Positions 1 through 64,000 of a DNA stretch of 64,000 nt are shown here, in pieces. The position numbers and the translations under genes were made by a program. The notes under the pieces were generated by a model, which had not been told where the DNA came from, did not search any database, and was given only the letters and a program-made list of their open reading frames with translations. Location: NCBI GenBank assembly GCA_965221695.1, contig OZ244905.1, forward strand, positions 1,728,001-1,792,000, in the 5' to 3' direction. The number at the start of each line of letters is the position of its first letter. Positions within the stretch are counted from its first letter, which is position 1. The DNA is from Gammaproteobacteria bacterium (lineage in GTDB: Bacteria > Pseudomonadota > Gammaproteobacteria > Eutrophobiales > Eutrophobiaceae).

Positions 1-103
1 CATTCGCTGCCACCGACGAATAACCACGCGCTTCTGTTCTGACCTGTTCACGATTGTCAGACACGGCACACGCCAACCTCTGATAGAGCGTCAGGTCTTT
101 CAT
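1..103 (-). CDS. Possible 5' end of a gene running off the left edge (MKDLTLYQRLACAVSDNREQ...)
   Basis: ATG at 103 on the minus strand with an open frame to position 1, co-oriented with the upstream genes; no recognisable motif. Confidence 0.25.
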   Translation of the reverse strand, partial: MKDLTLYQRLACAVSDNREQVRTEARGYSSVAAN

Positions 104-181
104 ATCACGCCCGTCGGATATTTCCATCGAGAGTGGCAGAACTCTTAGCCAGGACAGCGGGGTGGCGCGTCAAAGGGTTCG

Positions 182-994
182 TTACTCCGACTTTACATCG
201 CTCATTTGCAGGTACACAGCCGAGTCATTGCCTTCAACAAACAGTTTGCTCATCCGGCCGGTTTGTTCAAACCGTTTGATCGCGTCGTAAATTCCAACAA
301 TAGCTTCCCGGATTGAGGCGGTGTTGATCTCATGCACCAGCAGCAGGTGAGGTATTTCATCAGGCCCCACCGACACGACTTCCATGATGCGATACAGCGA
401 GTAGACCTTGACTCCGGTAACGCCGTTGACCGCCGATACGCCTGGTATGTAGACGCTTGCCAACCAATCCAGGAACTGTTGCTGATCTTGCTCATCGGCA
501 CAACAAAGCGCCTTCTGCACATACACATATTGGTTATCCGCAACGTCCTGCTGTTCCGGGCGGTCTCCGGCAATAAGTGCGCGGTAATAATTCGCTTCCG
601 TGACTTTCAGCAGGTTGGTGATACGGCCCAGCGCGACCATCTTGCGCGCCCCCACATACAGGTCGATGATGGTCTTGTCGATATCAGTGGTTTCGATATC
701 GTAAAGCGCCACATAGTTGCCTTCAGCTTTTTGCAGGTCCAACTGCGGGAACTCCGCAACGGCTTGCTGCAACCCGCGGCGGGCGCGCATAAACCCTGGC
801 ACGGCCAGCACATCCGGGATGTCAATATCGTCATACCAGGCATTGAACTCGGCTTCGCGGGCCGGATCCGCGCTGCGGGTCTTGACCATGTAGAGCCAAT
901 GCTCCGACGTGACATCAGCCTCCCCTTGGGCCGGAACAGATATGCCATGGGAGAGGAACAGCGCCAGGCACAGGCAGATGGCAATATTTTTCAT
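182..994 (-). CDS. Exported protein with two EthD/DUF4286-like dimeric alpha-beta barrel domains
   Basis: Signal peptide MKNIAICLCLALFLSHGISVPAQ; motif EAEFNAWYDDIDIPDVLAVPGF..ARR, and a second copy FLDWLASVYIPGVSAVNGV. Confidence 0.6.
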   Translation of the reverse strand: MKNIAICLCLALFLSHGISVPAQGEADVTSEHWLYMVKTRSADPAREAEFNAWYDDIDIPDVLAVPGFMRARRGLQQAVAEFPQLDLQKAEGNYVALYDIETTDIDKTIIDLYVGARKMVALGRITNLLKVTEANYYRALIAGDRPEQQDVADNQYVYVQKALCCADEQDQQQFLDWLASVYIPGVSAVNGVTGVKVYSLYRIMEVVSVGPDEIPHLLLVHEINTASIREAIVGIYDAIKRFEQTGRMSKLFVEGNDSAVYLQMSDVKSE

Positions 995-1042
995 GGGTAT
1001 TCTTTTTGAAAGATTACTGTTCGTTATCCCGATCCCTGCGAT

Positions 1043-2542
1043 TCAACGCTGATAAAACGGTGGTATTTGCGCATCGTAATTGATCCATACGGCCTTGGGC
1101 GTGGTGTAGTCATGCAGACATTCGATGCCCATGTCCCTGCCGTAGCCGGACTCGCCGACACCGCCGAAGGGGGAGGCGGGGTGTACCCGCTTGTAGCAAT
1201 TCACCCAGACCATGCCGGCCCGGATGCCCTCGGAAAACCTGTGCGCCCGTTGCAGATTATTGGTCCACAATCCGCTGCCCAGCCCGTATTCGGTGGCATT
1301 CGCCAGTTCCAGCGCCTCGGAATCATCCCTGAACCGGGTCACTGATACGAACGGGCCGAACACTTCCTCCTTGAAGACCGTAGAGTCCGGCCCGGCCTCG
1401 ACAACGGTTGGTTCAAGATAATATCCTTGTTTGAGTTCATCGTTTTCCGGCTGTTTGCCCCCGGTCACTATGGTATTGCCCTCCTTGCGACAAACATCGA
1501 TATAGCTGAGCACCCGCTCTAGGTGTGTCTTCGAGGTGAGCGGCCCCATCTCGGTGTCCGGGTCCAGCGGATTACCCAACCTGATGGATTGTGCCAAACC
1601 GATGAACTTTTCCAGGAACTCATCGGCGATAGCCTCGTGCAGCAACAGGCGAGAACCGGCGATGCAGGCCTGGCCCTGGTTGTGGAAGATGGCAAATGCC
1701 GATCCGCCAACTGCCGCGGGCAGGGTTGCATCTTCAAAGACGATGTTGGGGCCTTTACCGCCCATCTCCAGCGAGACCCGCTTCAGGTTGCCGGCGGAAG
1801 CCTGCACGATCTTGCGCCCAGTTACCGTGGAGCCGGTAAACGCGATCTTGTCGATGTCCGGGTGTTCTGCAATGTGCTGGCCGGCTGTATGACCGTAGCC
1901 GGGGACGATATTGACGACACCGGGCGGAAAACCCACTTCATTCATCAGGTCAACCAATCGTAGCGTTGACAACGGTGTGATCTCGGACGGTTTCATTACC
2001 ACGGTATTGCCCGCGGCCAGCGCCGGTCCCAGTTTCCAGCTACAGAACATGATAGGGAAGTTCCAGGGAACGATCTGGCCCACCACCCCGACCGGTTTGC
2101 GCTTGACGATGCTCAGAAAGCCCGGCTCGACCGGTACTTCCCGACCGTCTATCTTGTCCGCGATACCACCGAAATAACGCAGGTTGAGCAGCGTGCGCGG
2201 CAAATCCAGACGTCGGGTATCCTTCAGCGGATGGCCGGTGTCCAGGCTCTCCAGTTCGGTGAACTCGTCAAAATGCTGTTCCAACCTGTCCGCCAGTTTC
2301 ATGATGAGCCGGCCCCGGTCCGAGGCAAAGGTATTGCTCCAGTCAGGGAACGCGGCCCGCGCCGCGGCCACCGCCTTGTCCACATCTGCCGGCCCGGCTC
2401 CGGCGATGCGGGTAATCAGGCTACCATCATGGGGGTTGATGACATCAATGAGGCTGCCATCCTCGGCATCGACGAACTCGCCGTTGATGAATAATTGGTT
2501 ACGGATGTCATCCAGCGGATGGGCGGGCGCATTTTCTGGCAT
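1043..2542 (-). CDS. NAD+-dependent aldehyde dehydrogenase, resembling 4-hydroxymuconic semialdehyde dehydrogenase (HapE/PnpE type)
   Basis: PWNFP, FTGST, LEMGGK, catalytic AIFHNQGQACIAGSRL and EEVFGP motifs; TGHP..D...LD.PRT and NCYKRVHPASPFGG are typical of the HapE/PnpE group (recalled, not searched). Confidence 0.85.
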   Translation of the reverse strand: MPENAPAHPLDDIRNQLFINGEFVDAEDGSLIDVINPHDGSLITRIAGAGPADVDKAVAAARAAFPDWSNTFASDRGRLIMKLADRLEQHFDEFTELESLDTGHPLKDTRRLDLPRTLLNLRYFGGIADKIDGREVPVEPGFLSIVKRKPVGVVGQIVPWNFPIMFCSWKLGPALAAGNTVVMKPSEITPLSTLRLVDLMNEVGFPPGVVNIVPGYGHTAGQHIAEHPDIDKIAFTGSTVTGRKIVQASAGNLKRVSLEMGGKGPNIVFEDATLPAAVGGSAFAIFHNQGQACIAGSRLLLHEAIADEFLEKFIGLAQSIRLGNPLDPDTEMGPLTSKTHLERVLSYIDVCRKEGNTIVTGGKQPENDELKQGYYLEPTVVEAGPDSTVFKEEVFGPFVSVTRFRDDSEALELANATEYGLGSGLWTNNLQRAHRFSEGIRAGMVWVNCYKRVHPASPFGGVGESGYGRDMGIECLHDYTTPKAVWINYDAQIPPFYQR

Positions 2543-2588
2543 GATTGAATTCCTTGCCTGTTGGCATAATTCGTATTGATAGATTACA

Positions 2589-2739
2589 GGAACATCTGAT
2601 TATGTCAGATGTTCCTACGATACAAGGATGTATCGGCAAAATCAATGACTGTAAGGCATTGTTTTTATGGGGAAAACAAAAATCACATTTTTGTTTTCCG
2701 TACTCTGACAAGTCCAGGATGGACTTGTTCAGAGTTTCC
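2589..2739. mobile_element. 151-bp MITE-like multi-hairpin element, copy A
   Basis: Ends GGAACATCTGA...TCAGAGTTTCC; near-identical to 25202-25352 and 46631-46781; flanks TACA/TATA; five internal hairpins. Confidence 0.85.
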
Positions 2740-2750
2740 TATATGATACG

Positions 2751-2776
2751 GGATGCCCTGATTTATCAGAGCTTCC
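2751..2776. repeat. Degenerate short palindrome of the same family (GGATGCCCTGA-ttta-TCAGAGCTTCC)
   Basis: Right arm matches the family consensus; left arm is degenerate. Confidence 0.55.
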
Positions 2777-2817
2777 TGAATTTTACGTTCGCTGACTACC
2801 TGCATCGGAGAAAAAAA

Positions 2818-4656
2818 ATGGACCAGGCGCTGGAGATTCTGCGCGCTACTTTTGGATATCGGGACTTTCGCGGCGAGCAACAGCCTATCATCAACCATAT
2901 CATCGCAGGCAACGATGCCTTGGTACTGATGCCGACCGGCGGTGGTAAGTCACTGTGCTACCAGATTCCTGCGATGATCCGTCCCGGCACGGCCATCATC
3001 ATTTCGCCTCTGATTGCCCTGATGCAGGATCAGGTCGGCGCGTTGTTGCAGTTCGGGGTAAGGGCTGCCTACCTCAATTCGACCCTGCCGATACAAACGG
3101 CCCAGGAAACGGAACAGGCGCTGCTGAGTAATGATATAGACCTGCTTTATATTGCGCCGGAACGCTTGCTCCAGGAACGTACCCTGACATTGTTGGAACG
3201 GACACAGCTTGCCCTGTTTGCGATTGACGAGGCGCATTGCGTCTCCCAATGGGGGCATGATTTTCGCAAAGACTACCTGGCGCTGGAACAATTACACCAG
3301 CGCTTTCCGGCAACGCCCCGCATCGCCCTGACCGCGACCGCGGATGAACGGACCCGGCATGAAATTCGGGAACGCCTGGGACTGAAACAGGCAAAAGTGT
3401 TTATCAGCGGGTTTAACCGCCCGAATATCCAGTACCGGATTACGGCCAAGCTGCAAGAACGCAAGCAACTACTGAGTTTCCTGGAGACGGAGCACAAAGG
3501 AGATGCCGGGATCGTCTATTGCCTGTCCCGAAAAAAGACCGAAGCCATTGCTGAATGGTTAAGCCAGCAGGGACGCACAGCCCTGCCCTACCATGCAGGA
3601 CTTGGAACGACCACACGCTCCCGGCACCAGCAACGCTTCCTGCAGGAAGAAGGGGTCATTATCGTCGCCACGATCGCCTTCGGTATGGGTATCGACAAAC
3701 CGGATGTGCGTTTTGTTGCCCACCTGGACCTGCCCAAGAGTATTGAGGCCTATTACCAGGAAACCGGGCGCGCAGGACGGGATGGCAGCGCCGCCGATGC
3801 CTGGATGGTGTATGGGCTGGAAGACGTGGTAAAACTGCGACAAATGCTGGAAATGTCAGATGCGGATGAAAGCCACAAACGGATTGAGAGATATAAACTG
3901 GATTCCATGCTGGGGCTGTGCGAGCTCACCAGTTGCCGGCGTCATGCGTTGTTGCAGTACTTTGGAGAAGAGTCGCCATCCCGTTGTGAAAATTGCGATA
4001 CCTGTCTGCGCCCGGTCGAAACCTGGGACGGCACAACCGCGGCCCGCAAAGCCTTGTCCTGTGTTTACCGCAGCGGCCAGCGTTTTGGCGCCAGGCACCT
4101 CATCGACATACTGCTGGGAAAAGAAAACGACAAAGTGAGAAAGTTTCACCATCAACGGCTGAGCACCTTTGGTATTGGCGAAGAACTGAGCATAGAGCAG
4201 TGGCGCTCCGTGTTCAGACAACTGATTGCGCGGCGTTTTCTGACTGTGGATATGAAAGGTTTTGGTTCCCTGCAACTGACCGAGCTGAGCAGACCGTTAT
4301 TGCAGGGCGAGACGGAAGTTCACTTCCGCAAAGATGAGAAGGTTAAATCAACGCCGCGAAAACAACGTAAATCGCTTGGAGAAGCCGGCGACGCAGCGCT
4401 ACTGGAAAAACTCAAGGCGCATCGGAAGCAGTTGGCTGTGGAGCAGAGCCTGCCGCCTTATGTGATCTTCCATGATACAACCCTGGTCGAAATGGCGCTG
4501 AGTCTGCCTTCCAACCCGGATGAATTGTTACAGGTCAGCGGAGTGGGTGAGCACAAGCTGAAGAAATACGGTGACAGCTTTCTCGCAGTCATTGTATCGC
4601 ACCGGGATGGGCTGTCTGACAAACAAAATGAAGTGAACAGGTCCCGCCAGAGCTAA
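2818..4656 (+). CDS. recQ: ATP-dependent DNA helicase RecQ
   Basis: [35 protein letters not shown], Zn-binding [10 protein letters not shown], and RQC and HRDC domains. Start set at ATG 2818 (GGAG upstream); the longer ORF is read-through of the MITE. Confidence 0.97.
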
Positions 4657-4895
4657 CCCGAAAATCTCACCAATACACTTGTTAGCATTAGATAGATGTT
4701 TGCTGTCAATGAGTTATGATAATCTGCCGAGTATGTTGCCATTACACACTGCGCTTGATGCGCCCTCGCTGGTCTTTTTTGCGTTAGCGGGCACATGCTC
4801 CCTCAACCAGAAGAACCACTATGCTTTCGGTCGCGAGCACCCGCTAACGCAAAAAATCCTCAGCGATCATCGCATCAATTGGTGAGATTTTCGGG
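4657..4895. mobile_element. 239-bp MITE with perfect 18-bp terminal inverted repeats and CTAA target duplication
   Basis: CCCGAAAATCTCACCAAT (4657-4674) / ATTGGTGAGATTTTCGGG (4878-4895); CTAA at 4653-4656 and 4896-4899; long internal hairpin 4755-4878. Confidence 0.85.
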
Positions 4896-5450
4896 CTAAA
4901 AGAAAAAGCCGATCCCTCCACCAAGCATGGTAGTTTCGTCCAGGAGAATTTCCCGCTTGACGATCTCCCAACCGAGTGAGTTCGTCGCGCGCCGCAACAC
5001 ATCTATCTTTTCACCGCTGTAGATATCCTTGAAACGCGTATGCCGCAAGCGGGTTACGATAAAGTACGAGCGTACCCGGTAGGTATCTGCCGCATCCAAT
5101 GGCTCGATCTGCACATTGCTCACGTGATGTCGCAGCATGGAATGGGGTCGCTCGATATGGTCCCGGCCGGTGAGCAATTTGCGCACCCGAAGGCCCATGC
5201 GTTCCTTGTCATCATCAAAATTGGAGCCGCCGAATCCGGCGCTGAAACCCTCGCGCACCTGCTCCTCATAGACGAAGCTGCGCGCAGGCATGTAGTAGTG
5301 TATTTCGTCTGCCAGCAATTCATACCATTGCTCGAACTCGCGGTTGTCGAGCAGGCGCGCCTCGGCATACAGGAATTGCTCGACCTCCCATTGCAGTTCC
5401 GGCGTTACGCTAACAGGAGTATGGACAGGGACTGGTTGCGGATTATTCAT
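4896..5450 (-). CDS. Aromatic ring-hydroxylating dioxygenase beta subunit
   Basis: EVEQFLYAEARLLDNREF..W, H.VSNV, and W.IVKREILLD motifs; directly downstream of the alpha subunit. Confidence 0.92.
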   Translation of the reverse strand: MNNPQPVPVHTPVSVTPELQWEVEQFLYAEARLLDNREFEQWYELLADEIHYYMPARSFVYEEQVREGFSAGFGGSNFDDDKERMGLRVRKLLTGRDHIERPHSMLRHHVSNVQIEPLDAADTYRVRSYFIVTRLRHTRFKDIYSGEKIDVLRRATNSLGWEIVKREILLDETTMLGGGIGFFF

Positions 5451-5482
5451 AAGCGGCTCTCCCGGATAATCTGTTCATATTG

Positions 5483-6817
5483 TCAGTCGGCTAACAACTC
5501 GAGCCAACGCCGGTAAAATCCGCGCAGCGCATACTCGGAATACACGTAGGAAATGTCGCCCGGACCTTCAAAATCGCCCGGATCCACCTGCTCGCCCATC
5601 TGGATATTGAGTTGTGTGCGCGCCGCGACATGGCCCCTGACACCGAGTTGCGCCATTGCCGTGTTCTCGGTGTCGTCCTGCTCCAGGCATCCAGCCACCG
5701 AAAACACCCGGGCCATGGACTTCTGCCAGGCATCTTTGATCTCATCCGGCCAGGCCTTGTCGACAAACAGGTAATTCCATACCTCTGTTTCATCCGGCCC
5801 CCGAGGCTGCCAAAGACGCATATAACCCTGGCCGCGGTTGAAGGTCAGGTTGGGAAAAATATTGGTATGTATGACCGCCATTTTGTCAGTACGGGTATCG
5901 CCCAGGCGATCACGCATGTTCGGCCAGGAGACACCTACCATGTACTCGAACACTTCCTTGGGATGGGTCTGCAACGCCATACCCAGTTCCGCCTCATTGG
6001 GATAGGTCATCCAGCCCGCCCCGTGACCAAGTTTGGGCGACGAATATTGCAGACCGTACTCGGGCTCACCGATCGGCTTCAGCCGGTTAATGTTCGCTTG
6101 CGGAAAATGGACGGAAGAATATGACACATGCGAGACCTGTGCATGGTAAAAATCACTGGCGTGCTGCTCCGCGCCCCACTTCCAGTTACCGCGCAATGTC
6201 CACTTCTGCAAACCAATCAGTTCAATGCCGCCCTCGTCACGGTCCAGTATCGAATCCAGGTACCAGGTGGACTCGCCCAGGTAATCCGTCAACGATGGCG
6301 CGTTCCCGTCCCAGGTAGCGAATATCAGGCCCCGGTAAGTGTCCACCTTGGCAACCTTGTTCAACCCCCACTCCGCCTGCTTGAAATGCTTCTTGGGTTG
6401 TTCCTTGTGGGGCATGCCCAGCAGGCTGCCATCAGTGCCGTAGCACCAGCCGTGGTATGAGCAGGTGAACGACGGCGCATTGCCGTAGTCTCCCCGGCAC
6501 AGCCGCAAACCGCGATGCCGGCATTGGTTCAGCATGACGTGAATCGTATTATCGCGGTGGCGGGTGACGATGACCGGGTCTTCGCCAATGGTCGTGGTGA
6601 AATAATCACCCGGCTTGGGAATCTGGCTATCATGCCCCACACAGATCCAGCACCGGGCAAAAATCCGCTCAAGTTCGCGCCGATACACTGTTTCATCGGT
6701 GTAACAACGGGAATCCTGCGTGCCCGTTTCCGGATCAACCAGGTGAATGATGTGTTCCGGGGACCACTTGTCTTCAAGAGTTTCCCAGCGATTGAAATAT
6801 TCAGGTTGTGCGGCCAT
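5483..6817 (-). CDS. Aromatic ring-hydroxylating dioxygenase alpha subunit (BphA/HcaE-like)
   Basis: Rieske motif CRHRG...CSYHGW; mononuclear iron motif NWK...EQ..SDFYH....H; EQDD. Confidence 0.93.
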   Translation of the reverse strand: MAAQPEYFNRWETLEDKWSPEHIIHLVDPETGTQDSRCYTDETVYRRELERIFARCWICVGHDSQIPKPGDYFTTTIGEDPVIVTRHRDNTIHVMLNQCRHRGLRLCRGDYGNAPSFTCSYHGWCYGTDGSLLGMPHKEQPKKHFKQAEWGLNKVAKVDTYRGLIFATWDGNAPSLTDYLGESTWYLDSILDRDEGGIELIGLQKWTLRGNWKWGAEQHASDFYHAQVSHVSYSSVHFPQANINRLKPIGEPEYGLQYSSPKLGHGAGWMTYPNEAELGMALQTHPKEVFEYMVGVSWPNMRDRLGDTRTDKMAVIHTNIFPNLTFNRGQGYMRLWQPRGPDETEVWNYLFVDKAWPDEIKDAWQKSMARVFSVAGCLEQDDTENTAMAQLGVRGHVAARTQLNIQMGEQVDPGDFEGPGDISYVYSEYALRGFYRRWLELLAD

Positions 6818-7008
6818 GGCAATTACCTTCTATCACAGGTTGACGATATGTAACACTTTACTGGTTACAATACAGAATTCAGAGCAGTAAAAAATATTAA
6901 CCAAAAATTGTTACAAGCTCTGGTTCAAGCGTACTATATTATAATTTGACAGTCTGTCCTTGGCAGTTGGTTTTCATACTATTCGGGACTATATTACATA
7001 ATAGTTAA

Positions 7009-7035
7009 GGAAACTCTGATTAAGTCAGAGGTTGC
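7009..7035. mobile_element. 27-bp ends-only palindromic element with TTAA duplication
   Basis: ttaa|GGAAACTCTGA-ttaag-TCAGAGGTTGC|ttaa. Confidence 0.75.
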
Positions 7036-7046
7036 TTAAATCGAAA

Positions 7047-8765
7047 ATGAAACAAATTTCCATCGTGTTTTGCAGCGTCCTGCTGCTATCCGGATGCGGC
7101 CAATCCGATATCTCTCCTCCACTGGTCGACGGACCCAATCCTTTTGCCGGTACTGACCTGGCCGGAGCGCCCAATATCCTGCTGATTGTTGCCGACGACC
7201 TGGGCTACAGTGATGTCGGCGCCTTCGGTGGCGAGGTCGACACGCCGAACATCAATGCGCTGGCCCGTTCCGGGATCGCTTTTACCAATTTTCATACCGC
7301 CTCAACCTGCGCGCCGACACGGGCCATGCTGTTGAGTGGCGTGGACAACCACCTTGCGGGGTACGGATCGATGCATTTCCTCGCCCCGAACCAACTGGGC
7401 AAACCGGGTTACGAGGACCGCATGAACGAACAGGTGGTCAGCGTCGCCAGGTTGCTGGGAGATGCCGGTTACCGAACCGGCATGGCGGGTAAATGGCATC
7501 TTGGCAACAAGCCGGGACAATGGCCGGTGGACCGCGGCTTTCAGCGCAGTTTTGCATTCGTCGGCGGCATGGACAGACATTTTGGGGGGCACGGTATTCC
7601 GCGGGTGCAATATGTGTCCGACGCCGGCAAGGCTGAAATACCCGATGATTTCTTTTCCACCGATTATTACACGGACCGCCTGATTGAGTTTATCGGCGGG
7701 TCAGATGAGGCCAGTCCGTTCTTCGCGTATGCCGCCTACAGCGCGCCGCACTGGCCGTTGCAGGCGCCTGACGAGTTTATCGAAAAATATGATGGTAACT
7801 ATGACCAGGGCTGGGACAGGTTACGCCGCACACGATTTGAACGCATGCAGGCAATGGGGCTCATCCCCGCGCAGGTGCGTTTCCCACCGCGTCTTGATGA
7901 GGCGCCGGCCTGGGATGATCTCTCCACAGAAGAACAGCGTATCGAAGCCAGGGAAATGGCCGTCTACGCAGCCATGATCGACAATATGGATGTGAACATC
8001 GGGCGCCTGGTTACGCATCTGAAATCCATCGGCAAATACGACAACACCTTGATTATCTTCATGTCGGACAACGGGGCCGATGCCTTCGACCCGTGGATCC
8101 TGCAAGGCCCGATGTTCAGATTGATGACCCTGGGCGCGGACAACAGTCTCGATAACCTGGGCCGGAAAGGCTCCTGGGTGGCATACGGCGCGGGCTGGGC
8201 ACAGGTCAGCGCAACGCCATATAAATTCTACAAATCGGTCGCGAGTGAGGGTGGGATTCGCGCGCCGATGATCATTTCCTACCCGCAGCATTTCAGCAGC
8301 GGCCTGCTAAGCAGCGCATTCACCTCCGTGATGGACATCACGCCCACATTACTGGAAGTTACAGGGATAGAACACCCTGGCAATCACTACCGGGGGCGGG
8401 ACGTTCACCCACCGGACGGCCTCTCGCTGCTACCGGTCCTGAATGGCGCGTCACCCTCCGTACATGACGATAATGAAGGTATCGGTTTTGAGTTGTACGG
8501 CCAGCGCGCCCTGATCGCCGGCGACTGGAAGATAGTAAGTTTGCGCCCGCCGCACGGCAACGCTGAATGGGAGTTGTTCAACATCAGGCAGGACCCGGCA
8601 GAGATGACGAACCTGGCATCCGTGGAACCGGAACGCCTGCAATCCATGATCGATATGTACGAATCCTACAGCCGTGAAAAAGGCATCATCGACCCGCCGC
8701 CGGATTTTGATCCGCTGGACGGCAGCCTGAGGACACTGTTTAAGATGATGCGGGCAATGCGCTGA
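7047..8765 (+). CDS. Arylsulfatase (AtsA-like, Cys-type), lipoprotein
   Basis: Lipobox LLLSGC; PNILLIVADDLG, CAPTR formylglycine motif, GKWHLG, APHWP, SDNG. Confidence 0.92.
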   Translation: MKQISIVFCSVLLLSGCGQSDISPPLVDGPNPFAGTDLAGAPNILLIVADDLGYSDVGAFGGEVDTPNINALARSGIAFTNFHTASTCAPTRAMLLSGVDNHLAGYGSMHFLAPNQLGKPGYEDRMNEQVVSVARLLGDAGYRTGMAGKWHLGNKPGQWPVDRGFQRSFAFVGGMDRHFGGHGIPRVQYVSDAGKAEIPDDFFSTDYYTDRLIEFIGGSDEASPFFAYAAYSAPHWPLQAPDEFIEKYDGNYDQGWDRLRRTRFERMQAMGLIPAQVRFPPRLDEAPAWDDLSTEEQRIEAREMAVYAAMIDNMDVNIGRLVTHLKSIGKYDNTLIIFMSDNGADAFDPWILQGPMFRLMTLGADNSLDNLGRKGSWVAYGAGWAQVSATPYKFYKSVASEGGIRAPMIISYPQHFSSGLLSSAFTSVMDITPTLLEVTGIEHPGNHYRGRDVHPPDGLSLLPVLNGASPSVHDDNEGIGFELYGQRALIAGDWKIVSLRPPHGNAEWELFNIRQDPAEMTNLASVEPERLQSMIDMYESYSREKGIIDPPPDFDPLDGSLRTLFKMMRAMR

Positions 8766-8793
8766 GTTCTTCCCTGGTACGTATTTTCCAGGT

Positions 8794-10212
8794 TCAGCGC
8801 AAAAACACTGCTCTTAATGCCTTAAAGAGCAGATCCCGATATTTCAGAATCAGGCGGTTCTTCGGAAGCCAAGTTGGTGAATGCAGGACGGTTTTGGCTT
8901 TTGAAAAGGTCAAAAATCCCTCATGGCCGTGATAATGCCCAATGCCGGAATTCCCGATGCCGCCAAAGGGGGCGTCATCTGCCATCACATGCATCGCGGT
9001 ATCATTGATGGATACGCCGCCACTATGCGTGTGTTTCAGGATGTGATCTATGACACGGCGATTATTGGACATGATGTACAGAGCCAATGGGCGCGGGCGG
9101 TCATTGATATAAGAAATTACCTGATCAAGATTCTTGTAAACCATTACCGGCAAGATCGAACCAAAGATTTCTTCCTGCAAAACCTTCATCTCCTCAGTCA
9201 CATTGGTAATCAGATGCGGATAGATTAAACGCCCATCACTTTCCTGGTAGTCTTTGACCGCATCAATCTTTGCGCCTTTATTTTCGGCATCTTCCAAAAA
9301 CCCTCTAAGGCGTTCAAACTGTCTGTCAGATACAATATGCGTTTGAGTGTTTTTGTTCCCTCCGGACAGGTGATACTCGGCATATCGCTGCTTAAACGTA
9401 TCCACAAATTCCTGTTCTCTGGTTTGCGGCACAAAAATATAATCCGGCGCAACACAAATTTGCCCTGAATTGGTGGACTTTCCGAGGATTACGGCATCCA
9501 CCGCGATGTTCATGTTGGCATCTTCGGCAATAATCGTTGGAGATTTACCACCCATTTCCAAAGTAACCGGAGTGAGATTATCCGCCGCAGCTTTTGCCAC
9601 AAGTTTACCGACAACAGTTGAGCCTGTGAAAATCAAATGATCAAAGGGGAGCGCAGAAAATGCGGCGCCGGTTTCCGCCTCACCTTCAACAATGATGACG
9701 TGGTCTGAAACATCGTCAACAATCTTGCGCATCACTTGGCCGGCATGGGGGGTGAACTCGCTTAATTTGATCATCACGCGATTTCCTGCTGCGAGCGCTT
9801 GGATAGTCGGGCTGAGCGCAAGAAAAAACGGGAAGTTCCAAGGTGTAATCACTCCCACCACACCCAAAGGCTGGTAATGCACGGTAACGCTTGAAGGTGT
9901 CAGCATCAATCCTGCATGGCGCCTGGAAGGTTTCATCCATTTTTTAAGATGTTTCAGCGCGTAATTCAGCGACATCACACTAGGCAACAGATCCGAAATC
10001 AGGGAATCAAATTCACTGCGATAGCCGTAATCCTGTATCAACGCAGCATACATGGCCTGCTCATTGGCAATCAGGGATTTTTTCAGACGCAACAGAACGT
10101 CTTTACGATCTTTATAACTGGGATATGGCGCGTTGTTAAACGCGGCCTTCATTGCCTCAAAGTCAGCCTGCAACTGTGCTTTGGTGGTAGTTTCTTCTGT
10201 ATATCTCTTCAC
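8794..10212 (-). CDS. Coniferyl-aldehyde-dehydrogenase-like ALDH (class 3-like)
   Basis: YQPLGVVGVITPWNFP, FTGST, LEMGGKSP, NSGQICVAPDY, EEIFG. Confidence 0.88.
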   Translation of the reverse strand: MKRYTEETTTKAQLQADFEAMKAAFNNAPYPSYKDRKDVLLRLKKSLIANEQAMYAALIQDYGYRSEFDSLISDLLPSVMSLNYALKHLKKWMKPSRRHAGLMLTPSSVTVHYQPLGVVGVITPWNFPFFLALSPTIQALAAGNRVMIKLSEFTPHAGQVMRKIVDDVSDHVIIVEGEAETGAAFSALPFDHLIFTGSTVVGKLVAKAAADNLTPVTLEMGGKSPTIIAEDANMNIAVDAVILGKSTNSGQICVAPDYIFVPQTREQEFVDTFKQRYAEYHLSGGNKNTQTHIVSDRQFERLRGFLEDAENKGAKIDAVKDYQESDGRLIYPHLITNVTEEMKVLQEEIFGSILPVMVYKNLDQVISYINDRPRPLALYIMSNNRRVIDHILKHTHSGGVSINDTAMHVMADDAPFGGIGNSGIGHYHGHEGFLTFSKAKTVLHSPTWLPKNRLILKYRDLLFKALRAVFLR

Positions 10213-10231
10213 GGGTTTGCTCGCTCATAAA

Positions 10232-11167
10232 CTAAAGACCCGGTTCCAGTCCGTGCAGGCTGCGGTGAAAGATATCCTTATGGGCGCCAAAATAGCCATG
10301 GGCCATTTTCTTATGGTGTTGTTTGATCTCATTATATAATGCCGGCAGCGCATGGAAAGGAACTGATGGAGATAAATGATGTTCCGCGTGATACGGCATA
10401 TTCCAAGCGAGCCAGCGAAACAGCGGATTGACCAATGTTGTCCGGGTATTCTCCAGTAAGTCAGTGTTATTTACCGGCCGCCCGACATGCTCGGACATGC
10501 GTATCATACGCATATAGGGTTCGGCCAGTAACCTCGGCAAAAGCCAGTAATACCATGGCGCGGTGGTATCGTAAATTACCATACAAGCTCCTATCGACGT
10601 ATATATCAACAACATGGCCCAGGCCTCAACAATGACTTTCCAGCGTTCCGTCTCAGGCAGAAATAATTTTTCTTCACGAGTAATAATGCCGCAGAGGTGA
10701 ATGACAAATGGCTTTAAAAACCCCCACCAATAGGGCAGGGTGGACAGGTAAAGAAAATAACCGAACAGGTTTTTGGGTTGCGCAATCAATTCCGGGTCGC
10801 GCAACCTGTTTTGTGTATAGGTATGGTGTGCCGTATGCTCCCAGCGAAAATAAATGTTCGGCAGCAGGATGAGCACACCAAAAATCCAGCCGAAGAAGTC
10901 ATTCAGCCAACGCGTTCTGAAGGCGGTGCGATGCGCAAATTCATGCTGCGGAGAAAACAGGTGCACGATACCCACTCCGTGCAGAAACAAGGCAGGCGCG
11001 AGGAATATCGAGCCAAGAGACAAGTAAATCAGGTAACCGGTGAGAGCAAGAATAACAACATGCCGTAACAGGTACATCCATGCATGCCTGTCTGTCCTGC
11101 GCATAAGCGCTCGCAGGCGTTTTCGGTCCACTATTTTCTTGACTTGGTGTACGTGTTCCAGGGACAT
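10232..11167 (-). CDS. Membrane non-heme diiron oxygenase of the fatty acid desaturase superfamily (MocD-like)
   Basis: Histidine boxes HEFAH, HTAHH and YHAEHH; hydrophobic helices; divergent from a MocE-like ferredoxin. Confidence 0.82.
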   Translation of the reverse strand: MSLEHVHQVKKIVDRKRLRALMRRTDRHAWMYLLRHVVILALTGYLIYLSLGSIFLAPALFLHGVGIVHLFSPQHEFAHRTAFRTRWLNDFFGWIFGVLILLPNIYFRWEHTAHHTYTQNRLRDPELIAQPKNLFGYFLYLSTLPYWWGFLKPFVIHLCGIITREEKLFLPETERWKVIVEAWAMLLIYTSIGACMVIYDTTAPWYYWLLPRLLAEPYMRMIRMSEHVGRPVNNTDLLENTRTTLVNPLFRWLAWNMPYHAEHHLSPSVPFHALPALYNEIKQHHKKMAHGYFGAHKDIFHRSLHGLEPGL

Positions 11168-11191
11168 TATCAGTTACATTACATTACCAAA

Positions 11192-11228
11192 TGTTGCATA
11201 ATAATAAACTAATTTGTATATTATACAA
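11192..11228. promoter_or_regulatory. Divergent promoter region with perfect palindrome TTGTATA-T-TATACAA (11214-11228) and a TGTTGCATAATA motif
   Basis: Palindrome seen directly; two motifs are shared with 20459-20517. Confidence 0.55.
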
Positions 11229-11263
11229 CATACCACTATCTATATAATCAGGCACACGATCAG

Positions 11264-11578
11264 ATGTCAGGACAATGGCACATTGTAGCCGGTTGTGATG
11301 AAATTGAGGATGGCGACGGCATTGCGGTAGTCATTGAAAATAAGGAAATTGCCGTATTTCGCTGCGGGCGGAATTATTATGCAACAGACAGTTGCTGCAC
11401 CCATGCCAGGGCGCCGCTGGTCGATGGTTATCTCGATGGGCAAATTATCGAATGCCCTCTACACCAGGGAAGATTTAACATCAGCAACGGTAAAGCGTTG
11501 TGTTCACCGGCAACGGTTGACCTGAAAACCTATGCGACCAGGACCGTAAACGGTGAGATACAGGTCAACATTCAATGA
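11264..11578 (+). CDS. Rieske-type ferredoxin (MocE/dioxygenase ferredoxin family)
   Basis: CTH...IECPLHQGRF motif, 104 aa. Confidence 0.92.
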   Translation: MSGQWHIVAGCDEIEDGDGIAVVIENKEIAVFRCGRNYYATDSCCTHARAPLVDGYLDGQIIECPLHQGRFNISNGKALCSPATVDLKTYATRTVNGEIQVNIQ

Positions 11579-11590
11579 AACAGCAGACAA

Positions 11591-12181
11591 TCAGTTCAGC
11601 GCCCCGATCACCGTTACCATTTTTACCGGAACTGCAATCAGTTCCACGGGACCATGGGGTGATGAAGGGTCGAAATAGAGCGAATCACCAGGATGCATGT
11701 GGTAAGTACGGTCACCTTCCTGGTATTTCAATTCTCCTTCAAGAATATACATGAACTCAATACCCTCATGAAATATCAGCGGAATTTCTTCGGACTTTTC
11801 CGTCAAGGTAATCAGGTAGGGTTCAAGTTTTATGTCGGAATGAAAGGTATGGCCCAGGAGTTGATATTGATGACCGATTCGATTGTCATGACGTTGCACG
11901 ATTAATCCCTGACCGGACTTGACGAAAGTCGATTCATGACTATGACGCACATTCTGAAACAGGTTTGCGAGTGAGATGCCGAGCGCATCACTCAGCGATT
12001 TAAGCGTAGACAGGGACGCGGAGGTATGCCCGTTTTCTATTCTCGACAGCATGGAAACAGAAATATTGGCTATTTCGGATAATTCATGTACAGAATAGTT
12101 TTTTTTCTTTCTGGCGCGGCGAATCGTTTCGCCAAGCATCTGCTCCAGGTGTCCGGCATCCTCTGAAGATCGTGTATTCAT
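11591..12181 (-). CDS. XRE-family HTH transcriptional regulator with C-terminal cupin domain
   Basis: IRRARKKKNYSVHELS...SMLSRIENG helix-turn-helix; HEGIEFMYILEG...PGDSLYFD..PHGP cupin. Confidence 0.9.
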   Translation of the reverse strand: MNTRSSEDAGHLEQMLGETIRRARKKKNYSVHELSEIANISVSMLSRIENGHTSASLSTLKSLSDALGISLANLFQNVRHSHESTFVKSGQGLIVQRHDNRIGHQYQLLGHTFHSDIKLEPYLITLTEKSEEIPLIFHEGIEFMYILEGELKYQEGDRTYHMHPGDSLYFDPSSPHGPVELIAVPVKMVTVIGALN

Positions 12182-12184
12182 GTT

Positions 12185-13420
12185 ATGAGTTATTCCCTCT
12201 TAAGTCTTGTCCGAAATGCGATAGATTATCACCAAAACTGGCCAAAAGCCTGGCGCAGTCCCGATCCGAAACGTGAGTATGATGTCATTATCATCGGAGG
12301 TGGCGGTCACGGTCTTGGCGCAGCATATTACCTCGCCAAAGACCATGGTATCACCAATGTCGCAGTTCTGGAAAAAGGCTGGCTCGGAGGGGGTAACACG
12401 GCCAGAAATACGATGACGATACGGGATAATTATATCCGTGCTCCCAGCGTGCCCTTCCACCGCGAGGCCATGAAGCTGTGGCGCGGGTTAACCCGGGAAT
12501 TGAACTATAACATTATGCTGCATGAGCGGGGGATGATCACGTTTTTGCAAAGCGGCAGCGGGGTCAGCCACGCGCGGCGCATGGCCAATACCATGAGCGT
12601 ATTCAATTCGGAATATATCATGCTGTCACTGGATGAATTGAAGCGGCGTGTGCCTTTTTTCAATGACACGGCAAGGATGCCAATAATCGGCGGCGTCTAC
12701 CACAGGAAGATTGCCATGGCGCGCCACGATGCCGTAGCCTGGGGATACGCCCGCGCCGCCGATAACCGGGGTGTCGATATTATCCAGAACTGTGAAGTCA
12801 CCGGCATACTGCGGGAAGGCAACCGGGTTGCCGGTGTTGACACCAGCCGGGGTGTGATCAGGGCGAAAAAAGTCGGTATGGCAGTTGCCGGGCACGGCAG
12901 TGAGGTGGCGGCAATGGCAGGAATACGGCTGCCGTTGGAAACCTGGCCGTTGCAGGCGCTGGTCTCAACACCTGTGAAGCCGGTTTTGAATGAAATTTTT
13001 GTCGTCGACGGTTTTCACAATTACTTTATGCAATCGGACAAGGGTGAACTGGTGGTCGGCGGTGTCACCGATCCCTACCCTTCCTATGCGCAACGCGGGT
13101 CGCCCCAAATTATGGAGCAAGTGATTGAGGGCCTGGTGGATGTCTTTCCCGTATTCAAACGGATGAAATTCATGCGCCAATGGGCTGGCATGCTGGATAT
13201 CGTCTACGACAACAGCCCAATCATTTCCGGGACCGACCTGAAAGGCTTTTATATCGATGTGGCCGGCTCCGGCGGGTTCAAGACGACACCGATTGCTGCA
13301 AAGATGCATGCCGACCTCATAGCCAATGAACGGCCTCATCCCTTGATTGAGGAATTCAGCCTGAAACGGTTCCAGACCGGCAGGCTGATCGTAGAGGGAG
13401 GCGTTGATGCCAACCGTTGA
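12185..13420 (+). CDS. soxB: Heterotetrameric sarcosine oxidase family, beta subunit
   Basis: YDVIIIGGGGHGL, LGGGNTARNT, ARHDAVAWGYARAA. Confidence 0.88.
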   Translation: MSYSLLSLVRNAIDYHQNWPKAWRSPDPKREYDVIIIGGGGHGLGAAYYLAKDHGITNVAVLEKGWLGGGNTARNTMTIRDNYIRAPSVPFHREAMKLWRGLTRELNYNIMLHERGMITFLQSGSGVSHARRMANTMSVFNSEYIMLSLDELKRRVPFFNDTARMPIIGGVYHRKIAMARHDAVAWGYARAADNRGVDIIQNCEVTGILREGNRVAGVDTSRGVIRAKKVGMAVAGHGSEVAAMAGIRLPLETWPLQALVSTPVKPVLNEIFVVDGFHNYFMQSDKGELVVGGVTDPYPSYAQRGSPQIMEQVIEGLVDVFPVFKRMKFMRQWAGMLDIVYDNSPIISGTDLKGFYIDVAGSGGFKTTPIAAKMHADLIANERPHPLIEEFSLKRFQTGRLIVEGGVDANR

Positions 13421-13438
13421 CCCGGGAGAGAAGAGAAC

Positions 13439-13705
13439 ATGTTGTTAATCCCCTGTCCCTGGTGCGGGGCGCGCAACGAGGACGAATTCCTGAACGGCGG
13501 CGAAGCGGAAAAGCGCCGGCCAACCGACCCGGCGCAGGTTGGCAGTGAGGAGTGGTATGAATATCTCTACACGCCGGCAAATACGAAAGGCTGGCTGCGT
13601 GAACGCTGGTTGCATCTGCGGGGATGCCGGCGCTGGTTCAAGATAGACCGCAACACCCACACCCATGAAATAAAACAGGTCGAGGAAGGGGAGCAATGGC
13701 GCTGA
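13439..13705 (+). CDS. soxD: Sarcosine oxidase family, delta subunit
   Basis: LIPCPWCG.R.E.EF; W.H..GC..WF...R.T.THEI. Confidence 0.9.
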   Translation: MLLIPCPWCGARNEDEFLNGGEAEKRRPTDPAQVGSEEWYEYLYTPANTKGWLRERWLHLRGCRRWFKIDRNTHTHEIKQVEEGEQWR

Positions 13706-16671
13706 GCGGAAACCGGTACCGGCTAACTGAGATCGGACGCATTGACCGGGATAAACCTGTCACATTCAAGTTCAACGGCAAAACCCTGTGCGGTTATGCG
13801 GGTGATACGCTTGCATCGGCGCTGTTGGCCAACGGTGTAAGACTTGTCGGTCGCAGTCTGAAATACCACCGCCCGCGCGGCATTATGAGCGCCGGCATCG
13901 AAGAGACCAATGCTATTGTTCAACTCGCCGGCAGGGAAGATGAGCCGGGAGTCATGGCGACGGTCACGCCTTTATCTGAGGGACTGGAGGCGGTAAGCGT
14001 CAAAGGCTGGCCGGGGGTAAAATGGGACCTCGGCAGGCTTAACGACTGGTTACACCGCCTGATTCCCGCAGGGTTTTATTACAAGACCTTCATGTGGCCC
14101 GACAACTGGTGGAACGTGTACGGTTACTTCATCCGCCGTATGGCCGGTCTGGGAACGGCGCCCGCAACTTATAAGCCGGAGGAACGCTACGAAAAACGCT
14201 ACCACCACTGCGATGTGCTGGTGATCGGCGCCGGGCCGGCAGGGCTTGCGGCGGCATTGGCAGCCGGCAACAGCGGCGCTCGGGTTATGCTGGTGGACGA
14301 GCAGGTGGAAGCGGGAGGAACATTGCTGAGCGCTGCAACGCAAATCGATGGAAAACCTGCCCTGGACTGGGTAGCCGCAACGGTAGACAGTCTGCGGCAG
14401 TTGCCGCAAGTCCTGCATTTACAGCGCACGACGGCCATAGGGTACTATGATCACAACATGGTTTATGCGCTTGAGCATGAACCAGCAGACTCGTGGATAC
14501 GCGAAAGGCTCTGGCGAATAAGAGCAAAGCGGGTCATTATTGCCGCCGGCGCCATCGAGCGTCCTTTGGTCTTCCCGGACAACGACCGGCCGGGAGTTAT
14601 ACTGGCAAGCGCTGCCGCAACCTATGTCTTACGGTACGGCGTGCGGCCGGGGACACGGGCTGTTGTTATTACCAACAACAACAGCGCTTATGAGTCGGCC
14701 TTTATTCTTGCCCGTCATCAGATCGATATCGCCGCCTTGCTCGATACGCGCCGGCAGATCAGCAATGAATTGCGCCGGCAGGCTGAACAACTCGGTATCC
14801 CGGTGTTAACCCATTACGGGATTAATGCAGTCAAAGGAAAAAGATCCGTGTCAGGCGTGACGGTTGCTCCGTTGGACGACCTGTCCCGGGAGCAATATTA
14901 TCGCTGTGACCTGGTCTGTGTCTCGGGTGGTTGGAACCCGACATTACACCTGCAATCGCAATCCGGCGCAACACCGGTCTATTCAGAGAGTATAGCCGGA
15001 TTTGTTCCAGGCAAGTCCGTGCAGGCCGAGACAACGGTGGGTGCGGCCAACGGGAATTTTGGTCTGCATGAATGTTTGACGGACGGGGTCGAGGCAGGAG
15101 TACAGGCCGCGCGCCTAACCGGACATGTGCCGGCCGCAGCGAAACCGCCCGTTGCCGGACCTGAGATTGAATTCTTGATTGATCCCTTGTGGGAAATATC
15201 AGCCGGTGGCAGCAACGGGCGCGCCTTCCTGGATTATCAAAATGACGTCACCAGCGACGACATACGGCTTGCGTTGCGTGAAAACTACGCCTCGGTAGAG
15301 CTGGTGAAACGCTATACCACGACAGGCATGGGCATTGACCAGGGCAAAACAAGCAATGTCAATACGATTGGCCTGATTGCCGAACTGACCGGAGGCAAGC
15401 CCGGCGACATCGGCACGACGACTTATCGGCCGCTATACAGCCTGGCCAGTTTTGCCGCGTGGGCCGGGATAAACCAGGGAGACATCATCCTCCCGGCACG
15501 GCGCACCCCGATTACGCAGTGGTTTGAGACACACCAGGCAAATTTCGACGAGGCCGGCGCGCACTGGCGCAGGCCGTTTCAGATTCCCCACAACGGCGAG
15601 ACACCGGCAGAAGCGGTTAACCGGGAAGCATTGGCGGTACGCAACGGTGTCGGAATTTATGATGGCACACCGCTGGGTAAAATTGAAATCAACGGTCCTG
15701 ATGCGCAGATGTTCCTGAACAAAATCTACACCAATAGCTGGGATAATCTGCCCATCGGCATGGGCAAATTCGGGTACATGCTGTTCGAGGACGGCAGGAT
15801 GTTTGATGATGGCGTAACGTTTCGCCTCGGCGAAAACCACTATCTGATGACAACCGGCTCTGCCGTTGCCGCCGCTGTCCATACCCGTCTGGAGCAGTTG
15901 TTGCAGTGTGAATGGCGCGACCTTCGGGTCTACCTGACCGAAGTGACGGAACAATGGGCGAACATCTGTGTCTGCGGGCCCTGGGCCAGAGAGGTCTTAG
16001 CCGAAACCGGGACAGATATCGATTTGGACAGAGAGGCATTCCCCTTCATGGCTATCCGTACCGGCAAAGTGGCTGGGTTTGACGCGCGCGTCGCAAGGGT
16101 CAGTTATACCGGTGAACTCAGTTTCGAGGTCAATGTCAGGGCAGGAAATGGACTGGCCATGTGGGAGGCATTAATGGAACGCGGCAAGAAATACGATATT
16201 ACCCCGGTTGGATCGGAAACAAGCCTGCTGCTCCGGCTGGAAAAAGGTTTCATCTCAGCCTGGGCGGAAGGTGATGGTTATGCAAACCTTTATGATGCCG
16301 GCATGGGATGGGTCATCGATGAGACGAAACCGGACTTTATCGGCAAACGCGCGCTGGAGCAAGCCCGGCTATCGGGCGGAGACCGACCCCATATCGTCGG
16401 TCTGATTCCCGAAGATCGCAACTTCATCCCACCGGACGGCGCGCCATTGATCGAACCGGCTGAAACCAATGAGGCAAAAAAAATGATCGGCCATGTTACC
16501 GCCGGCGGCTACAGTCCCAATCTCGGTCATGCCATCGCCCTGGCGCAGTTGCGGAACGGCAGGGAGCGGAGAGACGCTACGGTCACTATTTCAACGGTAG
16601 ACAGAGCCGTGGCCGCGAGGGTCACCGATCCGGTGTTTATCGATCCTGCCGGTGAACGGATGCGGGGTTGA
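13696..16671 (+). CDS. soxA: Sarcosine oxidase family, alpha subunit
   Basis: GDTLASALLANG, KYHRPRG, GAGPAG, KRYTTTGMG.DQGKT, and a C-terminal GcvT-like folate-binding domain. Confidence 0.92.
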   Translation: MALSGNRYRLTEIGRIDRDKPVTFKFNGKTLCGYAGDTLASALLANGVRLVGRSLKYHRPRGIMSAGIEETNAIVQLAGREDEPGVMATVTPLSEGLEAVSVKGWPGVKWDLGRLNDWLHRLIPAGFYYKTFMWPDNWWNVYGYFIRRMAGLGTAPATYKPEERYEKRYHHCDVLVIGAGPAGLAAALAAGNSGARVMLVDEQVEAGGTLLSAATQIDGKPALDWVAATVDSLRQLPQVLHLQRTTAIGYYDHNMVYALEHEPADSWIRERLWRIRAKRVIIAAGAIERPLVFPDNDRPGVILASAAATYVLRYGVRPGTRAVVITNNNSAYESAFILARHQIDIAALLDTRRQISNELRRQAEQLGIPVLTHYGINAVKGKRSVSGVTVAPLDDLSREQYYRCDLVCVSGGWNPTLHLQSQSGATPVYSESIAGFVPGKSVQAETTVGAANGNFGLHECLTDGVEAGVQAARLTGHVPAAAKPPVAGPEIEFLIDPLWEISAGGSNGRAFLDYQNDVTSDDIRLALRENYASVELVKRYTTTGMGIDQGKTSNVNTIGLIAELTGGKPGDIGTTTYRPLYSLASFAAWAGINQGDIILPARRTPITQWFETHQANFDEAGAHWRRPFQIPHNGETPAEAVNREALAVRNGVGIYDGTPLGKIEINGPDAQMFLNKIYTNSWDNLPIGMGKFGYMLFEDGRMFDDGVTFRLGENHYLMTTGSAVAAAVHTRLEQLLQCEWRDLRVYLTEVTEQWANICVCGPWAREVLAETGTDIDLDREAFPFMAIRTGKVAGFDARVARVSYTGELSFEVNVRAGNGLAMWEALMERGKKYDITPVGSETSLLLRLEKGFISAWAEGDGYANLYDAGMGWVIDETKPDFIGKRALEQARLSGGDRPHIVGLIPEDRNFIPPDGAPLIEPAETNEAKKMIGHVTAGGYSPNLGHAIALAQLRNGRERRDATVTISTVDRAVAARVTDPVFIDPAGERMRG

Positions 16672-16675
16672 ACAA

Positions 16676-17182
16676 ATGCCTTATGACGTGAATATAAAGC
16701 AAAGTTCGCCATCTGGTCTGTTGAACCTGCGCGGAAACGAAACCATTTGCACGCTATTCAACACTGTGCTTGGTCTTGAATTACCGCAAACACCGAATAC
16801 CACGGCCGCTATCGATGACGTTATCGCAATGTGGCTGGGTCCCGACGAATGGCTGGTCAAAACGGGCGACGGCAAGGAAGCGGCGTTGTCTGCAGCGCTA
16901 CTGCAAGCGGTCGAGGGAAAACATGCGGCGGTTACGGTAATTTCCGACGCTTACATGATTTTCACAATTTCGGGAAAAGACGCAAGAGCCGTGCTGAACC
17001 AGGGCACAGGTATCGATTTGCACCCGCGTTCATTCAGCCCTGGCGCGTGTGCGCGCACCAACCTCGGCAAAACGGGGATCATTCTTTACCAGGTCGATGA
17101 TACGCCTGCTTATGATGTGTATGTCTGGCGCAGTTATGCGCAGTATTTGGGCTTGTGGATGAATAAAGCTACGGGGTCATGA
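16676..17182 (+). CDS. soxG: Sarcosine oxidase family, gamma subunit
   Basis: WLGPDEWL, DLHPRSF, V.RSYA.YL..W; operon position. Confidence 0.88.
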   Translation: MPYDVNIKQSSPSGLLNLRGNETICTLFNTVLGLELPQTPNTTAAIDDVIAMWLGPDEWLVKTGDGKEAALSAALLQAVEGKHAAVTVISDAYMIFTISGKDARAVLNQGTGIDLHPRSFSPGACARTNLGKTGIILYQVDDTPAYDVYVWRSYAQYLGLWMNKATGS

Positions 17183-18023
17183 ACCGGGCAAGCCCGCGGT
17201 TGAATTTTTGAGGTTCTTCCCGGAACGGCATGTGAGCTGATTGTTCAAATATTGACAGCGTTGCGCGAGAGCATAACTCACGCAACCGCTGTGCCGCATC
17301 GGTAAGGATAAACGGATCATGCAGGCCGTGGATAATCAGCGCAGGTTTACCGAACGCGGCCAGAACATCAGAATTGTCGATTACCCGGTTCATCAGTGCG
17401 GCCCGGACCGCAGGTGCGGTCATCATGGCCTGGGCTGTCAGCAGTTGCAGTTGTGCCGGCGTAACATCTACCACCATGTCCCGAGTACATCTTTGCATAG
17501 CGCGAAATTGTGTGTCCGTATCATCAGCAAATGTATCAGGCATATACTCTGCCGGTCCTGTCCCCAACATGCCGGCCATTTCTTCAATGCCAAGAGCGTG
17601 CATCCCGCTGACCAGAACGATACCTGAAACGTTCTCCTGCCCGTGCCGCCGCAAGTAATCACCGATGATAAGCGCCCCATATGACCAGCCTACCAGCGTC
17701 AGCGAATCCAAGTTGTAGTGATTGATTACCGCCTGCAGATCATCGGCGTACAGACTGCCGTTCGAGTAGTGTTCTTCGCCCACAGGGCATTCCGAGTAAC
17801 CATGCCCGCGCAAGTCAAAGGCTATCAGGTGAAATTGATCTGCCAGCGCGCTGTTGAATTGCTTAACCCACGCTGCATGCGTCTGCGACCAGCCGTGGAT
17901 GAACAGGATAGCCGGCGCATCCGTATTGCCGTTGTCCTTACAATAAAGCCGGATGCCGTCAGCGCCATGCAGGTAGCCATGATTCAACAATACAGTATCC
18001 GACATGTTTTTCTGTGCCGACAT
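17169..18023 (-). CDS. Alpha/beta hydrolase (arylesterase/non-heme haloperoxidase-like)
   Basis: FIHGW, DLRGHG, GWSYG nucleophile elbow, HG..D, SAH. Start is 18023 or 18005. Confidence 0.85.
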   Translation of the reverse strand: MSAQKNMSDTVLLNHGYLHGADGIRLYCKDNGNTDAPAILFIHGWSQTHAAWVKQFNSALADQFHLIAFDLRGHGYSECPVGEEHYSNGSLYADDLQAVINHYNLDSLTLVGWSYGALIIGDYLRRHGQENVSGIVLVSGMHALGIEEMAGMLGTGPAEYMPDTFADDTDTQFRAMQRCTRDMVVDVTPAQLQLLTAQAMMTAPAVRAALMNRVIDNSDVLAAFGKPALIIHGLHDPFILTDAAQRLRELCSRATLSIFEQSAHMPFREEPQKFNRGLARFMTP

Positions 18024-18048
18024 ATGGAATGTGATCCGGGCTATGGAT

Positions 18049-18082
18049 AAAAAAACAGGCAACCGGCGCTACCGGTTACCTG
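18049..18082 (-). terminator. Probable intrinsic terminator downstream of the TonB-dependent receptor gene
   Basis: Hairpin CAGGCAACCGG/CCGGTTACCTG followed on the minus strand by a T run. Confidence 0.6.
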
Positions 18083-18118
18083 CCAACACAGTGGCGAGAA
18101 TACATTCGCACCACTTAA

Positions 18119-18147
18119 GAAAACTCTGACTTATTCTCAGAGGTTCC
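18119..18147. mobile_element. 29-bp ends-only palindromic element
   Basis: ttaa|GAAAACTCTGA-cttattc-TCAGAGGTTCC|taaa; abuts the receptor stop codon. Confidence 0.7.
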
Positions 18148-20396
18148 TAAAAATTATATCTTACGTTGGCGCCCCAGGTACGCGGCGGTTGATAAGTGCG
18201 CAAATTTCCGAACGTTGTAGAGCGAAAGCCGTTGCTTTCGGCATCCTCATCGAGCAGGTTGCGGGCATAAGCCGCTATGCTCCACTTGCCGCTGCTGTGG
18301 TCGAATTGCAACCTGGCATTGACGCGCGTGTAGGAATCGCCGCTGTTCAACGGGTCTTTGAAGACTGACCAGTAGCGCTCATCGTCCATGTAATAGTAAT
18401 CGCCGCGCAAGGTTATATTGCCGGACGGCGCCGGCATGGTATACGCAGCCCCGAAACCGAATATGAATTCCGGCGAGCGGGGCAAGGGGTTGCCGCGCTG
18501 GTCGATACTCGGGTTTTGCGGTACGTTGAGGTCAGGCGCCATCAGATCCTTCAGTTCCGTGTCCAGGTAGGAAAACATGCCATCGATCACGAACTGGTCA
18601 GTCACGGCCAGAACCATATCCGCTTCGATGCCGAATACTTCCGCATCGCCGGCGTTGCGCACATTGGCGTAACCCTGGGCGTTGTCGGCCAGGTCTACAT
18701 TCTGGTGGATATTCTCATAATCATAGTAGAAAGCGCTCGCGTTCAAGCGCAGTTTTCCATCTGCCAGGGTGGACTTGAAGCCGCCCTCGAAAGACCAGAT
18801 AGTCTCAGGTTTCACCGCCTCGGGCACAGGACCAAACAGTACGGTATTATAGCCGCCGGATTTGAAGCCGCGGGTGGCGCCGAAGAAAATCATCACGTCC
18901 TCATTCAGGAAAAAATCGATGCCGAACCTGGGGGTAACGCTGTCACTGTCGGTCTCCCCCTGGTAGGCAACCGTTGGCGGGCCACTGGGTTTCGTCGGTC
19001 GGTCGGCAACCAGTTCCGGGCCGGTCATGGCCGGGGTGATGGGTACGAACGAATAACTCTCGAAGTCGATCTCTTTCTCTTCGTCACTGTAACGGATACC
19101 CACATGCGCGCGCAGATGATCGTTGAAGCGGTAGCTGGCCTGGCCAAAGAGCGCCCAGGCAAAGGTATCCAGGTAGGAAAAACCGTGAATAAAGACCGAG
19201 TCGTAAGTGCCGCCTACCGTCGGCCCGACTGCAAATTGACCGAGGCTGAAGGGAAACGGATAGTCATGCAACGCTTCATCATCAAACAGGAACGCTCCGA
19301 CCACCCAGTTCAAGGGCCCATCGCCGGTGGAAGACACCTGGAACTCCTGTTGCAAGAACTCAGAATCGGTAATGGGGTCGTTAAACCCGCCGGCGTTGAT
19401 CTCGGTGAGATCAAAATCCACCTGGTAGCGGTTTTCATCCTCCCGGTAACTGGTCAGGGATTTTATCTCCACGCTGCCCAGGTCCCAGGTAATTTCAGCG
19501 CCCAAGCCCCAGGCTTCCGTTTTGTTATTGGCTGTGACATCGCGGTATGTATCCCTGATATCCGGTAACACCGTGCCGCCGGAAAAAGCGACATACGGGT
19601 TATCGGTTAATGGCGGACTCACGTGGGAAGCGGTGCCGCGGCTGGATTGATCGTCCGTGTAATCGCCGAACAAGCGTATGCTGACAGCATCCGATACCTG
19701 GAACAGCAACTGGGTTCGGAACGACTTCACGTCAGTGGTATCCTCCCCTTTACCGGTAAAACTGTTATCCGTATAACCGTTATTGTCATGGAACAGGCCG
19801 GCAACACGAAACGCGGCGTGCGAGCTGATAGGGACATTCAGCGCGCCCTCTACCCGGACGGTACCATAATTGCCGCCGCCAACATCAATATAACCACCGG
19901 TTTCCTGTTCAGGTTTCCGGCTCAGGAAGTGAATCACGCCGCCGGTCGCGTTTCTGCCGAACAGGGTGCCTTGCGGACCCTTAATCACTTCCACCCGCTC
20001 GGCATCGTAAAAGTCGCTGATAATGGAAGACAGTCTTGGCAAATAAACGCCGTCGATATGCACCGCGGTGGTGGGTTCGAGGCCCGGTGTCAAGGTGTCG
20101 GTGCCGACGCCGCGCACATAAGCGAAACCATGGCCGGCCAGCGGCTCAAGGTGTAGTCCCGGGACCTTGAGTTGAATATCCAGTGTTGACTCGATCCCGA
20201 CTGCTTTCAGTTGCGCATCAGTAAAGGCATTAATGGCGATGGGAACATCCTGCACGGATTCAGCGCGTCTTTGCGCCGTGACAACAATCTCTTCCAGCAG
20301 AGCGGAACGCTGTGCTGATACCGATGAAGCGCCGGAAACCGCTGCTACAATACACAATATCTGAAACAAGCTATTGTTTGACATAGGTTTTAACAT
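18147..20396 (-). CDS. TonB-dependent receptor
   Basis: Signal peptide, LEEIVVTAQRR TonB box, plug motif EVIKGPQGTLFGRNATGG, C-terminal RYNF. Start at ATG 20396 with GGGGA upstream. Confidence 0.93.
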   Translation of the reverse strand: MLKPMSNNSLFQILCIVAAVSGASSVSAQRSALLEEIVVTAQRRAESVQDVPIAINAFTDAQLKAVGIESTLDIQLKVPGLHLEPLAGHGFAYVRGVGTDTLTPGLEPTTAVHIDGVYLPRLSSIISDFYDAERVEVIKGPQGTLFGRNATGGVIHFLSRKPEQETGGYIDVGGGNYGTVRVEGALNVPISSHAAFRVAGLFHDNNGYTDNSFTGKGEDTTDVKSFRTQLLFQVSDAVSIRLFGDYTDDQSSRGTASHVSPPLTDNPYVAFSGGTVLPDIRDTYRDVTANNKTEAWGLGAEITWDLGSVEIKSLTSYREDENRYQVDFDLTEINAGGFNDPITDSEFLQQEFQVSSTGDGPLNWVVGAFLFDDEALHDYPFPFSLGQFAVGPTVGGTYDSVFIHGFSYLDTFAWALFGQASYRFNDHLRAHVGIRYSDEEKEIDFESYSFVPITPAMTGPELVADRPTKPSGPPTVAYQGETDSDSVTPRFGIDFFLNEDVMIFFGATRGFKSGGYNTVLFGPVPEAVKPETIWSFEGGFKSTLADGKLRLNASAFYYDYENIHQNVDLADNAQGYANVRNAGDAEVFGIEADMVLAVTDQFVIDGMFSYLDTELKDLMAPDLNVPQNPSIDQRGNPLPRSPEFIFGFGAAYTMPAPSGNITLRGDYYYMDDERYWSVFKDPLNSGDSYTRVNARLQFDHSSGKWSIAAYARNLLDEDAESNGFRSTTFGNLRTYQPPRTWGANVRYNF

Positions 20397-20458
20397 AACT
20401 GCTTTCCCCAGGCTGAAAATGAATAAAAAACCGTTGAAATAATTTGTAAGTAAGTACC

Positions 20459-20517
20459 TGTCTATATAAACTAATTGTACAGGTTTATTGCTTGAAATGC
20501 AACATTGTTGCATAATA
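20459..20517. promoter_or_regulatory. Divergent promoter with HutC-like box (TGTCTATATA) and perfect palindrome ATGCAACA-T-TGTTGCAT (20497-20513)
   Basis: Palindrome seen directly; the HutC assignment is by similarity to TGTA-N2-TACA. Confidence 0.5.
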
Positions 20518-20554
20518 TTCCAATTTTTTGGATCAATAATAATAGGAATTCCAA

Positions 20555-21175
20555 GTGTCACACCGAGCAAACGCTGTTCTTCCAAGCCCTCTGGCCCATG
20601 ATGACTGGCAATATGTTGAAAAACGTCGCCTGGATGATTATCGGGCGGAAGATTGGGAGATTTTGGACCGTCAGCGTAAACAGTATTACGATGAGCAGAT
20701 GGTGGACCAGATATTACGTATGCTGACCTGCCAGAAAGACGATCAGGGTTATGTATATACGGTGAACAACTACCTTCATTGCCTGCAAACAGCGACCCGT
20801 ATGCTGCGTGACCAACGATCAGAAGAGGACATTGTTGTCGGCCTGTTTCACGATGTCGGATTTATTACCTGTAACCAAACCCATGGGGAGTTTGCCGCCA
20901 CCTTGTTGCGTCCCTATATCTCGGAGCGAAATTACTGGATGCTGGTGCGTCACGCGGTTTTTCAGCAATATCATTTCTACGAACTCGACGGTTGTGATCG
21001 GAACGAACGGGATAAGTGGAAAGGTCATCCCCACTTTGCATGGACAGCGGAATTTGTCGACAAATATGACCAGACGACGATTAACTATGATGAAGAGATA
21101 TTGCCTATCGATGCCTTCGATACGATGGTAAGACGGCTTTTTGCAAAACCGCCGCGTAACATAGTTTACGACTGA
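20555..21175 (+). CDS. HD-domain metalloprotein (PhnZ/TmpB-like diiron group)
   Basis: HCLQTAT, LFHDVG, H.EFAA.LLRPY, H..FQ and YDQ pattern. Confidence 0.75.
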   Translation: MSHRANAVLPSPLAHDDWQYVEKRRLDDYRAEDWEILDRQRKQYYDEQMVDQILRMLTCQKDDQGYVYTVNNYLHCLQTATRMLRDQRSEEDIVVGLFHDVGFITCNQTHGEFAATLLRPYISERNYWMLVRHAVFQQYHFYELDGCDRNERDKWKGHPHFAWTAEFVDKYDQTTINYDEEILPIDAFDTMVRRLFAKPPRNIVYD

Positions 21176-21747
21176 TGAGCGCGTGGATAAAAATGATCCC
21201 TGAAAATGAGGCGGCAGGGGTATTGAAGGAGATGTACGCTGAAGCCATGACGCCGCATGGAACGGTTGATAACGTAATGAAAGTGCATTCGCTGCGACCG
21301 CATACCCTGCACGGCCACGTAACCCTGTACAAAAGCGTGTTGCACCATCCTGATATAACCCTTCCCCTGTGGTTCCTGGAAGTGGTTGCCTCGTATACCA
21401 GTATCAAAAACCACTGTGATTACAGCCTGGCCCACCACTTCATGAACGCACGCAAACTGATCAATGACCCACCGCGCGCCGAAGACATCTATAATGCCCT
21501 CAAGGAAGACCGGCCGGAGGCGGTATTTACCGGGAAAGAACTGGCCTTGCTCCGGTATGCGGCAAAACTGACGACAGGTGTCGCAACCATGACCGAGGAT
21601 GATGTTATAACATTACGCAATGCCGGTTGTGATGACGGTGAAATTCTGGAAGTCAACCAGGTTGTTGCGTATTTCAATTATTCAAACCGGTTACTCAACG
21701 GCCTGGGGGTGACTACAGAAGGAGATGCCATTGGTTACTATAAATAA
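21175..21747 (+). CDS. AhpD/carboxymuconolactone decarboxylase family, peroxidase-related protein
   Basis: E.VA.YTS..N.CDYSLAHH; YFNYSNR...GLG. Confidence 0.8.
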   Translation: MSAWIKMIPENEAAGVLKEMYAEAMTPHGTVDNVMKVHSLRPHTLHGHVTLYKSVLHHPDITLPLWFLEVVASYTSIKNHCDYSLAHHFMNARKLINDPPRAEDIYNALKEDRPEAVFTGKELALLRYAAKLTTGVATMTEDDVITLRNAGCDDGEILEVNQVVAYFNYSNRLLNGLGVTTEGDAIGYYK

Positions 21748-21820
21748 CCCGGTTTAAACATAAATGAACAGCGCCCTGCTTACCCCGTCGGTATGTAGCT
21801 GTTGGCTCAAGGCCAGGTCA

Positions 21821-21990
21821 TGCCTCCGTACCACTCCCATAACAGCGGGAATCCTGTCAAATTCCGTGTCGCCCGGAGGGCAGCCCTTTACCACTCCCGC
21901 GAAAGCGGGAGTCCAGTCAAATGCTGTGTCGCCCAAAGGGCGACCCTTTGTTTCACTGGCTTCCCGTTTGCACAGGAATGGTACGGAGCA
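21821..21990. repeat. REP/dRS3-like cluster: two direct 60-bp units plus one inverted unit
   Basis: CCACTCCCATAACAGCGGGAATCCTG at 21831, CCACTCCCGCGAAAGCGGGAGTCCAG at 21891, each followed by a GTCGCCC-n-GGGC hairpin; inverted unit CTGGCTTCCCG...GGAATGGTACGGAGCA. Confidence 0.75.
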
Positions 21991-22029
21991 TAGGTCAGCC
22001 AATATAATTTGCACAGCAAATTCATAACA

Positions 22030-23064
22030 GTGTATCTGAGAAACACCTGGTATGTCGCTGCGCTGAGCGGTGAAGTCAACCGCAATTTGAAACCCTTGCG
22101 CATTCTCGGCGAGGACATCGTGATTTACCGCACCCAGGCGGGAAAACCTGTGGCCCTGGAGGATGCCTGCCCACATCGCAAACTACCTTTATCGAAAGGC
22201 GTTTTGCAAGAAGATGACGTGCAATGCGGTTATCACGGCCTGACGTTTCATCCTACCGGCAAGTGTGTCGCCGCGCCGACCCAGGACAGGATCCCGCCAT
22301 CAGCGGCAGTACGCAGCTATCCGGCCACCGATAAATGGGGCCTGGTTTGGATCTGGATGGGTAATCCTGCCCTTGTCGATGAGACAAAAATTCTTGAGAT
22401 CGACAACTATGACAACCCGAGCTGGAAGATCACCGCCGGCGATATGTTGGCCTGCCAATGCCACTATTTATACCTTGTCGATAACCTGCTGGATCCATCT
22501 CATGTCGCCTGGGTGCATCAATCGTCTTTTGCTGCGCCGGGCACGGACGTTACCCCGCTGGAAACACAGGAAACCGATAGCGGGTTAATCGTGTCCAGGT
22601 GGATATATGACTGCAAGCCGCCGCCGTTTTATGCGCCGCTGGTTAAATTCAATGGGAACTGCGACCGCTTGCAACATTATGAGGTCCGTTACCCTTCCAT
22701 TGCCATCAACAAGTCGGTATTTTCACCCGCCGGACAGGGAGGCCATGACAAACCTCTGACCGACCACTCTTACGTAATGATTTCTTACAACTTCCTGACG
22801 CCTGTGGATGAGAACGCCACCCGTTACCATTGGCTGCAACACCGCAATACCGATCCCGCTGATGAAGAGGTAACCCGGAATATTGCTGAGGGAGCCAGAA
22901 AAGCATTCCTTGAGGACCGGGAAATCCTCGAAGCCGTGCACAAGGGGATAGCCAATGAAACCAGCCGGCATATCAACCTGGGTCTGGACGCTGGTCCGTT
23001 GAGATTCCGCAGGATGCTGGACAGCATGATCTGCGCGGAACAGGCGGGCACGCCAGCGCAATGA
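22030..23064 (+). CDS. Rieske non-heme iron oxygenase alpha subunit, VanA-like (O/N-demethylase type)
   Basis: LRNTWYVAA, CPHRKLPLS.G...CGYHG, DNLLDPSH..WVH, F.ED. GTG start at 22030. Confidence 0.9.
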   Translation: MYLRNTWYVAALSGEVNRNLKPLRILGEDIVIYRTQAGKPVALEDACPHRKLPLSKGVLQEDDVQCGYHGLTFHPTGKCVAAPTQDRIPPSAAVRSYPATDKWGLVWIWMGNPALVDETKILEIDNYDNPSWKITAGDMLACQCHYLYLVDNLLDPSHVAWVHQSSFAAPGTDVTPLETQETDSGLIVSRWIYDCKPPPFYAPLVKFNGNCDRLQHYEVRYPSIAINKSVFSPAGQGGHDKPLTDHSYVMISYNFLTPVDENATRYHWLQHRNTDPADEEVTRNIAEGARKAFLEDREILEAVHKGIANETSRHINLGLDAGPLRFRRMLDSMICAEQAGTPAQ

Positions 23065-23107
23065 AAACTGCCACAGGCGTGATGAAATAAACAGGGAAAG
23101 ATAAATC

Positions 23108-23830
23108 ATGAAAGTCAATATCGGGAACGCGGTGGGTCCCATATACCAGCGGATTAAATCCCATATCATTGCGCGCATAAAAGATGGCGACTGGCCGCCG
23201 GCGTACCAACTCCCGTCCGAAAACGAGCTGGTCAGCAGTCTCCAGATATCAAGGATGACGATAAACCGCGCATTGCGCGAACTTGCCAATGAAGGTTACC
23301 TGACCCGAATTCCGGGTGTCGGCACCTTCGTTGCGGAGATACACAGCCGCAGTCACTTCCTTGAAATCAATAACATTGCTGATGAAGTCCGGGAACGCAA
23401 ACATGACTATTCCGCGAAAGTCATTCTGAACAGGCGAGACAAGTTGACCAATGAAACCGCTGAACGAATCCAGATGGCGCCTGGCAGCATGGCATTTCAT
23501 TCGATCATCGTGCATGAGGAAAACAATATCCCGATCCAGGTGGAAGACCGTTACGTGAATCCACAAGTTGTCCCCGGTTATAGCGAGGTTGATTTTACCC
23601 GGACCACGCCGACCGAATACCTGTTGAAAACTGCCCCGTTGCAGGAGGTTGAACATACGGTACAGGCGCGTATGCCCGCTGTTAGCATCGGGCAACTGTT
23701 ACAACTGAAAGAAAACGAACCTTGCCTGGTTTTGTTGCGGCGCACCTGGAGTCAGGGGAAAATTGCCTCGATTGCCACACTGTATCACCCCGGAAGCCGG
23801 TATGAACTCAGCGACCATTTCAAGACATGA
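23108..23830 (+). CDS. hutC: Histidine utilization repressor (GntR/UTRA)
   Basis: PSENEL...SRMTINRALREL...R..GVGTFVA, UTRA domain, hut context. Confidence 0.92.
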   Translation: MKVNIGNAVGPIYQRIKSHIIARIKDGDWPPAYQLPSENELVSSLQISRMTINRALRELANEGYLTRIPGVGTFVAEIHSRSHFLEINNIADEVRERKHDYSAKVILNRRDKLTNETAERIQMAPGSMAFHSIIVHEENNIPIQVEDRYVNPQVVPGYSEVDFTRTTPTEYLLKTAPLQEVEHTVQARMPAVSIGQLLQLKENEPCLVLLRRTWSQGKIASIATLYHPGSRYELSDHFKT

Positions 23831-23899
23831 GATTCATTACAGAAACCTCGAAAAATTCCATTCTTCACATTTCCTTATGCAATACCGCATCTGTCAGAA

Positions 23900-25144
23900 A
23901 TGAATAACGGCGAATATATCCTTCCCGGGATGCCGAACCTGCACAGCCATGCTTTTCAACGGGCCATGGCGGGCCAGGCAGAACAGGCAGTTAAAGGCAG
24001 GAATGATTTCTGGTCGTGGCGAAAAAAAATGTACGACTACGCGAAGCGCGTAACTCCCGAGCAATTACACGCTATTACTGCGCAACTGTTTATGGAAATG
24101 CTGAAAAGCGGTTATACGTCGGTGGCCGAATTTCATTACCTGCATCACACCGGACAACGCCGGCCCGGCGCGCCGTCGACGGAAATGGCGGATGCGGTTA
24201 TCGCTGCAGCCGAGGAGACCGGCATAGGTTTGACTCTGCTGCCGGTACTATACATGACGGCTGATTTTGACCGGCCGGACCCCCTACCGGAACAGGCCAG
24301 GTTTATCAATGACACAGACAGCTTTGTTTCCTTGTTCGCTTCCCTGAGAAGCAAGCAAAGTGGCAACATGAAGACCGGCGTGGCCTTTCACAGCCTGCGC
24401 GCGGCGCCTGAGCAGAGTTTACATGAAGTTCTGAGGCTGCTCGCCGAGGAGAATATCGACTGTCCAATCCACATCCATATCGCAGAAACGCTGGGGGAAG
24501 TCGAGGCCTGCAGGAGGTTTTATGGCCTGACCCCGGTACAGTGGTTGTTTGAAAATATCGATATCGACCGCCGCTGGTGCCTGGTTCATGCTACCCACCT
24601 GTCGGATTGGGAGCTTAAACGGTTGGCCTCGAGCGATTGTGTTGTCGGGTTGTGTCCTACCACTGAAGCCAACCTGGGAGATGGGATTTTCAGGTTCGAG
24701 GAATTTTTATCGAATGATGGAAAATTCGGCATCGGTTCGGACAGCAACATCTCCGTCAGCCCTGTTGAAGAGCTGAGGTGGCTGGAATACGGTCAGCGTC
24801 TCATCACACACAGGAGGAACGTCAGCGTATCCGGCGCTGAATCCCATGTGGGAAATTTTCTCTGGGACAGCGCTGTGCGCGGCGGTGGCCGGGCGCTCGA
24901 TCTCGGAAGCGGCAATCATCACGCGGCGCAGCAATCAGATGTAATCGTACTTAACCGGGAACACCCGTTACTTTATCGCAAATCCGAGTGTGACATGCTT
25001 GATTCATTCGTGTTCAGTGGCAACGACAATCCAATCAGGGACGTGATGGCCGGCGGTAAGTGGGTTGTCAGGGACGGTGTTCATTTCCATGAGCAGGAAA
25101 TTACTGCGCGCTACAAAAAAACCATCAGGGCTATGAACGAATAA
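23900..25144 (+). CDS. hutF: Formimidoylglutamate deiminase (N-terminally short)
   Basis: LPGMPNLHSHAFQRAMAG, EFHYLHH, HSLRA, HIHIAE, CPTTEANLGDG, GSDSN. Confidence 0.92.
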   Translation: MNNGEYILPGMPNLHSHAFQRAMAGQAEQAVKGRNDFWSWRKKMYDYAKRVTPEQLHAITAQLFMEMLKSGYTSVAEFHYLHHTGQRRPGAPSTEMADAVIAAAEETGIGLTLLPVLYMTADFDRPDPLPEQARFINDTDSFVSLFASLRSKQSGNMKTGVAFHSLRAAPEQSLHEVLRLLAEENIDCPIHIHIAETLGEVEACRRFYGLTPVQWLFENIDIDRRWCLVHATHLSDWELKRLASSDCVVGLCPTTEANLGDGIFRFEEFLSNDGKFGIGSDSNISVSPVEELRWLEYGQRLITHRRNVSVSGAESHVGNFLWDSAVRGGGRALDLGSGNHHAAQQSDVIVLNREHPLLYRKSECDMLDSFVFSGNDNPIRDVMAGGKWVVRDGVHFHEQEITARYKKTIRAMNE

Positions 25145-25201
25145 CAGCCCGTCATGACAAAACCGGACGGAATTCAATACCTTCAGGTTGCGTTATTCTA
25201 A

Positions 25202-25352
25202 GGAAACTCTGACTTAGTCAGAGCTTCCTGCGATACAGGGATGTATCGACAAAATCAGTGACGAAAAGTCATTGATTTTGAGAGCAAAACAAAAATCGCA
25301 TTTTTGTTTTGCGTGCTCTGACAAGTCCAGGATGGACTTGTTCAGAGCTTCC
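25202..25352. mobile_element. 151-bp MITE-like multi-hairpin element, copy B, with CTAA duplication
   Basis: ctaa|GGAAACTCTGA...TCAGAGCTTCC|ctaa; its right end supplies the last codons and stop of hutI. Confidence 0.9.
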
Positions 25353-26580
25353 CTAACTGAATTCTGCCATTCTTGATAATGTGCAGGCAAGGATTGCTGC
25401 CAACCATGTACGCCAGTTCTGCTGGATGTTCGATATCCCAGACGACAAAATCAGCCCTTTTTCCGGATTCCAGCGTCCCCCTGTCATCATGCAAACCCAA
25501 GGCCCGTGCGGCGTTGCGCGTGACTCCCGCGAGGGCCTCCTCTATGGTAAGAGAGAATAACGTGCAGGCCATATTCAGTATCAGTAATAATGACAGTACC
25601 GGTGATGAACCCGGGTTGGCATCTGTCGCGATAGCGATTGGCACCTGATAATGGCGCAACAGTTCGACGGCCGGTTTCCTCGTTTCCTTCAGTATATAAA
25701 ATGCCCCGGGAAGCAGGACTGCAACGACGCCTGAACGGGCAAGCGCAGCGACGCCGGCTTCCGATGTATATTCAAGATGGTCAGCAGACAAAGCCTGATA
25801 ACGCGCCGCCAGAGCCGCACCGTTCAGGTCTGATAATTGATCAGCGTGTAGTTTTATATCCATGCCCAGATCCTTCGCCCTGTCGAAGATCGGCTCAATT
25901 TCTTCCGGGCTGAAAGCTATGGTCTCGCAAAAACCGTCTACCGCATCGGCCAGGTTTTCCCGGGAAACCTGCGGCAACATTTTATCGGCAACAAGCCGGA
26001 CATAGGCGGCGCGATCCGAAGCGTACTCAGGAGGCAGCGCATGAGCGCCCAGGAATGTGGTTTTTACGTCCAACTGAGGGTCCTCGTCTCCGAGCAGCCT
26101 CGCCACCCGCAACATCTTTAACTCGGTTTCAACATTCAGACCGTAGCCCGACTTGATTTCGATTGTCGTGATGCCTTCGCGTTTTAGCGCTGCGGCCCGC
26201 TTTTTCGTTGCAGCCAGCAAGTCTTTTTCTGATGCATTGCGCGTGGCGTTGACCGTAGACAGTATACCGCCGCCCGCCTGTTGTAATTCCTGATAGGTGG
26301 CGCCCTTGAGCCGGAGTTCAAATTCCCTGGCGCGGTTGCCCCCATAGACAAGATGGGTATGGCAGTCGATCAGGCCGGGCGTGATGCAGCGTCTTCTTGC
26401 ATCAATCAGTTCGGGGGTTGTGGTGTGGGCATCTATGGGCAGCTCTTCCATCGGGCCCACCCAGCTTATGCGGTCGCCGGTGACGGCAATAGCCCCATTT
26501 TCGAGCATGCCGTACTCGGCTTTTCCCGTTGTCATGGTAGCCAGCCGGGCATTGACCCACAGGCAATCCCAATCATTCAT
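25342..26580 (-). CDS. hutI: Imidazolonepropionase
   Basis: TPGLIDCHTHLV, GGGILSTV, EIKSGYGL, HADQL, SADHLE, ATDANPGSSP. Confidence 0.96.
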   Translation of the reverse strand: MNDWDCLWVNARLATMTTGKAEYGMLENGAIAVTGDRISWVGPMEELPIDAHTTTPELIDARRRCITPGLIDCHTHLVYGGNRAREFELRLKGATYQELQQAGGGILSTVNATRNASEKDLLAATKKRAAALKREGITTIEIKSGYGLNVETELKMLRVARLLGDEDPQLDVKTTFLGAHALPPEYASDRAAYVRLVADKMLPQVSRENLADAVDGFCETIAFSPEEIEPIFDRAKDLGMDIKLHADQLSDLNGAALAARYQALSADHLEYTSEAGVAALARSGVVAVLLPGAFYILKETRKPAVELLRHYQVPIAIATDANPGSSPVLSLLLILNMACTLFSLTIEEALAGVTRNAARALGLHDDRGTLESGKRADFVVWDIEHPAELAYMVGSNPCLHIIKNGRIQLGKL

Positions 26581-26628
26581 TGATATTAACCGATCGGTGT
26601 TTCATATTTGCAGCAATTGTATTATTAT

Positions 26629-26656
26629 TGTATATATGTATGTAATTGTATATACA
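26629..26656. promoter_or_regulatory. HutC operator(s) between divergent hutI and hutU
   Basis: Perfect TGTATATACA at 26647-26656 (TGTA-N2-TACA) and a weaker TGTATATATG at 26629-26638. Confidence 0.75.
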
Positions 26657-26709
26657 TTATAGCAAAACAGAAGCAACTCTTGCCCTGTTGGTTTTTTCGG
26701 AGGAAGAAA

Positions 26710-28410
26710 ATGGACATGAACAGCGCTGGTCAGGCCAGCGAGACAAAACGCCGATCACGCGTAATTCGTGCGCCCCGCGGCCCGGAACTCTCGGCAAAAT
26801 GCTGGCAGACCGAAGCGCCGCTGAGAATGATTATGAATAACCTGGATCCGGATGTGGCCGAACGCCCGGAAGACCTGGTTGTATATGGAGGCATCGGTAA
26901 AGCAGCCCGTAACTGGGCCTGTTTTGACAGGATCATCGATACATTGAGGGAACTTAACCGGGACGAGACCCTTCTGATCCAGTCTGGCAAGCCGGTCGGT
27001 GTGGTCAAAACCCATGCCGATGCGCCGCGGGTGCTGATCGCCAACTCCAACCTGGTGCCGGCCTGGGCCAACTGGGATCACTTCAATGAACTGGACCGCA
27101 AGGGACTGATGATGTTCGGGCAAATGACGGCCGGGTCCTGGATCTATATCGCCAGCCAGGGAATTGTCCAGGGCACTTACGAAACCTTCGTGGAAATGGG
27201 AAGGCAACACTATAACGGTGAACTAAAGGGAAAGTGGATACTGTCTGCGGGCCTGGGTGGAATGGGCGGCGCGCAGCCGCTTGCCGCCGTCATGGCCGGC
27301 GCCTCGATTTGTGTTGTCGAATGCCAGGAAAGCCGAATCGACTTCAGGTTGCGCACCGGCTATCTCGATAAAAAGGCGACGACCCTTAAGGAGACAATGG
27401 ATATTCTGAAATACGCAGTTCACAAAGGCCGGGCAGTGTCTGTCGGCCTGGTGGGTAACGCTGCCGAGATCCTACCTGAAATGGTCAAACAGGGCATCCG
27501 GCCGGATGCCGTAACCGACCAGACCTCCGCGCATGATCCGGTGAACGGATACCTGCCCATTGGCTGGTCGGTTGATGACTGGGAAACTCGACGACGCAGT
27601 GACCCAGCCAGGGTGGCAACCGAGGCCAAACGGTCCATAGCCGCACATGTCAAAGCCATGCTGGAGTTCCGAAAATACGGTATTCCCGTATTCGATTACG
27701 GAAACAACATCCGCCAAGTGGCAAAAGATGAAGGTGTTGATAACGCGTTTGACTTCCCGGGGTTCGTGCCGGCCTATATCCGGCCGTTATTTTGCCGGGG
27801 TGTGGGGCCATTCCGCTGGGTCGCCCTGTCCGGCGACCCGGATGATATTTTCAAGACTGATCGAAAGGTCAGGGAACTCATTCCGGATGATCGGCGCTTG
27901 CATAGTTGGCTTGAAATGGCGCAGCAACGCATTCAGTTCCAGGGACTGCCGGCCCGCATCTGCTGGGTTGGTCTGGGACAGCGGCATCGGCTCGGTCTTG
28001 CATTTAATGAAATGGTAAAAACCGGGGAGCTGGCCGGTCCGATTGTCATCGGCCGGGATCACCTGGATTCCGGTTCTGTCGCCAGTCCCAACCGGGAAAC
28101 CGAGGCCATGAGAGACGGCTCCGATGCCGTTGCCGACTGGCCGTTGTTGAATGCCCTGGTGAACACCGCGAGCGGGGCCACCTGGGTATCGATACATCAT
28201 GGCGGCGGCGTGGGCATGGGCTATTCGATTCACGCCGGTCTGGTTGTAGTCTGTGACGGTACCGACGACGCCGCGCAACGTATCGAACGGGTGTTATGGA
28301 ATGACCCGGCCAGCGGCGTCATCCGGCATGCCGACGCCGGTTACGGAATGGCGATCGATTGTGCGAAACAACACGGGTTGTCATTACCTATGCTCGGGCA
28401 TGCGACATAG
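26710..28410 (+). CDS. hutU: Urocanate hydratase
   Basis: [59 protein letters not shown]. Confidence 0.97.
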
Positions 28411-29949
28411 ATGGATAAACTGAAACTTGATCCTGGGGCAGGCAACACACCGTTATCGCTGTTGAGAAGCATTGCTTCCAACCCGGCTGAGGTGGAACTG
28501 CGAAGTTCAACCTATAAAGCCATAGACAGGTCAAGCAAAACGGTTGCAGATTTATGCGCATCTGACCTGGCGGTCTACGGCATTAACACAGGATTCGGAA
28601 AACTGTCCCAAACTCCGATAAGCGCCGACAAACTGGCCGTTCTTCAACATAACCTGTTGCTGTCGCACAGCGCCGGGACGGGACCGTTACTGGGTGATAA
28701 TATTGTGCGTCTGATCATGCTGTTGAAGGTCCTTGGTCTGGCCAGGGGTTATTCGGGAGTGCGTCGTCAGGTCATCGATGCGCTGGTGGCATTGATTAAC
28801 CATCAAGTGTATCCGTGCATTCCCGAAAAAGGTTCGGTCGGGGCATCGGGAGACCTGGCTCCGCTGGCCCATTTGGGCACTGCATTAACCGGCACAGGTG
28901 AAATGCGCCACAAGGATGTAACTGTCAGCGCGTTGGACGGACTCAGCCTCGCGGGTCTGTCTCCGCTGACACTGGCGCCCAAGGAAGGACTTGCCCTGAT
29001 TAACGGGACGCAGGCGTCTACCGCGATTGCGCTCTATCATTTCTTTGAAATTGAAAACCTGTTTGCCGCCGCAATGGTAACCGGTTCGCTTTCAGTTGAT
29101 GCAATGAAAGGGAGTGATACGCCCTTCGACCCCCGCATCCATGAATTACGCGGTCACCAGGGTCAGATCGATGTCGCAAAAATCTATACCAGGCTGTTGT
29201 CAGGCAGCGAAATACGCGCATCACACGTAAATTGTGAAAAAGTGCAGGATCCCTATTCACTTCGCTGCCAGCCCCAAGTAATGGGCGCGGTTCTGGACAA
29301 CATGAGATTCGCGGCCGGCGTGCTGCAGACAGAGGCAAATGCTGTCACCGATAACCCGTTGATTTTCGGCGATACCGGCGAAGCACTGTCGGGTGGGAAT
29401 TTTCATGCCGAACCCGTCGCGCTTGTCGCTGACTTGCTGGCTATTGCCGCCGCGGAGATCGGCGCCATCACGGAGCGAAGAATTGCCAACCTGGTTGACC
29501 CGGCGCTGAGCTTGCTGCCGGCGTTTCTGGTCGATGAACCGGGCCTGAACTCGGGCTTCATGGCCGCACAGGTAACCGCTTCAGCGCTTGCGTCGGAAAA
29601 CAAGACGCTGGCGCATCCGGCCAGCGTGGACAGCCTGCCAACCTCGGCCAACCAGGAGGACCATGTATCGATGGCGACGTTTGCCGCCAGAAAACTGGCT
29701 GGCATTTCCGATAATATTGCCGGGATCGTCGCGATTGAATTTCTGGCGAGCGCGCAGGCGATCGAGTTTCACAGCCCCTGGAAAACCTCTGAACCGCTTC
29801 AGTCAGCAGTATCCAAACTCAGGGCGAGAGTCCCTCGTTACCGCGCGGATCGCTATTTTTCACCGGATATAAAAGCGGCCAAAAAAATTATCACCTCTCG
29901 GGATTTCGCAGATAACATCATTGATATCATGCCGAGCTATGCCGGATAG
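28411..29949 (+). CDS. hutH: Histidine ammonia-lyase
   Basis: YGINTGFG, MIO-forming GASGD, QDPYSLRC, GGNFH, NQEDHVSM. Confidence 0.96.
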   Translation: MDKLKLDPGAGNTPLSLLRSIASNPAEVELRSSTYKAIDRSSKTVADLCASDLAVYGINTGFGKLSQTPISADKLAVLQHNLLLSHSAGTGPLLGDNIVRLIMLLKVLGLARGYSGVRRQVIDALVALINHQVYPCIPEKGSVGASGDLAPLAHLGTALTGTGEMRHKDVTVSALDGLSLAGLSPLTLAPKEGLALINGTQASTAIALYHFFEIENLFAAAMVTGSLSVDAMKGSDTPFDPRIHELRGHQGQIDVAKIYTRLLSGSEIRASHVNCEKVQDPYSLRCQPQVMGAVLDNMRFAAGVLQTEANAVTDNPLIFGDTGEALSGGNFHAEPVALVADLLAIAAAEIGAITERRIANLVDPALSLLPAFLVDEPGLNSGFMAAQVTASALASENKTLAHPASVDSLPTSANQEDHVSMATFAARKLAGISDNIAGIVAIEFLASAQAIEFHSPWKTSEPLQSAVSKLRARVPRYRADRYFSPDIKAAKKIITSRDFADNIIDIMPSYAG

Positions 29950-30718
29950 TTTTGAGTATCGCCGGGGGGATGGTCCGATACTTGTCAGCTTTCCCCATGA
30001 TGGCACGGATTTCCCCACCCATATAAAACCTGCGCTAAACGAGATTGGCCTGAAAAACACGGATTGTGACTGGTACATATACGATCTGTATAACAGGATT
30101 CTGGTGCCGGAGAACAGCTACATCAGGGCAAGATATTCCCGCTATGTCGCCGATTTGAATCGCTCGCCGGACGGTGAATTGTTGTATCCCGGTAACATGG
30201 AGACGGGAATTTGCCCGCTGACGACCTTTGACCGGATTCCAATCTATCTGCCCGGGAAACAACCCGATGCGCTGGAAATACGGGAGCGAATAAAGAGCTA
30301 CTGGCATCCGTATCACAACCACATTCAGGCGGAATTAAATCGTATCAAGGACAAGCATGGCTATGCGATTCTTTGGGATGCCCACTCCATTCGCGGAAAA
30401 GCGCCGCAATTGTTTGATGGCGTATTGCCTGATTTGAATTTCGGCACAGATGAAGGCCGTTCATGCGACAAGGAAATCATCGCACCCATTATTGAATATG
30501 CCTCCAATTCATCTGATTACAGTATAACGCTAAACGGACGATTTAAAGGTGGATACATTACCCGGCGCTACGGTGACCCCAAGAATTCTATTCACGCGAT
30601 CCAACTGGAAATCAACCAGAGCAACTATCTTGAAGACTCGAAAGAAGCGATAAAAGACGACAAAAAGATACAACAGCTATCCCGATTGTTACACTCCATG
30701 TTTCGATTACTCAGGTAG
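29939..30718 (+). CDS. hutG: N-formylglutamate deformylase/amidohydrolase
   Basis: SFPHDG, SRYVADLNR, YWHPYH, DAHSIR, NGRFKGGYITR, HAIQLEI. Confidence 0.92.
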   Translation: MPDSFEYRRGDGPILVSFPHDGTDFPTHIKPALNEIGLKNTDCDWYIYDLYNRILVPENSYIRARYSRYVADLNRSPDGELLYPGNMETGICPLTTFDRIPIYLPGKQPDALEIRERIKSYWHPYHNHIQAELNRIKDKHGYAILWDAHSIRGKAPQLFDGVLPDLNFGTDEGRSCDKEIIAPIIEYASNSSDYSITLNGRFKGGYITRRYGDPKNSIHAIQLEINQSNYLEDSKEAIKDDKKIQQLSRLLHSMFRLLR

Positions 30719-30731
30719 TCTGACACAATAA

Positions 30732-33089
30732 TCAAAAATTCCAGCGCGCCTGCAGGTAGAGCTGCCGTCCCGGGCGCAGGATGTACATGTGCGCGCCGGC
30801 GAATGGCGCCAGGTTGTTGGTCACTGAATCGGCGGAATACGTCGCGATCCGGTCTTCATCGCCGAGGTTCTTTGCCTGTACCGAGAGTTCCCAGCGTTCG
30901 CTGAGGGGTTCTAACGCCAGTCGTCCGTTCCATATCCAGTATGAATCCTGCGCGTCAAACGGGTCCCTGTCGATTTGGAAAAGTATATCGTCGGTAAAAT
31001 TACCGTTCACGTGCACTTTCAGCCGGTGGTCTGAACCGAGGGGCATGGTAAAGTCAGCAAACAGGTTCAGGGTCCACTCGGGCGCGAAAGGCAGGGCATC
31101 GCCGTCCAGTGTCTGTCCGACCAGGAAATTGCAGTCGCCTTGGTTTGGCGGGTTGGGGCAATCGACGCCGGTGAAATTGTCAAATTCGGCATCAAGATAA
31201 CCCACAGCGCCGCCTACCCTGAGCTGCTCGCTGATTAAAATCTGCCCGTCCAGTTCGACACCGACAGAGGTCACATTGGCGTTGTCAATGTCGAAACCGC
31301 CTCGCTGTGGGCTGAACGTGATTTGCTGCATATCGTCATATTCTGTATGAAACACTGCCAGGTTGAACTGGGCGCGGTTATCCAGCAGGGTTGCCTTGAT
31401 GCCCCCTTCCACGCTGCGGCCTTCTTCCTCTTCGTACGAAATATCTTCAGGCGCCAACGCGAACGGAGTCGTGATCGAGATCGGGAAGAAATTGTAGCCG
31501 CCGGCTTTACTGCCCTTGCCGTAGGAGATATATGCCATGAGGTTGTCGGTCATATCCCACTTCAGGTTGAAGGCATAATCCACGACTTCCTCACTGCGGC
31601 CCAGAGCATAGTCAGTCAACGGAGGTAACTGATCGCGTGGGGTATCTACACCTAAAAATACAGCACGCAAGTCCGGGTCTGCAGCCGGCCCGCCCAATTG
31701 GGATATCAGTTGGTATATATCTGAGGTAAAGTCTTTATCCTCTTCCGAATAACGAACCTGTGCCGTCGCGCTCAGACGGTCATTGATATTCAGGGTGACA
31801 GAACCAAAGATGGACCAGGTTTGGACTTCCTGGTCAAGATCGAAGACCTTGTTCATCACGGCTCCTGCCGGAAACAATGGGTTGGGCGGCAACACAAGTC
31901 CCAGGCCCTGTTCCAGATGTTCTTCGGAATCCAGATAAAATGCGCCGAGTATGTATTCCAGTTGCCCGCCTGTAGGAGAGGCAATACGCGCCTCCACACT
32001 GTATTGATCGAATTTGCCGTCCTTGGTCTTACCGTCCAGCAGACCGACCGAACTGAAGTCCGGCGAAACCTCTGTCTCGTTCAGGTTGTCAAAACGCGAA
32101 TAGCCGCCCAGCAGGGTAACAACATGGTCGCCAACATCCCAGTCGATATTCACCGAAGCGTTCATCGTGTCAATGGATTTGACCTGTGGGTTGTCATTGA
32201 ACAACGCATAAGGACCGGCCGCCGCCCCGTTGTCGCGCCGCCCGTCCCTAACGCATTCTGTGCTCCCAAACGGAGTCTGGATGAAATCTATCCCTTCCGT
32301 GGTGCATACCAGTTGCTCGTCGCGGCCGTCCGTATCCATTTCCGTGTATTCCAGTTTGGCGACAACATCAACCGTAGCGCTTGGCGCCCAGGTGATAACA
32401 CCGCGGATGGCCAGGTTTTCCACCTCGGGTTCGTCCCGGTTGAATCGGGTATTCCTCAAGTAACCACCATCCTCCTTGAAACGCATGGCCAGGCGCGCGC
32501 CAAGTTCGTCGCTCACTGGCCCGGACAATACGCCTTCGACCGAATATCCATCGTATTCCGCTTCATAACCGCCGCTCAGGTAGCCCTCGAATTCATCGCC
32601 GGGGCGCGCAGACACCACGCTGACCACACCACCGGTAGCATTTTTACCGAACAGAACCGCCTGCGGTCCCTTCACCAACTCTATCCGTTCGACATCGAAC
32701 ATGGGCGCTAGAAATTGTGTCGGTCGCCCGCCGTAGATGCCATCCGAGAACAATACCACCTGAGATTCAAAACCGCGGTTGCCGCCACTGGCGCCCAGGC
32801 CGCGCACCGCTACGATGGGTTGGAAGGGCGATGCCGAATACTGTACATTCGGCACCCTCTCAGAGAGGTCGGCTATCTGATAGATATTATTATCTAAGAC
32901 GAATTCCCCGCTGAATGCTTGTATCGCGATGGGGACATCAGTCAGCGATTGTTCGCGCTTCTGCGCGGTAACGATGACTTCCTCAAGGGTCGCGGAAAAC
33001 GCGGTATGGGTTGAGAATACAAGGAAGCCTGCCATACAAAGGCTGCAGAGCTTCCCGGCGGATGATATGGATTGCAAGCTGTTGCGCAT
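30732..33089 (-). CDS. TonB-dependent receptor
   Basis: LEEVIVTAQKREQSL, ELVKGPQ..LFGKNATGG, C-terminal RWNF. Start at ATG 33089 with GGGGA upstream. Confidence 0.93.
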   Translation of the reverse strand: MRNSLQSISSAGKLCSLCMAGFLVFSTHTAFSATLEEVIVTAQKREQSLTDVPIAIQAFSGEFVLDNNIYQIADLSERVPNVQYSASPFQPIVAVRGLGASGGNRGFESQVVLFSDGIYGGRPTQFLAPMFDVERIELVKGPQAVLFGKNATGGVVSVVSARPGDEFEGYLSGGYEAEYDGYSVEGVLSGPVSDELGARLAMRFKEDGGYLRNTRFNRDEPEVENLAIRGVITWAPSATVDVVAKLEYTEMDTDGRDEQLVCTTEGIDFIQTPFGSTECVRDGRRDNGAAAGPYALFNDNPQVKSIDTMNASVNIDWDVGDHVVTLLGGYSRFDNLNETEVSPDFSSVGLLDGKTKDGKFDQYSVEARIASPTGGQLEYILGAFYLDSEEHLEQGLGLVLPPNPLFPAGAVMNKVFDLDQEVQTWSIFGSVTLNINDRLSATAQVRYSEEDKDFTSDIYQLISQLGGPAADPDLRAVFLGVDTPRDQLPPLTDYALGRSEEVVDYAFNLKWDMTDNLMAYISYGKGSKAGGYNFFPISITTPFALAPEDISYEEEEGRSVEGGIKATLLDNRAQFNLAVFHTEYDDMQQITFSPQRGGFDIDNANVTSVGVELDGQILISEQLRVGGAVGYLDAEFDNFTGVDCPNPPNQGDCNFLVGQTLDGDALPFAPEWTLNLFADFTMPLGSDHRLKVHVNGNFTDDILFQIDRDPFDAQDSYWIWNGRLALEPLSERWELSVQAKNLGDEDRIATYSADSVTNNLAPFAGAHMYILRPGRQLYLQARWNF

Positions 33090-33122
33090 TCTAATTCCCC
33101 CGGAAGTTACGCTGTTATACGA

Positions 33123-33141
33123 TGTTGCATTTTCTGCAACA
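33123..33141. promoter_or_regulatory. Inverted repeat TGTTGCA-N5-TGCAACA upstream of the TonB-dependent receptor
   Basis: Seen directly; same half-site as at 11192 and 20497-20513. Confidence 0.45.
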
Positions 33142-33306
33142 AAAACCAGTTCATGTGTCATTATCCGGCTTCTGATATTTTATCCTTTGAATTAAATATG
33201 AAAGACTTGGATCTAACAAAGCCCTAACGTCCTACTCTACAGTCTGATCGTCCAATAATCACCTGACCATCGCTGAGGCTGTGGCATTTTCGATACACCC
33301 GTTTAA

Positions 33307-33335
33307 GGAACATCTTATATCAGGTCATGGTTTGC
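33307..33335. repeat. Degenerate copy of the short palindromic element
   Basis: ttaa|GGAACATCTTA-tatcagg-TCATGGTTTGC. Confidence 0.4.
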
Positions 33336-33339
33336 TTCG

Positions 33340-33813
33340 CTACGCGATGATCAGAAAAAATTGGAGCAGCAATACACTGACCATCGTGAACAGGCCGGTA
33401 TGGTGCAGGGCCGCCAGGCGCCCGGTGCCGGCGCGTACTTTGGCAATATCGCCGTCATAGGGAACCTCTGCAACGCCCCTGATGCGGGCGCGTAAGCGGG
33501 AAAACAGGTAAGTCATCATAACCAGGAAAAACCCCAGGATGATCAGCGATGGCCGGTCAAAATCCCGCTGCAAGGCTTGCAAGATCAGCAATACCAGGCC
33601 CGTAAGCGTCGTGGTGATCATAGTCGGCGGCAGTAATGGGATCAGGCGCTGCAGCGCTTCGTGAACAAACCGCGCATCCTTGTCGGCAGCTTTCTCACTC
33701 TCTGCATTGCGCATCAGCGACCACACTGGTTTTTCCAGGCAGGAGAGCACATAAAAGATCCCGCTTCCAAACGCAAAGCAAAATACAATCAGCGCAGCGA
33801 TAAGTTCATTCAT
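33340..33813 (-). CDS. Hypothetical membrane protein with four transmembrane segments
   Basis: Four hydrophobic segments; GGAGG ribosome-binding site upstream. Confidence 0.7.
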   Translation of the reverse strand: MNELIAALIVFCFAFGSGIFYVLSCLEKPVWSLMRNAESEKAADKDARFVHEALQRLIPLLPPTMITTTLTGLVLLILQALQRDFDRPSLIILGFFLVMMTYLFSRLRARIRGVAEVPYDGDIAKVRAGTGRLAALHHTGLFTMVSVLLLQFFLIIA

Positions 33814-33903
33814 GTCAGGCCTCCGGTAAAAAATGGTACTATAATTCTGAACAAATCATAGCTTTCTGAAAAATGAAAAACACGTAAAAAGCGAGGAACT
33901 GTC

Positions 33904-34491
33904 ATGGCAATTATCGAACCATTGCAACGCGAGCAGGCGCCGGAACTGGAAAATTACTTTGCGGTATGGGACGAGCGCATGGGCTACCTGCCGAATGCGC
34001 TGATGACCATGGCGCGCAAACCGAAGATGGTGCAGGCGCTGGCACAACTTTCCGAGGCTGTGCATAACGATTGCAGCCTCTCGCCTGATGTCAGGGGACT
34101 GGTTGGGCAGATGGCGAGCAAAGTACATGGCTGTAATTATTGTCTTGCCCACACTGCTGCCAACTCTGAACGCTATGGCGTTGACGTTGAAAAGATCGCG
34201 CGCATGTGGGAGTTCGAGACCTGCGACCTGTTCACTGATGCCGAGCGCGCAGCGCTGCGTTTTGCCGCGGCGTCTGCCTCGGTGCCCAACGCGGTCGATG
34301 AGGACCTGGCCGAAGACCTGAAACGTCATTTCAATGATACGGAAATTGTCGAGATCATGGGAGTTATCTGTTACTACGGCTGGTGGAACCGGTGGAACCC
34401 CTCACTGGCGACAGTGCTGGAAACGCATCCCCGGGAATTCGCCGAGCAACATCTTGACGCAACGAAATGGAATATCGGCCAGCATGGCTGA
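33904..34491 (+). CDS. AhpD/carboxymuconolactone decarboxylase family protein
   Basis: GYLPNAL, GCNYCLAH (CxxC), FTDAERAALRFA. Confidence 0.85.
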   Translation: MAIIEPLQREQAPELENYFAVWDERMGYLPNALMTMARKPKMVQALAQLSEAVHNDCSLSPDVRGLVGQMASKVHGCNYCLAHTAANSERYGVDVEKIARMWEFETCDLFTDAERAALRFAAASASVPNAVDEDLAEDLKRHFNDTEIVEIMGVICYYGWWNRWNPSLATVLETHPREFAEQHLDATKWNIGQHG

Positions 34492-34516
34492 TGGATCGTC
34501 AGCCGCGATAAATTGG

Positions 34517-34545
34517 GGAAACTCTGAGGTTTAATCAGAGCTTCC
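34517..34545. mobile_element. 29-bp ends-only palindromic element
   Basis: GGAAACTCTGA-ggtttaa-TCAGAGCTTCC|ttaa. Confidence 0.7.
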
Positions 34546-34598
34546 TTAACTGCTGAACTTCTGCTTGCATCGTAAGGATGGTCAGATAAACTCATACT

Positions 34599-35645
34599 TC
34601 ATGCAGCCGGCGCCGCGTTCTCTGTTTGAGTCATGTTTCTTTCGCGCCGGCGCAGCATTTTCTGCGTCAATTTCGGCGCCACCCCGGGGCGGCTGTACGG
34701 GCAGGTTGTAAGACAAATCGCACAAGCCTTGTTTTCCGTCATGTATGGCACGCACTTGTCGAAATCGACATACCAGCGATAAGTGCCGCGCACCCATTGC
34801 TTCTCATTGCTGATTGCGCCAGGTGGGCAATCTTCCACGCACTTCTGGCAACTCATGCAGAAATCATCCGAGGCAATATCGCGCGGCTGGTCCGGGACCA
34901 GGGGCGCATCTGTTACCACATCGGCAAGGCGAAACGCCGAACCAAGCTGGTCATTGATGATGGAACCATGTTTCCCCAGGTTGCCGAACCCGGCTTCAAT
35001 CGCATGCGGTAAAGTAAGAAACATTTCGCCCTTGGTGGTATCGAGTCCTCCATGCGCGGTTGCATTATAGCCCTGGCTGCGTAGCCAGTTGGCAACATCA
35101 AAAGCGGCTTTTTGCGAACGTTCATAACCGCCAATCACCTGTTCGATGGTGTGACTGAAATCCCGATCCAGGTTCAGGGCAAGTTTTTCATAATCCATCG
35201 CCCGACCGATGATAATTACCCAGGGATACGGGGGTTCTCCCGTGCCTTCGTAACGGTATTCAGGCTTGTATCGGGTCACTCCGACGATATCCACCTGCGG
35301 GTGTTGCAGCGCAAATTCCTTCATCTTCGAGGTAAATGCTTCAGGCGTTTCCTTACCCTGCGATTTTGCTATCGAGCGATGCCCAAAACGGGTGCGCATG
35401 CTGTGCCGAATCACAATTCCCAAGGTCTTCCAGCTAGCGAATATCGCGTTTACGTGAAACCAGTTCATGTATGTGCTCAAAGGATGTTTTGCGAACGGCA
35501 TAAAGGACGGGTCAGGACGCGAGACCTCCCGCTGGCCCAGGCGATTGACATCGTTGCCGGATAAATGCTCCGGCCACAACCAACGTCCGATCAAGGACTG
35601 CTGGAAATCATGTTTGCCGCGTTCTATACCTCTGAAAAGCCCCAT
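34599..35645 (-). CDS. Reductive dehalogenase/QueG-superfamily protein with two 4Fe-4S clusters (paralog 2)
   Basis: AIEAGFG.LGKHG.I....GS.FRL..V.TD.PL.PD; CMSCQKCVEDCP and C..CAICLTTCP. Confidence 0.8.
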   Translation of the reverse strand: MGLFRGIERGKHDFQQSLIGRWLWPEHLSGNDVNRLGQREVSRPDPSFMPFAKHPLSTYMNWFHVNAIFASWKTLGIVIRHSMRTRFGHRSIAKSQGKETPEAFTSKMKEFALQHPQVDIVGVTRYKPEYRYEGTGEPPYPWVIIIGRAMDYEKLALNLDRDFSHTIEQVIGGYERSQKAAFDVANWLRSQGYNATAHGGLDTTKGEMFLTLPHAIEAGFGNLGKHGSIINDQLGSAFRLADVVTDAPLVPDQPRDIASDDFCMSCQKCVEDCPPGAISNEKQWVRGTYRWYVDFDKCVPYMTENKACAICLTTCPYSRPGVAPKLTQKMLRRRERNMTQTENAAPAA

Positions 35646-35661
35646 GGGATACCTCCCAGCG

Positions 35662-36702
35662 CTATGCCGGCATGGATTGGCCCGGCGGGGTTTGCAGGCG
35701 CTCCTGCCGCTTTAACATCTTTTGAGTAAGCTTCGGCGCCACGCCCGGCCGACTGTAAGGACAGGTGGACAGGCAAATCGCACAGCCTTTCGTCTCCGTC
35801 ATAAACGGCGCGCACTTGTCAAAGTCCACGTACCAGCGCATCGCCCCGTTGACAACTTGTTTATCATTGGTGATTGCGCCAGGCGGGCAATCGGTCACAC
35901 ATTTCTGGCAACTGGCGCAAAAGTCTTCACTACCGATATCCTTGGGCGCATCCGCAATTAACGGTAGGTCGGTGAGTACACAAGACATACGAAACGCGGA
36001 ACCCAGTTCGTCGCTGATCAGCGACCCGTGTTTGCCGAGCGTGCCCAACCCGGCTTCTATCGCGGGCGGAATGGCAAGAAACATGTTTTCCGGCTTGAAC
36101 GTGAGCGTGCCGATGCCGCGCGCCTGCCAACCTTGGGAGCGAATCCAGTTGGCGAGATCGACTGCCGCCTTCTGCGTGCGCTCATAACCGCCGATGACTT
36201 CTTTCAGCGCATGATCAAAATTACGTTCGGTCAAGTTGCGTGACAGCTTGTCATAATCCATTCTGCGCGCAAGCATGATCACCCAGGGCAGTTCTGTCGT
36301 GGGGAACGTATCATAGTAGTATTCATCCCGCATCGGCGCCACGCCAACAGTTTCAATCTCGGGATGCGCGATAGCCACCTCCTTCATCCGCGCGGTAAAT
36401 TCTTCCGCGCTCCCACTGACACGTGTCGGACTGATACGCTTGTGGCCGAACAGTTCCCGAAACCAGTGAATCGTCCAGGACTTCAACGCGCCAAAATTGC
36501 CGAAGTAACAACGCAGCAAAAAATATATCATCAGAAATTTCCACGGATGCTGCACCGTGCCGTGGAACGGCGGATCCGGCCGCTTGGTGTCAGTAGCGCC
36601 GACCCGGTTGAAATCATTACCTGATGTTTCGGGGATCAACCAGCGCGAGATGGCGCCGGGGATATAGCCCCCATCAACTTCCCGACCGTGAAAAAGCCCC
36701 AT
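35662..36702 (-). CDS. Reductive dehalogenase/QueG-superfamily protein with two 4Fe-4S clusters (paralog 1)
   Basis: AIEAGLG.LGKHG, CASCQKCVTDCP, CAICLSTCP; collinear with its neighbour. Confidence 0.8.
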   Translation of the reverse strand: MGLFHGREVDGGYIPGAISRWLIPETSGNDFNRVGATDTKRPDPPFHGTVQHPWKFLMIYFLLRCYFGNFGALKSWTIHWFRELFGHKRISPTRVSGSAEEFTARMKEVAIAHPEIETVGVAPMRDEYYYDTFPTTELPWVIMLARRMDYDKLSRNLTERNFDHALKEVIGGYERTQKAAVDLANWIRSQGWQARGIGTLTFKPENMFLAIPPAIEAGLGTLGKHGSLISDELGSAFRMSCVLTDLPLIADAPKDIGSEDFCASCQKCVTDCPPGAITNDKQVVNGAMRWYVDFDKCAPFMTETKGCAICLSTCPYSRPGVAPKLTQKMLKRQERLQTPPGQSMPA

Positions 36703-36948
36703 CTGGTATTTACTTGATAGTAATGCTGGTTGATATGATATTTCAGATTAATTCCGACACCCGATTTGGATGAGCTATTCGGTCAGATTGACGCAATTGT
36801 TGATTGTCCTGTCATTCAGTTATCCGAAATCAAGTGTGACGACAGGTCAATCGTACTGCGAATTACTGGAATTTGCTGATCTAACAGTATCAGCAATAGG
36901 TTTATGCGTCCAATAATCTCCTTATAGTCTGAATACTGAAGCGTAGAG

Positions 36949-36978
36949 CATTCTCCCACAAAAATGGGAGTCCTGTCA
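36949..36978. repeat. Single REP-like hairpin related to the 21831/21891 units (possible qNor terminator)
   Basis: CATTCTCCCA-caaaaa-TGGGAGTCCTGTCA. Confidence 0.4.
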
Positions 36979-36986
36979 TACAAGAG

Positions 36987-39272
36987 TTACAGACTCTTGG
37001 TTTTGCCCAACTCCAGACGCACCAGGAAAATAAGGAGCAACAACGCGCCCAGCGCAAACACGACATCGCCCGGCACTCTCAGCCAGACCAGCGTTTCCAT
37101 CACTGGCGAATGCAGCAACTCGGGCGAACGCGCATGCCAGTAGCTCTGGTCGAACGAGACTATGGCCTGGATGATGCCTTGTGGCAGTAACGAACCGAAC
37201 ACCATCAGCGCCAGGCCGCCGTTGAACAACCAGAAAACCCAGCGAAGGATACGATCGGACCAGGCGTCTGCCGTTTGGGGCAGATCGCGCCGGCAAAGCA
37301 GCATCAGACCGATACCCAACATGCCGTAAACGCCAAACAGCGCGGCATGGCCATGAGCAGGCGTAGTCATCAGGCCCTGCAGGTAATAAAGTGACAGGGG
37401 CGGATTGATGAGAAAACCGAGCACGCCGGCGCCAACCAGATTCCAGAAAGCGACAGCCAGAAAAAACATCAACGGCAGGTGGTAACGGCTGACCCAGGGG
37501 GCGTGGCGTTCGGCTCGCCAATGATCATGGGCCTCGAAGGCGATTAAAGCCAACGGCACGACTTCAAGAGCCGAGAACACCGCGCCGAGCGCCAGCACGG
37601 CGGCGGGCGTGCCGGCAAAATACAGGTGATGGAAAGTGCCCAACACACCGCCACCCAGAAAAATCATTGCTGAGAACATCACATAAACCGCGGCGGTTTG
37701 TGGCCGCAACAACCGCATATAAACAAACACCCAAGCCACCCATGCGGTGGCAAACACCTCGAACACACCTTCCACCCAGAGATGCACTACCCACCAGCGC
37801 CAGTACTCGGCAATAGTCAGGTGAGTATCTTTTTCATACATCAAACCGGCGCCAAACAACAGGCCGATAGCAGCCGAGGAAAACAGCAGCAGTATGAGCA
37901 GATGCCGGTCTTCATCTCTCCGGTTAATCGCTGGAATAACGCAACGCGCCATCAGCGCCAGCCAGATGAGCAATCCGGCAAAAATGAGTATCTGCCAAAA
38001 GCGTCCCATATCCAGGAACTCGTAGCCTTGGTGACCGAACCAGTACACCAGAGTCGGATCAGTGAGCCGCCCGGTCAGAGCCAACCATTCGCCGACCAGG
38101 GAGCCAAGCGTTGCAATCACCAGCGCAGCCCAAAGAATGTCTACCCCCAACTTCTGACTGGGTGGCTCTATACCAGCGATTAAAGGCGCAAGATACAGTC
38201 CCGCGCCAAGCCAGGCCGTCGCAATCCAAAGCACCGCCAATTGAACATGCCAGGTGCGAGTCAACGCATACGGCGCGACATCCGCCAGCGGAAAGCCGTA
38301 AAACTCATGGCCTTCCACAGCATAATGCGCGGTAATGGCGCCCAGCACAATCTGTAAACCCAGCAAGGCCGCTACCACCCAGATGTATTTCACGACAGCT
38401 CGCATGGAGGCGGTAGGTTGAGCGGCGCTGATGGGACTGACTTCGTCCGCTCCGGCAAGCGGTTCGGTATCTTTACTCCATTCCTCGCGTTCTCTCAAAA
38501 AGAACCAACATAACGCGCCAATGCCCGCGATCAGCAATACGACGGAAATAAATGTCCAGATGAAAATAACCGCGTCGGGCTTGTTCCCCACCAGTGGCTC
38601 GTGAGGCCAGTTATTGGTATAGGAGACGTTATCATCCGGGCGCAAAGTCGCCGCGGCCCAGGCCGTCCACCACCACCATGACACCAGCGCGCGAATATCT
38701 TCATCCGGATTGGGCCCCAACGGTGAGTTCGGAATGGCAAAGGCCTCGCGCAACTTTTCCGCCTCAGGCCCGTCGCCAGCGCCGCCGAATAATGCCAGGT
38801 AATGGGGGATAATGGTCTCAATCGCCTGCGCTCTTTGCTGGGATATGATGATGCGATCCGTCTCCGAATCGTAGGTGTTGATGCGCAGGCGGGTGGCAAA
38901 TTCTGCAACCCGCGCGGCGCGCTCCGGTTCAGTCAGCAACGCGAAATCCCCATTGGCATCCAACATCGCCAGCGCTTCCCGATGCAGCACATCGGCCGTC
39001 CAGTCCGGCGCCAGGTAACTGCCGTGGCCCCACACTGAACCCAACTCCATACCACCCAGGCGCCGCCATACATCCCGTCCCCTATGGATGTCAGCCTCGG
39101 AAAATACCACGTTCGTTACGCCTTCGCTAATCGTTACAACCTGGTCAGGCATGGGAGGCGCCTGCTGGAACGCCCTGCCGCCGACAAACAGCAGGATGCT
39201 GAACATCAGGATCAGAGAAACAGCGAATAACGTCCAGAGTCTTCGGAAGGTAAAAATCTCGCGGTAGTTCAT
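36987..39272 (-). CDS. norZ: Quinol-dependent nitric oxide reductase (qNor)
   Basis: GSVWGHGSYLAPDWTAD, YTNNWP, WRWWVVHLWVEG.FE, GTFHHLY, HGHAALFGVYG, R.PGD; 761-aa single subunit. Confidence 0.95.
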   Translation of the reverse strand: MNYREIFTFRRLWTLFAVSLILMFSILLFVGGRAFQQAPPMPDQVVTISEGVTNVVFSEADIHRGRDVWRRLGGMELGSVWGHGSYLAPDWTADVLHREALAMLDANGDFALLTEPERAARVAEFATRLRINTYDSETDRIIISQQRAQAIETIIPHYLALFGGAGDGPEAEKLREAFAIPNSPLGPNPDEDIRALVSWWWWTAWAAATLRPDDNVSYTNNWPHEPLVGNKPDAVIFIWTFISVVLLIAGIGALCWFFLREREEWSKDTEPLAGADEVSPISAAQPTASMRAVVKYIWVVAALLGLQIVLGAITAHYAVEGHEFYGFPLADVAPYALTRTWHVQLAVLWIATAWLGAGLYLAPLIAGIEPPSQKLGVDILWAALVIATLGSLVGEWLALTGRLTDPTLVYWFGHQGYEFLDMGRFWQILIFAGLLIWLALMARCVIPAINRRDEDRHLLILLLFSSAAIGLLFGAGLMYEKDTHLTIAEYWRWWVVHLWVEGVFEVFATAWVAWVFVYMRLLRPQTAAVYVMFSAMIFLGGGVLGTFHHLYFAGTPAAVLALGAVFSALEVVPLALIAFEAHDHWRAERHAPWVSRYHLPLMFFLAVAFWNLVGAGVLGFLINPPLSLYYLQGLMTTPAHGHAALFGVYGMLGIGLMLLCRRDLPQTADAWSDRILRWVFWLFNGGLALMVFGSLLPQGIIQAIVSFDQSYWHARSPELLHSPVMETLVWLRVPGDVVFALGALLLLIFLVRLELGKTKSL

Positions 39273-39331
39273 GGCGTTACCTCGGTTTTGCCTGATTTCA
39301 GGATGATACTAACGATTATACTGACAATGAA

Positions 39332-39345
39332 TTGATGAAAGTCAA
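39332..39345. promoter_or_regulatory. FNR/DNR/NnrR-type box upstream of qNor
   Basis: TTGAT-gaaa-GTCAA, one mismatch to TTGAT-N4-ATCAA, centred about 30 bp upstream of a TATCAT -10 element (39308-39303, minus strand), matching class II geometry. Confidence 0.7.
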
Positions 39346-39367
39346 ATTTTACTCCGCATTATTCTCT

Positions 39368-39394
39368 GGAAGCTCTGACTTAATCAGAGTTTCC
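39368..39394. mobile_element. 27-bp ends-only palindromic element with CTCT duplication
   Basis: ctct|GGAAGCTCTGA-cttaa-TCAGAGTTTCC|ctct. Confidence 0.78.
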
Positions 39395-39612
39395 CTCTGT
39401 TGTAATAACGGGCTGAGCATACGGGCGAGACGCTCGCGAACCCGGGGAGAGGGGGATGACACACACCATTTCCTGGAAAACAGGGAGCGAACAATATTCG
39501 ATCCGACCCACACTCCCGTGCCTGTGGCGCCATACTGGCTTTTTCCAAGCAACTGCATTATCTTGTTTCACAATGGCGCGCTTCTTTTTTTATCAAAAAT
39601 AATCAGCTAACG

Positions 39613-40503
39613 ATGACGTTTCAACAATTGATTGTCGCCCTGCAACAGTTTTGGTCTGAGCAGGGCTGTGTCATACAACAACCCTATGATATGGAAGTTG
39701 GCGCCGGCACTTTTCATCCGGCCACTTTTCTGCGCGCGATCGGTCCGGAGCCCTGGAATACCGCATACGCGCAACCTTCCAGGCGTCCCGCGGATGGTCG
39801 TTATGGTGAAAATCCGAACCGTCTTCAGCGTTATTACCAGTTCCAGACACTGCTGAAGCCTTCGCCGCCTGATATCCAGGAACTCTACCTGGCTTCACTA
39901 CGACATCTCGGGATTGACACGCTGACCCATGACGTAAGATTCATCGAAGATAATTGGGAATCGCCCACCCTCGGCGCTTGGGGTCTGGGCTGGGAAGTGT
40001 GGCTGAACGGTATGGAGATCAGCCAGTTCACTTACTTTCAACAGGTTGGGGGATTGGAGTGCAGGCCGGTTTCAGGTGAAATTACCTACGGTCTGGAGCG
40101 AATCGCTGTGTACCTGCAGAATGTTGATAGCGTCTACGATCTGGTCTGGGTTAACGGGCAAGATGGCCCCGTGACCTATGGCGATATCCATCACCAGGAT
40201 GAAGTGGAATTGTCAACCTACAATTTCGAGAAGGCGGACACTCAAGCTTTGTTTCGCTGGTTTGATGAATGCGAGTCGCAATGCATGAAGCTGATTGAGG
40301 ATGACCTGCCCCTGCCCGCTTATGAACTGGTACTCAAGGCATCGCATATCTTCAATCTGCTGGATGCCAGACACGCTATCAGCGTGACCGAAAGGCAACG
40401 TTTCATACTCAGAGTCAGAACCACGGCGCGCGCGGTTGCGCGCAGTTATTTCGACAAGAGGGAAAAACTGGGATTTCCATTGTGCGCAAACAAGACTTAC
40501 TGA
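39613..40503 (+). CDS. glyQ: Glycine--tRNA ligase alpha subunit
   Basis: [49 protein letters not shown]. Confidence 0.98.
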
Positions 40504-42548
40504 TCGAAATAGGGACGGAAGAATTGCCGCCAAAGTCGCTGACCCGACTGGCGTCCTCACTGGCTGAAGCTATCGCCCAGGGTCTGCAGGAAAAGGCCCT
40601 TGACCATGGAGATTATTCATGGCACGCCACCCCGCGCCGGCTTGCCGTCATTGTGAAAGAGCTTGCGGATGCCCAGGCAGACAAAGAATCAGTAAAACGC
40701 GGACCGGCCCTGGCGTCTGCCTATGATCAAGCAGGCAATCCTACCCGGGCCGCGCAGGGGTTTGCCCGCGCCTGTGGCGTAGAGGTTTCAGACCTTGATA
40801 TCCTGGAAACAGACAAAGGCAGTTGGCTGTCTTATCGCCACCTTGCCAAGGGAGCCAGAGCAGAACAACTGCTACCCGAAATCATCGCCCGGGCCCTGGC
40901 TGGATTGCCCATATCAAGACGCATGCGCTGGGGTGACGGCGACATCGAGTTTGTCCGACCCGTCCATTGGGTGGTCCTGTTGTTCGGAAAAGATATTATC
41001 CCGGCAACAATCCTGGGAACGGAAACAGGCCGGGAAACCCGCGGGCATCGTTTTCATCATCCGGCATCAATAGCCCTGGCCTGCCCTGACGAATACCTGG
41101 GAAAACTGCAAAAACCGGGACATGTTATAGCCGATTTCAGGGAGAGAAAAAAACAAATCAGACAAGCTGTGACAGAACTGGCGCAGACTGTTGGCAGAAG
41201 CGCATTGATTGATGATAATTTGCTGGATGAAGTGACCGCGCTGGTGGAATGGCCTGTGGCTATCGCCGGCTCGTTTGATGATGAGTTTCTTGAATTACCG
41301 AGGGAGGCGCTGATCGCCAGCATGCAGTCGCACCAGAAATACTTTCCCGTCTTGCGCCAGGATAACCGCGAGCTGACTGCTGATTTTATTTTCATAGCCA
41401 ATATCGACAGCGCCTCCCCGGATGCAATCAAGCGCGGGAACGAACGGGTCATCCGCCCGCGTCTGAGCGACGCTGCGTTTTTCTGGGAACGGGACCGCAA
41501 CCAATCCCTGGAAAGTTTTTCAACAAAACTGGACAAGGTCATCTTTGAACAACAGTTGGGGACTCTTGGGGACAAAGCCGCGCGGGTTGAACAACTCGGG
41601 GCATATATAGCGGAGCAACTTGGATTTGAAACCAGCTTGGCTGTGCGCGCTGCGCAACTGGCGAAATGTGACCTGATAAGCGATATGGTTGGCGAGTTTC
41701 CGGAACTGCAGGGAATAATGGGGCGTTATTATGCGCTGGAGTCCAATGAGCATCCGGAAGTGGCCAGAGCGCTGGAAGAACAGTATATGCCACGATATGC
41801 CGGCGCCGACTTGCCGGAAACTGATACTGGTATGGCCCTTGCGTTGGCCGACAAACTGGATACGCTGACAGGAATTTTTGCCATCGGCAAGGCGCCCACT
41901 GGCGACAAGGATCCCTTTGGCTTGCGCCGCGCGGCCCTGGGGTGTTTGCGCATCATGATAGAACGCGAGTTGCCCCTGGACCTGGAGGCTTGTCTAACGT
42001 ATTCAGCCGACAGATTTCCGGATTCGGTCAAGGCTGCCACCACGGTCTCCAAGGTATTTGATTTCATGCTGGACAGGTTGCGGCGTTATTATCTTGATAA
42101 TGGTGTAAATCCGGCAGTGTTCGATGCGACGCTGGCATGCCGCCCGGTCCGACCCCATGATTTCCACCTAAGGACACTGGCAGTAAGCGAATTTCTGCGC
42201 TTGCCGGAAGCGGCCAGCCTGGTGACGGCCAACAAACGCATCAGAAACATTCTTAAACAAGCGCAGTACTCCGGCAAATCCCAACCGGATGAAACGCTGC
42301 TTATTGAAAAAACGGAGCGAGAGCTATATCAGCAAATAAATTCGCCCGGTATACTGGCACATGAGTCTTCCGACGATTACATTGCCCGGCTGACCGCGCT
42401 GGCGGGCCTGAGAGATTACGTGGATGCTTTTTTTGATGAGGTAATGGTCTTGTGCGAGGACGAAACCTTGAGGAATAACCGCCTCGCCCTGTTGAACCAA
42501 TTGCGCCAATTGTTCCTGGCTACCGCGGACATTTCAAGACTGCAATGA
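40482..42548 (+). CDS. glyS: Glycine--tRNA ligase beta subunit
   Basis: [50 protein letters not shown]. Confidence 0.97.
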
Positions 42549-43081
42549 AACTGGCTATACTCGACATGGACGGCGTGATTAACCATGATTCCGATGACTA
42601 TATCAAGTCGGAACAAGAATGGATTCCAATTCCCGGCAGCCTGCAAGCCATAGCCAGGCTTAACCAACAGGGTTATCACATTGTCATCGCCACCAATCAA
42701 TCCGGGCTGGCCAGGGGCAAGCTAACTCTGAATGAGTTGAACAGGATTCATAGGAAAATGCATATCCATCTCGCCCAATACGGCGGCGAGATAGATGCTA
42801 TTTTCTTTTGCCCGCATGGTCCTGACGAGGGCTGTGTCTGCCGTAAACCTAAACCAGGACTACTAAAAGAGATAGAGAGAAGGTTACACACATTGCTACC
42901 CGGTGTGCCTGTTATCGGCGATCGGTTGAGCGATATCCAGGCGGCTCAGGCAGTCAAAGCAAGTCCGATTCTAGTAAGGACAGGGAAGGGACAAACACAA
43001 CTGGATGAAGGTCTGATCCCGGACGGTATTCCCTGCTATGACGATCTTGCCCAGGCTACGACCGCGCTGCTTTCCGGTTGA
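42545..43081 (+). CDS. gmhB: D-glycero-beta-D-manno-heptose 1,7-bisphosphate 7-phosphatase
   Basis: D.DGVIN, TNQSG, CPH.P...C.CRKPKPG, GD; conserved position after glyS. Confidence 0.92.
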   Translation: MKLAILDMDGVINHDSDDYIKSEQEWIPIPGSLQAIARLNQQGYHIVIATNQSGLARGKLTLNELNRIHRKMHIHLAQYGGEIDAIFFCPHGPDEGCVCRKPKPGLLKEIERRLHTLLPGVPVIGDRLSDIQAAQAVKASPILVRTGKGQTQLDEGLIPDGIPCYDDLAQATTALLSG

Positions 43082-43230
43082 CCCGGATTTTTCACAAACT
43101 GATGTGATGACAAATCGCCAGGATAACGATTTTCACGGCGACAACCGCGCGAAGAGTTACTCACAGCAACGCGCGCAATGAAAGCCGAGAATTTCTTCTG
43201 CCCCACGGGTTGCGCGCAGGAAAACGCGCA

Positions 43231-43983
43231 ATGAATCCGCCGAACGGGACAACCTTATCCATCTGGATAGGCTCGTCAATGTTCCTGCTGGGAATGGTCA
43301 TCTCTACCCTCATCGCGGTCCCTATCACATTTTTCCTTCTGGCTGTGCCCTTCCCGCTCAGGTTTCGACTGGTCGCAAACTGGGCCAGGTTCAACCTGTG
43401 GTGGTTGGGAATTACCTGCAGGATCAAAGCCGAGGTGCAGGGTCTCGAACATATCGCCGACCGACCCGCAATCATCATGTGCAAACACCAGTCCGCGTGG
43501 GAAACCCTGATGATTCAATTATTGTTCCCCCCGCAGGTGTGGTTATTGAAACGCGAACTGTTACGCATCCCTATCTATGGCTGGGGACTCGCTACGATGA
43601 AACCCATCGCTATCGACCGTTCCCTGGGTCTGCGGGCGCTGAGGCAACTCGTGCGTCAGGGCAGGGAACGCCTGGATTCCGGCTTGTGGGTCGTGGTGTT
43701 CCCGGAAGGCACCCGGCTGCCTCCGGGCGCGCGGCAAAAATACCACCCTGGCGGCGCGTTGCTGGCAGAGAAATCCGGTTATCCGGTTATTCCGATAGCG
43801 CATAACGCCGGCTACCTGTGGCCGCGCAACAGTTTTCTTAAACGGCCCGGAACAATACAGATGGTGATCGGTCAGCCCATTCAATCCAAGGGCAAGAAAT
43901 CCGCACAAATCCTGCGTGAAACCGAGGACTGGATTGAGACTACCGTCGCGACCCTGCCGGCGCCGGTTGGCATGAAGCCATGA
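43231..43983 (+). CDS. plsC: 1-acyl-sn-glycerol-3-phosphate acyltransferase
   Basis: KHQSAWET, FPEGTR, conserved glyQS-gmhB-plsC synteny. Confidence 0.88.
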   Translation: MNPPNGTTLSIWIGSSMFLLGMVISTLIAVPITFFLLAVPFPLRFRLVANWARFNLWWLGITCRIKAEVQGLEHIADRPAIIMCKHQSAWETLMIQLLFPPQVWLLKRELLRIPIYGWGLATMKPIAIDRSLGLRALRQLVRQGRERLDSGLWVVVFPEGTRLPPGARQKYHPGGALLAEKSGYPVIPIAHNAGYLWPRNSFLKRPGTIQMVIGQPIQSKGKKSAQILRETEDWIETTVATLPAPVGMKP

Positions 43984-44795
43984 ATAACAAGCCAATAAAA
44001 GACGGTGAGTACCTCAGCACACTGGCCAGAGGTCTGTCCGTATTGCGGACGTTTACCAGGGACAACCCGGAAATGACTCTCAGCGAGGTTGCCGCAGCAA
44101 CGAACCTGAACCCCGCGGTAGCCAGGCGTTGCCTGAATACCCTGGTTGAACTCGGTTATGTGGGGAAAAGAGGCAAGTTGTTCCTGTTAACCCCTGAGGT
44201 AATGGGTTTTGCATCGGCGTTCCTGGAATCGGTAAACCTGGAGGAAATCGCCCGTCCGTACCTCCAGGATGTTCGGGACAGCACCGGGGACAGTTCATCA
44301 CTGGCTGTACTGTCTCACCAGGACATCCTGTACCTGGTTCATGTCTCGACCAATCGCATGATCAGGCTTGATGCAGGGATCGGTACCCGCTTCCCGGCAT
44401 ACGCAACGTCTCTTGGCCGGGTCATCATTGCACACCAGTCCGAAGCCTTTATCGAAGACTATCTTGCCGGCATTGAACCGCGCAAACTGACCGACAAGAC
44501 GATTATCTCCAGGACGAGGCTCCGGCAAATCCTGAATAAGTGCCGGCGCCAGGGTTTCACCTCCACACAGGATGAACTTGACTACGGAATCATATCCGTA
44601 GCCGTGCCGGTATTTGACAATGAAGGTGAAATACTCGCCGCGATAAACTGTTCAACCGCAACTACCCGCGTCAACCAGGAAAAGATGATCGAGACCCGTC
44701 TGCCTCACCTCAAGATGGCAGCAAAGAAAATTGAGCAGGAGCTGCGCCGCTATCCTATTCTTGCGCACTCGATCAGGGCCGCGTCATTCCGCTGA
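43980..44795 (+). CDS. IclR-family regulator (PcaR/PobR-like)
   Basis: LARGLSVL...MTLSEVA...ARRCLNTL; G.RFPAYATSLGRV; DELDYG. Confidence 0.9.
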   Translation: MNNKPIKDGEYLSTLARGLSVLRTFTRDNPEMTLSEVAAATNLNPAVARRCLNTLVELGYVGKRGKLFLLTPEVMGFASAFLESVNLEEIARPYLQDVRDSTGDSSSLAVLSHQDILYLVHVSTNRMIRLDAGIGTRFPAYATSLGRVIIAHQSEAFIEDYLAGIEPRKLTDKTIISRTRLRQILNKCRRQGFTSTQDELDYGIISVAVPVFDNEGEILAAINCSTATTRVNQEKMIETRLPHLKMAAKKIEQELRRYPILAHSIRAASFR

Positions 44796-44807
44796 AGGAA
44801 CCTTGAA

Positions 44808-44837
44808 GTAACCTCTGAGATTAAGTCCAGAGCTTCC
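44808..44837. mobile_element. 30-bp ends-only palindromic element with TGAA duplication
   Basis: tgaa|GTAACCTCTGA-gattaagt-CCAGAGCTTCC|tgaa. Confidence 0.68.
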
Positions 44838-44841
44838 TGAA

Positions 44842-45663
44842 TTACAGCGGCGCCCTTGAGAACTGCGTTGAATCCACGCCGGCGCAAAATCGCAGTATCT
44901 GTTCGTTATACAACGCAGGTTCGGTGAGGTTGCTCATGTGTCCGCTATGTTCGAGGATAACCTCACGGCTATCCGAGATTATCTCAAGGAGTTTTTTTGC
45001 ATGCGCTCTCAGGCGGACAGTTTCCTGTGCGCCGGTAAGGATAAGCGTGGGAGCATAGAACCGCGCCAGTTCCCCAAGAACATCCAGAGAAGTGGAAAAT
45101 TTATCCGGCGAGAAGTCAAGCAAATCGGCGCCACTGTAATCACCCACTATTTCGTTGAGTAACCGCTGCTTGTTGTCATGTCCCGACCCCAATGCCAGGA
45201 TTGGATGCTTGAGCCAGCGCCGGCGCATCTCATCGATTTTTCCGGCGCGCACAAGCTCCGCATAGTCAAAAAAGGGAATGTTTTCGCGCTCAGGTCCGGC
45301 AATATCCAAGCCGTCGACCACTGCGCCCTGTAGAACCAAAGAACGCAGTCGCTGCGGCCTGGTTACGGCATAACGCAACGCGAGGCGTCCCCCCTGGGAC
45401 ATGCCCAACAGGTGCAGTGTGCCCAATGACAACGCATCTGCGATTCTGTCCACGTCATCAAGTTCCAGGTCCAGGTCCGGAGGCAGCTTGGAGCGGCCAA
45501 ACCCGCGCCGATCATAGCTGATAACGCGAAAGCGCTCACTGAGGCTGGGCAACTGTGGCTCAAACATACGGTGGTCCAGGGTCCAGCCGTGCATAAATAG
45601 CAACGGCGTACCCTCTCCCGCTTGCTTCAGGTACAGCCTGCCTCCGCTGACGTCAATCCACAT
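44842..45663 (-). CDS. Alpha/beta hydrolase (enol-lactone hydrolase-like)
   Basis: FMHGW, YDRRGFG, GMSQGG, SGH. Confidence 0.85.
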   Translation of the reverse strand: MWIDVSGGRLYLKQAGEGTPLLFMHGWTLDHRMFEPQLPSLSERFRVISYDRRGFGRSKLPPDLDLELDDVDRIADALSLGTLHLLGMSQGGRLALRYAVTRPQRLRSLVLQGAVVDGLDIAGPERENIPFFDYAELVRAGKIDEMRRRWLKHPILALGSGHDNKQRLLNEIVGDYSGADLLDFSPDKFSTSLDVLGELARFYAPTLILTGAQETVRLRAHAKKLLEIISDSREVILEHSGHMSNLTEPALYNEQILRFCAGVDSTQFSRAPL

Positions 45664-45678
45664 GATAGAGCAACCGGG

Positions 45679-46443
45679 TCAGCGCGGCGCGCGGATATTT
45701 TTTCGGGCATCGACCCACAAATCGTGCGCGATCGGGTTGTTCATCTCCTCAAACAGGTGGCCCACCAGGCCCGCGCATCGGGCAGTAAGCACCACTCCGC
45801 GCATCATGGCTGACGGCACACCGGCCTCTGCAAGGGCCGCCGCGATAGCAGCGCTGACATTGGTGACCAGGGTCTTGTTCAGAACCTCCTGCAAACAAGA
45901 TTCGAGCGTACTCAGGGCTTTGACATATTCGCCGCCAACTCCCGTCTCCGCGACTATTTCCAGTAGCCTCTCGACACGCGGGTCCTTGCCATGGTGAATT
46001 GGGTGGCCGAAACCGGGCACCGGCCGCCGTATTTGCCGATACGATTTGATTTTCTCCAGCGCTACCGTTTTCCTTTCCGGTTCAGACGCAGCGACGACTG
46101 CCTCCAGCAGCGCGCCGCATTCGCCCGCCGTGCCCGCATAACGGTCTCCTACTCCCAGCAAGCCGGCTACCACCGCGCCCTGGAAAGATTCCGGTGCGCC
46201 GTAATGGGTCAGCCTGGTGGCCAACGCAGAAGGCACCAGACCATGCTCCATGATGGTCACCATCACCGCGTCGACGATGCGACATTGACTCGCGGTGGGT
46301 TCCTCTCCGAGCGCCTGCAACAGGAACAGCTCCGTGAACGAATACTTGCCCATTATGTCGTTCACGAGATTTTTCCCGCGAATCAATATGTTGTCTGCGT
46401 CAAACCCGCATATGGCCGTTGCCGGAGACGCTTTGTCAGTCAC
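45679..46443 (-). CDS. Citryl-CoA lyase / citrate synthase-like protein
   Basis: IRGKNL, EHGLVPS, VPGFGHP.H...DPR, R.AGLVGH. Confidence 0.85.
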   Translation of the reverse strand: MTDKASPATAICGFDADNILIRGKNLVNDIMGKYSFTELFLLQALGEEPTASQCRIVDAVMVTIMEHGLVPSALATRLTHYGAPESFQGAVVAGLLGVGDRYAGTAGECGALLEAVVAASEPERKTVALEKIKSYRQIRRPVPGFGHPIHHGKDPRVERLLEIVAETGVGGEYVKALSTLESCLQEVLNKTLVTNVSAAIAAALAEAGVPSAMMRGVVLTARCAGLVGHLFEEMNNPIAHDLWVDARKNIRAPR

Positions 46444-46500
46444 AGGCGCTTCCCCCTGTTGTGGTTATAGCAATAGAAAAATAACTATAACATGATTGCA

Positions 46501-46626
46501 GGAACCTCTGAAAATCCCGTCTTTAGCTTTTTTGTCGGTGCACCATCAACCGCTGCGATATTTTCGATAATCGAACTTGACTTCGGAATACGAAAATTGT
46601 AGTATTGCCCGAAAATGATGATGATC
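46501..46626. mobile_element. Lone element end (GGAACCTCTGAAAA...), possible IS5-like remnant adjoining MITE copy C
   Basis: Same 11-bp end as the MITE family; the minus-strand frame reads ...KKLKTGFSEVP into this end. Confidence 0.4.
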
Positions 46627-46630
46627 TTAA

Positions 46631-46781
46631 GGAACCTCTGATTAAGACAGAGGTTCCTACGATACAAGGATGTATCGTCAATATCAATGACTGTAAGGCA
46701 TTGATATTGTGAGGAAAATAAAAATCACATTTTTGTTTTCCGTACTCTGACAAGTCTAGGATGGACTTGTTCAGAGTTTCC
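46631..46781. mobile_element. 151-bp MITE-like multi-hairpin element, copy C, with TTAA duplication
   Basis: ttaa|GGAACCTCTGA...TCAGAGTTTCC|ttaa. Confidence 0.9.
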
Positions 46782-46826
46782 TTAATTATATGCTGAAGAT
46801 ACCCGTTGCTGGGGGAGTAACTGAGA

Positions 46827-47369
46827 ATGAACGAGAAACTCAAGATATTCAGCCGACTGCACCACAATGCGCACGTGACCACGGACATGGAGGCCACCAG
46901 GAAATTCTACGAGGAAATTATCGGGTTTCCACTGGTTGCCACCTGGTGTGAAAAGACCGAGTTATTCGGCAGGGAACGAACCTATATGCATTGCTTTTTT
47001 GATATTGGCGATGGCGAATGCCTGGCTTTTTTCCAGTTTGCCGATGAGGATGACCAGCGGGAATTCGGACCGGAATTACCGCTTTCCGGGTTTCGACACC
47101 TTGCCATGAAGGTCGATCAGGATACCCAGGACGGTATTGTCGAGCGCTTGACGGACGCCGGTTACAAGGAACCTGACATGTATATCCTCAACCATGGCTA
47201 TTGTTATTCGCTGTATGTGTATGACCCGGCCAAGCTGTTGATCGAATTTACCGTCGATCACGAAGATGTCGAGCAAATCAACGCAGATCAGCGTAGTAAG
47301 GCCCGGCGCGAACTCAGTCGCTGGCTCGCCGGCGACCATACGCCGAATAACGAGGCCTACCACCGGTAA
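46827..47369 (+). CDS. VOC/glyoxalase family protein
   Basis: RLHHNA, H.FFD.GDG..LAFF, HLA, HGYCYSLYV.DP..L.IE. Confidence 0.85.
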   Translation: MNEKLKIFSRLHHNAHVTTDMEATRKFYEEIIGFPLVATWCEKTELFGRERTYMHCFFDIGDGECLAFFQFADEDDQREFGPELPLSGFRHLAMKVDQDTQDGIVERLTDAGYKEPDMYILNHGYCYSLYVYDPAKLLIEFTVDHEDVEQINADQRSKARRELSRWLAGDHTPNNEAYHR

Positions 47370-47391
47370 CGCGGTTTGCAGAGAAGATCCA

Positions 47392-48732
47392 ATGTATGAC
47401 AGGCAAACCGAAACCAGGCCGCTGGCCGACCAATTTTCGTTGGACCGGGAAGTATACCGGAACCAGGTAAGGTACATATTCGAACGATCTGCGTTTTATC
47501 GGCGCAAGTTGAGTGAGGCCGGGTTTCGCACGCCTGAAGAAGTGGGTGAACTGGATAATATCTCCGACCTCCCGTTCACTGAGAAAGATGAGCTCAGGGC
47601 GACCCAGGCAGCCTCTCCCCCGTTTGGGGAGCACCTGGCGTGTTCTCCGGAAGCATTACGGCGCGTCTACAATACCAGCGGCACGACTGGCGTACCCTGT
47701 CTGTTGGCGCTTACGCGCAAGGATCTGGATGTCTATGCAACGAATGTAGCCCGCGGCTATACCGCGGCCGGTTTTTCCAGGGGGCAACGTATCGTTGTCG
47801 GATTTAATGCGGGACCCTTTGTTGCCGGCGCGGTATACGATGGATTTAACAAGATTGGCTGCACGGTCATTCCAATAGGAACCGGAAACACGGAACGCTT
47901 GGTGGCGGCAATCAGGAACCTCAAAGCGACGGGGATAAGCTGCACGCCATCTTACGGACAATACCTGATCGACTGGTGCGGCAAACATGATATCGATACC
48001 CGCAGCCTGGGTCTGAAGAACATGATCACCGCGGGAGAACCGGGGGGCGGCGACCCGCTGATTCGCGGGCGCCTCGAGGACGCGTTTGGCTGCAGGGTGC
48101 GTGAATCCATGGGGATCGGCGATATCACTTTATCAGCCTGGGCCGAGGACGACGACGGCAACGGTATGCACTTCATGGCCCGTGGTTATGCCCATGTGGA
48201 ACTCATAGATCCCGAAACCGGCGCGCCGCGCGCCTGGGAGGACGGCGCGCAGGGCGAACTGGTATATACGGCATTACAGCGGGAGGCAATGCCATTGTTA
48301 CGCTTCCGCAGTCGCGACCATGTAGTAGTAAACATGCAACCTAATCCACTGGGTCGAACCGGACCCAGGATACGTTGTATCGGGCGGACTGACGACATGC
48401 TCATCGTGCGCGGCGTCAATGTGTTTCCGTCGGCGCTGCGTAGCGTGCTCAACGACTTCTCCCCTGATGTGTCGGGTGTAATACAGGTAAGACCCAGAGA
48501 AACAGGGGTGAGGCAGACACTGCCGCTGCCGGTAGTGGTTGAACTTGGCCGAGACGGCGCGGTAGCGTCTGGTCATTTACAGCAACGAATCGCGGATGAG
48601 GTGCGCGCGCGGCTACTCGTTACCACTGACATCAAACTGGTCCCTTACGGGACGTTGCCCCGGGAAGTCTATAAGTCACGGCTGGTCGATTATTCCGATG
48701 CGATGCCGGCGGAAGCCGTGGCCGCCGGATGA
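47392..48732 (+). CDS. Phenylacetate--CoA ligase family (PaaK-like) aryl/acyl-CoA ligase
   Basis: LPFTEKDELR, TSGTTG, AGEPG, GELVYT, IGRTDDMLIVRGVNVFPS. Confidence 0.88.
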   Translation: MYDRQTETRPLADQFSLDREVYRNQVRYIFERSAFYRRKLSEAGFRTPEEVGELDNISDLPFTEKDELRATQAASPPFGEHLACSPEALRRVYNTSGTTGVPCLLALTRKDLDVYATNVARGYTAAGFSRGQRIVVGFNAGPFVAGAVYDGFNKIGCTVIPIGTGNTERLVAAIRNLKATGISCTPSYGQYLIDWCGKHDIDTRSLGLKNMITAGEPGGGDPLIRGRLEDAFGCRVRESMGIGDITLSAWAEDDDGNGMHFMARGYAHVELIDPETGAPRAWEDGAQGELVYTALQREAMPLLRFRSRDHVVVNMQPNPLGRTGPRIRCIGRTDDMLIVRGVNVFPSALRSVLNDFSPDVSGVIQVRPRETGVRQTLPLPVVVELGRDGAVASGHLQQRIADEVRARLLVTTDIKLVPYGTLPREVYKSRLVDYSDAMPAEAVAAG

Positions 48733-48774
48733 AGACAGAAACTATGGGGATGAATCTGAGTACAGGGGAAGATT

Positions 48775-49827
48775 ATGTGGCCATTCGCTGAAGGCGAGGA
48801 ATTTCTGGAGAACCAGTGGTATGTCGCGGCGTGGAGCAGCGAAGTCACTGCGGAGCGTCCGTTTGAGCGCTGGATCTGCGGGCAACCGGTGGTTTTTTAC
48901 CGGGATACGCAAGGCAAGCCCGTCGCCCTGTATGGCCGTTGCCCACACCGCAGCTTCCCGCTGGCCAAGGGGCAGGTGCGCGGCGACGTGTTGGAATGCG
49001 GTTATCACGGTTTTCAATACGGCCCTGACGGCAACTGTGTCAGGATTCCGAGCCAGGAAACCATTCCTGATGTCTGCCGGGTGCCGGCATACGTGCTGGT
49101 AGAGAAATGGAAGTGGCTATGGATCTGGGTCGGCGACCCGGCGCAGGCAGACCCTGACCGAATTCCCGATCACAATGAAATACGTCTGACCGAGCCCGGT
49201 TGGCTCGCCGTTCCGGCGCTCACAAATCACCTCAACGGGCGGGCGCAGTTGCTGCATGAGAACCTGACGGATATCTCGCACCTGTCCTACCTGCACCCGG
49301 GCACCATAGGGACAGACTCGGTGGCGGCCACACAGGTGGAAATTTCCGAACACGATGGATTTCTGCGCGGACTGCGGATGATCCCCAATGAGAAGCTGAC
49401 CGGTTTCTTCAAGGAAGCGCTCGGTACCGAGGGTCCGCTGGACCGGGAGGTATTGATTGATTTTTATCCTCCCAACCTGCATGTTGCGCGCGAAAAGTTT
49501 ATTCAGCCGGGGGGCGATACTGTTGCCCAGTATCGGGTCTGTCACGCAGTGACCCCCGCAACGGCGACATCAACCAACTATCTGGTTGCCTGGTCTCGTA
49601 CCTTTGCCCGAGATAACCAGGAAATTACCGACACGGTCAACAGTGTATTTTCGGCCATTATCGATGAGGACATCGAAGCGGTGGAAGCCGTAGAAAAGAT
49701 GATCTCGGATCAGCGGCAACCCGCGGAAATACTGGTTGCCGCAGATACGCACTCAATGAAGGCGCGCAGAATCATGAAAAAACTGTTTGCAGAACAGACT
49801 GCATCAGCCTTAGCCAATGCCATATAA
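48775..49827 (+). CDS. Rieske non-heme iron oxygenase alpha subunit, VanA-like
   Basis: NQWYVAA, CPHRSFPL..G...CGYHG, ENLTDISH..YLH, EDI. Confidence 0.9.
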   Translation: MWPFAEGEEFLENQWYVAAWSSEVTAERPFERWICGQPVVFYRDTQGKPVALYGRCPHRSFPLAKGQVRGDVLECGYHGFQYGPDGNCVRIPSQETIPDVCRVPAYVLVEKWKWLWIWVGDPAQADPDRIPDHNEIRLTEPGWLAVPALTNHLNGRAQLLHENLTDISHLSYLHPGTIGTDSVAATQVEISEHDGFLRGLRMIPNEKLTGFFKEALGTEGPLDREVLIDFYPPNLHVAREKFIQPGGDTVAQYRVCHAVTPATATSTNYLVAWSRTFARDNQEITDTVNSVFSAIIDEDIEAVEAVEKMISDQRQPAEILVAADTHSMKARRIMKKLFAEQTASALANAI

Positions 49828-49855
49828 GATTCACAAGTAATCGGAGGAACCAACA

Positions 49856-52054
49856 ATGAGCAAACTGATACGATTCGCCGTCGCAGTATTGGCGGCGCTG
49901 GTGAGTGTAACGGGGTTTACGCAAGGAACCGGCATGTTGGAAGAAGTCGTTGTTACCGCGCAAAAACGCGAACAGTCACTGCAGGATGTACCGATTTCAA
50001 TCACGGTATTTGGCGAGGAAAACATCAACAGGCGCCAGGTGGACATGATAGGCGAGCTAGCCAATATCGTTCCCAGTTTTGAGTTCGCGCGCCCTCCCAG
50101 TGACAGCCCCGGTGTGACTTTTCGCGGCATTGGCACCCAGGCAGGAAACGTCGCTTTCGACAATTCCATTGGCATGTTCATCGACGGCGCATTCCTGGGT
50201 AACGTTCGCCTGTACGGGCACACCTTGTTTGACGTCCAACGGGTGGAGCTGATAAAGGGCACACAGAGCACCCTGCTCGGGAAAAACACCACGCTGGGAG
50301 GTATCTCGGTCGTCAACAATTCTCCGGAGCAGGAGTTCGGCGGAGACATCGAATTCGGGCTCGAAGCCCAGAATGGTGGATGGTTCGGTTCAGGTGTGGT
50401 AAATCTGCCGGTGGACGATACACTGGCTTTGCGCATCGCCGGCACATGGTCCGATCTGAATGGTTGGGTGCATAACGTCAGCACCGGAAAAGATGTGCCG
50501 GAAGACCGGGATGCCGGGATTCGTACTTCCCTGCTATGGGAACCAGCGGGTGGGTTCAATGCACTGATCAGTCACCAGTACACCGATAACCGGCGTGTTG
50601 GTCTGCCGACCCAGATCACCGGTCCCGGTCTGTCTGCGCTTGGTCTCGGCGAAGGCCCGGACCTGGGCGAATCCGATTTCGACGACACCAAGGCATCCTG
50701 GAGTTCGGACCCGCGTCTGGTAGATGGTGACGACCTTACTCACCTCAAGGCTCATATAGCCACCGGAACGCTGAATTACGAGTTCGACAATGCCACCGTG
50801 ACTTCGATTACGTCGTATGCAACCTCCGATCACAAGAACTATTCGGACTTCGATTTCGACAACAAGGACGCGAGCCTGTTTATCCGTACCGAGGACTACT
50901 GGCAGGTCATGCAGGAATTACGCCTGGCTTCCAGTGGGGGTGAACGCCTGAATTACCTGGCCGGGGTGTTTTTCTTCCACAGCGATTGGGACATGTTGTG
51001 GGATAGTGTATTCGGCATCCCGGACTTCCCGCCGCCGCCGGCTCCTATCAGCGGCCAGATTTTCAACGGTTCCTATACCAACACATTCGCCCAGGAAACC
51101 ACCGCTTACTCGGTGTTCGGTCAGGCAAACTACAGCTTGACTGATCAATTTCGGGTCAACCTGGGCTTGCGCTTTACCCACGAAAAGAAAAAAGTGCATT
51201 TTGGACGCACCAACCGGGCGCCATTCACCCTGTGGAATTCGGTGATACAAGCGCCGTTCCCCTACCAGAGACTCGATAATGTCACCGATGACCTGGTGAG
51301 CGGCAGTGTCTCATTGCAGTATGATCTGACTCCGGACGTGATGGTCTACGCATCTTTTGCTCGCGGCGGCAAGTCCGGCGGCTATGGCGAGTTCAATTCC
51401 ATCGCGCTGGATCCCGCGCTGGGTACGGGCAACCCGCAGCGGGACGCGTTTGTGGATGATGAACGCGCCAACAGCTATGAAGTCGGCATGAAGTCGAGCC
51501 TGCTGAACGGCCGCGTACAGCTTGATGTGGCGGTGTTTCACATCGATGTTTTCGGTCTGCAGCAACTGCTGTTCACCGGCGAGTTCATCTCCAGCAACGA
51601 CCGGGCACGTTCGACCGGCATTGACGGCTTGTTAATCTGGCAGGTGACCGATAACCTCAGGATAAGCGCAGCAGGCGCCTATGCTGACGCCGAAGACAAG
51701 GGCAGAAATGAGCGCCTGGCGCAATCGCCCCGCGTATCAGTGGCATTTAACGCTGACTGGGAACAGCGCATGTTTGCAGACTGGTCCGTAGCCATCGGCG
51801 GCACCCTAAAGCATCGCTCATCCAAGTTCAACCAACTCAGTGAAGGACTGTACGACAATGCTTTTACTTCGTTGGCCCTGAGCGCGCGCCTCAGCAGCGA
51901 TTCATCGCCCTGGTTTGCGAATATCGTGGCAGAGAATGTGACCAACACGATCGGCGCAGATTTTGGGTTCCCGGGACCGGACCCGTTCGTGGATACGTTC
52001 GAGACCAACACCCCATTGCGCTCGATCAAAATCTCCGTGGGAACGAGTTTTTGA
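49856..52054 (+). CDS. TonB-dependent receptor
   Basis: Signal peptide, LEEVVVTAQKREQSLQDVP, ELIKG.Q.TLLGKN, C-terminal Phe. Confidence 0.93.
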   Translation: MSKLIRFAVAVLAALVSVTGFTQGTGMLEEVVVTAQKREQSLQDVPISITVFGEENINRRQVDMIGELANIVPSFEFARPPSDSPGVTFRGIGTQAGNVAFDNSIGMFIDGAFLGNVRLYGHTLFDVQRVELIKGTQSTLLGKNTTLGGISVVNNSPEQEFGGDIEFGLEAQNGGWFGSGVVNLPVDDTLALRIAGTWSDLNGWVHNVSTGKDVPEDRDAGIRTSLLWEPAGGFNALISHQYTDNRRVGLPTQITGPGLSALGLGEGPDLGESDFDDTKASWSSDPRLVDGDDLTHLKAHIATGTLNYEFDNATVTSITSYATSDHKNYSDFDFDNKDASLFIRTEDYWQVMQELRLASSGGERLNYLAGVFFFHSDWDMLWDSVFGIPDFPPPPAPISGQIFNGSYTNTFAQETTAYSVFGQANYSLTDQFRVNLGLRFTHEKKKVHFGRTNRAPFTLWNSVIQAPFPYQRLDNVTDDLVSGSVSLQYDLTPDVMVYASFARGGKSGGYGEFNSIALDPALGTGNPQRDAFVDDERANSYEVGMKSSLLNGRVQLDVAVFHIDVFGLQQLLFTGEFISSNDRARSTGIDGLLIWQVTDNLRISAAGAYADAEDKGRNERLAQSPRVSVAFNADWEQRMFADWSVAIGGTLKHRSSKFNQLSEGLYDNAFTSLALSARLSSDSSPWFANIVAENVTNTIGADFGFPGPDPFVDTFETNTPLRSIKISVGTSF

Positions 52055-52060
52055 CATCTA

Positions 52061-52276
52061 TCACGTATCATTATGTTGAAAATAATACGTCGCAATACTG
52101 CCAATTACTATGCCTCCGATTCCTAAAGTCAGTACGGTTTTAGCAAAGTCGTAGTTACCGTTGATGTAGGAGTCATAGATAAGCCAAAGCAGAAAAGCGC
52201 TTGTCAGCAAATAGCGCGTCCCGGCGAACATCATCCGTGATTGTTGCGGCTGCTTTGATAGCGTCGCGAAGTTCAT
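52061..52276 (-). CDS. Small hypothetical protein with two transmembrane segments
   Basis: 71-aa ORF with two hydrophobic helices. Confidence 0.45.
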   Translation of the reverse strand: MNFATLSKQPQQSRMMFAGTRYLLTSAFLLWLIYDSYINGNYDFAKTVLTLGIGGIVIGSIATYYFQHNDT

Positions 52277-52644
52277 TTTTCACACTTGTTTCCAATCAAG
52301 CCCGTAAATCTAACCAATTCGCTTGTGTTGATCCAACTTGTCTTCGACAACACGTCAAGTCATCCCCCACCGATAAGTCAGAGGTCCTAAGATACAGTGA
52401 CTTTTAGCGTCCTGCCAAATCCGATTGAATATTATCCGCAGGTATCGCAGATGAAATGACTGTTTATTATTCTTGCAAGTTTAATATCCAATGTTAAATT
52501 TGCATGAATAATATCCGGCGCCACTAGGCGTCAACAATTAAACAAGCAATAAAATTTTTTCCGGTAGTTTGTATTTTTCTTCTGTGCGGCGCTCGGATAT
52601 ACTTTGCAAATCAATTCTGAAAAATATATATAACGGAGCACAGT

Positions 52645-53652
52645 ATGAAGGCAATCGTATTGGAAGAACTCGGCGGTCCGGATAACCTGCAGGTCAAAGA
52701 GGTGGATACGCCTGAGCCGGGGCCGGGAGAGGTGCGTGTCAGGTTGCACAATTCTGCCCTGAACCGGCGCGACTACTGGATCACTATCGGCAGGTATCCG
52801 CGCACCAGTCTGCCCTGTATTGCCGGGTCGGACGGCGCGGGTGAGATTGATGCCGTGGGTGAAGGCGTGGACAGCAGCATGATCGGTCGGGAAGTGGTGG
52901 TGTATCCCGCCCGTGCCTGGGGCGACAGGCAGGACGCGCCGGGGGCGGAATTCCGCGTGCTGGGCATGCCGGACCAGGGTACGTTTGCCGAATATATCTG
53001 CTGTCCGGCTACCGATGCCTATGACAAACCCGCGCATCTGAACTGGGAGCAGGCAGCGGCTGTTCCCCTGGCCGGCCTGACTGCCTGGCGGGCCGTGGTG
53101 ACCCAGGCAGGAGTGCAGTCCGGACAGACCGTGTTGGTAACCGGCGCCGGCAGCGGTGTTTCCACGTTTGCCATCCAGTGGGCCGCCGCGGTCGGCGCCA
53201 AGGTGTACGTCACCAGCGGGTCGGAGGAAAAAATTGAGAAAGCCAAAACCATTGGTGCGGTCGGCGGTGTCAGCTACAGGCAGGAGGATTACCATAAAAT
53301 CCTGAAGAAGCAGGCAGGAGGATTTAACGCGATCATAGACAGCGCCGGCGGGGATGACATGAACAAGGCACTGAGTACGTTAAAACCCGCCGGACGCTTC
53401 GTGTTCTTCGGCGCCACCCTGGGCGTTCCCTCCACCGGGTTGGAACTGCCGAGACTGTTTTTCGGTCAGGTACGTATCCAGGGGACCACAATGGGCTCCA
53501 ATGCGGAATTCAAATCCATGCTGGAGTTCGTTAGTGAAAACAAGATCGAACCCGTGATAGATCGGGTGTTGCCGATGAGTGAAGCGATCGCTGCGCACAA
53601 GTTGCTGGAATCGTTCGGCCAGATGGGCAAGGTCGTCCTGAGTAACAAGTAA
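52645..53652 (+). CDS. MDR-family NAD(P)-dependent oxidoreductase (quinone reductase-like)
   Basis: ALNRRD, GSDGAG, VLVTGAGSGV, GKVVL. Confidence 0.88.
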   Translation: MKAIVLEELGGPDNLQVKEVDTPEPGPGEVRVRLHNSALNRRDYWITIGRYPRTSLPCIAGSDGAGEIDAVGEGVDSSMIGREVVVYPARAWGDRQDAPGAEFRVLGMPDQGTFAEYICCPATDAYDKPAHLNWEQAAAVPLAGLTAWRAVVTQAGVQSGQTVLVTGAGSGVSTFAIQWAAAVGAKVYVTSGSEEKIEKAKTIGAVGGVSYRQEDYHKILKKQAGGFNAIIDSAGGDDMNKALSTLKPAGRFVFFGATLGVPSTGLELPRLFFGQVRIQGTTMGSNAEFKSMLEFVSENKIEPVIDRVLPMSEAIAAHKLLESFGQMGKVVLSNK

Positions 53653-54866
53653 TGACACAGGTGAAGCAAGCGATTATCTACGACGGAGTCCGTTCCCCCT
53701 TCGGCCGTTATGGCGGAGGATTATCGGGAATGCGCCCAGATGACCTGGCCGCGGCCGTTATCAAGGCGTTGCTTGACAGGAGCGGCATTGAGAGCAGCCT
53801 GGTGGAAGACGTAATCCTGGGCAATACCAATCAGGCGGGCGAGGACTGTCGCAATGTCGCGCGTAATGCCGCGTTGCTGGCCGGTATGGATACCTCGGTG
53901 GGCGGGCTCACCGTCAACCGTTTGTGCGGTAGCGGCGCCGCGGCGACCCTGGATGCGGCGCGGGCGATCAGTTGTTCCCAGGGACAGTTATTCATCGCCG
54001 GCGGTGTAGAGAGCATGAGCCGCGCTCCCTGGGTGCTGAACAAGGCGGAAACCGGCTTTGATCGCAACCAGAAGATGTACGACACGGTGATTGGCTGGCG
54101 CTTTCCCAACAAGACGCTTCTAAAGCAATATGGAGACGACACCATGCCACAGACTGCGGATAACCTGGCCAAAGACCTCGCCATCAGCCGGGAGGACAGC
54201 GACGCGTTCGCGTTTGCCTCCCAGCAGAAATACGAGACCGCAAAAAACGCCGGGTTCTATCTGGAAGAGCTGCTCGAAATAGAGGTTCCGGCCAAACGGC
54301 GCAAGGACCCGCCACTAAAGGTTATGGCCGATGAGCACCCAAGACCCGGAACCACGTTGGAAAAACTGGCTGGCCTGTCCCCATTGTTTGAGGATGGCGT
54401 GGTTACCGCCGGTAATGCCTCCGGCATCAACGACGGCGCGGCAGCGCTGTTGTTGGGGAACGAGGATATAGGTAATAAACTGGGCCTTGCGCCGCGGGGA
54501 CGCATCCTCGCCGGGGCGGTCGCCGGCGTTGAACCACGGGTGATGGGAATGGGGCCAGTCCCGGCGTCACAAAAAGCCCTGCAACGCGCCGGTCTGTCAT
54601 TATCCGATATGGCCGTGATTGAGATCAACGAAGCCTTTGCTACCCAGGTTCTCGGTTGCCTGAAACAACTGCAAGTCGATTTTCAGGATGAGCGGGTCAA
54701 CCCGAACGGCGGCGCCATCAGCATCGGGCATCCGCTGGGCGCATCCGGGGCGCGCTTGATCCTCACGGCATTGAGGCAACTGGAACAGATACAGGGCCGC
54801 TACGCACTGGTGAGCATGTGCATCGGTATCGGCCAGGGCATAGCCGTTGTGATCGAAAGGGTCTGA
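53652..54866 (+). CDS. pcaF: 3-oxoadipyl-CoA thiolase-like acetyl-CoA C-acyltransferase (PcaF/PaaJ type)
   Basis: NQAGED.RNVAR, NRLCGSG, IGWRF.N, NEAF, GHPLGASG, CIGIGQG. Confidence 0.85.
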   Translation: MTQVKQAIIYDGVRSPFGRYGGGLSGMRPDDLAAAVIKALLDRSGIESSLVEDVILGNTNQAGEDCRNVARNAALLAGMDTSVGGLTVNRLCGSGAAATLDAARAISCSQGQLFIAGGVESMSRAPWVLNKAETGFDRNQKMYDTVIGWRFPNKTLLKQYGDDTMPQTADNLAKDLAISREDSDAFAFASQQKYETAKNAGFYLEELLEIEVPAKRRKDPPLKVMADEHPRPGTTLEKLAGLSPLFEDGVVTAGNASGINDGAAALLLGNEDIGNKLGLAPRGRILAGAVAGVEPRVMGMGPVPASQKALQRAGLSLSDMAVIEINEAFATQVLGCLKQLQVDFQDERVNPNGGAISIGHPLGASGARLILTALRQLEQIQGRYALVSMCIGIGQGIAVVIERV

Positions 54867-54909
54867 CAATTCGGGTTTGTCCGCTTCTGTCTGATCCGGA
54901 TATGGCCGC

Positions 54910-56190
54910 ATGAGGATCCTGGCTGTCGGCGATATACACCTGGGACGCACGCCATCCCGGTTACCGGAAGAACTATCAGCTCGGGCGCGCGAATTGGGTC
55001 CGGTCGGCGCTTGGAAACGCGCAGTAGACGTTGCGATTGATACCGGCGTCAAAGCCGTTTTGTTAGCCGGCGATGTGGTCGAACGGGAAAACGATTTCTT
55101 CGAGGCCTACCGGGAACTGGAGCAGGGTGTCCGGCGACTTACCGAAGCCGGCATTGATGTCATCGGCGTCGCCGGCAACCACGACGTGAAAGCGCTGCCC
55201 CGTCTGGCAAAACACATTCCTGAATTTCGACTCCTGGGCGCCGGGGGGCACTGGGAGTACTGCCGGATCGGCGATAATGCGAATTCGCTCACCCTCTGGG
55301 GATGGTCGTTCCCCCGAAAGGAAGTCCGAACAAGTCCTTTATCCGATCAATCCTTCGCGCGTCAGAGCGGCATTAACCTGGGATTGTTACACTGCGACCG
55401 GGACTCTGTAGACAGTCCTTACGCCCCGGTCAGCAGCCGGGAGTTGCAGCAATCGGGGCTCGACGGCTGGCTGCTGGGACATATCCACAAGCCAGATGGC
55501 TTGTCTGTGGGGTCACTGAGCGGGTATCTCGGCAGCCTCACCGGACTCGATCGCAGCGAAACCGGCTCCCATGGACCCTGGCTTATCGGCATAGACCGGG
55601 GCAAGATTGAATCGGTTGAGCAACTGCCGTTGGCGCCGCTACGCTGGGAGACCGTGGAGGTTGACCTGGAAGGTATTGGCGAACCGGCAGAGGGGAATGA
55701 GCGACTCCTGATTGCCTTGCGTGAACTGGATCGTGAAATCGTAAAGATTGCCGCGGCGAGAGACCCGGTCGTCGCGCCGGATGCGGTCGGGGCGCATATC
55801 ATTTTGCGCGGGCGTACTCGCTTCGGCGCCGTCGCGTATGACCAAATTTCCGGACAGCGCGGAGAGATTGTCTACAGCCCCGACGACCGGGAGTACTTCA
55901 TCGGGCAGGTCAGCGTGAACACCCATCCTGAGATCGACCTGGAAGAACTCGCAAGGCAACTTACCCCGCCGGGATTACTGGCAAGACGCCTGCTCTTGCT
56001 GGATGAGCCGGAAGGCCATCCCGAACGGGACGACCTGGTGGCCAAGGCTCGCCGGCGTTTGCGTGAACAGGGGCAAAAACCTCTCTGGAATGGCCTGGAT
56101 ACCGATGACCCTGACCCGGTCGCCCGCTTGCGGGAAGCCGGGTTACGCGCCCTGGATCAATTACTGGCGCAAGCTGCCGATAAGAGTTAA
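54910..56190 (+). CDS. SbcD/Mre11-like metallophosphoesterase nuclease (YhaO-like)
   Basis: GDIHLG, AGDVVE, GNHD, LLH and LGHIH motifs. Confidence 0.88.
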   Translation: MRILAVGDIHLGRTPSRLPEELSARARELGPVGAWKRAVDVAIDTGVKAVLLAGDVVERENDFFEAYRELEQGVRRLTEAGIDVIGVAGNHDVKALPRLAKHIPEFRLLGAGGHWEYCRIGDNANSLTLWGWSFPRKEVRTSPLSDQSFARQSGINLGLLHCDRDSVDSPYAPVSSRELQQSGLDGWLLGHIHKPDGLSVGSLSGYLGSLTGLDRSETGSHGPWLIGIDRGKIESVEQLPLAPLRWETVEVDLEGIGEPAEGNERLLIALRELDREIVKIAAARDPVVAPDAVGAHIILRGRTRFGAVAYDQISGQRGEIVYSPDDREYFIGQVSVNTHPEIDLEELARQLTPPGLLARRLLLLDEPEGHPERDDLVAKARRRLREQGQKPLWNGLDTDDPDPVARLREAGLRALDQLLAQAADKS

Positions 56191-59100
56191 TGCGACTCAA
56201 GCGTTTACACATCCGAACGCTACCCGGCATCGAACCCGGCTTTACGTTCGAGCCGCCCGACGCCGGTATCAATATCGTGACCGGTCCCAACGCTATCGGC
56301 AAAAGCAGCCTGGCGCGCGCCTTGGGTTATCTCCTGCACACTCAGAAAAACGACCCGGTAGCGCTTTCTCTGGAGGCTGAGTTCGAGGGTGACGAGACTG
56401 CTTGGCGCGTAGTACGCAACGGCAGCCAGATCATCTGGCATCGGGACGGCAGATCCACATCGCCGCCGGCGTTGCCCGGCGCCGGCCAGACTGGGCTGTA
56501 TCGCCTGTCAATGGAAAGCCTGCTGGACAGCGATGACCAGGATCGCGATCTTGCCCGGGAGTTGCGTAACAGCTTGCGCGGCGGTTTTGATCTTGATGCG
56601 CTGCGTACCGAATTGGGCGCTCGCTTTGCGCAAAACGATCAAAAGAACCTGCGCAACGCAGAGAAGGCGTTGCGACAGGCGGAAGCGGAATATGACGCAT
56701 TGGAGCGGCAGGAACGGGAGGAACTGCCCCGTCTTGAGCGTGAGCTCAAGGCCGCGCAGGAAGCGCAGGAAAGATTGAAGCGCCTGCAACATGGACTGGA
56801 CCTGCACAAAGCTATTCAGGCAAAAAAGTCCTGCGAGGAGCAACTTAATGCATATCCACCCGACATGGATCGGCTGCGCGGCGGTGAACGGGATGACCTG
56901 GCGAAGCTGGAACAAAGAGAGAAATCATTACTGGAAAAGCTCAGGGATCAACAGCGCCAGCTGCGCGCGGCCGAAGCGGTGTTGGAACAGACCGGACTTC
57001 AAGATTCAGGCCCCGCTCCGGAGGACATGGACGCGATGGAATCGCGTCTACAATCGCTTGGACAAAAACTGGCGCGACGAAATAATGCACGGGTTGCGCG
57101 AGAGCAGGCTGCTGCCGGTCTGAAACAAGCGCTGGAACCGTTCAATAACGATGGTAAACCGCCCAGGCTGGATGAGGAGGACATCAAACAGGCAGAGGAG
57201 ATCGCAGTACCGCTGATTAAGGAACAATATAAACGGGAAGCGCTGCAACTGAAACTTGACCAGGCCGGTCAACCTCCCGATGAAACCGAAATCAACAAGT
57301 TGTACGAAGCCGGCAGCGCCCTGCGCGAGTGGCTGGCGGCTTCGGCAGGGGAGTCGCAAGTTCAACCGGAATCACCCAATCGTTGGTTGCGAAGCGCATT
57401 TTGGGTTGCCCTGACGGCCAGCGGCCTTGCCGCTGTGCTGGCGTTGGTAGAACAGGCATGGTTAACCTTTTCAGCGCTGATAGTCGCACTGGTAGCTTTG
57501 AGCATAGCGTTATGGGGACTGATGCAACGACAGCGTCCCGTGGCCGGGTCAACTGCCGGCAACGCAAAACAGCGCTTCATCCGAACTGGCTTGAACGAGC
57601 CGCCGGAGTGGACTGCCGCCATAGTAGAAGAATACCAGCGCGCGGAAATCGACAAACGCCACAGTGCCCTGGCGCTGCAAAGGGAACATGCGGCGCAGGC
57701 TGGGAGCCTTTGTGCTGAACTCAAAAAGGTTGAGTCAGACATCACAAGGTTGCACGTGTCAAAACAGGAAGCCGCCGCACGTCTTGGCTTTGACCCGGCA
57801 TTGCCGAGTATCAGCCCCGATATCTTTCTGCAATACTGCCGCCAACTGCTGGAGGCGCAAAGCCGCCACGCTCAGGCAAACGCTGAACTGGCTGAAGTGG
57901 AACGGGACATTGCTGATGACATCGGCTCGGTGCGTGACTTTCTGGCTCCTTGGGTTAGCACAGATGAGGATATCCACCGGTTACAGGCGTCATTTCGGAA
58001 CCTGAAGCGACGCTTTGATGACGCGCAAGGCGCAAGAAAAGACATTACTCACTATAAGCATGAGATTCAGTCATCAGAGGAGGCAATCAAACAAAGTCGC
58101 GCCGATATCGAAGCTGTCTTCACACAATGCAAACTTGAACCGGGCGCCCATATTGAACTTTACCAACGGCTGGAGGGCCTGGAGCAATGGAAGGAAAAAC
58201 GGAAAGATCTTTACGACGCGGAGAATGAGGAGAAACGTATACGATCCCTGCTCTTGTCTCACGCAGATATCATCAGGAATGTCGATGAAGACAAGCTCGC
58301 GGCCTTGGAGACTGAATTTGCCAAGACGGCAGAGCAGGCCGACAAGCACACGGAACTGCTGCGGCAGCAAACTGAAATCACCACACGGCTTGCAGACGCC
58401 GGCAAAGAGCATAAGCTAAGCCAGGCGCGCGCCAGCTTGGACAGCGCCAGAGCGACCTTGCAAGACAAGCGTGAGCAGGCCTGGTTGTATGAAACGACTG
58501 AACTCTTGCTCAACGATGTTGAACAGGCATTCCATAGTGAAAACGAACCGGAAATTCTCAGTCGCGCCCGTAAGCTGTTCCGGAACATCACTGCAAATGC
58601 CTTCGACCTGCAACTGGACAAGGACGACACATTCTTCGCGCGGGACCTCAAACAAGAAGCGCCACGACAGGTGAGCGAACTCTCTTCTGGCACGCGCATG
58701 CAACTGTTGCTCGCGCTGCGCATGGCCTGGCTCGAAGCGCAGGAGCAGGGCGGAGAGACTCTGCCGTTGTTCCTGGACGAAGCGCTGACCACCAGCGATG
58801 AAGAGCGTTTCGCCGAGATGGCGAAGAGCCTTGAACGGCTGGCGTACGCGCAAGAGCGGCAGATATTCTACCTGTCTGCGCGACGGCACGAGCGCGCGCT
58901 ATGGAAGCAGGCTACCGGAAATGAACTGCCAACCATTGATCTTGCCGACGTGCGCTTTCCCCGGCAGGCGCGCGCCTCGCATGAGTATGATATCTCACCA
59001 CCCTCGTCGCTGCCGTCCCCGGAGGGACAAACACCTGAGGATTATGCTTCCGCTCTTGGCGTGCCTCCCTTCAACCCGCACCTGGAGCCCGGCGCGACGC

Positions 59101-59633
59101 ACCTCTTCTACCTGTTGCGTGATAACCTGGATCTCCTGTGCCAGCTAATGGAAAACTGGCGTATCGCCAGTCTGGGCCAGCTTGAAGGCTTGCTCAACAG
59201 CGATGCGGTGTCTGCCGCGATAGCCGACAGCGAACTTCAGAGCCGGCTTCGGCACAGACTCAAGACCGTGCGCGCCTGGATCACTCTATGGCGCCGGGGC
59301 AGGGGTCGCCCCGTGAATCGTATTGCCCTGGAACAGTCAGGCATCGTATCTGAAACATTCATGGATCGCCTCTCGGACCTTGCCGAGACCGTCAACGAAG
59401 AAGGGAAGACGCTGGTGGAAGCGTTACGCGCCGGAAAGGTATCCCGTTTCCAAAGCAGCAAGATTGAAGAACTGGAGCGCTGGCTGGCTGGCGAGGGCTA
59501 CATTGAGCTGGAACCGGTTCTCTCCGCAGACGAGCGCCGGCGCCTGACGCTGCAACAGGTCATGTCCGTTCCCAACGCCGATGTGGAAGACGCCAACCGG
59601 GTCATCACCTGGCTGGAGTCGGCAAGTCCCTGA
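56190..59633 (+). CDS. SMC/Rad50-like ABC ATPase (YhaN/AAA_27 type) with a membrane hairpin and C-terminal extension
   Basis: Walker A GPNAIGKS, long coiled coil, signature LSSGT, Walker B LFLDE; translationally coupled to the nuclease gene. Confidence 0.85.
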   Translation: MRLKRLHIRTLPGIEPGFTFEPPDAGINIVTGPNAIGKSSLARALGYLLHTQKNDPVALSLEAEFEGDETAWRVVRNGSQIIWHRDGRSTSPPALPGAGQTGLYRLSMESLLDSDDQDRDLARELRNSLRGGFDLDALRTELGARFAQNDQKNLRNAEKALRQAEAEYDALERQEREELPRLERELKAAQEAQERLKRLQHGLDLHKAIQAKKSCEEQLNAYPPDMDRLRGGERDDLAKLEQREKSLLEKLRDQQRQLRAAEAVLEQTGLQDSGPAPEDMDAMESRLQSLGQKLARRNNARVAREQAAAGLKQALEPFNNDGKPPRLDEEDIKQAEEIAVPLIKEQYKREALQLKLDQAGQPPDETEINKLYEAGSALREWLAASAGESQVQPESPNRWLRSAFWVALTASGLAAVLALVEQAWLTFSALIVALVALSIALWGLMQRQRPVAGSTAGNAKQRFIRTGLNEPPEWTAAIVEEYQRAEIDKRHSALALQREHAAQAGSLCAELKKVESDITRLHVSKQEAAARLGFDPALPSISPDIFLQYCRQLLEAQSRHAQANAELAEVERDIADDIGSVRDFLAPWVSTDEDIHRLQASFRNLKRRFDDAQGARKDITHYKHEIQSSEEAIKQSRADIEAVFTQCKLEPGAHIELYQRLEGLEQWKEKRKDLYDAENEEKRIRSLLLSHADIIRNVDEDKLAALETEFAKTAEQADKHTELLRQQTEITTRLADAGKEHKLSQARASLDSARATLQDKREQAWLYETTELLLNDVEQAFHSENEPEILSRARKLFRNITANAFDLQLDKDDTFFARDLKQEAPRQVSELSSGTRMQLLLALRMAWLEAQEQGGETLPLFLDEALTTSDEERFAEMAKSLERLAYAQERQIFYLSARRHERALWKQATGNELPTIDLADVRFPRQARASHEYDISPPSSLPSPEGQTPEDYASALGVPPFNPHLEPGATHLFYLLRDNLDLLCQLMENWRIASLGQLEGLLNSDAVSAAIADSELQSRLRHRLKTVRAWITLWRRGRGRPVNRIALEQSGIVSETFMDRLSDLAETVNEEGKTLVEALRAGKVSRFQSSKIEELERWLAGEGYIELEPVLSADERRRLTLQQVMSVPNADVEDANRVITWLESASP

Positions 59634-59722
59634 ATTACAGACTCAGCGCCTCGATCAAATCATTTACGCTTTGCTGCCACCTGTGATGGTGGCGATTTTA
59701 CTTTGGCCCAACCTTTCCCGGA

Positions 59723-60295
59723 TTATGCAAAAAGAGCTCTCAGGAAGGGCATCGCTTCCACGACGATAATTAATCCAACCATCCATTTTATCACCAGCAT
59801 CTCGCTTTTGAGTTCCTCCAAGTTGGTTCTCATCTCACCTTTGAATCCCTCCATATTGGCGCCCATCTCGCCTCTGAATTCCTCCATATTGGCGTTCATC
59901 TCGCCTCTGAATTCCTCCATGTTGGTTCTCATCTCACCTCTGAATTCCTCCATGTTGGCGCTCATCTCGCCTCTAAATTCCTCCATGTTGGTTCTCATCT
60001 CGCCTCTGAATTCCTCCAAGTTGGTTCTCATCTCGCCTTTGAATTCCTTCATATTGGCTCTGATCTCACCTTTGAATTCTTCCATATTGGCGGCCATCTC
60101 GCCTCTGAATTCCTCCATATTGGCTCTCAGCGACTCCATATCTACTTTTACTGCCAGGATATCTGATTTTGTTGCGAGACTCTGGTTCATCGCGTAATTT
60201 ATCGTGGTTACTATTGCTTCGGCCTGAGTGTCATTAAGTCCTGACCTGACTATGGCTTTGACAGCCTGGTGTGTATCAAAAGTTGCAGTATCCAT
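59723..60295 (-). CDS. DUF1640/CCDC90-like membrane-anchored coiled-coil protein with 11-aa repeats
   Basis: FDTH...V......QAEAIV head, LATKSD neck, C-terminal KWMVGLII transmembrane segment. Confidence 0.8.
   Translation of the reverse strand: MDTATFDTHQAVKAIVRSGLNDTQAEAIVTTINYAMNQSLATKSDILAVKVDMESLRANMEEFRGEMAANMEEFKGEIRANMKEFKGEMRTNLEEFRGEMRTNMEEFRGEMSANMEEFRGEMRTNMEEFRGEMNANMEEFRGEMGANMEGFKGEMRTNLEELKSEMLVIKWMVGLIIVVEAMPFLRALFA
59795..60127 (-). repeat. Coding tandem repeat, about 10 x 33 bp (NMEEFRGEMxx)
   Basis: CATCTC(G/A)CCT(C/T)TGAATTCCTCCA units recur every 33 bp. Confidence 0.92.
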
Positions 60296-60421
60296 ATTTT
60301 CGACCCCGTTATTGTCCCGTTTAGCCCTGTGAAAGTAACGCCGTCTATTTCTGACTGAGTCATATCGAATTATAGCTACAGCGCTGCTGCTGTCAATGAG
60401 CTTGAACCCAAAATTCGCATA

Positions 60422-60742
60422 TCAATACTGTGATTCCGGCATATTCACAACCAGGCCGTCCAGTTCCGGGGTGACTTTGATCTGGCAACTCAACCGGCTG
60501 GTAGATTGTGGGCTCATCACGAAGTCCAGCATTTCCTTCTCCATGGACTGGGCCTCGGGCAGTTTATCAAACCATTTCTGATCTACGTAAACATGACAGG
60601 TGGCGCAACTGCAGGCGCCGCCGCATTCAGCAACGATACCGTCCACCCCGTTGTTAACAGCGGTCTGCATGACAGTCATGCCCTCTTTAGCGTCTACTGT
60701 CGTTTCTGTCCCATCGAATGCAATATAGGTGATTTTCGGCAT
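60422..60742 (-). CDS. 2Fe-2S ferredoxin, adrenodoxin/putidaredoxin type
   Basis: [14 protein letters not shown] and SRLSCQ motifs. Confidence 0.93.
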
Positions 60743-60799
60743 TTGCTGAACTCCATACTAACAGTTATGTATTATCCACGTGCGGATGCTGATTATAAA

Positions 60800-61924
60800 T
60801 CAATTCCGAAGCCGTTCAAATTCGGTTCTGGAAATATCAGTTTGGCGGAAGAAGTACTGAAGAAACTGGCCGGTTAACACACTATGTGGAGTTGGGTTCT
60901 CAATATAGTAATTCATGCTGAACCGGCAATTTTGTCTTTTTTCCGATTTCAGGTTACCCAGGCTTACAAATGGTCCTGCCATTAGGCTGAATTCCTCGAA
61001 GGAAAATTTTTTGTGTAGTGGCCAATCGCCTAGCAGATCCAATGCTTGACTGGTATCGAATGCATCACCAACGTAGTCGACGACACTCATACCACGTAAC
61101 TCCTCGTTTCTTTGAATCAGTGTAATGCCGTCCTCTTCCAAATGCATAGTGCCAAGGGGGATGGATTTCCCGCGCAATTTACCCGCGCCGCTAGCGGGAC
61201 GTTCGTATATGCATAATACCAATCCTCCTGCTTTTGTTCTGGTGATTTCATCCTTCAGGATATTCATTTTATAATCAGATTCAGCTAGTTTTTGAGCTTG
61301 CTCAGAAGCTGATTGTTCCAGTTCAGCGCTATGCTTTTTTGCTTTCTCTAAGTTGGCCTCGGACTCGGTTAACTGTTCCCTAAGTTTTTCAAGTTCTTGC
61401 TGTAATTTGTTGTCATCCTTAAGCAAATCCATATCTTTATGAGCTATATCCAATTCCTTGGTTAGTTCAGAAATACTATCTTCTGCTTTGGCCGAGCGTT
61501 GCTTTTCTTTTTCCAGGTCTATTTCGGTTTCAGTGAGTTTGTCTTCCAGTTCTTCCACTTTTTCCCTTAACATTTCGTTGTCAAATTTTTCTTGTTCTGC
61601 GTCTTCTGTATTTTCTTCAAGGTCTTTGAGCCAGCTATCAAGTTGTTTGGAACTGGCAGCCTGTTGTTCAACTTCGCGGGTCAACACGGTCCAAACTTCG
61701 CTTAATTCACGTTGAGTATCAGTTTCGGTGATTAACTGTCCCAATTTGGTGGCTTCGGATAATGACTTTGGCCCACCAAAATTTTCCTCAAGGTCTTCTT
61801 CTTTCTGCTGGTAGTCTTTCAGGAACAGGAGCAACACGAATAGTGTAATGAGCATTAATTCGGCCAGGATGATCCCCATCAGAAAACCGCGACGGCTGGC
61901 GCTTAAGGTATCCGGTGAGGGCAT
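60800..61924 (-). CDS. Single-pass membrane protein with MotB/ExbD-like helix (LAELM), long coiled coil and unknown C-terminal domain
   Basis: SRRGFLMGIILAELMLITLFVLLLFL followed by an E/K-rich heptad stalk; adjacent to a MotA-like gene. Confidence 0.6.
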   Translation of the reverse strand: MPSPDTLSASRRGFLMGIILAELMLITLFVLLLFLKDYQQKEEDLEENFGGPKSLSEATKLGQLITETDTQRELSEVWTVLTREVEQQAASSKQLDSWLKDLEENTEDAEQEKFDNEMLREKVEELEDKLTETEIDLEKEKQRSAKAEDSISELTKELDIAHKDMDLLKDDNKLQQELEKLREQLTESEANLEKAKKHSAELEQSASEQAQKLAESDYKMNILKDEITRTKAGGLVLCIYERPASGAGKLRGKSIPLGTMHLEEDGITLIQRNEELRGMSVVDYVGDAFDTSQALDLLGDWPLHKKFSFEEFSLMAGPFVSLGNLKSEKRQNCRFSMNYYIENPTPHSVLTGQFLQYFFRQTDISRTEFERLRN

Positions 61925-61961
61925 TGTAACAGCAGCGGGAAAATACGGGACAGGAATGTGG

Positions 61962-63515
61962 CTATCGTCGCAACAAGCGCGATAGTATATTGGACCTTTC
62001 AGGGCTCAGGGTATCAAGAGTATTTCTAAGTTCGATCAATTCCGATAAACTACGATTGACCGCACTAGACAAGGCTTCGGTCCTGGTGGACAGTTCCGAG
62101 AGATGCTGGTTGTGATCGGATCCGAGGTTGCGCTGTGTCAAAATCGTCGCCTGTACCATTTCTAGCAATGTCTTGATAGCATCGCGAGCTTCGACAATAG
62201 AATTGACATTATCCATATCCAGATTGGCGATCTGACTATTGCACTCCGTCAAGTATCGCTGTGTGTCTTCCAAGGAGGACGACAGATTTTGCATACAGTC
62301 AACAAAAAGCTTTGTACTCGAATTAATCTGGTCTAACGCAGGTACTATGCGTTGTGCGATGAGTTCCGACGGTATTTCAATTGCCTGAAAACGCTCCATC
62401 AGCGATTTTTCTATCTTTTGGGAAAGGTTTTGTGTTCGGTCGGCAGCAAAGAGACTGGACAGGCGTTGGTGGATGTCAGCAGATATCTGGTCGGTAAGTT
62501 TGCCTACCGTTTCCGACAAACGGGTGAATATCTGGTCAATATGGGAGACAATCAACTCATCAGAAATATCAATAGTATTCAGTTCGTTTGTAAATTTGGT
62601 GATTGACTGAGAAGCGCTGTCAAGTGCTGGAGAGAGTTGGGAACTGACCAGGTCCGAGGGGATGCTGAGAGCATCCGATATTAGTTCATCTAGGCGATTT
62701 ATGTTCACTACCAATTTATTCGTGGCTAATTTTATGCTGGTGTTCATACCGTTCATGGCTTGGCGCGTATTGATTTGTCCTTCTTCAATTGTTTCAGTAA
62801 GGCTTGCAAATATCTGGTCGGTGCGGGTAGTAATCAGGTTAGCCGGGATTTCAATATTCTCGACCTGATTTGCGAATCTCGTGATTGATTGGGAAGCGGT
62901 ATCCAAAACGGGAGACAGTTTGGAACTGAGCAAGTCAGGCGGTATATTCATCATATCCGATACCCGTTTCTCCAATAGATTCGTATTAGTCGCTAGCTTA
63001 TTGGAAGCTGCTTTCACGCTGGTATTCATCTCTTCGAGAGCTAGCCGGGTAGCGAGTTGTCCTTCTTCAACGATATCAGCTGTTTGACGAATTCTGCCTA
63101 TGGTAGCCTCGGCGACTTCAACCAATTCCTCGCGTACCCTATGCTCAATCTGTTCTGATGATTCCCGTCTGAGACACAGCACCCGTAGGAACAATCCCAA
63201 CACAGTAGTAGAAAGACCTATACCCAAATCACCGACAATATGGGTTATAGGCAGTTCGTCTTCAGTAGAAAACCGATACAGAGATACGCCTAGTGTGCAT
63301 ACTGTAAAGATGAAACCCATATAATAGAGGTTGTCAGCCGCCCGTTCGTCTTGGAAGTGTTCGTAAGCCCAAGCCGCCCCTGTATATGCGACTATGAGAG
63401 CGCATAGAACTAAAACCGTGAGCCATGTCGTTGAGTCAAGTGCAATGCGCATAACAACCAGAAGGACAATTCCGGTAATAATGAACCCGGCGAATAACAC
63501 TTTATTGTCTATCAC
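61962..63515 (-). CDS. MotA/TolQ/ExbB-like membrane protein with a long repetitive helical tail (ZorA-like architecture)
   Basis: Four N-terminal hydrophobic helices including YYMGFIFTVCTL and DLGIGLSTTVLGLFLR; about 400-aa soluble helical tail. Confidence 0.6.
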   Translation of the reverse strand: MIDNKVLFAGFIITGIVLLVVMRIALDSTTWLTVLVLCALIVAYTGAAWAYEHFQDERAADNLYYMGFIFTVCTLGVSLYRFSTEDELPITHIVGDLGIGLSTTVLGLFLRVLCLRRESSEQIEHRVREELVEVAEATIGRIRQTADIVEEGQLATRLALEEMNTSVKAASNKLATNTNLLEKRVSDMMNIPPDLLSSKLSPVLDTASQSITRFANQVENIEIPANLITTRTDQIFASLTETIEEGQINTRQAMNGMNTSIKLATNKLVVNINRLDELISDALSIPSDLVSSQLSPALDSASQSITKFTNELNTIDISDELIVSHIDQIFTRLSETVGKLTDQISADIHQRLSSLFAADRTQNLSQKIEKSLMERFQAIEIPSELIAQRIVPALDQINSSTKLFVDCMQNLSSSLEDTQRYLTECNSQIANLDMDNVNSIVEARDAIKTLLEMVQATILTQRNLGSDHNQHLSELSTRTEALSSAVNRSLSELIELRNTLDTLSPERSNILSRLLRR

Positions 63516-63516
63516 T

Positions 63517-64000
63517 TCAGTGTACGCCAGTTATCTTGGTAACGGAGTTCACGTAACCGCCACAGACTCCCAAGTATTCGTCCCACCAGGAGACAAGCGC
63601 ATTATCCTGAGTGGATCGCTCCGGACGTGTGGGCATAAGGATGTCGATTTGAAAACCATCCAGCATAGGGCATTGATCGTGAAAGCGTCTTCGATTGGAT
63701 TGGTAAACCGTTAGCCAGTCCGGATTGTATTGCGATAACGTCTCTGAGTATTCAATGAGGTCTGATACCAACAAGATGTATTGGGATGAGTCATCCCGTT
63801 CCCGGTCCGCAGCAACCCAGCCTAGAGATGCTACAATAGGAGATTCATTACGTGTTCCCTGTAACTGTTCCAGTGCATTGTTCAAAAACTCTTTAAAACT
63901 GGCATCTTTCAAGCGTTGAAATATAGGCGTATCCTGAAGCTCCTTTCCTGGCTTACACAAATGAAAAATTGGTGGTTGAGCAATCGATTCCACGGTGTAA
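63517..64000 (-). CDS. 3' part of a gene cut by the window edge; vWA-like alpha/beta domain
   Basis: Frame is open to the edge; ESPIVASL and ILLVSDLIE motifs; its stop lies 1 bp from the next start. Confidence 0.55.
   Translation of the reverse strand, partial: YTVESIAQPPIFHLCKPGKELQDTPIFQRLKDASFKEFLNNALEQLQGTRNESPIVASLGWVAADRERDDSSQYILLVSDLIEYSETLSQYNPDWLTVYQSNRRRFHDQCPMLDGFQIDILMPTRPERSTQDNALVSWWDEYLGVCGGYVNSVTKITGVH

Follow-up and report, generated by a model that had tools for sequence, protein, structure and literature searches.

CsrA/RsmA is a master post-transcriptional regulator whose known antagonists are, to our knowledge, limited to a small set of dedicated sRNA genes. ERIC, Correia (NEMIS), and REP/BIME sequences are abundant intergenic repeats that are co-transcribed with their neighbors, form RNA hairpins, and can affect mRNA fate in an orientation-dependent manner. 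Correia elements duplicate TA, and REPs, which depend on RAYT, produce no duplication. Judged by these descriptions, the element reported here is distinct from all three in its ends and its target. We know of no ERIC, Correia, or REP with CsrA consensus loops, and a literature search likewise found none. In Escherichia coli, the rrA, rrB, and rrF RNAs originate from repeats located where three rRNA operons end, i.e., from an intergenic repeat that is transcribed by read-through, presents GGA in its loops, and shows GGA-dependent binding of CsrA in vitro (PMC8144298). The present element shares with them a repeated intergenic sequence with GGA loops, the CsrA binding being that of the E. coli RNAs. 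The latter, however, come from three fixed copies that are not part of a transposon and lack both terminal repeats and target duplications (PMC8144298); their sequence is unrelated.

The window, i.e., the whole stretch of 64,000 nucleotides analyzed (positions 1,728,001–1,792,000 of contig OZ244905.1, assembly GCA_965221695.1, a member of the Gammaproteobacteria), contains three copies of a 151-bp element in the same orientation, and the coordinates, flanks, and neighboring genes given by the initial annotation proved right (Table 1). Copy 1 lies between an aldehyde dehydrogenase gene on the − strand and recQ on the + strand, upstream of the latter, and is shared with a sister species (G008) at the orthologous place. 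Copy 2 sits in the spacer of the convergent hutF and hutI genes, and the hutI ORF extends 11 nt into its right end. Copy 3, which is also present in G008, precedes by 45 nt an ORF of 180 aa (46827–47369, + strand) that appears VOC-like by eye.

Table 1. Coordinates of the element copies, of the hairpins of copy 3, and of a further family member in the window.
Feature	Positions	Strand	Description
MITE copy 1	2589–2739	+	151 bp; flanks TACA/TATA; 161 bits (R1)
MITE copy 2	25202–25352	+	151 bp; target duplication CTAA/CTAA; 166 bits
MITE copy 3	46631–46781	+	151 bp; target duplication TTAA/TTAA; 168 bits
Hairpin 1, copy 3	46631–46657	+	left terminal repeat with its inverted copy immediately after it
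Hairpin 2, copy 3	46659–46678	+	loop AGGA; GGA at 46668–46670
Hairpin 3, copy 3	46679–46709	+	sequence variable, pairing preserved through compensatory changes
Hairpin 4, copy 3	46713–46741	+	A/U-rich stem, loop region conserved
Hairpin 5, copy 3	46744–46777	+	right terminal repeat preceded by its inverted copy; loop GGA at 46759–46761
Fourth family member	39368–39394		27-bp palindrome consisting of hairpin 1 only; duplication CTCT/CTCT

The element is firmly identified as a non-autonomous MITE derived from the IS5 family, as had been proposed. Like other IS5-family MITEs, it is short, non-coding, and multi-copy, with IS5-type ends, a 4-bp YTAR/TTAA duplication, and an empty site in a relative. 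The inverted ends of the GGAACCTCTGA type are present, although their match is imperfect (10 of 11 positions). Generally, members of the IS5 family duplicate a 4-bp YTAR target. Identical 4-bp flanks were found at 64 of 86 copies in the genome, and 49 of these 64 have YTAR flanks (33 TTAA, 7 CTAA, 7 TTAG, and 2 CTAG). A parent-type insertion sequence of 1149 bp is present in a genome of the same genus (L123:781–1929); its ends match those of the element, and it is flanked by TTAA. Its 313-aa transposase matches NF033581 (IS5 family) with 315.5 bits against a cut-off of 140, as well as PF01609 (96.7 bits) and PF05598 (69.7 bits). A second insertion sequence, in another genome of the genus (L115:1282–2432), carries the exact 16-bp terminal repeat. 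Mobility is further documented by the empty site in G008 at the place orthologous to copy 2; contigs from four DNA runs, compared with a 19-kb stretch containing three copies, were broken at the repeats and gave no clean empty-site joint. The genome itself contains no intact matching transposase, only a 29-aa remnant. Mobilization by RAYT in the manner of REP/REPIN was ruled out by the 4-bp duplications and by the lack of a Y1 transposase (PF01797) in this genome, which is 96.85% complete. The element differs from the described IS5-family MITEs in its interior, which is unrelated to that of the parent insertion sequence and forms a conserved multi-hairpin cargo that has outlasted changes of the terminal repeats.

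Counting the element genome-wide revealed a family far larger than the three copies in the window, with a recurrence far beyond chance: 86 full-length copies in 3.54 Mb, 44 on the + and 42 on the − strand, 66 of them exactly 151 bp long, with no replication-strand bias (42 versus 44). Derivatives comprise short forms, which retain hairpins 1, 2, and 5, long forms, in which a 72-bp insert brings extra GGA-loop hairpins to a total of four to five GGA motifs, and 27-bp forms; solo palindromes of 27–31 bp number about 175 in the genome. Another repeat, with 49 nt in common with the long-form insert, had no match in Rfam. The copies are young, with 100 rare substitutions across 73 copies, and within-genome conservation is therefore uninformative on function; these private substitutions are too few to judge constraint on the loops after insertion. 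The insertion contexts are consistent with random intergenic YTAR sites, so leaders are not enriched.

The five hairpins of copy 3 fold with −67.9 kcal/mol (z −9.98), a value equaled by none of 200 shuffles. All the compensatory pairs quoted between the three copies in the initial annotation are present, and its assertion of covarying stems gained support from wider alignments. On 83 sequences, double changes occur at 25 of 61 pairs, a number that none of 500 shuffles reached; on 41 lineages, they occur at 58 of 61 pairs and amount to 401 cells, where slid controls gave 165 at most. Among rare stem mismatches in the genome's own copies, G-U is in no significant excess (49 versus 39). The multi-hairpin fold is strong on both strands, but judged by folding energy the + (GGA) strand is the more stable of the two in 28 of 30 lineage representatives and, within this genome, in 66 of 85 copies. 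G-U cells likewise outnumber A-C cells, 196 versus 49. These data show selection for pairing and a strand asymmetry of the element; in general, template switching in quasi-palindromes could rebuild stems without selection. Two finer structural candidates were rejected: a GNRA tetraloop in hairpin 3, whose loop reads GTAA, GCAA, CTAA, TCAA, or GATAA by lineage, and a pseudoknot between the hairpin-2 loop and a UUUCC tail, as lineages with other ends have no UCC tail and retain the GGA.

The sequence ATACA(A/G)GGATGT is indeed found within hairpin 2 of all three copies in the window. In copy 3, ATACAAGGATGT fits both the SELEX-type consensus RUACARGGAUGU and A/UCANGGANGU/A exactly, and the latter is matched by hairpin 2 in all three copies; the CsrA/RsmE consensus is quoted in PMC6849547. 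The motif CAGGATG, attributed to hairpin 5 in general, occurs in the first two copies, whereas TAGGATG stands in its place in copy 3. The best-conserved letters of the element are CA-N-GGA-N-G of the hairpin-2 loop, even across differing terminal repeats, and both N positions vary, in agreement with the CsrA/RsmE consensus. Over 31 lineages, conservation is 0.98 for the hairpin-2 GGA and 0.93 for the ACA..GU letters, compared with 0.58 for N37, 0.74 for N41, and 0.67 for the terminal hairpin, and the A of this GGA is the sole invariant column of a 41-row alignment. CANGGANG is present on the + strand in 27 of the 31 lineages; none has it on the − strand, and 22 of 31 lineage representatives carry at least two GGA motifs in predicted loops. 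Of 103 perfect RUACARGGAUGU sites in the genome, 96 are inside the element. The genome has an intact csrA of 91 aa (PF02599, 90 bits). Since the best-conserved letters match the CsrA binding motif, the element may spread CsrA sites around genomes. The earlier designation as CsrA-binding modules is supported at the sequence level only, with the consensus letters being the best conserved over 41 lineages and csrA present, and we regard a CsrA-binding RNA cargo as plausible, if slightly short of an even chance.

Hairpin 2, an inverted repeat with a 4-bp spacer, could act at the DNA level as a palindromic operator to which a dimeric protein binds, but it is the spacer that is fixed and the arms that covary freely, the opposite of what operator recognition predicts, and the strand asymmetry of folding argues against it as well; we consider this very improbable. 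Alternatively, the element might be a purely selfish MITE whose hairpins arose from terminal-repeat palindromes and are kept for transposition or by palindrome mutational correction, the GGA loops being founder relics with no host partner. Hairpins 1 and 5 do consist of terminal-repeat copies, the copies in this genome are very young, their contexts fit random intergenic YTAR sites, the transposase is gone with no function visible in situ, and the solo palindromes resemble deletion products. DDE transposases require the ends only, however, and here conservation is higher in the cargo motif than in the ends (0.98 versus 0.67), and the motif persists through changes of the terminal repeats; the N positions vary, but the GGA does not. 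A strand asymmetry of folding is likewise unexpected from double-stranded DNA or palindrome correction. The selfish explanation appears rather unlikely to us.

The orientation of the copies relative to their neighbors was compared, kin being non-independent in these counts as in those of context and csrA presence. Between co-directional genes, the GGA strand is antisense in 29 copies and sense in 13 in this genome, and antisense in 22 versus sense in 7 in near relatives; five distant lineages are heterogeneous (15 antisense versus 19 sense), and 27 of their 64 classifiable copies lie between convergent genes. In the genus, most copies flanked by co-directional genes thus have the GGA strand antisense to those genes, which is a poor fit to wide use, in mRNAs, of the portable control cassette initially suggested. 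The orientation biases suggest transcript-level effects and, together with the strong fold of either strand and the frequent convergent contexts in the distant lineages, would suit an RNA-level cis element other than a CsrA site, of the kind known from ERIC, REP, and Correia repeats, such as an mRNA 3′ stabilizer, an RNase processing site, or a weak terminator, with the GGA loops serving another factor or mimicking Shine-Dalgarno sequences. Against this, a search around copies 1 and 3 revealed no terminator of the stem-plus-T-run type, and such an element would leave unexplained both the conservation of exactly CA-N-GGA-N-G and the GGA loops in the added modules of the long forms. We judge it unlikely.

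A CsrA-binding cargo invites comparison with the CsrB/CsrC/RsmX/Y/Z/V sponge RNAs (Rfam clan CL00106), with which the element shares GGA in hairpin loops, an exact consensus fit of hairpin 2, and a csrA gene in the genome. It differs in having two sites per standard copy and about 100 dispersed mobile copies, whereas sponges of the CsrB type are encoded by 1–3 genes. Neither a terminator nor a promoter belonging to it was found, only weak promoter-like sites, and a GacA-box pattern had no match in the genome. A scan of the window against Rfam at gathering thresholds gave no matches, and the element alone scored best with STnc250 (22 bits) and RsmV (12 bits), both far below cut-off; no catalogued Csr/Rsm model in Rfam matched above threshold. 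The genome had no match to RF00018 and best scores of 14.3 and 20 bits for RF00166 and RF00195 (cut-offs 44 and 57). The latter, RsmY-like match is the end of a cold-shock-like ORF, not the element, and a GGA-dense non-coding window near C1:2479365 resembles, by eye, the start of an addiction-module gene; neither was retained as a sponge. The element family is absent from Rfam 15, and a full-text literature search found no paper on it.

The family is found in many Gammaproteobacteria and also in Zetaproteobacteria and Desulfarculaceae. It is abundant in uncultured Gammaproteobacteria that are marine, sponge-associated, or from groundwater. Clostridia MAGs contain a common 22-base word resembling hairpin 4, but the element itself is absent from them. 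With kin again non-independent, csrA was detected in 25 of 25 element-positive versus 82 of 126 element-negative genomes of a phylum sample and in 20 of 20 versus 8 of 16 genomes of one family (f167). It is no commoner with the element in a class sample (26 of 31 versus 97 of 120), where the five positive genomes with no csrA match are all 62–90% complete.

Taken as a whole, the explanation that we tentatively prefer, at not quite an even probability, is an IS5-mobilized MITE with a CsrA-binding RNA cargo. The MITE would have been mobilized in trans by an IS5-family DDE transposase, since lost from this genome, and inserts at TTAA/YTAR sites with a 4-bp duplication. Each end is a hairpin of the terminal repeat and its inverted copy, with the conserved hairpin cargo in between. 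The + strand would be transcribed within neighboring transcripts and would then show two GGA loops, one each in hairpins 2 and 5, shaped as CsrA/RsmA dimers bind them, while the long variants would offer four to five such motifs. Each transcribed copy might bind CsrA, and either the neighboring gene would come under Csr control or the approximately 100 copies together would titrate CsrA.

A broader reading, which is doubtful, is that the element belongs to an ancient family of mobile CsrA decoys spanning several phyla. In this reading, the RNA cargo of two or more ideal CsrA hairpins, not the transposon ends, would be the unit under selection and would have traveled on IS5-type ends of several kinds through Gammaproteobacteria, Zetaproteobacteria, and Desulfarculaceae, with bursts of copies adding or removing most of the high-affinity CsrA sites in a genome. 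Full elements occur in records titled as Mariprofundus isolates, so the family is bench-testable. If true, copy bursts would shift most perfect SELEX-type sites, as the proportion in this genome illustrates, with the consequence that transposition would retune CsrA as a global post-transcriptional regulator and recruit new genes to it. The family would also provide a clear bacterial case of a MITE in which the cargo rather than the ends is conserved, and the Csr network would have a new route by which it may evolve and be tuned, namely through a transposon that copies ideal CsrA sites.

All three 151-bp copies described in the initial annotation were recovered on re-reading of the sequence, at the same places, all on the + strand (the strand bearing the GGA loops of hairpins 2 and 5), and with the flanks and gene context (recQ, hutF, VOC) given there. 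At copy 1, the RecQ model covers the long ORF from residue 97 onward, and the ORF beside copy 3 is VOC-like as judged by eye. The five consecutive hairpins are borne out by the RNA fold of copy 3 (−67.9 kcal/mol, z −9.98, equalled by 0 of 200 shuffles), and its complement likewise folds strongly (−62.0, z −10.81). The motif CAGGATG, attributed to hairpin 5, is present in copies 1 and 2, and copy 3 carries TAGGATG instead.

Coordinates of the features discussed (window positions unless a contig or locus is named; window, G000:C1:1728001-1792000; G000:C1, contig of the genome under study; L076, L115, L123 and L136, numbered loci)
Feature	Position	Strand	Details
Copy 1	2589-2739	+	TACA/TATA flanks; upstream of recQ
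Copy 2	25202-25352	+	CTAA/CTAA flanks; spacer of convergent hutF and hutI
Copy 3	46631-46781	+	TTAA/TTAA flanks; 45 nt upstream of a 180-aa ORF
hutI stop in copy 2	25342-25352		terminal-repeat TGA, 11 nt in
Sigma-70-like site in copy 3	46659-46687	-	TTGATA, 17 nt, TATCGT; 9/12, weak; points outward through hairpin 1
Solo palindrome	39368-39394		CTCT/CTCT flanks
Full copies with identical 12-bp flanks on both sides	G000:C1:829216, 1981516, 2265281
Second intergenic repeat	G000:C1 ~39516, 2083258, 2798633, 2832421, 2919467, 3195502, 3247046		outside the window; one in L136
Transposase remnant	G000:C1:1594572-1594655		~100 bp, 29 aa, 83% identical, start codon lost
IS, same genus	L115:1282-2432		perfect 16-bp terminal repeat starting GGAACCTCTGA; transposase frame split
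IS, same genus	L123:781-1929		TTAA/TTAA flanks; intact 313-aa protein
csrA	L076:1381-1656	-	91 aa; acidic C-terminal extension

The genome (3.54 Mb, 55% G+C, one contig) contains 222 places matching the three copies by blastn, including 86 full-length copies (44 + and 42 −), of which 66 are exactly 151 bp long. Identical 4-bp flanks surround 64 of the 86, and 49 of these are YTAR (33 TTAA, 7 CTAA, 7 TTAG, and 2 CTAG). Three full copies sit between identical 12-bp flanks, indicating that a larger repeated segment contains them. Flanking ORFs enter the element and stop at the terminal-repeat TGA, 11 nt in, at 6 of the 86 copies, hutI included, and the TTAA target itself supplies the TAA stop at several others. 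Short forms (~80 bp, n = 13) retain hairpins 1, 2, and 5, and long forms (~223 bp, n = 6) have a 72-bp insert after hairpin 2, whose hairpins again carry GGA loops, e.g., CUGGAG. The first 49 nt of this insert recur in a second, longer intergenic repeat with GC-rich hairpins, flanking similarity of ~250 bp (by eye), and no Rfam match. In addition, about 175 solo palindromes of 27–31 bp correspond to hairpin 1, i.e., the terminal repeat and its inverse. Their commonest flank pair is TTAA/TTAA (23/175), mixed pairs are many, both loop orientations occur (TTAAG, 31; CTTAA, 31), and a 29-bp variant corresponds to full copies starting GGAACCTCTGAGAT. They could be deletion products, similar to solo LTRs, formed via the direct repeats at 17–27 and 141–151, or alternatively the smallest, self-moving units of the family.

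The proposal of an IS5-mobilised MITE is upheld by an IS with the same ends, the YTAR duplications, and an empty site. The 1.15-kb IS was found in same-genus genomes, and its 313-aa protein scores 315.5 bits against NF033581, ‘IS5 family transposase’ (cut-off 140), and also matches PF01609 and PF05598. By our own reading, the right end of the element and the end of the IS share 17 of 19 positions, and the element's interior is unrelated to that of the IS. The studied genome itself has no PF01609 match and no Y1/RAYT transposase; it has one DUF772 remnant, and the only trace of the mobiliser is a fragment of the parental IS5-family transposase gene, derived from its 5′ portion. The sister species G008 is occupied at copies 1 and 3 and unoccupied at copy 2, where the flanks (96–99% identical) adjoin, with the four bases GTGA in place of CTAA-element-CTAA; the element is therefore mobile. 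The 86 copies lie between tandem (42), divergent (29), and convergent (15) genes, consistent with random insertion at intergenic YTAR sites (chi-square p 0.66), based on calls from an imperfect home-made ORF caller that missed the VOC-like ORF.

By blastn, 16 of the 22 same-genus genomes carry the element, as do a few others. The covariance model R1 detected it in 31 of 151 genomes of the class sample (one per family) and in 25 of 151 of the phylum-wide sample, including 20 of the 36 members of one family in another class; no conclusion hangs on G165 alone, an unpublished genome that is one of the 31 positives and one row of the lineage sets. A word from the phylum-sample copies matched records titled Mariprofundus and Zetaproteobacteria, in which, as in two Desulfarculaceae MAGs, R1 found full elements. 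A hairpin-2 word matches MAGs titled Pseudomonadales, Chromatiales, Sedimenticolaceae, Thiotrichales, Lysobacterales, and others. Clostridia MAGs (titled Borkfalkia and others; loci L367–L418) contain a 22-base hairpin-4-like word in multiple copies; R1 finds that hairpin alone, and they were rejected as carriers. Divergent lineages have different terminal repeats, all four arms of which change in concert, and hairpins 2, 3, 4, and 5 persist despite the other ends.

Covariation of the stems, noticed in three copies, holds on a far larger scale. The 86 own copies contain 165 cells with compensatory double changes, e.g., at pairs 52–76 (AT 43, TA 39) and 84–110 (GC 52, CG 22, TA 4). Among 83 distinct copies from many genomes, a set partly gathered by an exact hairpin-5 word and hence invariant in that hairpin by ascertainment, both sides change in 25 of 61 pairs (294 cells, 94.7% paired; 0/500 shuffles reach this, slid maximum 19 pairs and 67 cells). 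Across 41 sequences from different genera or families, the figure is 58 of 61 pairs (401 cells), with a covariation score of 0.410 versus at most 0.168 slid and 0/500 shuffles reaching it. With very little doubt, the element is an IS5-family MITE whose multi-hairpin fold is under selection.

As for the selected molecule, 28 of 30 lineage representatives fold more stably as the + strand than as the − strand (−5.6 kcal/mol on average), as do 66 of 85 own copies, all copies being related to one another, and G-U cells outnumber A-C cells (196 vs. 49; 106 vs. 47 leaving out two apical pairs). These observations suggest a + molecule in single-stranded form, RNA being the simplest candidate, and + strand RNA is likely what is selected. 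Rare mismatches in the own copies give no significant G-U excess (49 vs. 39, p 0.34); these copies are very young (100 rare substitutions in 73 copies) and thus say nothing on constraint after insertion.

Mean column conservation across 31 lineage representatives is highest at the hairpin-2 GGA (0.98) and its flanking ACA..GU letters (0.93), followed by the hairpin-5 GGA (0.81), N41 (0.74), the other stems (0.59–0.73), the whole of terminal hairpin 1 (0.67), and N37 (0.58). In the 41-row alignment, the A of the hairpin-2 GGA is the only invariant column, and C35, A36, G38, G39, and G42 are conserved at ≥90%. This pattern is that of the RsmE/CsrA consensus 5'-A/UCANGGANGU/A-3', and the window copies fit the SELEX consensus RUACARGGAUGU, as first claimed (both quoted in PMC6849547). 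The + strand carries CANGGANG in 27 of 31 lineages, the − strand in none. Model ascertainment probably accounts for little of this, since a GGA-less match would forfeit few of 50–150 bits. A DNA operator is very unlikely, as the covarying hairpin-2 arms around a fixed ‘spacer’ are the opposite of what it would predict. Genome-wide, the element accounts for 96 of 103 RUACARGGAUGU sites and 103 of 710 WCANGGANGW sites, without exception on its + strand, compared with 6 and 77 in other intergenic DNA.

A single intact csrA is present in the genome; it follows an aspartate-kinase-like gene and is longer than the usual ~61 aa. In the phylum sample, csrA is present in 25/25 element-positive versus 82/126 element-negative genomes (Fisher p 1.5e-4), and within family f167 of that sample in 20/20 versus 8/16 (p 4e-4), values that overstate the association because kin are not independent. 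The class sample gives 26/31 versus 97/120 (p 0.8), the five misses among positives being MAGs 62–90% complete.

The element matches nothing in Rfam, and the ERIC, Correia, and REP elements with which it was compared are not known to carry CsrA consensus loops. Full-text searches yielded no paper on a MITE or repeat family carrying CsrA sites and nothing on Zetaproteobacterial MITEs; in the available text of PMC4383904, the terms co-occur incidentally. The nearest precedent found is the E. coli rrA/rrB/rrF RNAs; according to PMC8144298, these stem from sequences repeated at the ends of rRNA operons, and GGA motifs mediate their in vitro binding to CsrA.

Where the flanking genes in the own genome are co-directional, the GGA strand runs antisense to them in 29 cases and sense in 13 (p 0.02), independently of replication strand, and near-relative loci give 22 versus 7, some possibly being orthologous insertions. 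Five distant lineages are heterogeneous (15 antisense vs. 19 sense; sense:antisense 6:1 and 5:1 in two, 3:8 in another), with 27 of 64 classifiable copies between convergent genes. No terminator was found, and the element's only internal promoter-like site is weak, on the − strand, and leads out of hairpin 1; this site might bear on the antisense bias. These data are evidence against the simple ‘control cassette’ initially suggested, and a search of the genome for a classical Csr/Rsm sponge turned up none. No RNA sequencing run was found to contain the locus, which weighs neither for nor against. The antisense bias could mean that sense copies are purged since the + RNA is active, or that the + RNA is rarely made. 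It is plausible, at somewhat less than even chances, that the element RNA would bind CsrA and so matter to the cell.

Follow-up and report, generated by a model that had tools for sequence, protein, structure and literature searches.

Flagella, gliding, Ton/Tol transport and Zorya immunity are all powered by ion-driven 5:2 motors, and the extent to which this design has been reused is the question raised by a gene cassette at the end of the stretch of DNA analysed here, 64,000 nucleotides of a gammaproteobacterial genome (contig OZ244905.1, positions 1,728,001 to 1,792,000; hereafter the window). A first-pass annotation, made from the sequence of the window, had read three minus-strand genes at this position as a non-canonical MotAB/Zorya-like stator operon with a vWA-like partner. 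The family to which these genes belong has diverged beyond the reach of the Pfam, NCBIfam and PADLOC models that were searched.

The ORF list places three minus-strand reading frames here (Table 1), with intergenic gaps of 37 bp (P4/P3) and 1 bp (P3/P2), and the cassette has a GC content of 0.45 compared to 0.544 in window positions 1-59600, so that both the tight linkage and the AT-richness described in the first-pass annotation were confirmed, and the translations contain the helices and motifs that it quotes. However, the unit that it had taken to comprise three genes has four, P1-P2-P3-P4, the first of which lies outside the window. Reading past the window edge recovered the complete P2 gene (251 aa) and, 8 bp upstream of it, the co-oriented P1 gene (491 aa), but revealed no described Zorya subtype. 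Downstream of the cassette lie a 2Fe-2S ferredoxin gene, a gene for a 190-aa repeat protein and a convergent SbcCD-like pair and, as had been stated, no flagellar, TonB/TolA or ZorC/D/E genes.

Table 1. Positions of the cassette features in the window.
Feature	Position	Strand	Basis or remark
P4, B-subunit-like, 374 aa	60800..61924	-	ORF; family HMM
P4 TM helix, residues 13-35	61820..61888	-	Invariant columns
P4 Glu22 codon GAA	61859-61861	-	
P4 C-terminal two-Cys domain, residues 235-374	60803..61222	-	Cys238 and Cys333
P3, A-subunit-like, 517 aa	61962..63515	-	ORF; hydropathy; relatives
P3 proposed channel hairpin, residues 61-111	63183..63335	-	Invariant columns; hhalign register
P3 codon T71	63303-63305	-	
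P3 codon T104	63204-63206	-	
P3 tail internal duplication	62505..63071	-	blastp self-comparison
P2, C-terminal 160 residues in window	63517..64000	-	Continues to window-equivalent position 64272

The four genes were found in the same order and on the same strand in 79 of the 81 loci examined, the two exceptions being cut by contig ends, and the suspected co-conservation of the unit therefore extends to P1. P4 was detected directly after P3 by the family HMM in 80/81 loci, and at one locus (L041) P3 and P4 are contained in a single 793-aa ORF, while the flanking genes differ from locus to locus. Relatives of P3 numbered 252 among approximately 185,600 species genomes. In a sample of 300 genomes from the class the cassette turned up twice, once in the window's own genome, and it was not found in the one other sampled genome of the window's family. 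It occurs in 24 plasmid records, 11 of which are predicted to be conjugative, and is carried on a plasmid of Rhizobium johnstonii 3841. The cassette is patchy in its distribution, AT-rich, often plasmid-borne and often next to defence or mobile genes; it is a self-contained, horizontally mobile and strictly conserved four-gene envelope module.

P3 begins with four TM helices, all within residues 1-116, and continues as a cytoplasmic helical tail roughly 400 residues long. Hydropathy analysis returned cores at residues 6-24, 32-50 and 92-116, with TM3 (62-80) falling under the threshold used, and the region past residue 116 gave only helical or apolipoprotein-like matches, in agreement with the ZorA-like tail proposed at first. 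Within the tail, residues 149-243 and 243-337 share 54% identity over 95 aa (E 2e-33 in a blastp self-comparison; DNA repeat spacing 327-nt), a duplication that represents an insertion relative to shorter homologues and lengthens the tail compared to most family members. Among 45 non-redundant members the residues DNLYY-GF-FT, G98, T104, G107 and R111 of P3 are invariant, with G67 and T71 located in TM3 and G98, T104, G107 and R111 in TM4; since invariance of this extent was found for P3 and P4 alike, their motifs are more than chance.

When P3 was compared with the channel proteins, hhalign placed its residues 65-111 without gaps onto residues 140-186 of a TolQ-like profile, and deeper profiles returned the same register, the probability falling from 21.8% for a profile of 20 sequences to 3-4% for one of 45. 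This register overlays P3 G67, T71, A100 (Gly in the window protein), T104 and G107 on G142, T146, A175, T179 and G182 of the eight MotA/ExbB/TolQ paralogues of the window's genome, in which the first four positions are conserved in 8/8 and G182 in 6/8. The two Thr residues are 33 residues apart in P3 as well as in MotA/ExbB/TolQ, and the predicted topology of P3 agrees with TM2/TM3 of TolQ followed by a cytoplasmic C-terminus. The register also ranked first among 16,461 ungapped placements (z 7.9), but this value is not an independent probability: hhalign had already found the register on related data, the placements overlap and TM composition is biased.

Library searches gave faint signals in the same direction. 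The window P3 had no MotA/ExbB or ZorA match in Pfam, NCBIfam or PADLOC, and PF01618 was the only channel family recurring among P3 members (5/45 at E<=1, best E 8e-4), always sub-threshold, as for the P3 of locus L042 with 16.3 bits against a curated cut-off of 22.9. Likewise, an Atlas lead at 0.89 pointed to a cluster in which 13% of the members carry PF01618. The P3 of locus L058 matched the ZorA_4 model NF033917 at 5e-8 over residues 87-291 and the ZorA2 model PDLC00637 over residues 45-146, both below threshold; the relatives stay far under the ZorA/ZorB cut-offs (e.g. 32 bits vs 500 for NF033917), and in the window's genome the ZorA_4 model matches an ordinary MotA/ExbB paralogue and not P3. 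A single-sequence search of the PDB with P3 returned no match, and a TM-only profile returned no MotA/ExbB/ZorA chain among 177,635 PDB sequences; because this profile finds no solved motor, the match of P3 to 8vvn_C was driven by the helical tail. The only two rows of the TM-only search (E<=10) contain ENLYF-type tag sequences and look like artefacts. In summary, the helices and the G/T register of the channel motifs first noted in P3 are consistent with a motor protein, but the similarity is statistically weak, and the profile comparison with MotA/ExbB and ZorA/ZorB yielded a register and sub-threshold matches but no model at threshold. On these sequence data a remote homology of P3 to MotA/ExbB/TolQ is partly supported.

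In P4, a short N-terminus in the cytoplasm leads into a single TM helix, which is followed by a long helical stalk in the periplasm and, at the C-terminus, by the two-Cys domain. Hydropathy analysis detected a single TM core (residues 17-35), residues 60-230 gave weak matches of coiled-coil type, and exactly two Cys residues (238 and 333), both C-terminal, are present in the window protein. In the 45 non-redundant family members G13, G17, A21, E22, F29 and L32 are invariant. The acidic residue of the TM helix was Glu in 79/79 sequences and never the invariant Asp typical of the MotB/ExbD/TolR/ZorB TM helix, so that the replacement reported for the window protein turned out to be family-wide. 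To our knowledge, every described B subunit carries Asp rather than Glu at this site. By motif, the C-terminal regions of the 79 P4 proteins fell into an OmpA-like class (56), a two-Cys class including the window protein (19) and an unclassified remainder (4). The two-Cys and OmpA-like variants were related by hhalign with a probability of 0.17%, the window P4 did not match OmpA (PF00691), and the two-Cys domain had no match to any Pfam family and no Atlas lead >= 0.85, which bears out the earlier description of a long stalk ending in a domain that is not OmpA-like. P4 proteins from two other loci (L017 and L031) reached 28.9 and 28.4 bits on Pfam OmpA, above the cut-off of 27.2, and typical relatives gave weak matches to the MotB model NF006508 and to TssL as well as sub-threshold matches to the ZorB models of PADLOC (ZorB1, 1.3e-5; ZorB2, 8.5e-6), while the window P4 itself produced only a weak tail-type match in the ZorA/ZorB searches. 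A MotB/ZorB-like architecture of P4, as initially proposed from its single N-terminal helix, is supported at the level of sequence.

Taken as a pair, P3 and P4 resemble MotA/ExbB/TolQ and their partners in that G...T and A...T..G lie on TM helices that directly follow one another, the in-out-in topology is shared, and the single TM helix of the partner protein contains an acidic residue. They differ in that every P3 lies under the Pfam cut-off, Glu takes the place of Asp in the partner, and no flagellar, TonB or TolA genes are found near the cassette. Furthermore, MotA has a large cytoplasmic domain between TM2 and TM3, which P3 lacks. In an alternative explanation no rotary motor is formed: P3 would be an unrelated 4-TM coiled-coil protein with convergent G/T motifs, P4 a TM-anchored tether that binds peptidoglycan, and the four proteins together a static scaffold or a stress sensor between inner membrane and cell wall. 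Packed TM helices commonly carry small-residue and Thr motifs, and the failure of any library model to reach threshold for P3, the absence of solved motors from the TM-only search, the decrease in hhalign probability as the profile deepens and the unusual Glu would all fit such a scaffold. However, in the single best register five P3 residues fall, with the same spacing, on five positions that are conserved in MotA/ExbB/TolQ, an invariant charged residue inside a single-pass TM helix is hard to explain for a passive anchor, and the ZorAB layout is mirrored by the combination of A-then-B order, tightly coupled genes, an OmpA-type domain and a cytoplasmic tail. We regard the static scaffold as quite unlikely and a motor identity of the P3-P4 pair as likely, with sequence signatures and architecture pointing to a stator core.

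The two upstream genes encode further membrane proteins. The model predicted for P1 is confident and all-helical, with four TM helices, conserved polar residues in the membrane and a helical bundle in the cytoplasm, where the P3 tail is also located; no known relative of P1 was found. P2 is predicted to start with a polybasic segment and to cross the membrane with one TM helix, and its periplasmic domain has, in the model, a vWA-type alpha/beta fold, with BatB (3ibs) and an aerotolerance-related membrane protein of B. fragilis (4jdu) among the top Foldseek matches. The SPI and VSD motifs for which the upstream gene had been called vWA-like belong to a MIDAS-like set consisting of D59-x-T61 after strand 1, the invariant S144 (SPI) before a helix and the invariant S170-D171 after strand 4; this set is incomplete, the third position of the first motif not being conserved, and P2 has in addition an invariant Cys pair. 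No sequence-level family match was obtained for P2, and neither P1 nor P2 matched a Pfam family at E<=0.01 or, in 6/6 proteins scanned for each, a PADLOC model. P2 thus resembles BatA/BatB in its predicted TM-anchored bacterial vWA domain, but differs in the incomplete MIDAS-like set, the Cys pair and the lack of a family match. The Bat (Bacteroides aerotolerance) operon moreover includes MoxR, DUF58 and TPR partners, whereas none of these is encoded at the cassette locus.

Another parallel is a proposed new force-transducer class, the TM-tethered vWA proteins that are syntenic with TolQ(R)-like motor genes (PMC12204202). These comprise TonB-like forms, with a SHLS/His motif in the TM helix and a long Pro-rich linker preceding the vWA domain, and transpore-helix forms, with an Asp-bearing TolR-like helix and no separate tolR/exbD gene (PMC12204202). 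Similarly, P2 is a putative inner-membrane-anchored periplasmic vWA protein encoded directly before genes for a candidate 5:2-type motor, and the cassette might accordingly be a PMF-driven Tol/Ton-like envelope machine without immune function, in which P3-P4 drives P2 or P1 in periplasmic mechanical work such as tethering, remodelling or transport. The OmpA-like, peptidoglycan-anchored class of most P4 relatives would suit such a machine, as would a PBP1A gene upstream of the cassette in pRL11, genes for SH3_3 wall-binding proteins in four flanks, and LpxB and OMP beta-barrel neighbours at several loci. However, both published defining features are missing from P2: a SHLS-like motif occurred in 0/43 sequences, and no conserved Asp, Glu or His was found in the TM helix of these 43, an Asp or Glu in or at the edge of the helix being present in only 5/43. 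The linker between the TM end and the vWA Cys measures 11-21 residues (43 sequences), too short to span the periplasm and unlike the long linker of the TonB-like forms; a separate B-like gene is present in 80/81 loci, P1 always accompanies P2, and the motor is far more divergent here and has a ZorA-like tail. In addition, a rare, patchy, AT-rich and plasmid-borne cassette is ill-suited to a housekeeping envelope function, and a long cytoplasmic A-subunit tail is a Zorya feature among described motors. Such an envelope machine thus seems unlikely, though less so than a scaffold.

The resemblance to Zorya (types I-III) extends over several levels. ZorA-type proteins, like P3, carry a very long helical tail in the cytoplasm behind a compact TM domain, and for S. 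kujiense ZorA type II a short TM domain followed by a rod at residues 110-378 is reported (PMC11890865). Both B subunits span the membrane with a single helix that contains an acidic residue and extend into a periplasmic stalk, which an OmpA-like domain terminates in most P4 relatives, and the A-then-B gene order, the patchy spread and the defence or mobile genes nearby are likewise shared. In contrast, the cassette reaches no ZorA/ZorB threshold, carries Glu for Asp in all members and, in the window P4, has the two-Cys instead of an OmpA-like domain. The accessory sets named for the Zorya types in the same source are ZorC with ZorD, ZorE, and ZorF (DUF3348) with ZorG (DUF2894) (PMC11890865); the cassette has none of them but encodes the membrane proteins P1 and P2 upstream of the A-B pair, and none of the PADLOC models of known Zorya accessory genes matched P1 or P2, in line with the first-pass view that this is not a canonical Zorya locus.

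The genomic context alone suggests a possible defence or envelope-sensing role of the cassette. Defence-type genes in the flanks of 32 diverse loci include GmrSD, Mrr-helicase, BsuBI/Eco57I restriction-modification, Shedu, HSDR_N, T5orf172 and PIN, and integrases and transposases were found in the same flanks. Genes for SNase or Endonuclease I are present in the flanks of 19/81 loci, several of them 1-11 bp from the cassette, and in pRL11 (MOBQ, MPF_T) a thermonuclease gene abuts P4. Together with the plasmid records and with DUF2274, PRiA4_ORF3 and serine recombinase genes in some flanks, these neighbours could also indicate an accessory module of plasmids or integrative elements for DNA transfer, acting not in immunity but, for example, in entry exclusion or, with the adjacent thermonuclease, in the processing in the periplasm of DNA that was transferred or taken up. 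This is very unlikely, as most loci, the window's included, are chromosomal with no transfer genes in the examined flanks, and the nuclease is missing from 62/81 loci, the window's among them; such a role also overlaps with defence against incoming DNA, from which it is hard to tell apart by sequence alone. Several observations speak against a defence role, namely the lack of PADLOC matches for P1 and P2, the housekeeping flanks at many loci (LpxB, LytB, ManC, DHDPS and PanE), the missing nuclease at most loci and viral searches in which approximately 2.9 million contigs contained only one relative and 50,697 phage records none.

The explanation that we favor, with a probability of roughly 0.55, is a divergent P3-P4 stator of the 5:2 type which, together with its partners P1 and P2, would work as a Zorya-like sensor-effector module. 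P3 and P4 would form a very divergent MotAB/TolQR/ZorAB-type ion-driven stator unit, to which P3 would contribute the TM3-TM4 hairpin with its two invariant Thr and the long cytoplasmic tail, and P4 the transpore helix, with the invariant Glu as ion carrier in place of Asp. The P4 stalk would end in an anchor; in most relatives this is an OmpA-like domain that would bind peptidoglycan, and in the window protein it is the two-Cys domain. From their predicted fold and topology, P2 may display a vWA protein-interaction domain on the periplasmic side of the inner membrane, with a linker of only 11-21 residues to its TM helix, and P1 may receive a signal transmitted via the P3 tail once the module detects envelope perturbation or incoming foreign DNA from phages or plasmids. 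In about one quarter of the loci the module might work with a neighbouring secreted or periplasmic nuclease. A more specific version of this sensor-effector module, which we put forward tentatively as possible but doubtful, is a fourth kind of Zorya-like immune motor, in which a Glu-based 5:2 stator with a vWA co-sensor and an OmpA-like or novel two-Cys wall anchor would sense the entry of phage or plasmid DNA, a rotating tail would activate the membrane effector P1 in place of soluble nucleases, and the periplasmic nuclease of some lineages would destroy DNA before it reaches the cytoplasm.

The cassette is likely to be a divergent variant of the 5:2-motor kind, its motor identity being likely and its function something we only infer. 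If it is a true motor, the design would be extended by the use of Glu for Asp, by interchangeable wall-anchor domains and by two obligatory membrane partners. Since the cassette is small, self-contained and present on a plasmid of the tractable R. johnstonii 3841, both the motor hypothesis and the function are directly testable, and, if the function is defence, the family would exemplify an immune mechanism that acts at the inner membrane or outside it.

The three minus-strand ORFs that the first-pass annotation had described as a MotAB/Zorya-like operon with a vWA-like partner lie at the positions it reported, separated by 37 bp and 1 bp, and the DNA around them is indeed AT-rich (GC 0.45 versus 0.544 for the remainder of the window). 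While the linkage of these genes was upheld, the unit comprises four genes rather than three, since P1, the first of the cassette genes P1 to P4, lies past the window edge (see table). The host genome consists of one contig of 3.54 Mb, in which the low-GC stretch around the cassette is about 7 kb long; no tRNA or attachment-type repeats were found at its ends, and promoter and terminator scans at the cassette locus gave no excess over shuffle expectation.

A word-based search recovered only 29 relatives of P3, the A-subunit-like protein, the alignment of which revealed a near-invariant DNLYY[ML]GF motif. Scanning one genome per species for this motif yielded 276 matching stretches, 252 of them confirmed P3 relatives, and the best 80 of these 252 were analyzed together with the window's own locus (81 loci). 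The hosts of the best 80 belong to Hyphomicrobiales, Gammaproteobacteria, Acidobacteriota, Latescibacterota, Flavobacteriaceae, Desulfobacterota and Dehalococcoidia, and include one Saccharibacteria MAG. When family-built HMMs were run against every plus-strand ORF of the loci, the order P1-P2-P3-P4 on a single strand was found in 79 of the 81 loci, the window's locus included, and the other two (L026 and L069) are truncated by contig ends. The four genes thus form a strictly syntenic unit; the genes flanking it vary among loci, and the window's other neighbour genes lie outside it. Two loci have architectures unusual for the family: in L041 P3 and P4 share a single open frame, possibly through fusion or through a sequencing artefact, and in L030 P3 is enlarged to 1002 aa, with P4 about 900 bp further downstream.

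Coordinates of cassette genes and neighbouring features (window positions unless preceded by L and a number, the handle of a cassette locus)
Feature	Size	Position	Strand	Remarks
P4	374 aa	60800-61924	-	ORF
P3	517 aa	61962-63515	-	ORF
P2	251 aa in full	from 63517, runs past window edge	-	ORF read beyond window
P1	491 aa	8 bp upstream of P2, outside window	same orientation	ORF read beyond window
P3 + P4 frame	793 aa	L041 6941-9322
P3 of L030	1002 aa	L030 6956-9964
SbcCD-like convergent pair	426 and 1147 aa	54910-59633	+	calcineurin-like phosphoesterase overlapping SMC/SbcC-type ATPase
Repeat protein	190 aa	59723-60295	-	nine tandem 33-nt (11-aa) repeats, NMEEFRGEMR type; C-terminal hydrophobic helix
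2Fe-2S ferredoxin		60422-60742		adjoins repeat protein gene
Winged-helix + 106-aa gene pair	122 and 106 aa	L002 7288-7989 (window-equivalent 66288-66989)	-	just upstream of P1, within low-GC stretch
SNase or Endonuclease I		L015 9323-10036
SNase or Endonuclease I		L020 9416-10072
SNase or Endonuclease I		L075 9112-9927
SNase or Endonuclease I		L086 3837-4649
SNase or Endonuclease I		L087 3973-4665
SNase or Endonuclease I		L070 9389-10210
SNase or Endonuclease I		L085 3397-4191
Nuclease gene		L113 9163-9906		pRL11

Searches of the window's P1-P4 against Pfam, NCBIfam and PADLOC gave no match to MotA/ExbB, ZorA/B, OmpA or vWA, the library matches being coiled-coil and apolipoprotein-type noise only. 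Likewise, matches of P4 to LmuB, JetC and SMC and of P1 to LeoBC (E 6e-6) were set aside as coiled-coil noise.

P3 has four predicted transmembrane (TM) segments in residues 1-116, followed, as had been claimed, by a tail of some 400 helical residues that holds a 95-aa duplication (54% identity). Several comparisons suggest that P3 is related, only remotely, to the A subunits MotA/ExbB/TolQ. In hhalign against the eight PF01618 paralogues of the host genome, P3 65-111 was placed ungapped on residues 140-186 of a TolQ-like protein (probability 21.8%, pairwise P 1e-3), and deeper profiles returned the identical register at a probability of 3-4%. By a conservation-overlap score this register ranked first of 16,461 ungapped placements with a z of 7.9, a statistic that is not independent because the register was first found on related data. 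It pairs G67, T71, A100, T104 and G107 of P3 with G142, T146, A175, T179 and G182, and the spacing between the two Thr is 33 residues in the P3 family and in MotA/ExbB/TolQ alike; a Thr ring around the B-subunit Asp is the essential interaction conserved in these motors (PMC12204202, section 8). Moreover, PF01618 matched five of 45 P3 members (best E 8e-4) with no other channel family recurring, P3 of locus L058 matched ZorA_4 (5e-8, from residue 87) and ZorA2 (residues 45-146), and an Atlas lead at 0.89 pointed to a cluster with PF01618 on 13% of its members. The type II ZorA of S. kujiense is described in PMC11890865 as a rod preceded by a short TM domain. The ZorA_4 model did not pick up P3 in the window's genome, and its search of 301 genomes gave none above the cut-off, the recovered loci being a mixed set. 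Since a TM-only P3 profile found no solved A subunit among PDB sequences, the match of the full-length profile to 8vvn_C, a MotA/TolQ/ExbB-domain protein (E 4.5e-6), was driven by the tail, and it was dropped as channel evidence. The invariant DNLYY resembles ENLYF-type tags in PDB chains and produces spurious matches, a trap for structure-database searches, and PDB rows with such tags were discarded as artefacts. On two public plasmid records (H12 and H13) the P3 homologue is labelled 'methyl-accepting chemotaxis protein', probably a mislabel from the helical tail, MCP chains being among the matches of that tail as well.

P4, which is B-subunit-like, has an N-terminal helix of the pattern G...G...AE......F..L, in which the Glu reported in place of the motor Asp proved invariant (79 of 79 sequences). 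Its short N-terminus is predicted from hydropathy and charge to be cytoplasmic and the remainder to lie outside the cell. The C-terminal part has an OmpA-like form (GHTDEQP ... ADNAGLGLARA ... RRRIEIR) in 56 of the 79 sequences and a two-Cys form (GTE.P.CW ... CRFFVR.FD) in 19, the window's among them, while four were unclassified. OmpA-type relatives scored 28.9 and 28.4 bits with Pfam OmpA (cut-off 27.2) and gave weak matches to MotB, TssL, ZorB1 and ZorB2 models. As originally proposed, the two-Cys domain, for which Atlas returned nothing useful, is not OmpA-like: hhalign between the two forms gave a probability of 0.17%, and this lack of profile similarity indicates a domain swap, not divergence. 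A complex prediction with four P3(1-150) and two P4(1-60), a stoichiometry other than the native 5:2, gave a score of 0.12 and a mark of 0.32, which weighs neither in favour of binding nor against it. Taken together, P3 and P4 probably form a stator pair (probability roughly 0.7). That the cassette acts as a Tol/Ton-like force transducer seems unlikely, and a role as a static wall tether slightly more so.

The proposal that the gene upstream of P3 is vWA-like was confirmed by the predicted model of P2 (pLDDT 89.9, pTM 0.83), whose top Foldseek matches are mostly vWA-type domains. Conserved residues occupy the positions expected for a MIDAS site (D59-x-T61 past strand 1, S144, and S170-D171 past strand 4), the first motif being incomplete. 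With its polybasic N-terminus, single TM helix and invariant pair of Cys, P2 is probably periplasmic, a vWA domain tethered to the membrane. PMC12204202 defines two families of vWA proteins that are TM-tethered and lie next to TolQ(R)-like motors, and P2 fits neither definition: none of 43 sequences has an SHLS-like motif, no acidic or His residue is conserved in the TM helix, and the linker is only 11-21 residues long. P1 is a conserved protein with four predicted TM helices, invariant polar residues within or close to the membrane (E170, N174, N198, N243, H248, R250) and a conserved cytoplasmic part (DPYPGY ... YREAN). Its all-helical predicted model (pLDDT 87.3) found no specific structural match, and the 120 relatives listed carry no Pfam domain and mostly names such as 'hypothetical', 'membrane' or 'transmembrane' protein, with a few scattered automatic labels.

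The cassette occurs in two of 300 sampled genomes of the class, one being the window's own, and was not found in the sole other sampled genome of the host's family. It was found on 24 plasmid records (11 predicted conjugative), annotated as hypothetical proteins and 'OmpA family protein', on one viral contig and on no phage record; an accessory function in plasmid transfer is considered improbable. The 123 ORFs scanned in the flanks of 32 diverse loci included defence genes (GmrSD, Mrr-helicase fusion, BsuBI/Eco57I restriction-modification, Shedu SduA, HSDR_N, T5orf172 with ResIII, PIN) as well as housekeeping genes and genes of mobile elements (integrases, recombinases, transposases). A signal-peptide-bearing SNase (PF00565) or Endonuclease I (PF04231) gene flanks the cassette in 19 of the 81 loci, the window's not among them, on either strand and often at 1-300 bp, sometimes 1-11 bp; on pRL11 of R. 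johnstonii 3841, where the cassette spans RL_RS31080-RL_RS31095, a 'thermonuclease family protein' gene, RL_RS31100, adjoins P4. The table lists examples of these nuclease genes, which could be a fifth, optional part of the cassette or a mark of shared mobile-element context.

In the window, the SbcCD-like pair may represent a second defence-type system at the island edge; its ATPase has hydrophobic helices mid-protein and weak PADLOC matches (mad3 2.3e-10, LmuB 5.6e-8), and L051 also has a homologue of the phosphoesterase close to its cassette (E 8e-21). The ferredoxin and the 190-aa protein, the latter with a CCDC90-like Pfam match (1.1e-15), recur downstream of the cassette in the closest relative, L011, only. 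The winged-helix gene (HVO_A0114/MarR type, 3e-17) and the adjoining gene of a 106-aa protein without family were found at the window's locus only among the 81 and may form a regulator or toxin-antitoxin-like pair.

P3 and P4 probably make up an ion-driven unit of the 5:2 type, in which Glu22 would be the ion carrier and T71/T104 would line its path. The P3 tail would contact the P1 bundle in the cytoplasm, P2 and the P4 C-terminal domain would act in the periplasm, and the cassette as a whole would most likely be a Zorya-like sensor-effector against incoming DNA. Zorya types I-III are the only types described in PMC11890865, and no published description of the cassette was found in literature on Zorya/ZorAB-like systems, MotA/ExbB/TolQ/GldL, vWA motors and the pRL11 thermonuclease, supplementary gene lists being outside this scope. 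Should the motor reading fail, the cassette would be an uncharacterised conserved membrane cassette and no more; we rate it as a previously undescribed variant among 5:2 motor modules.
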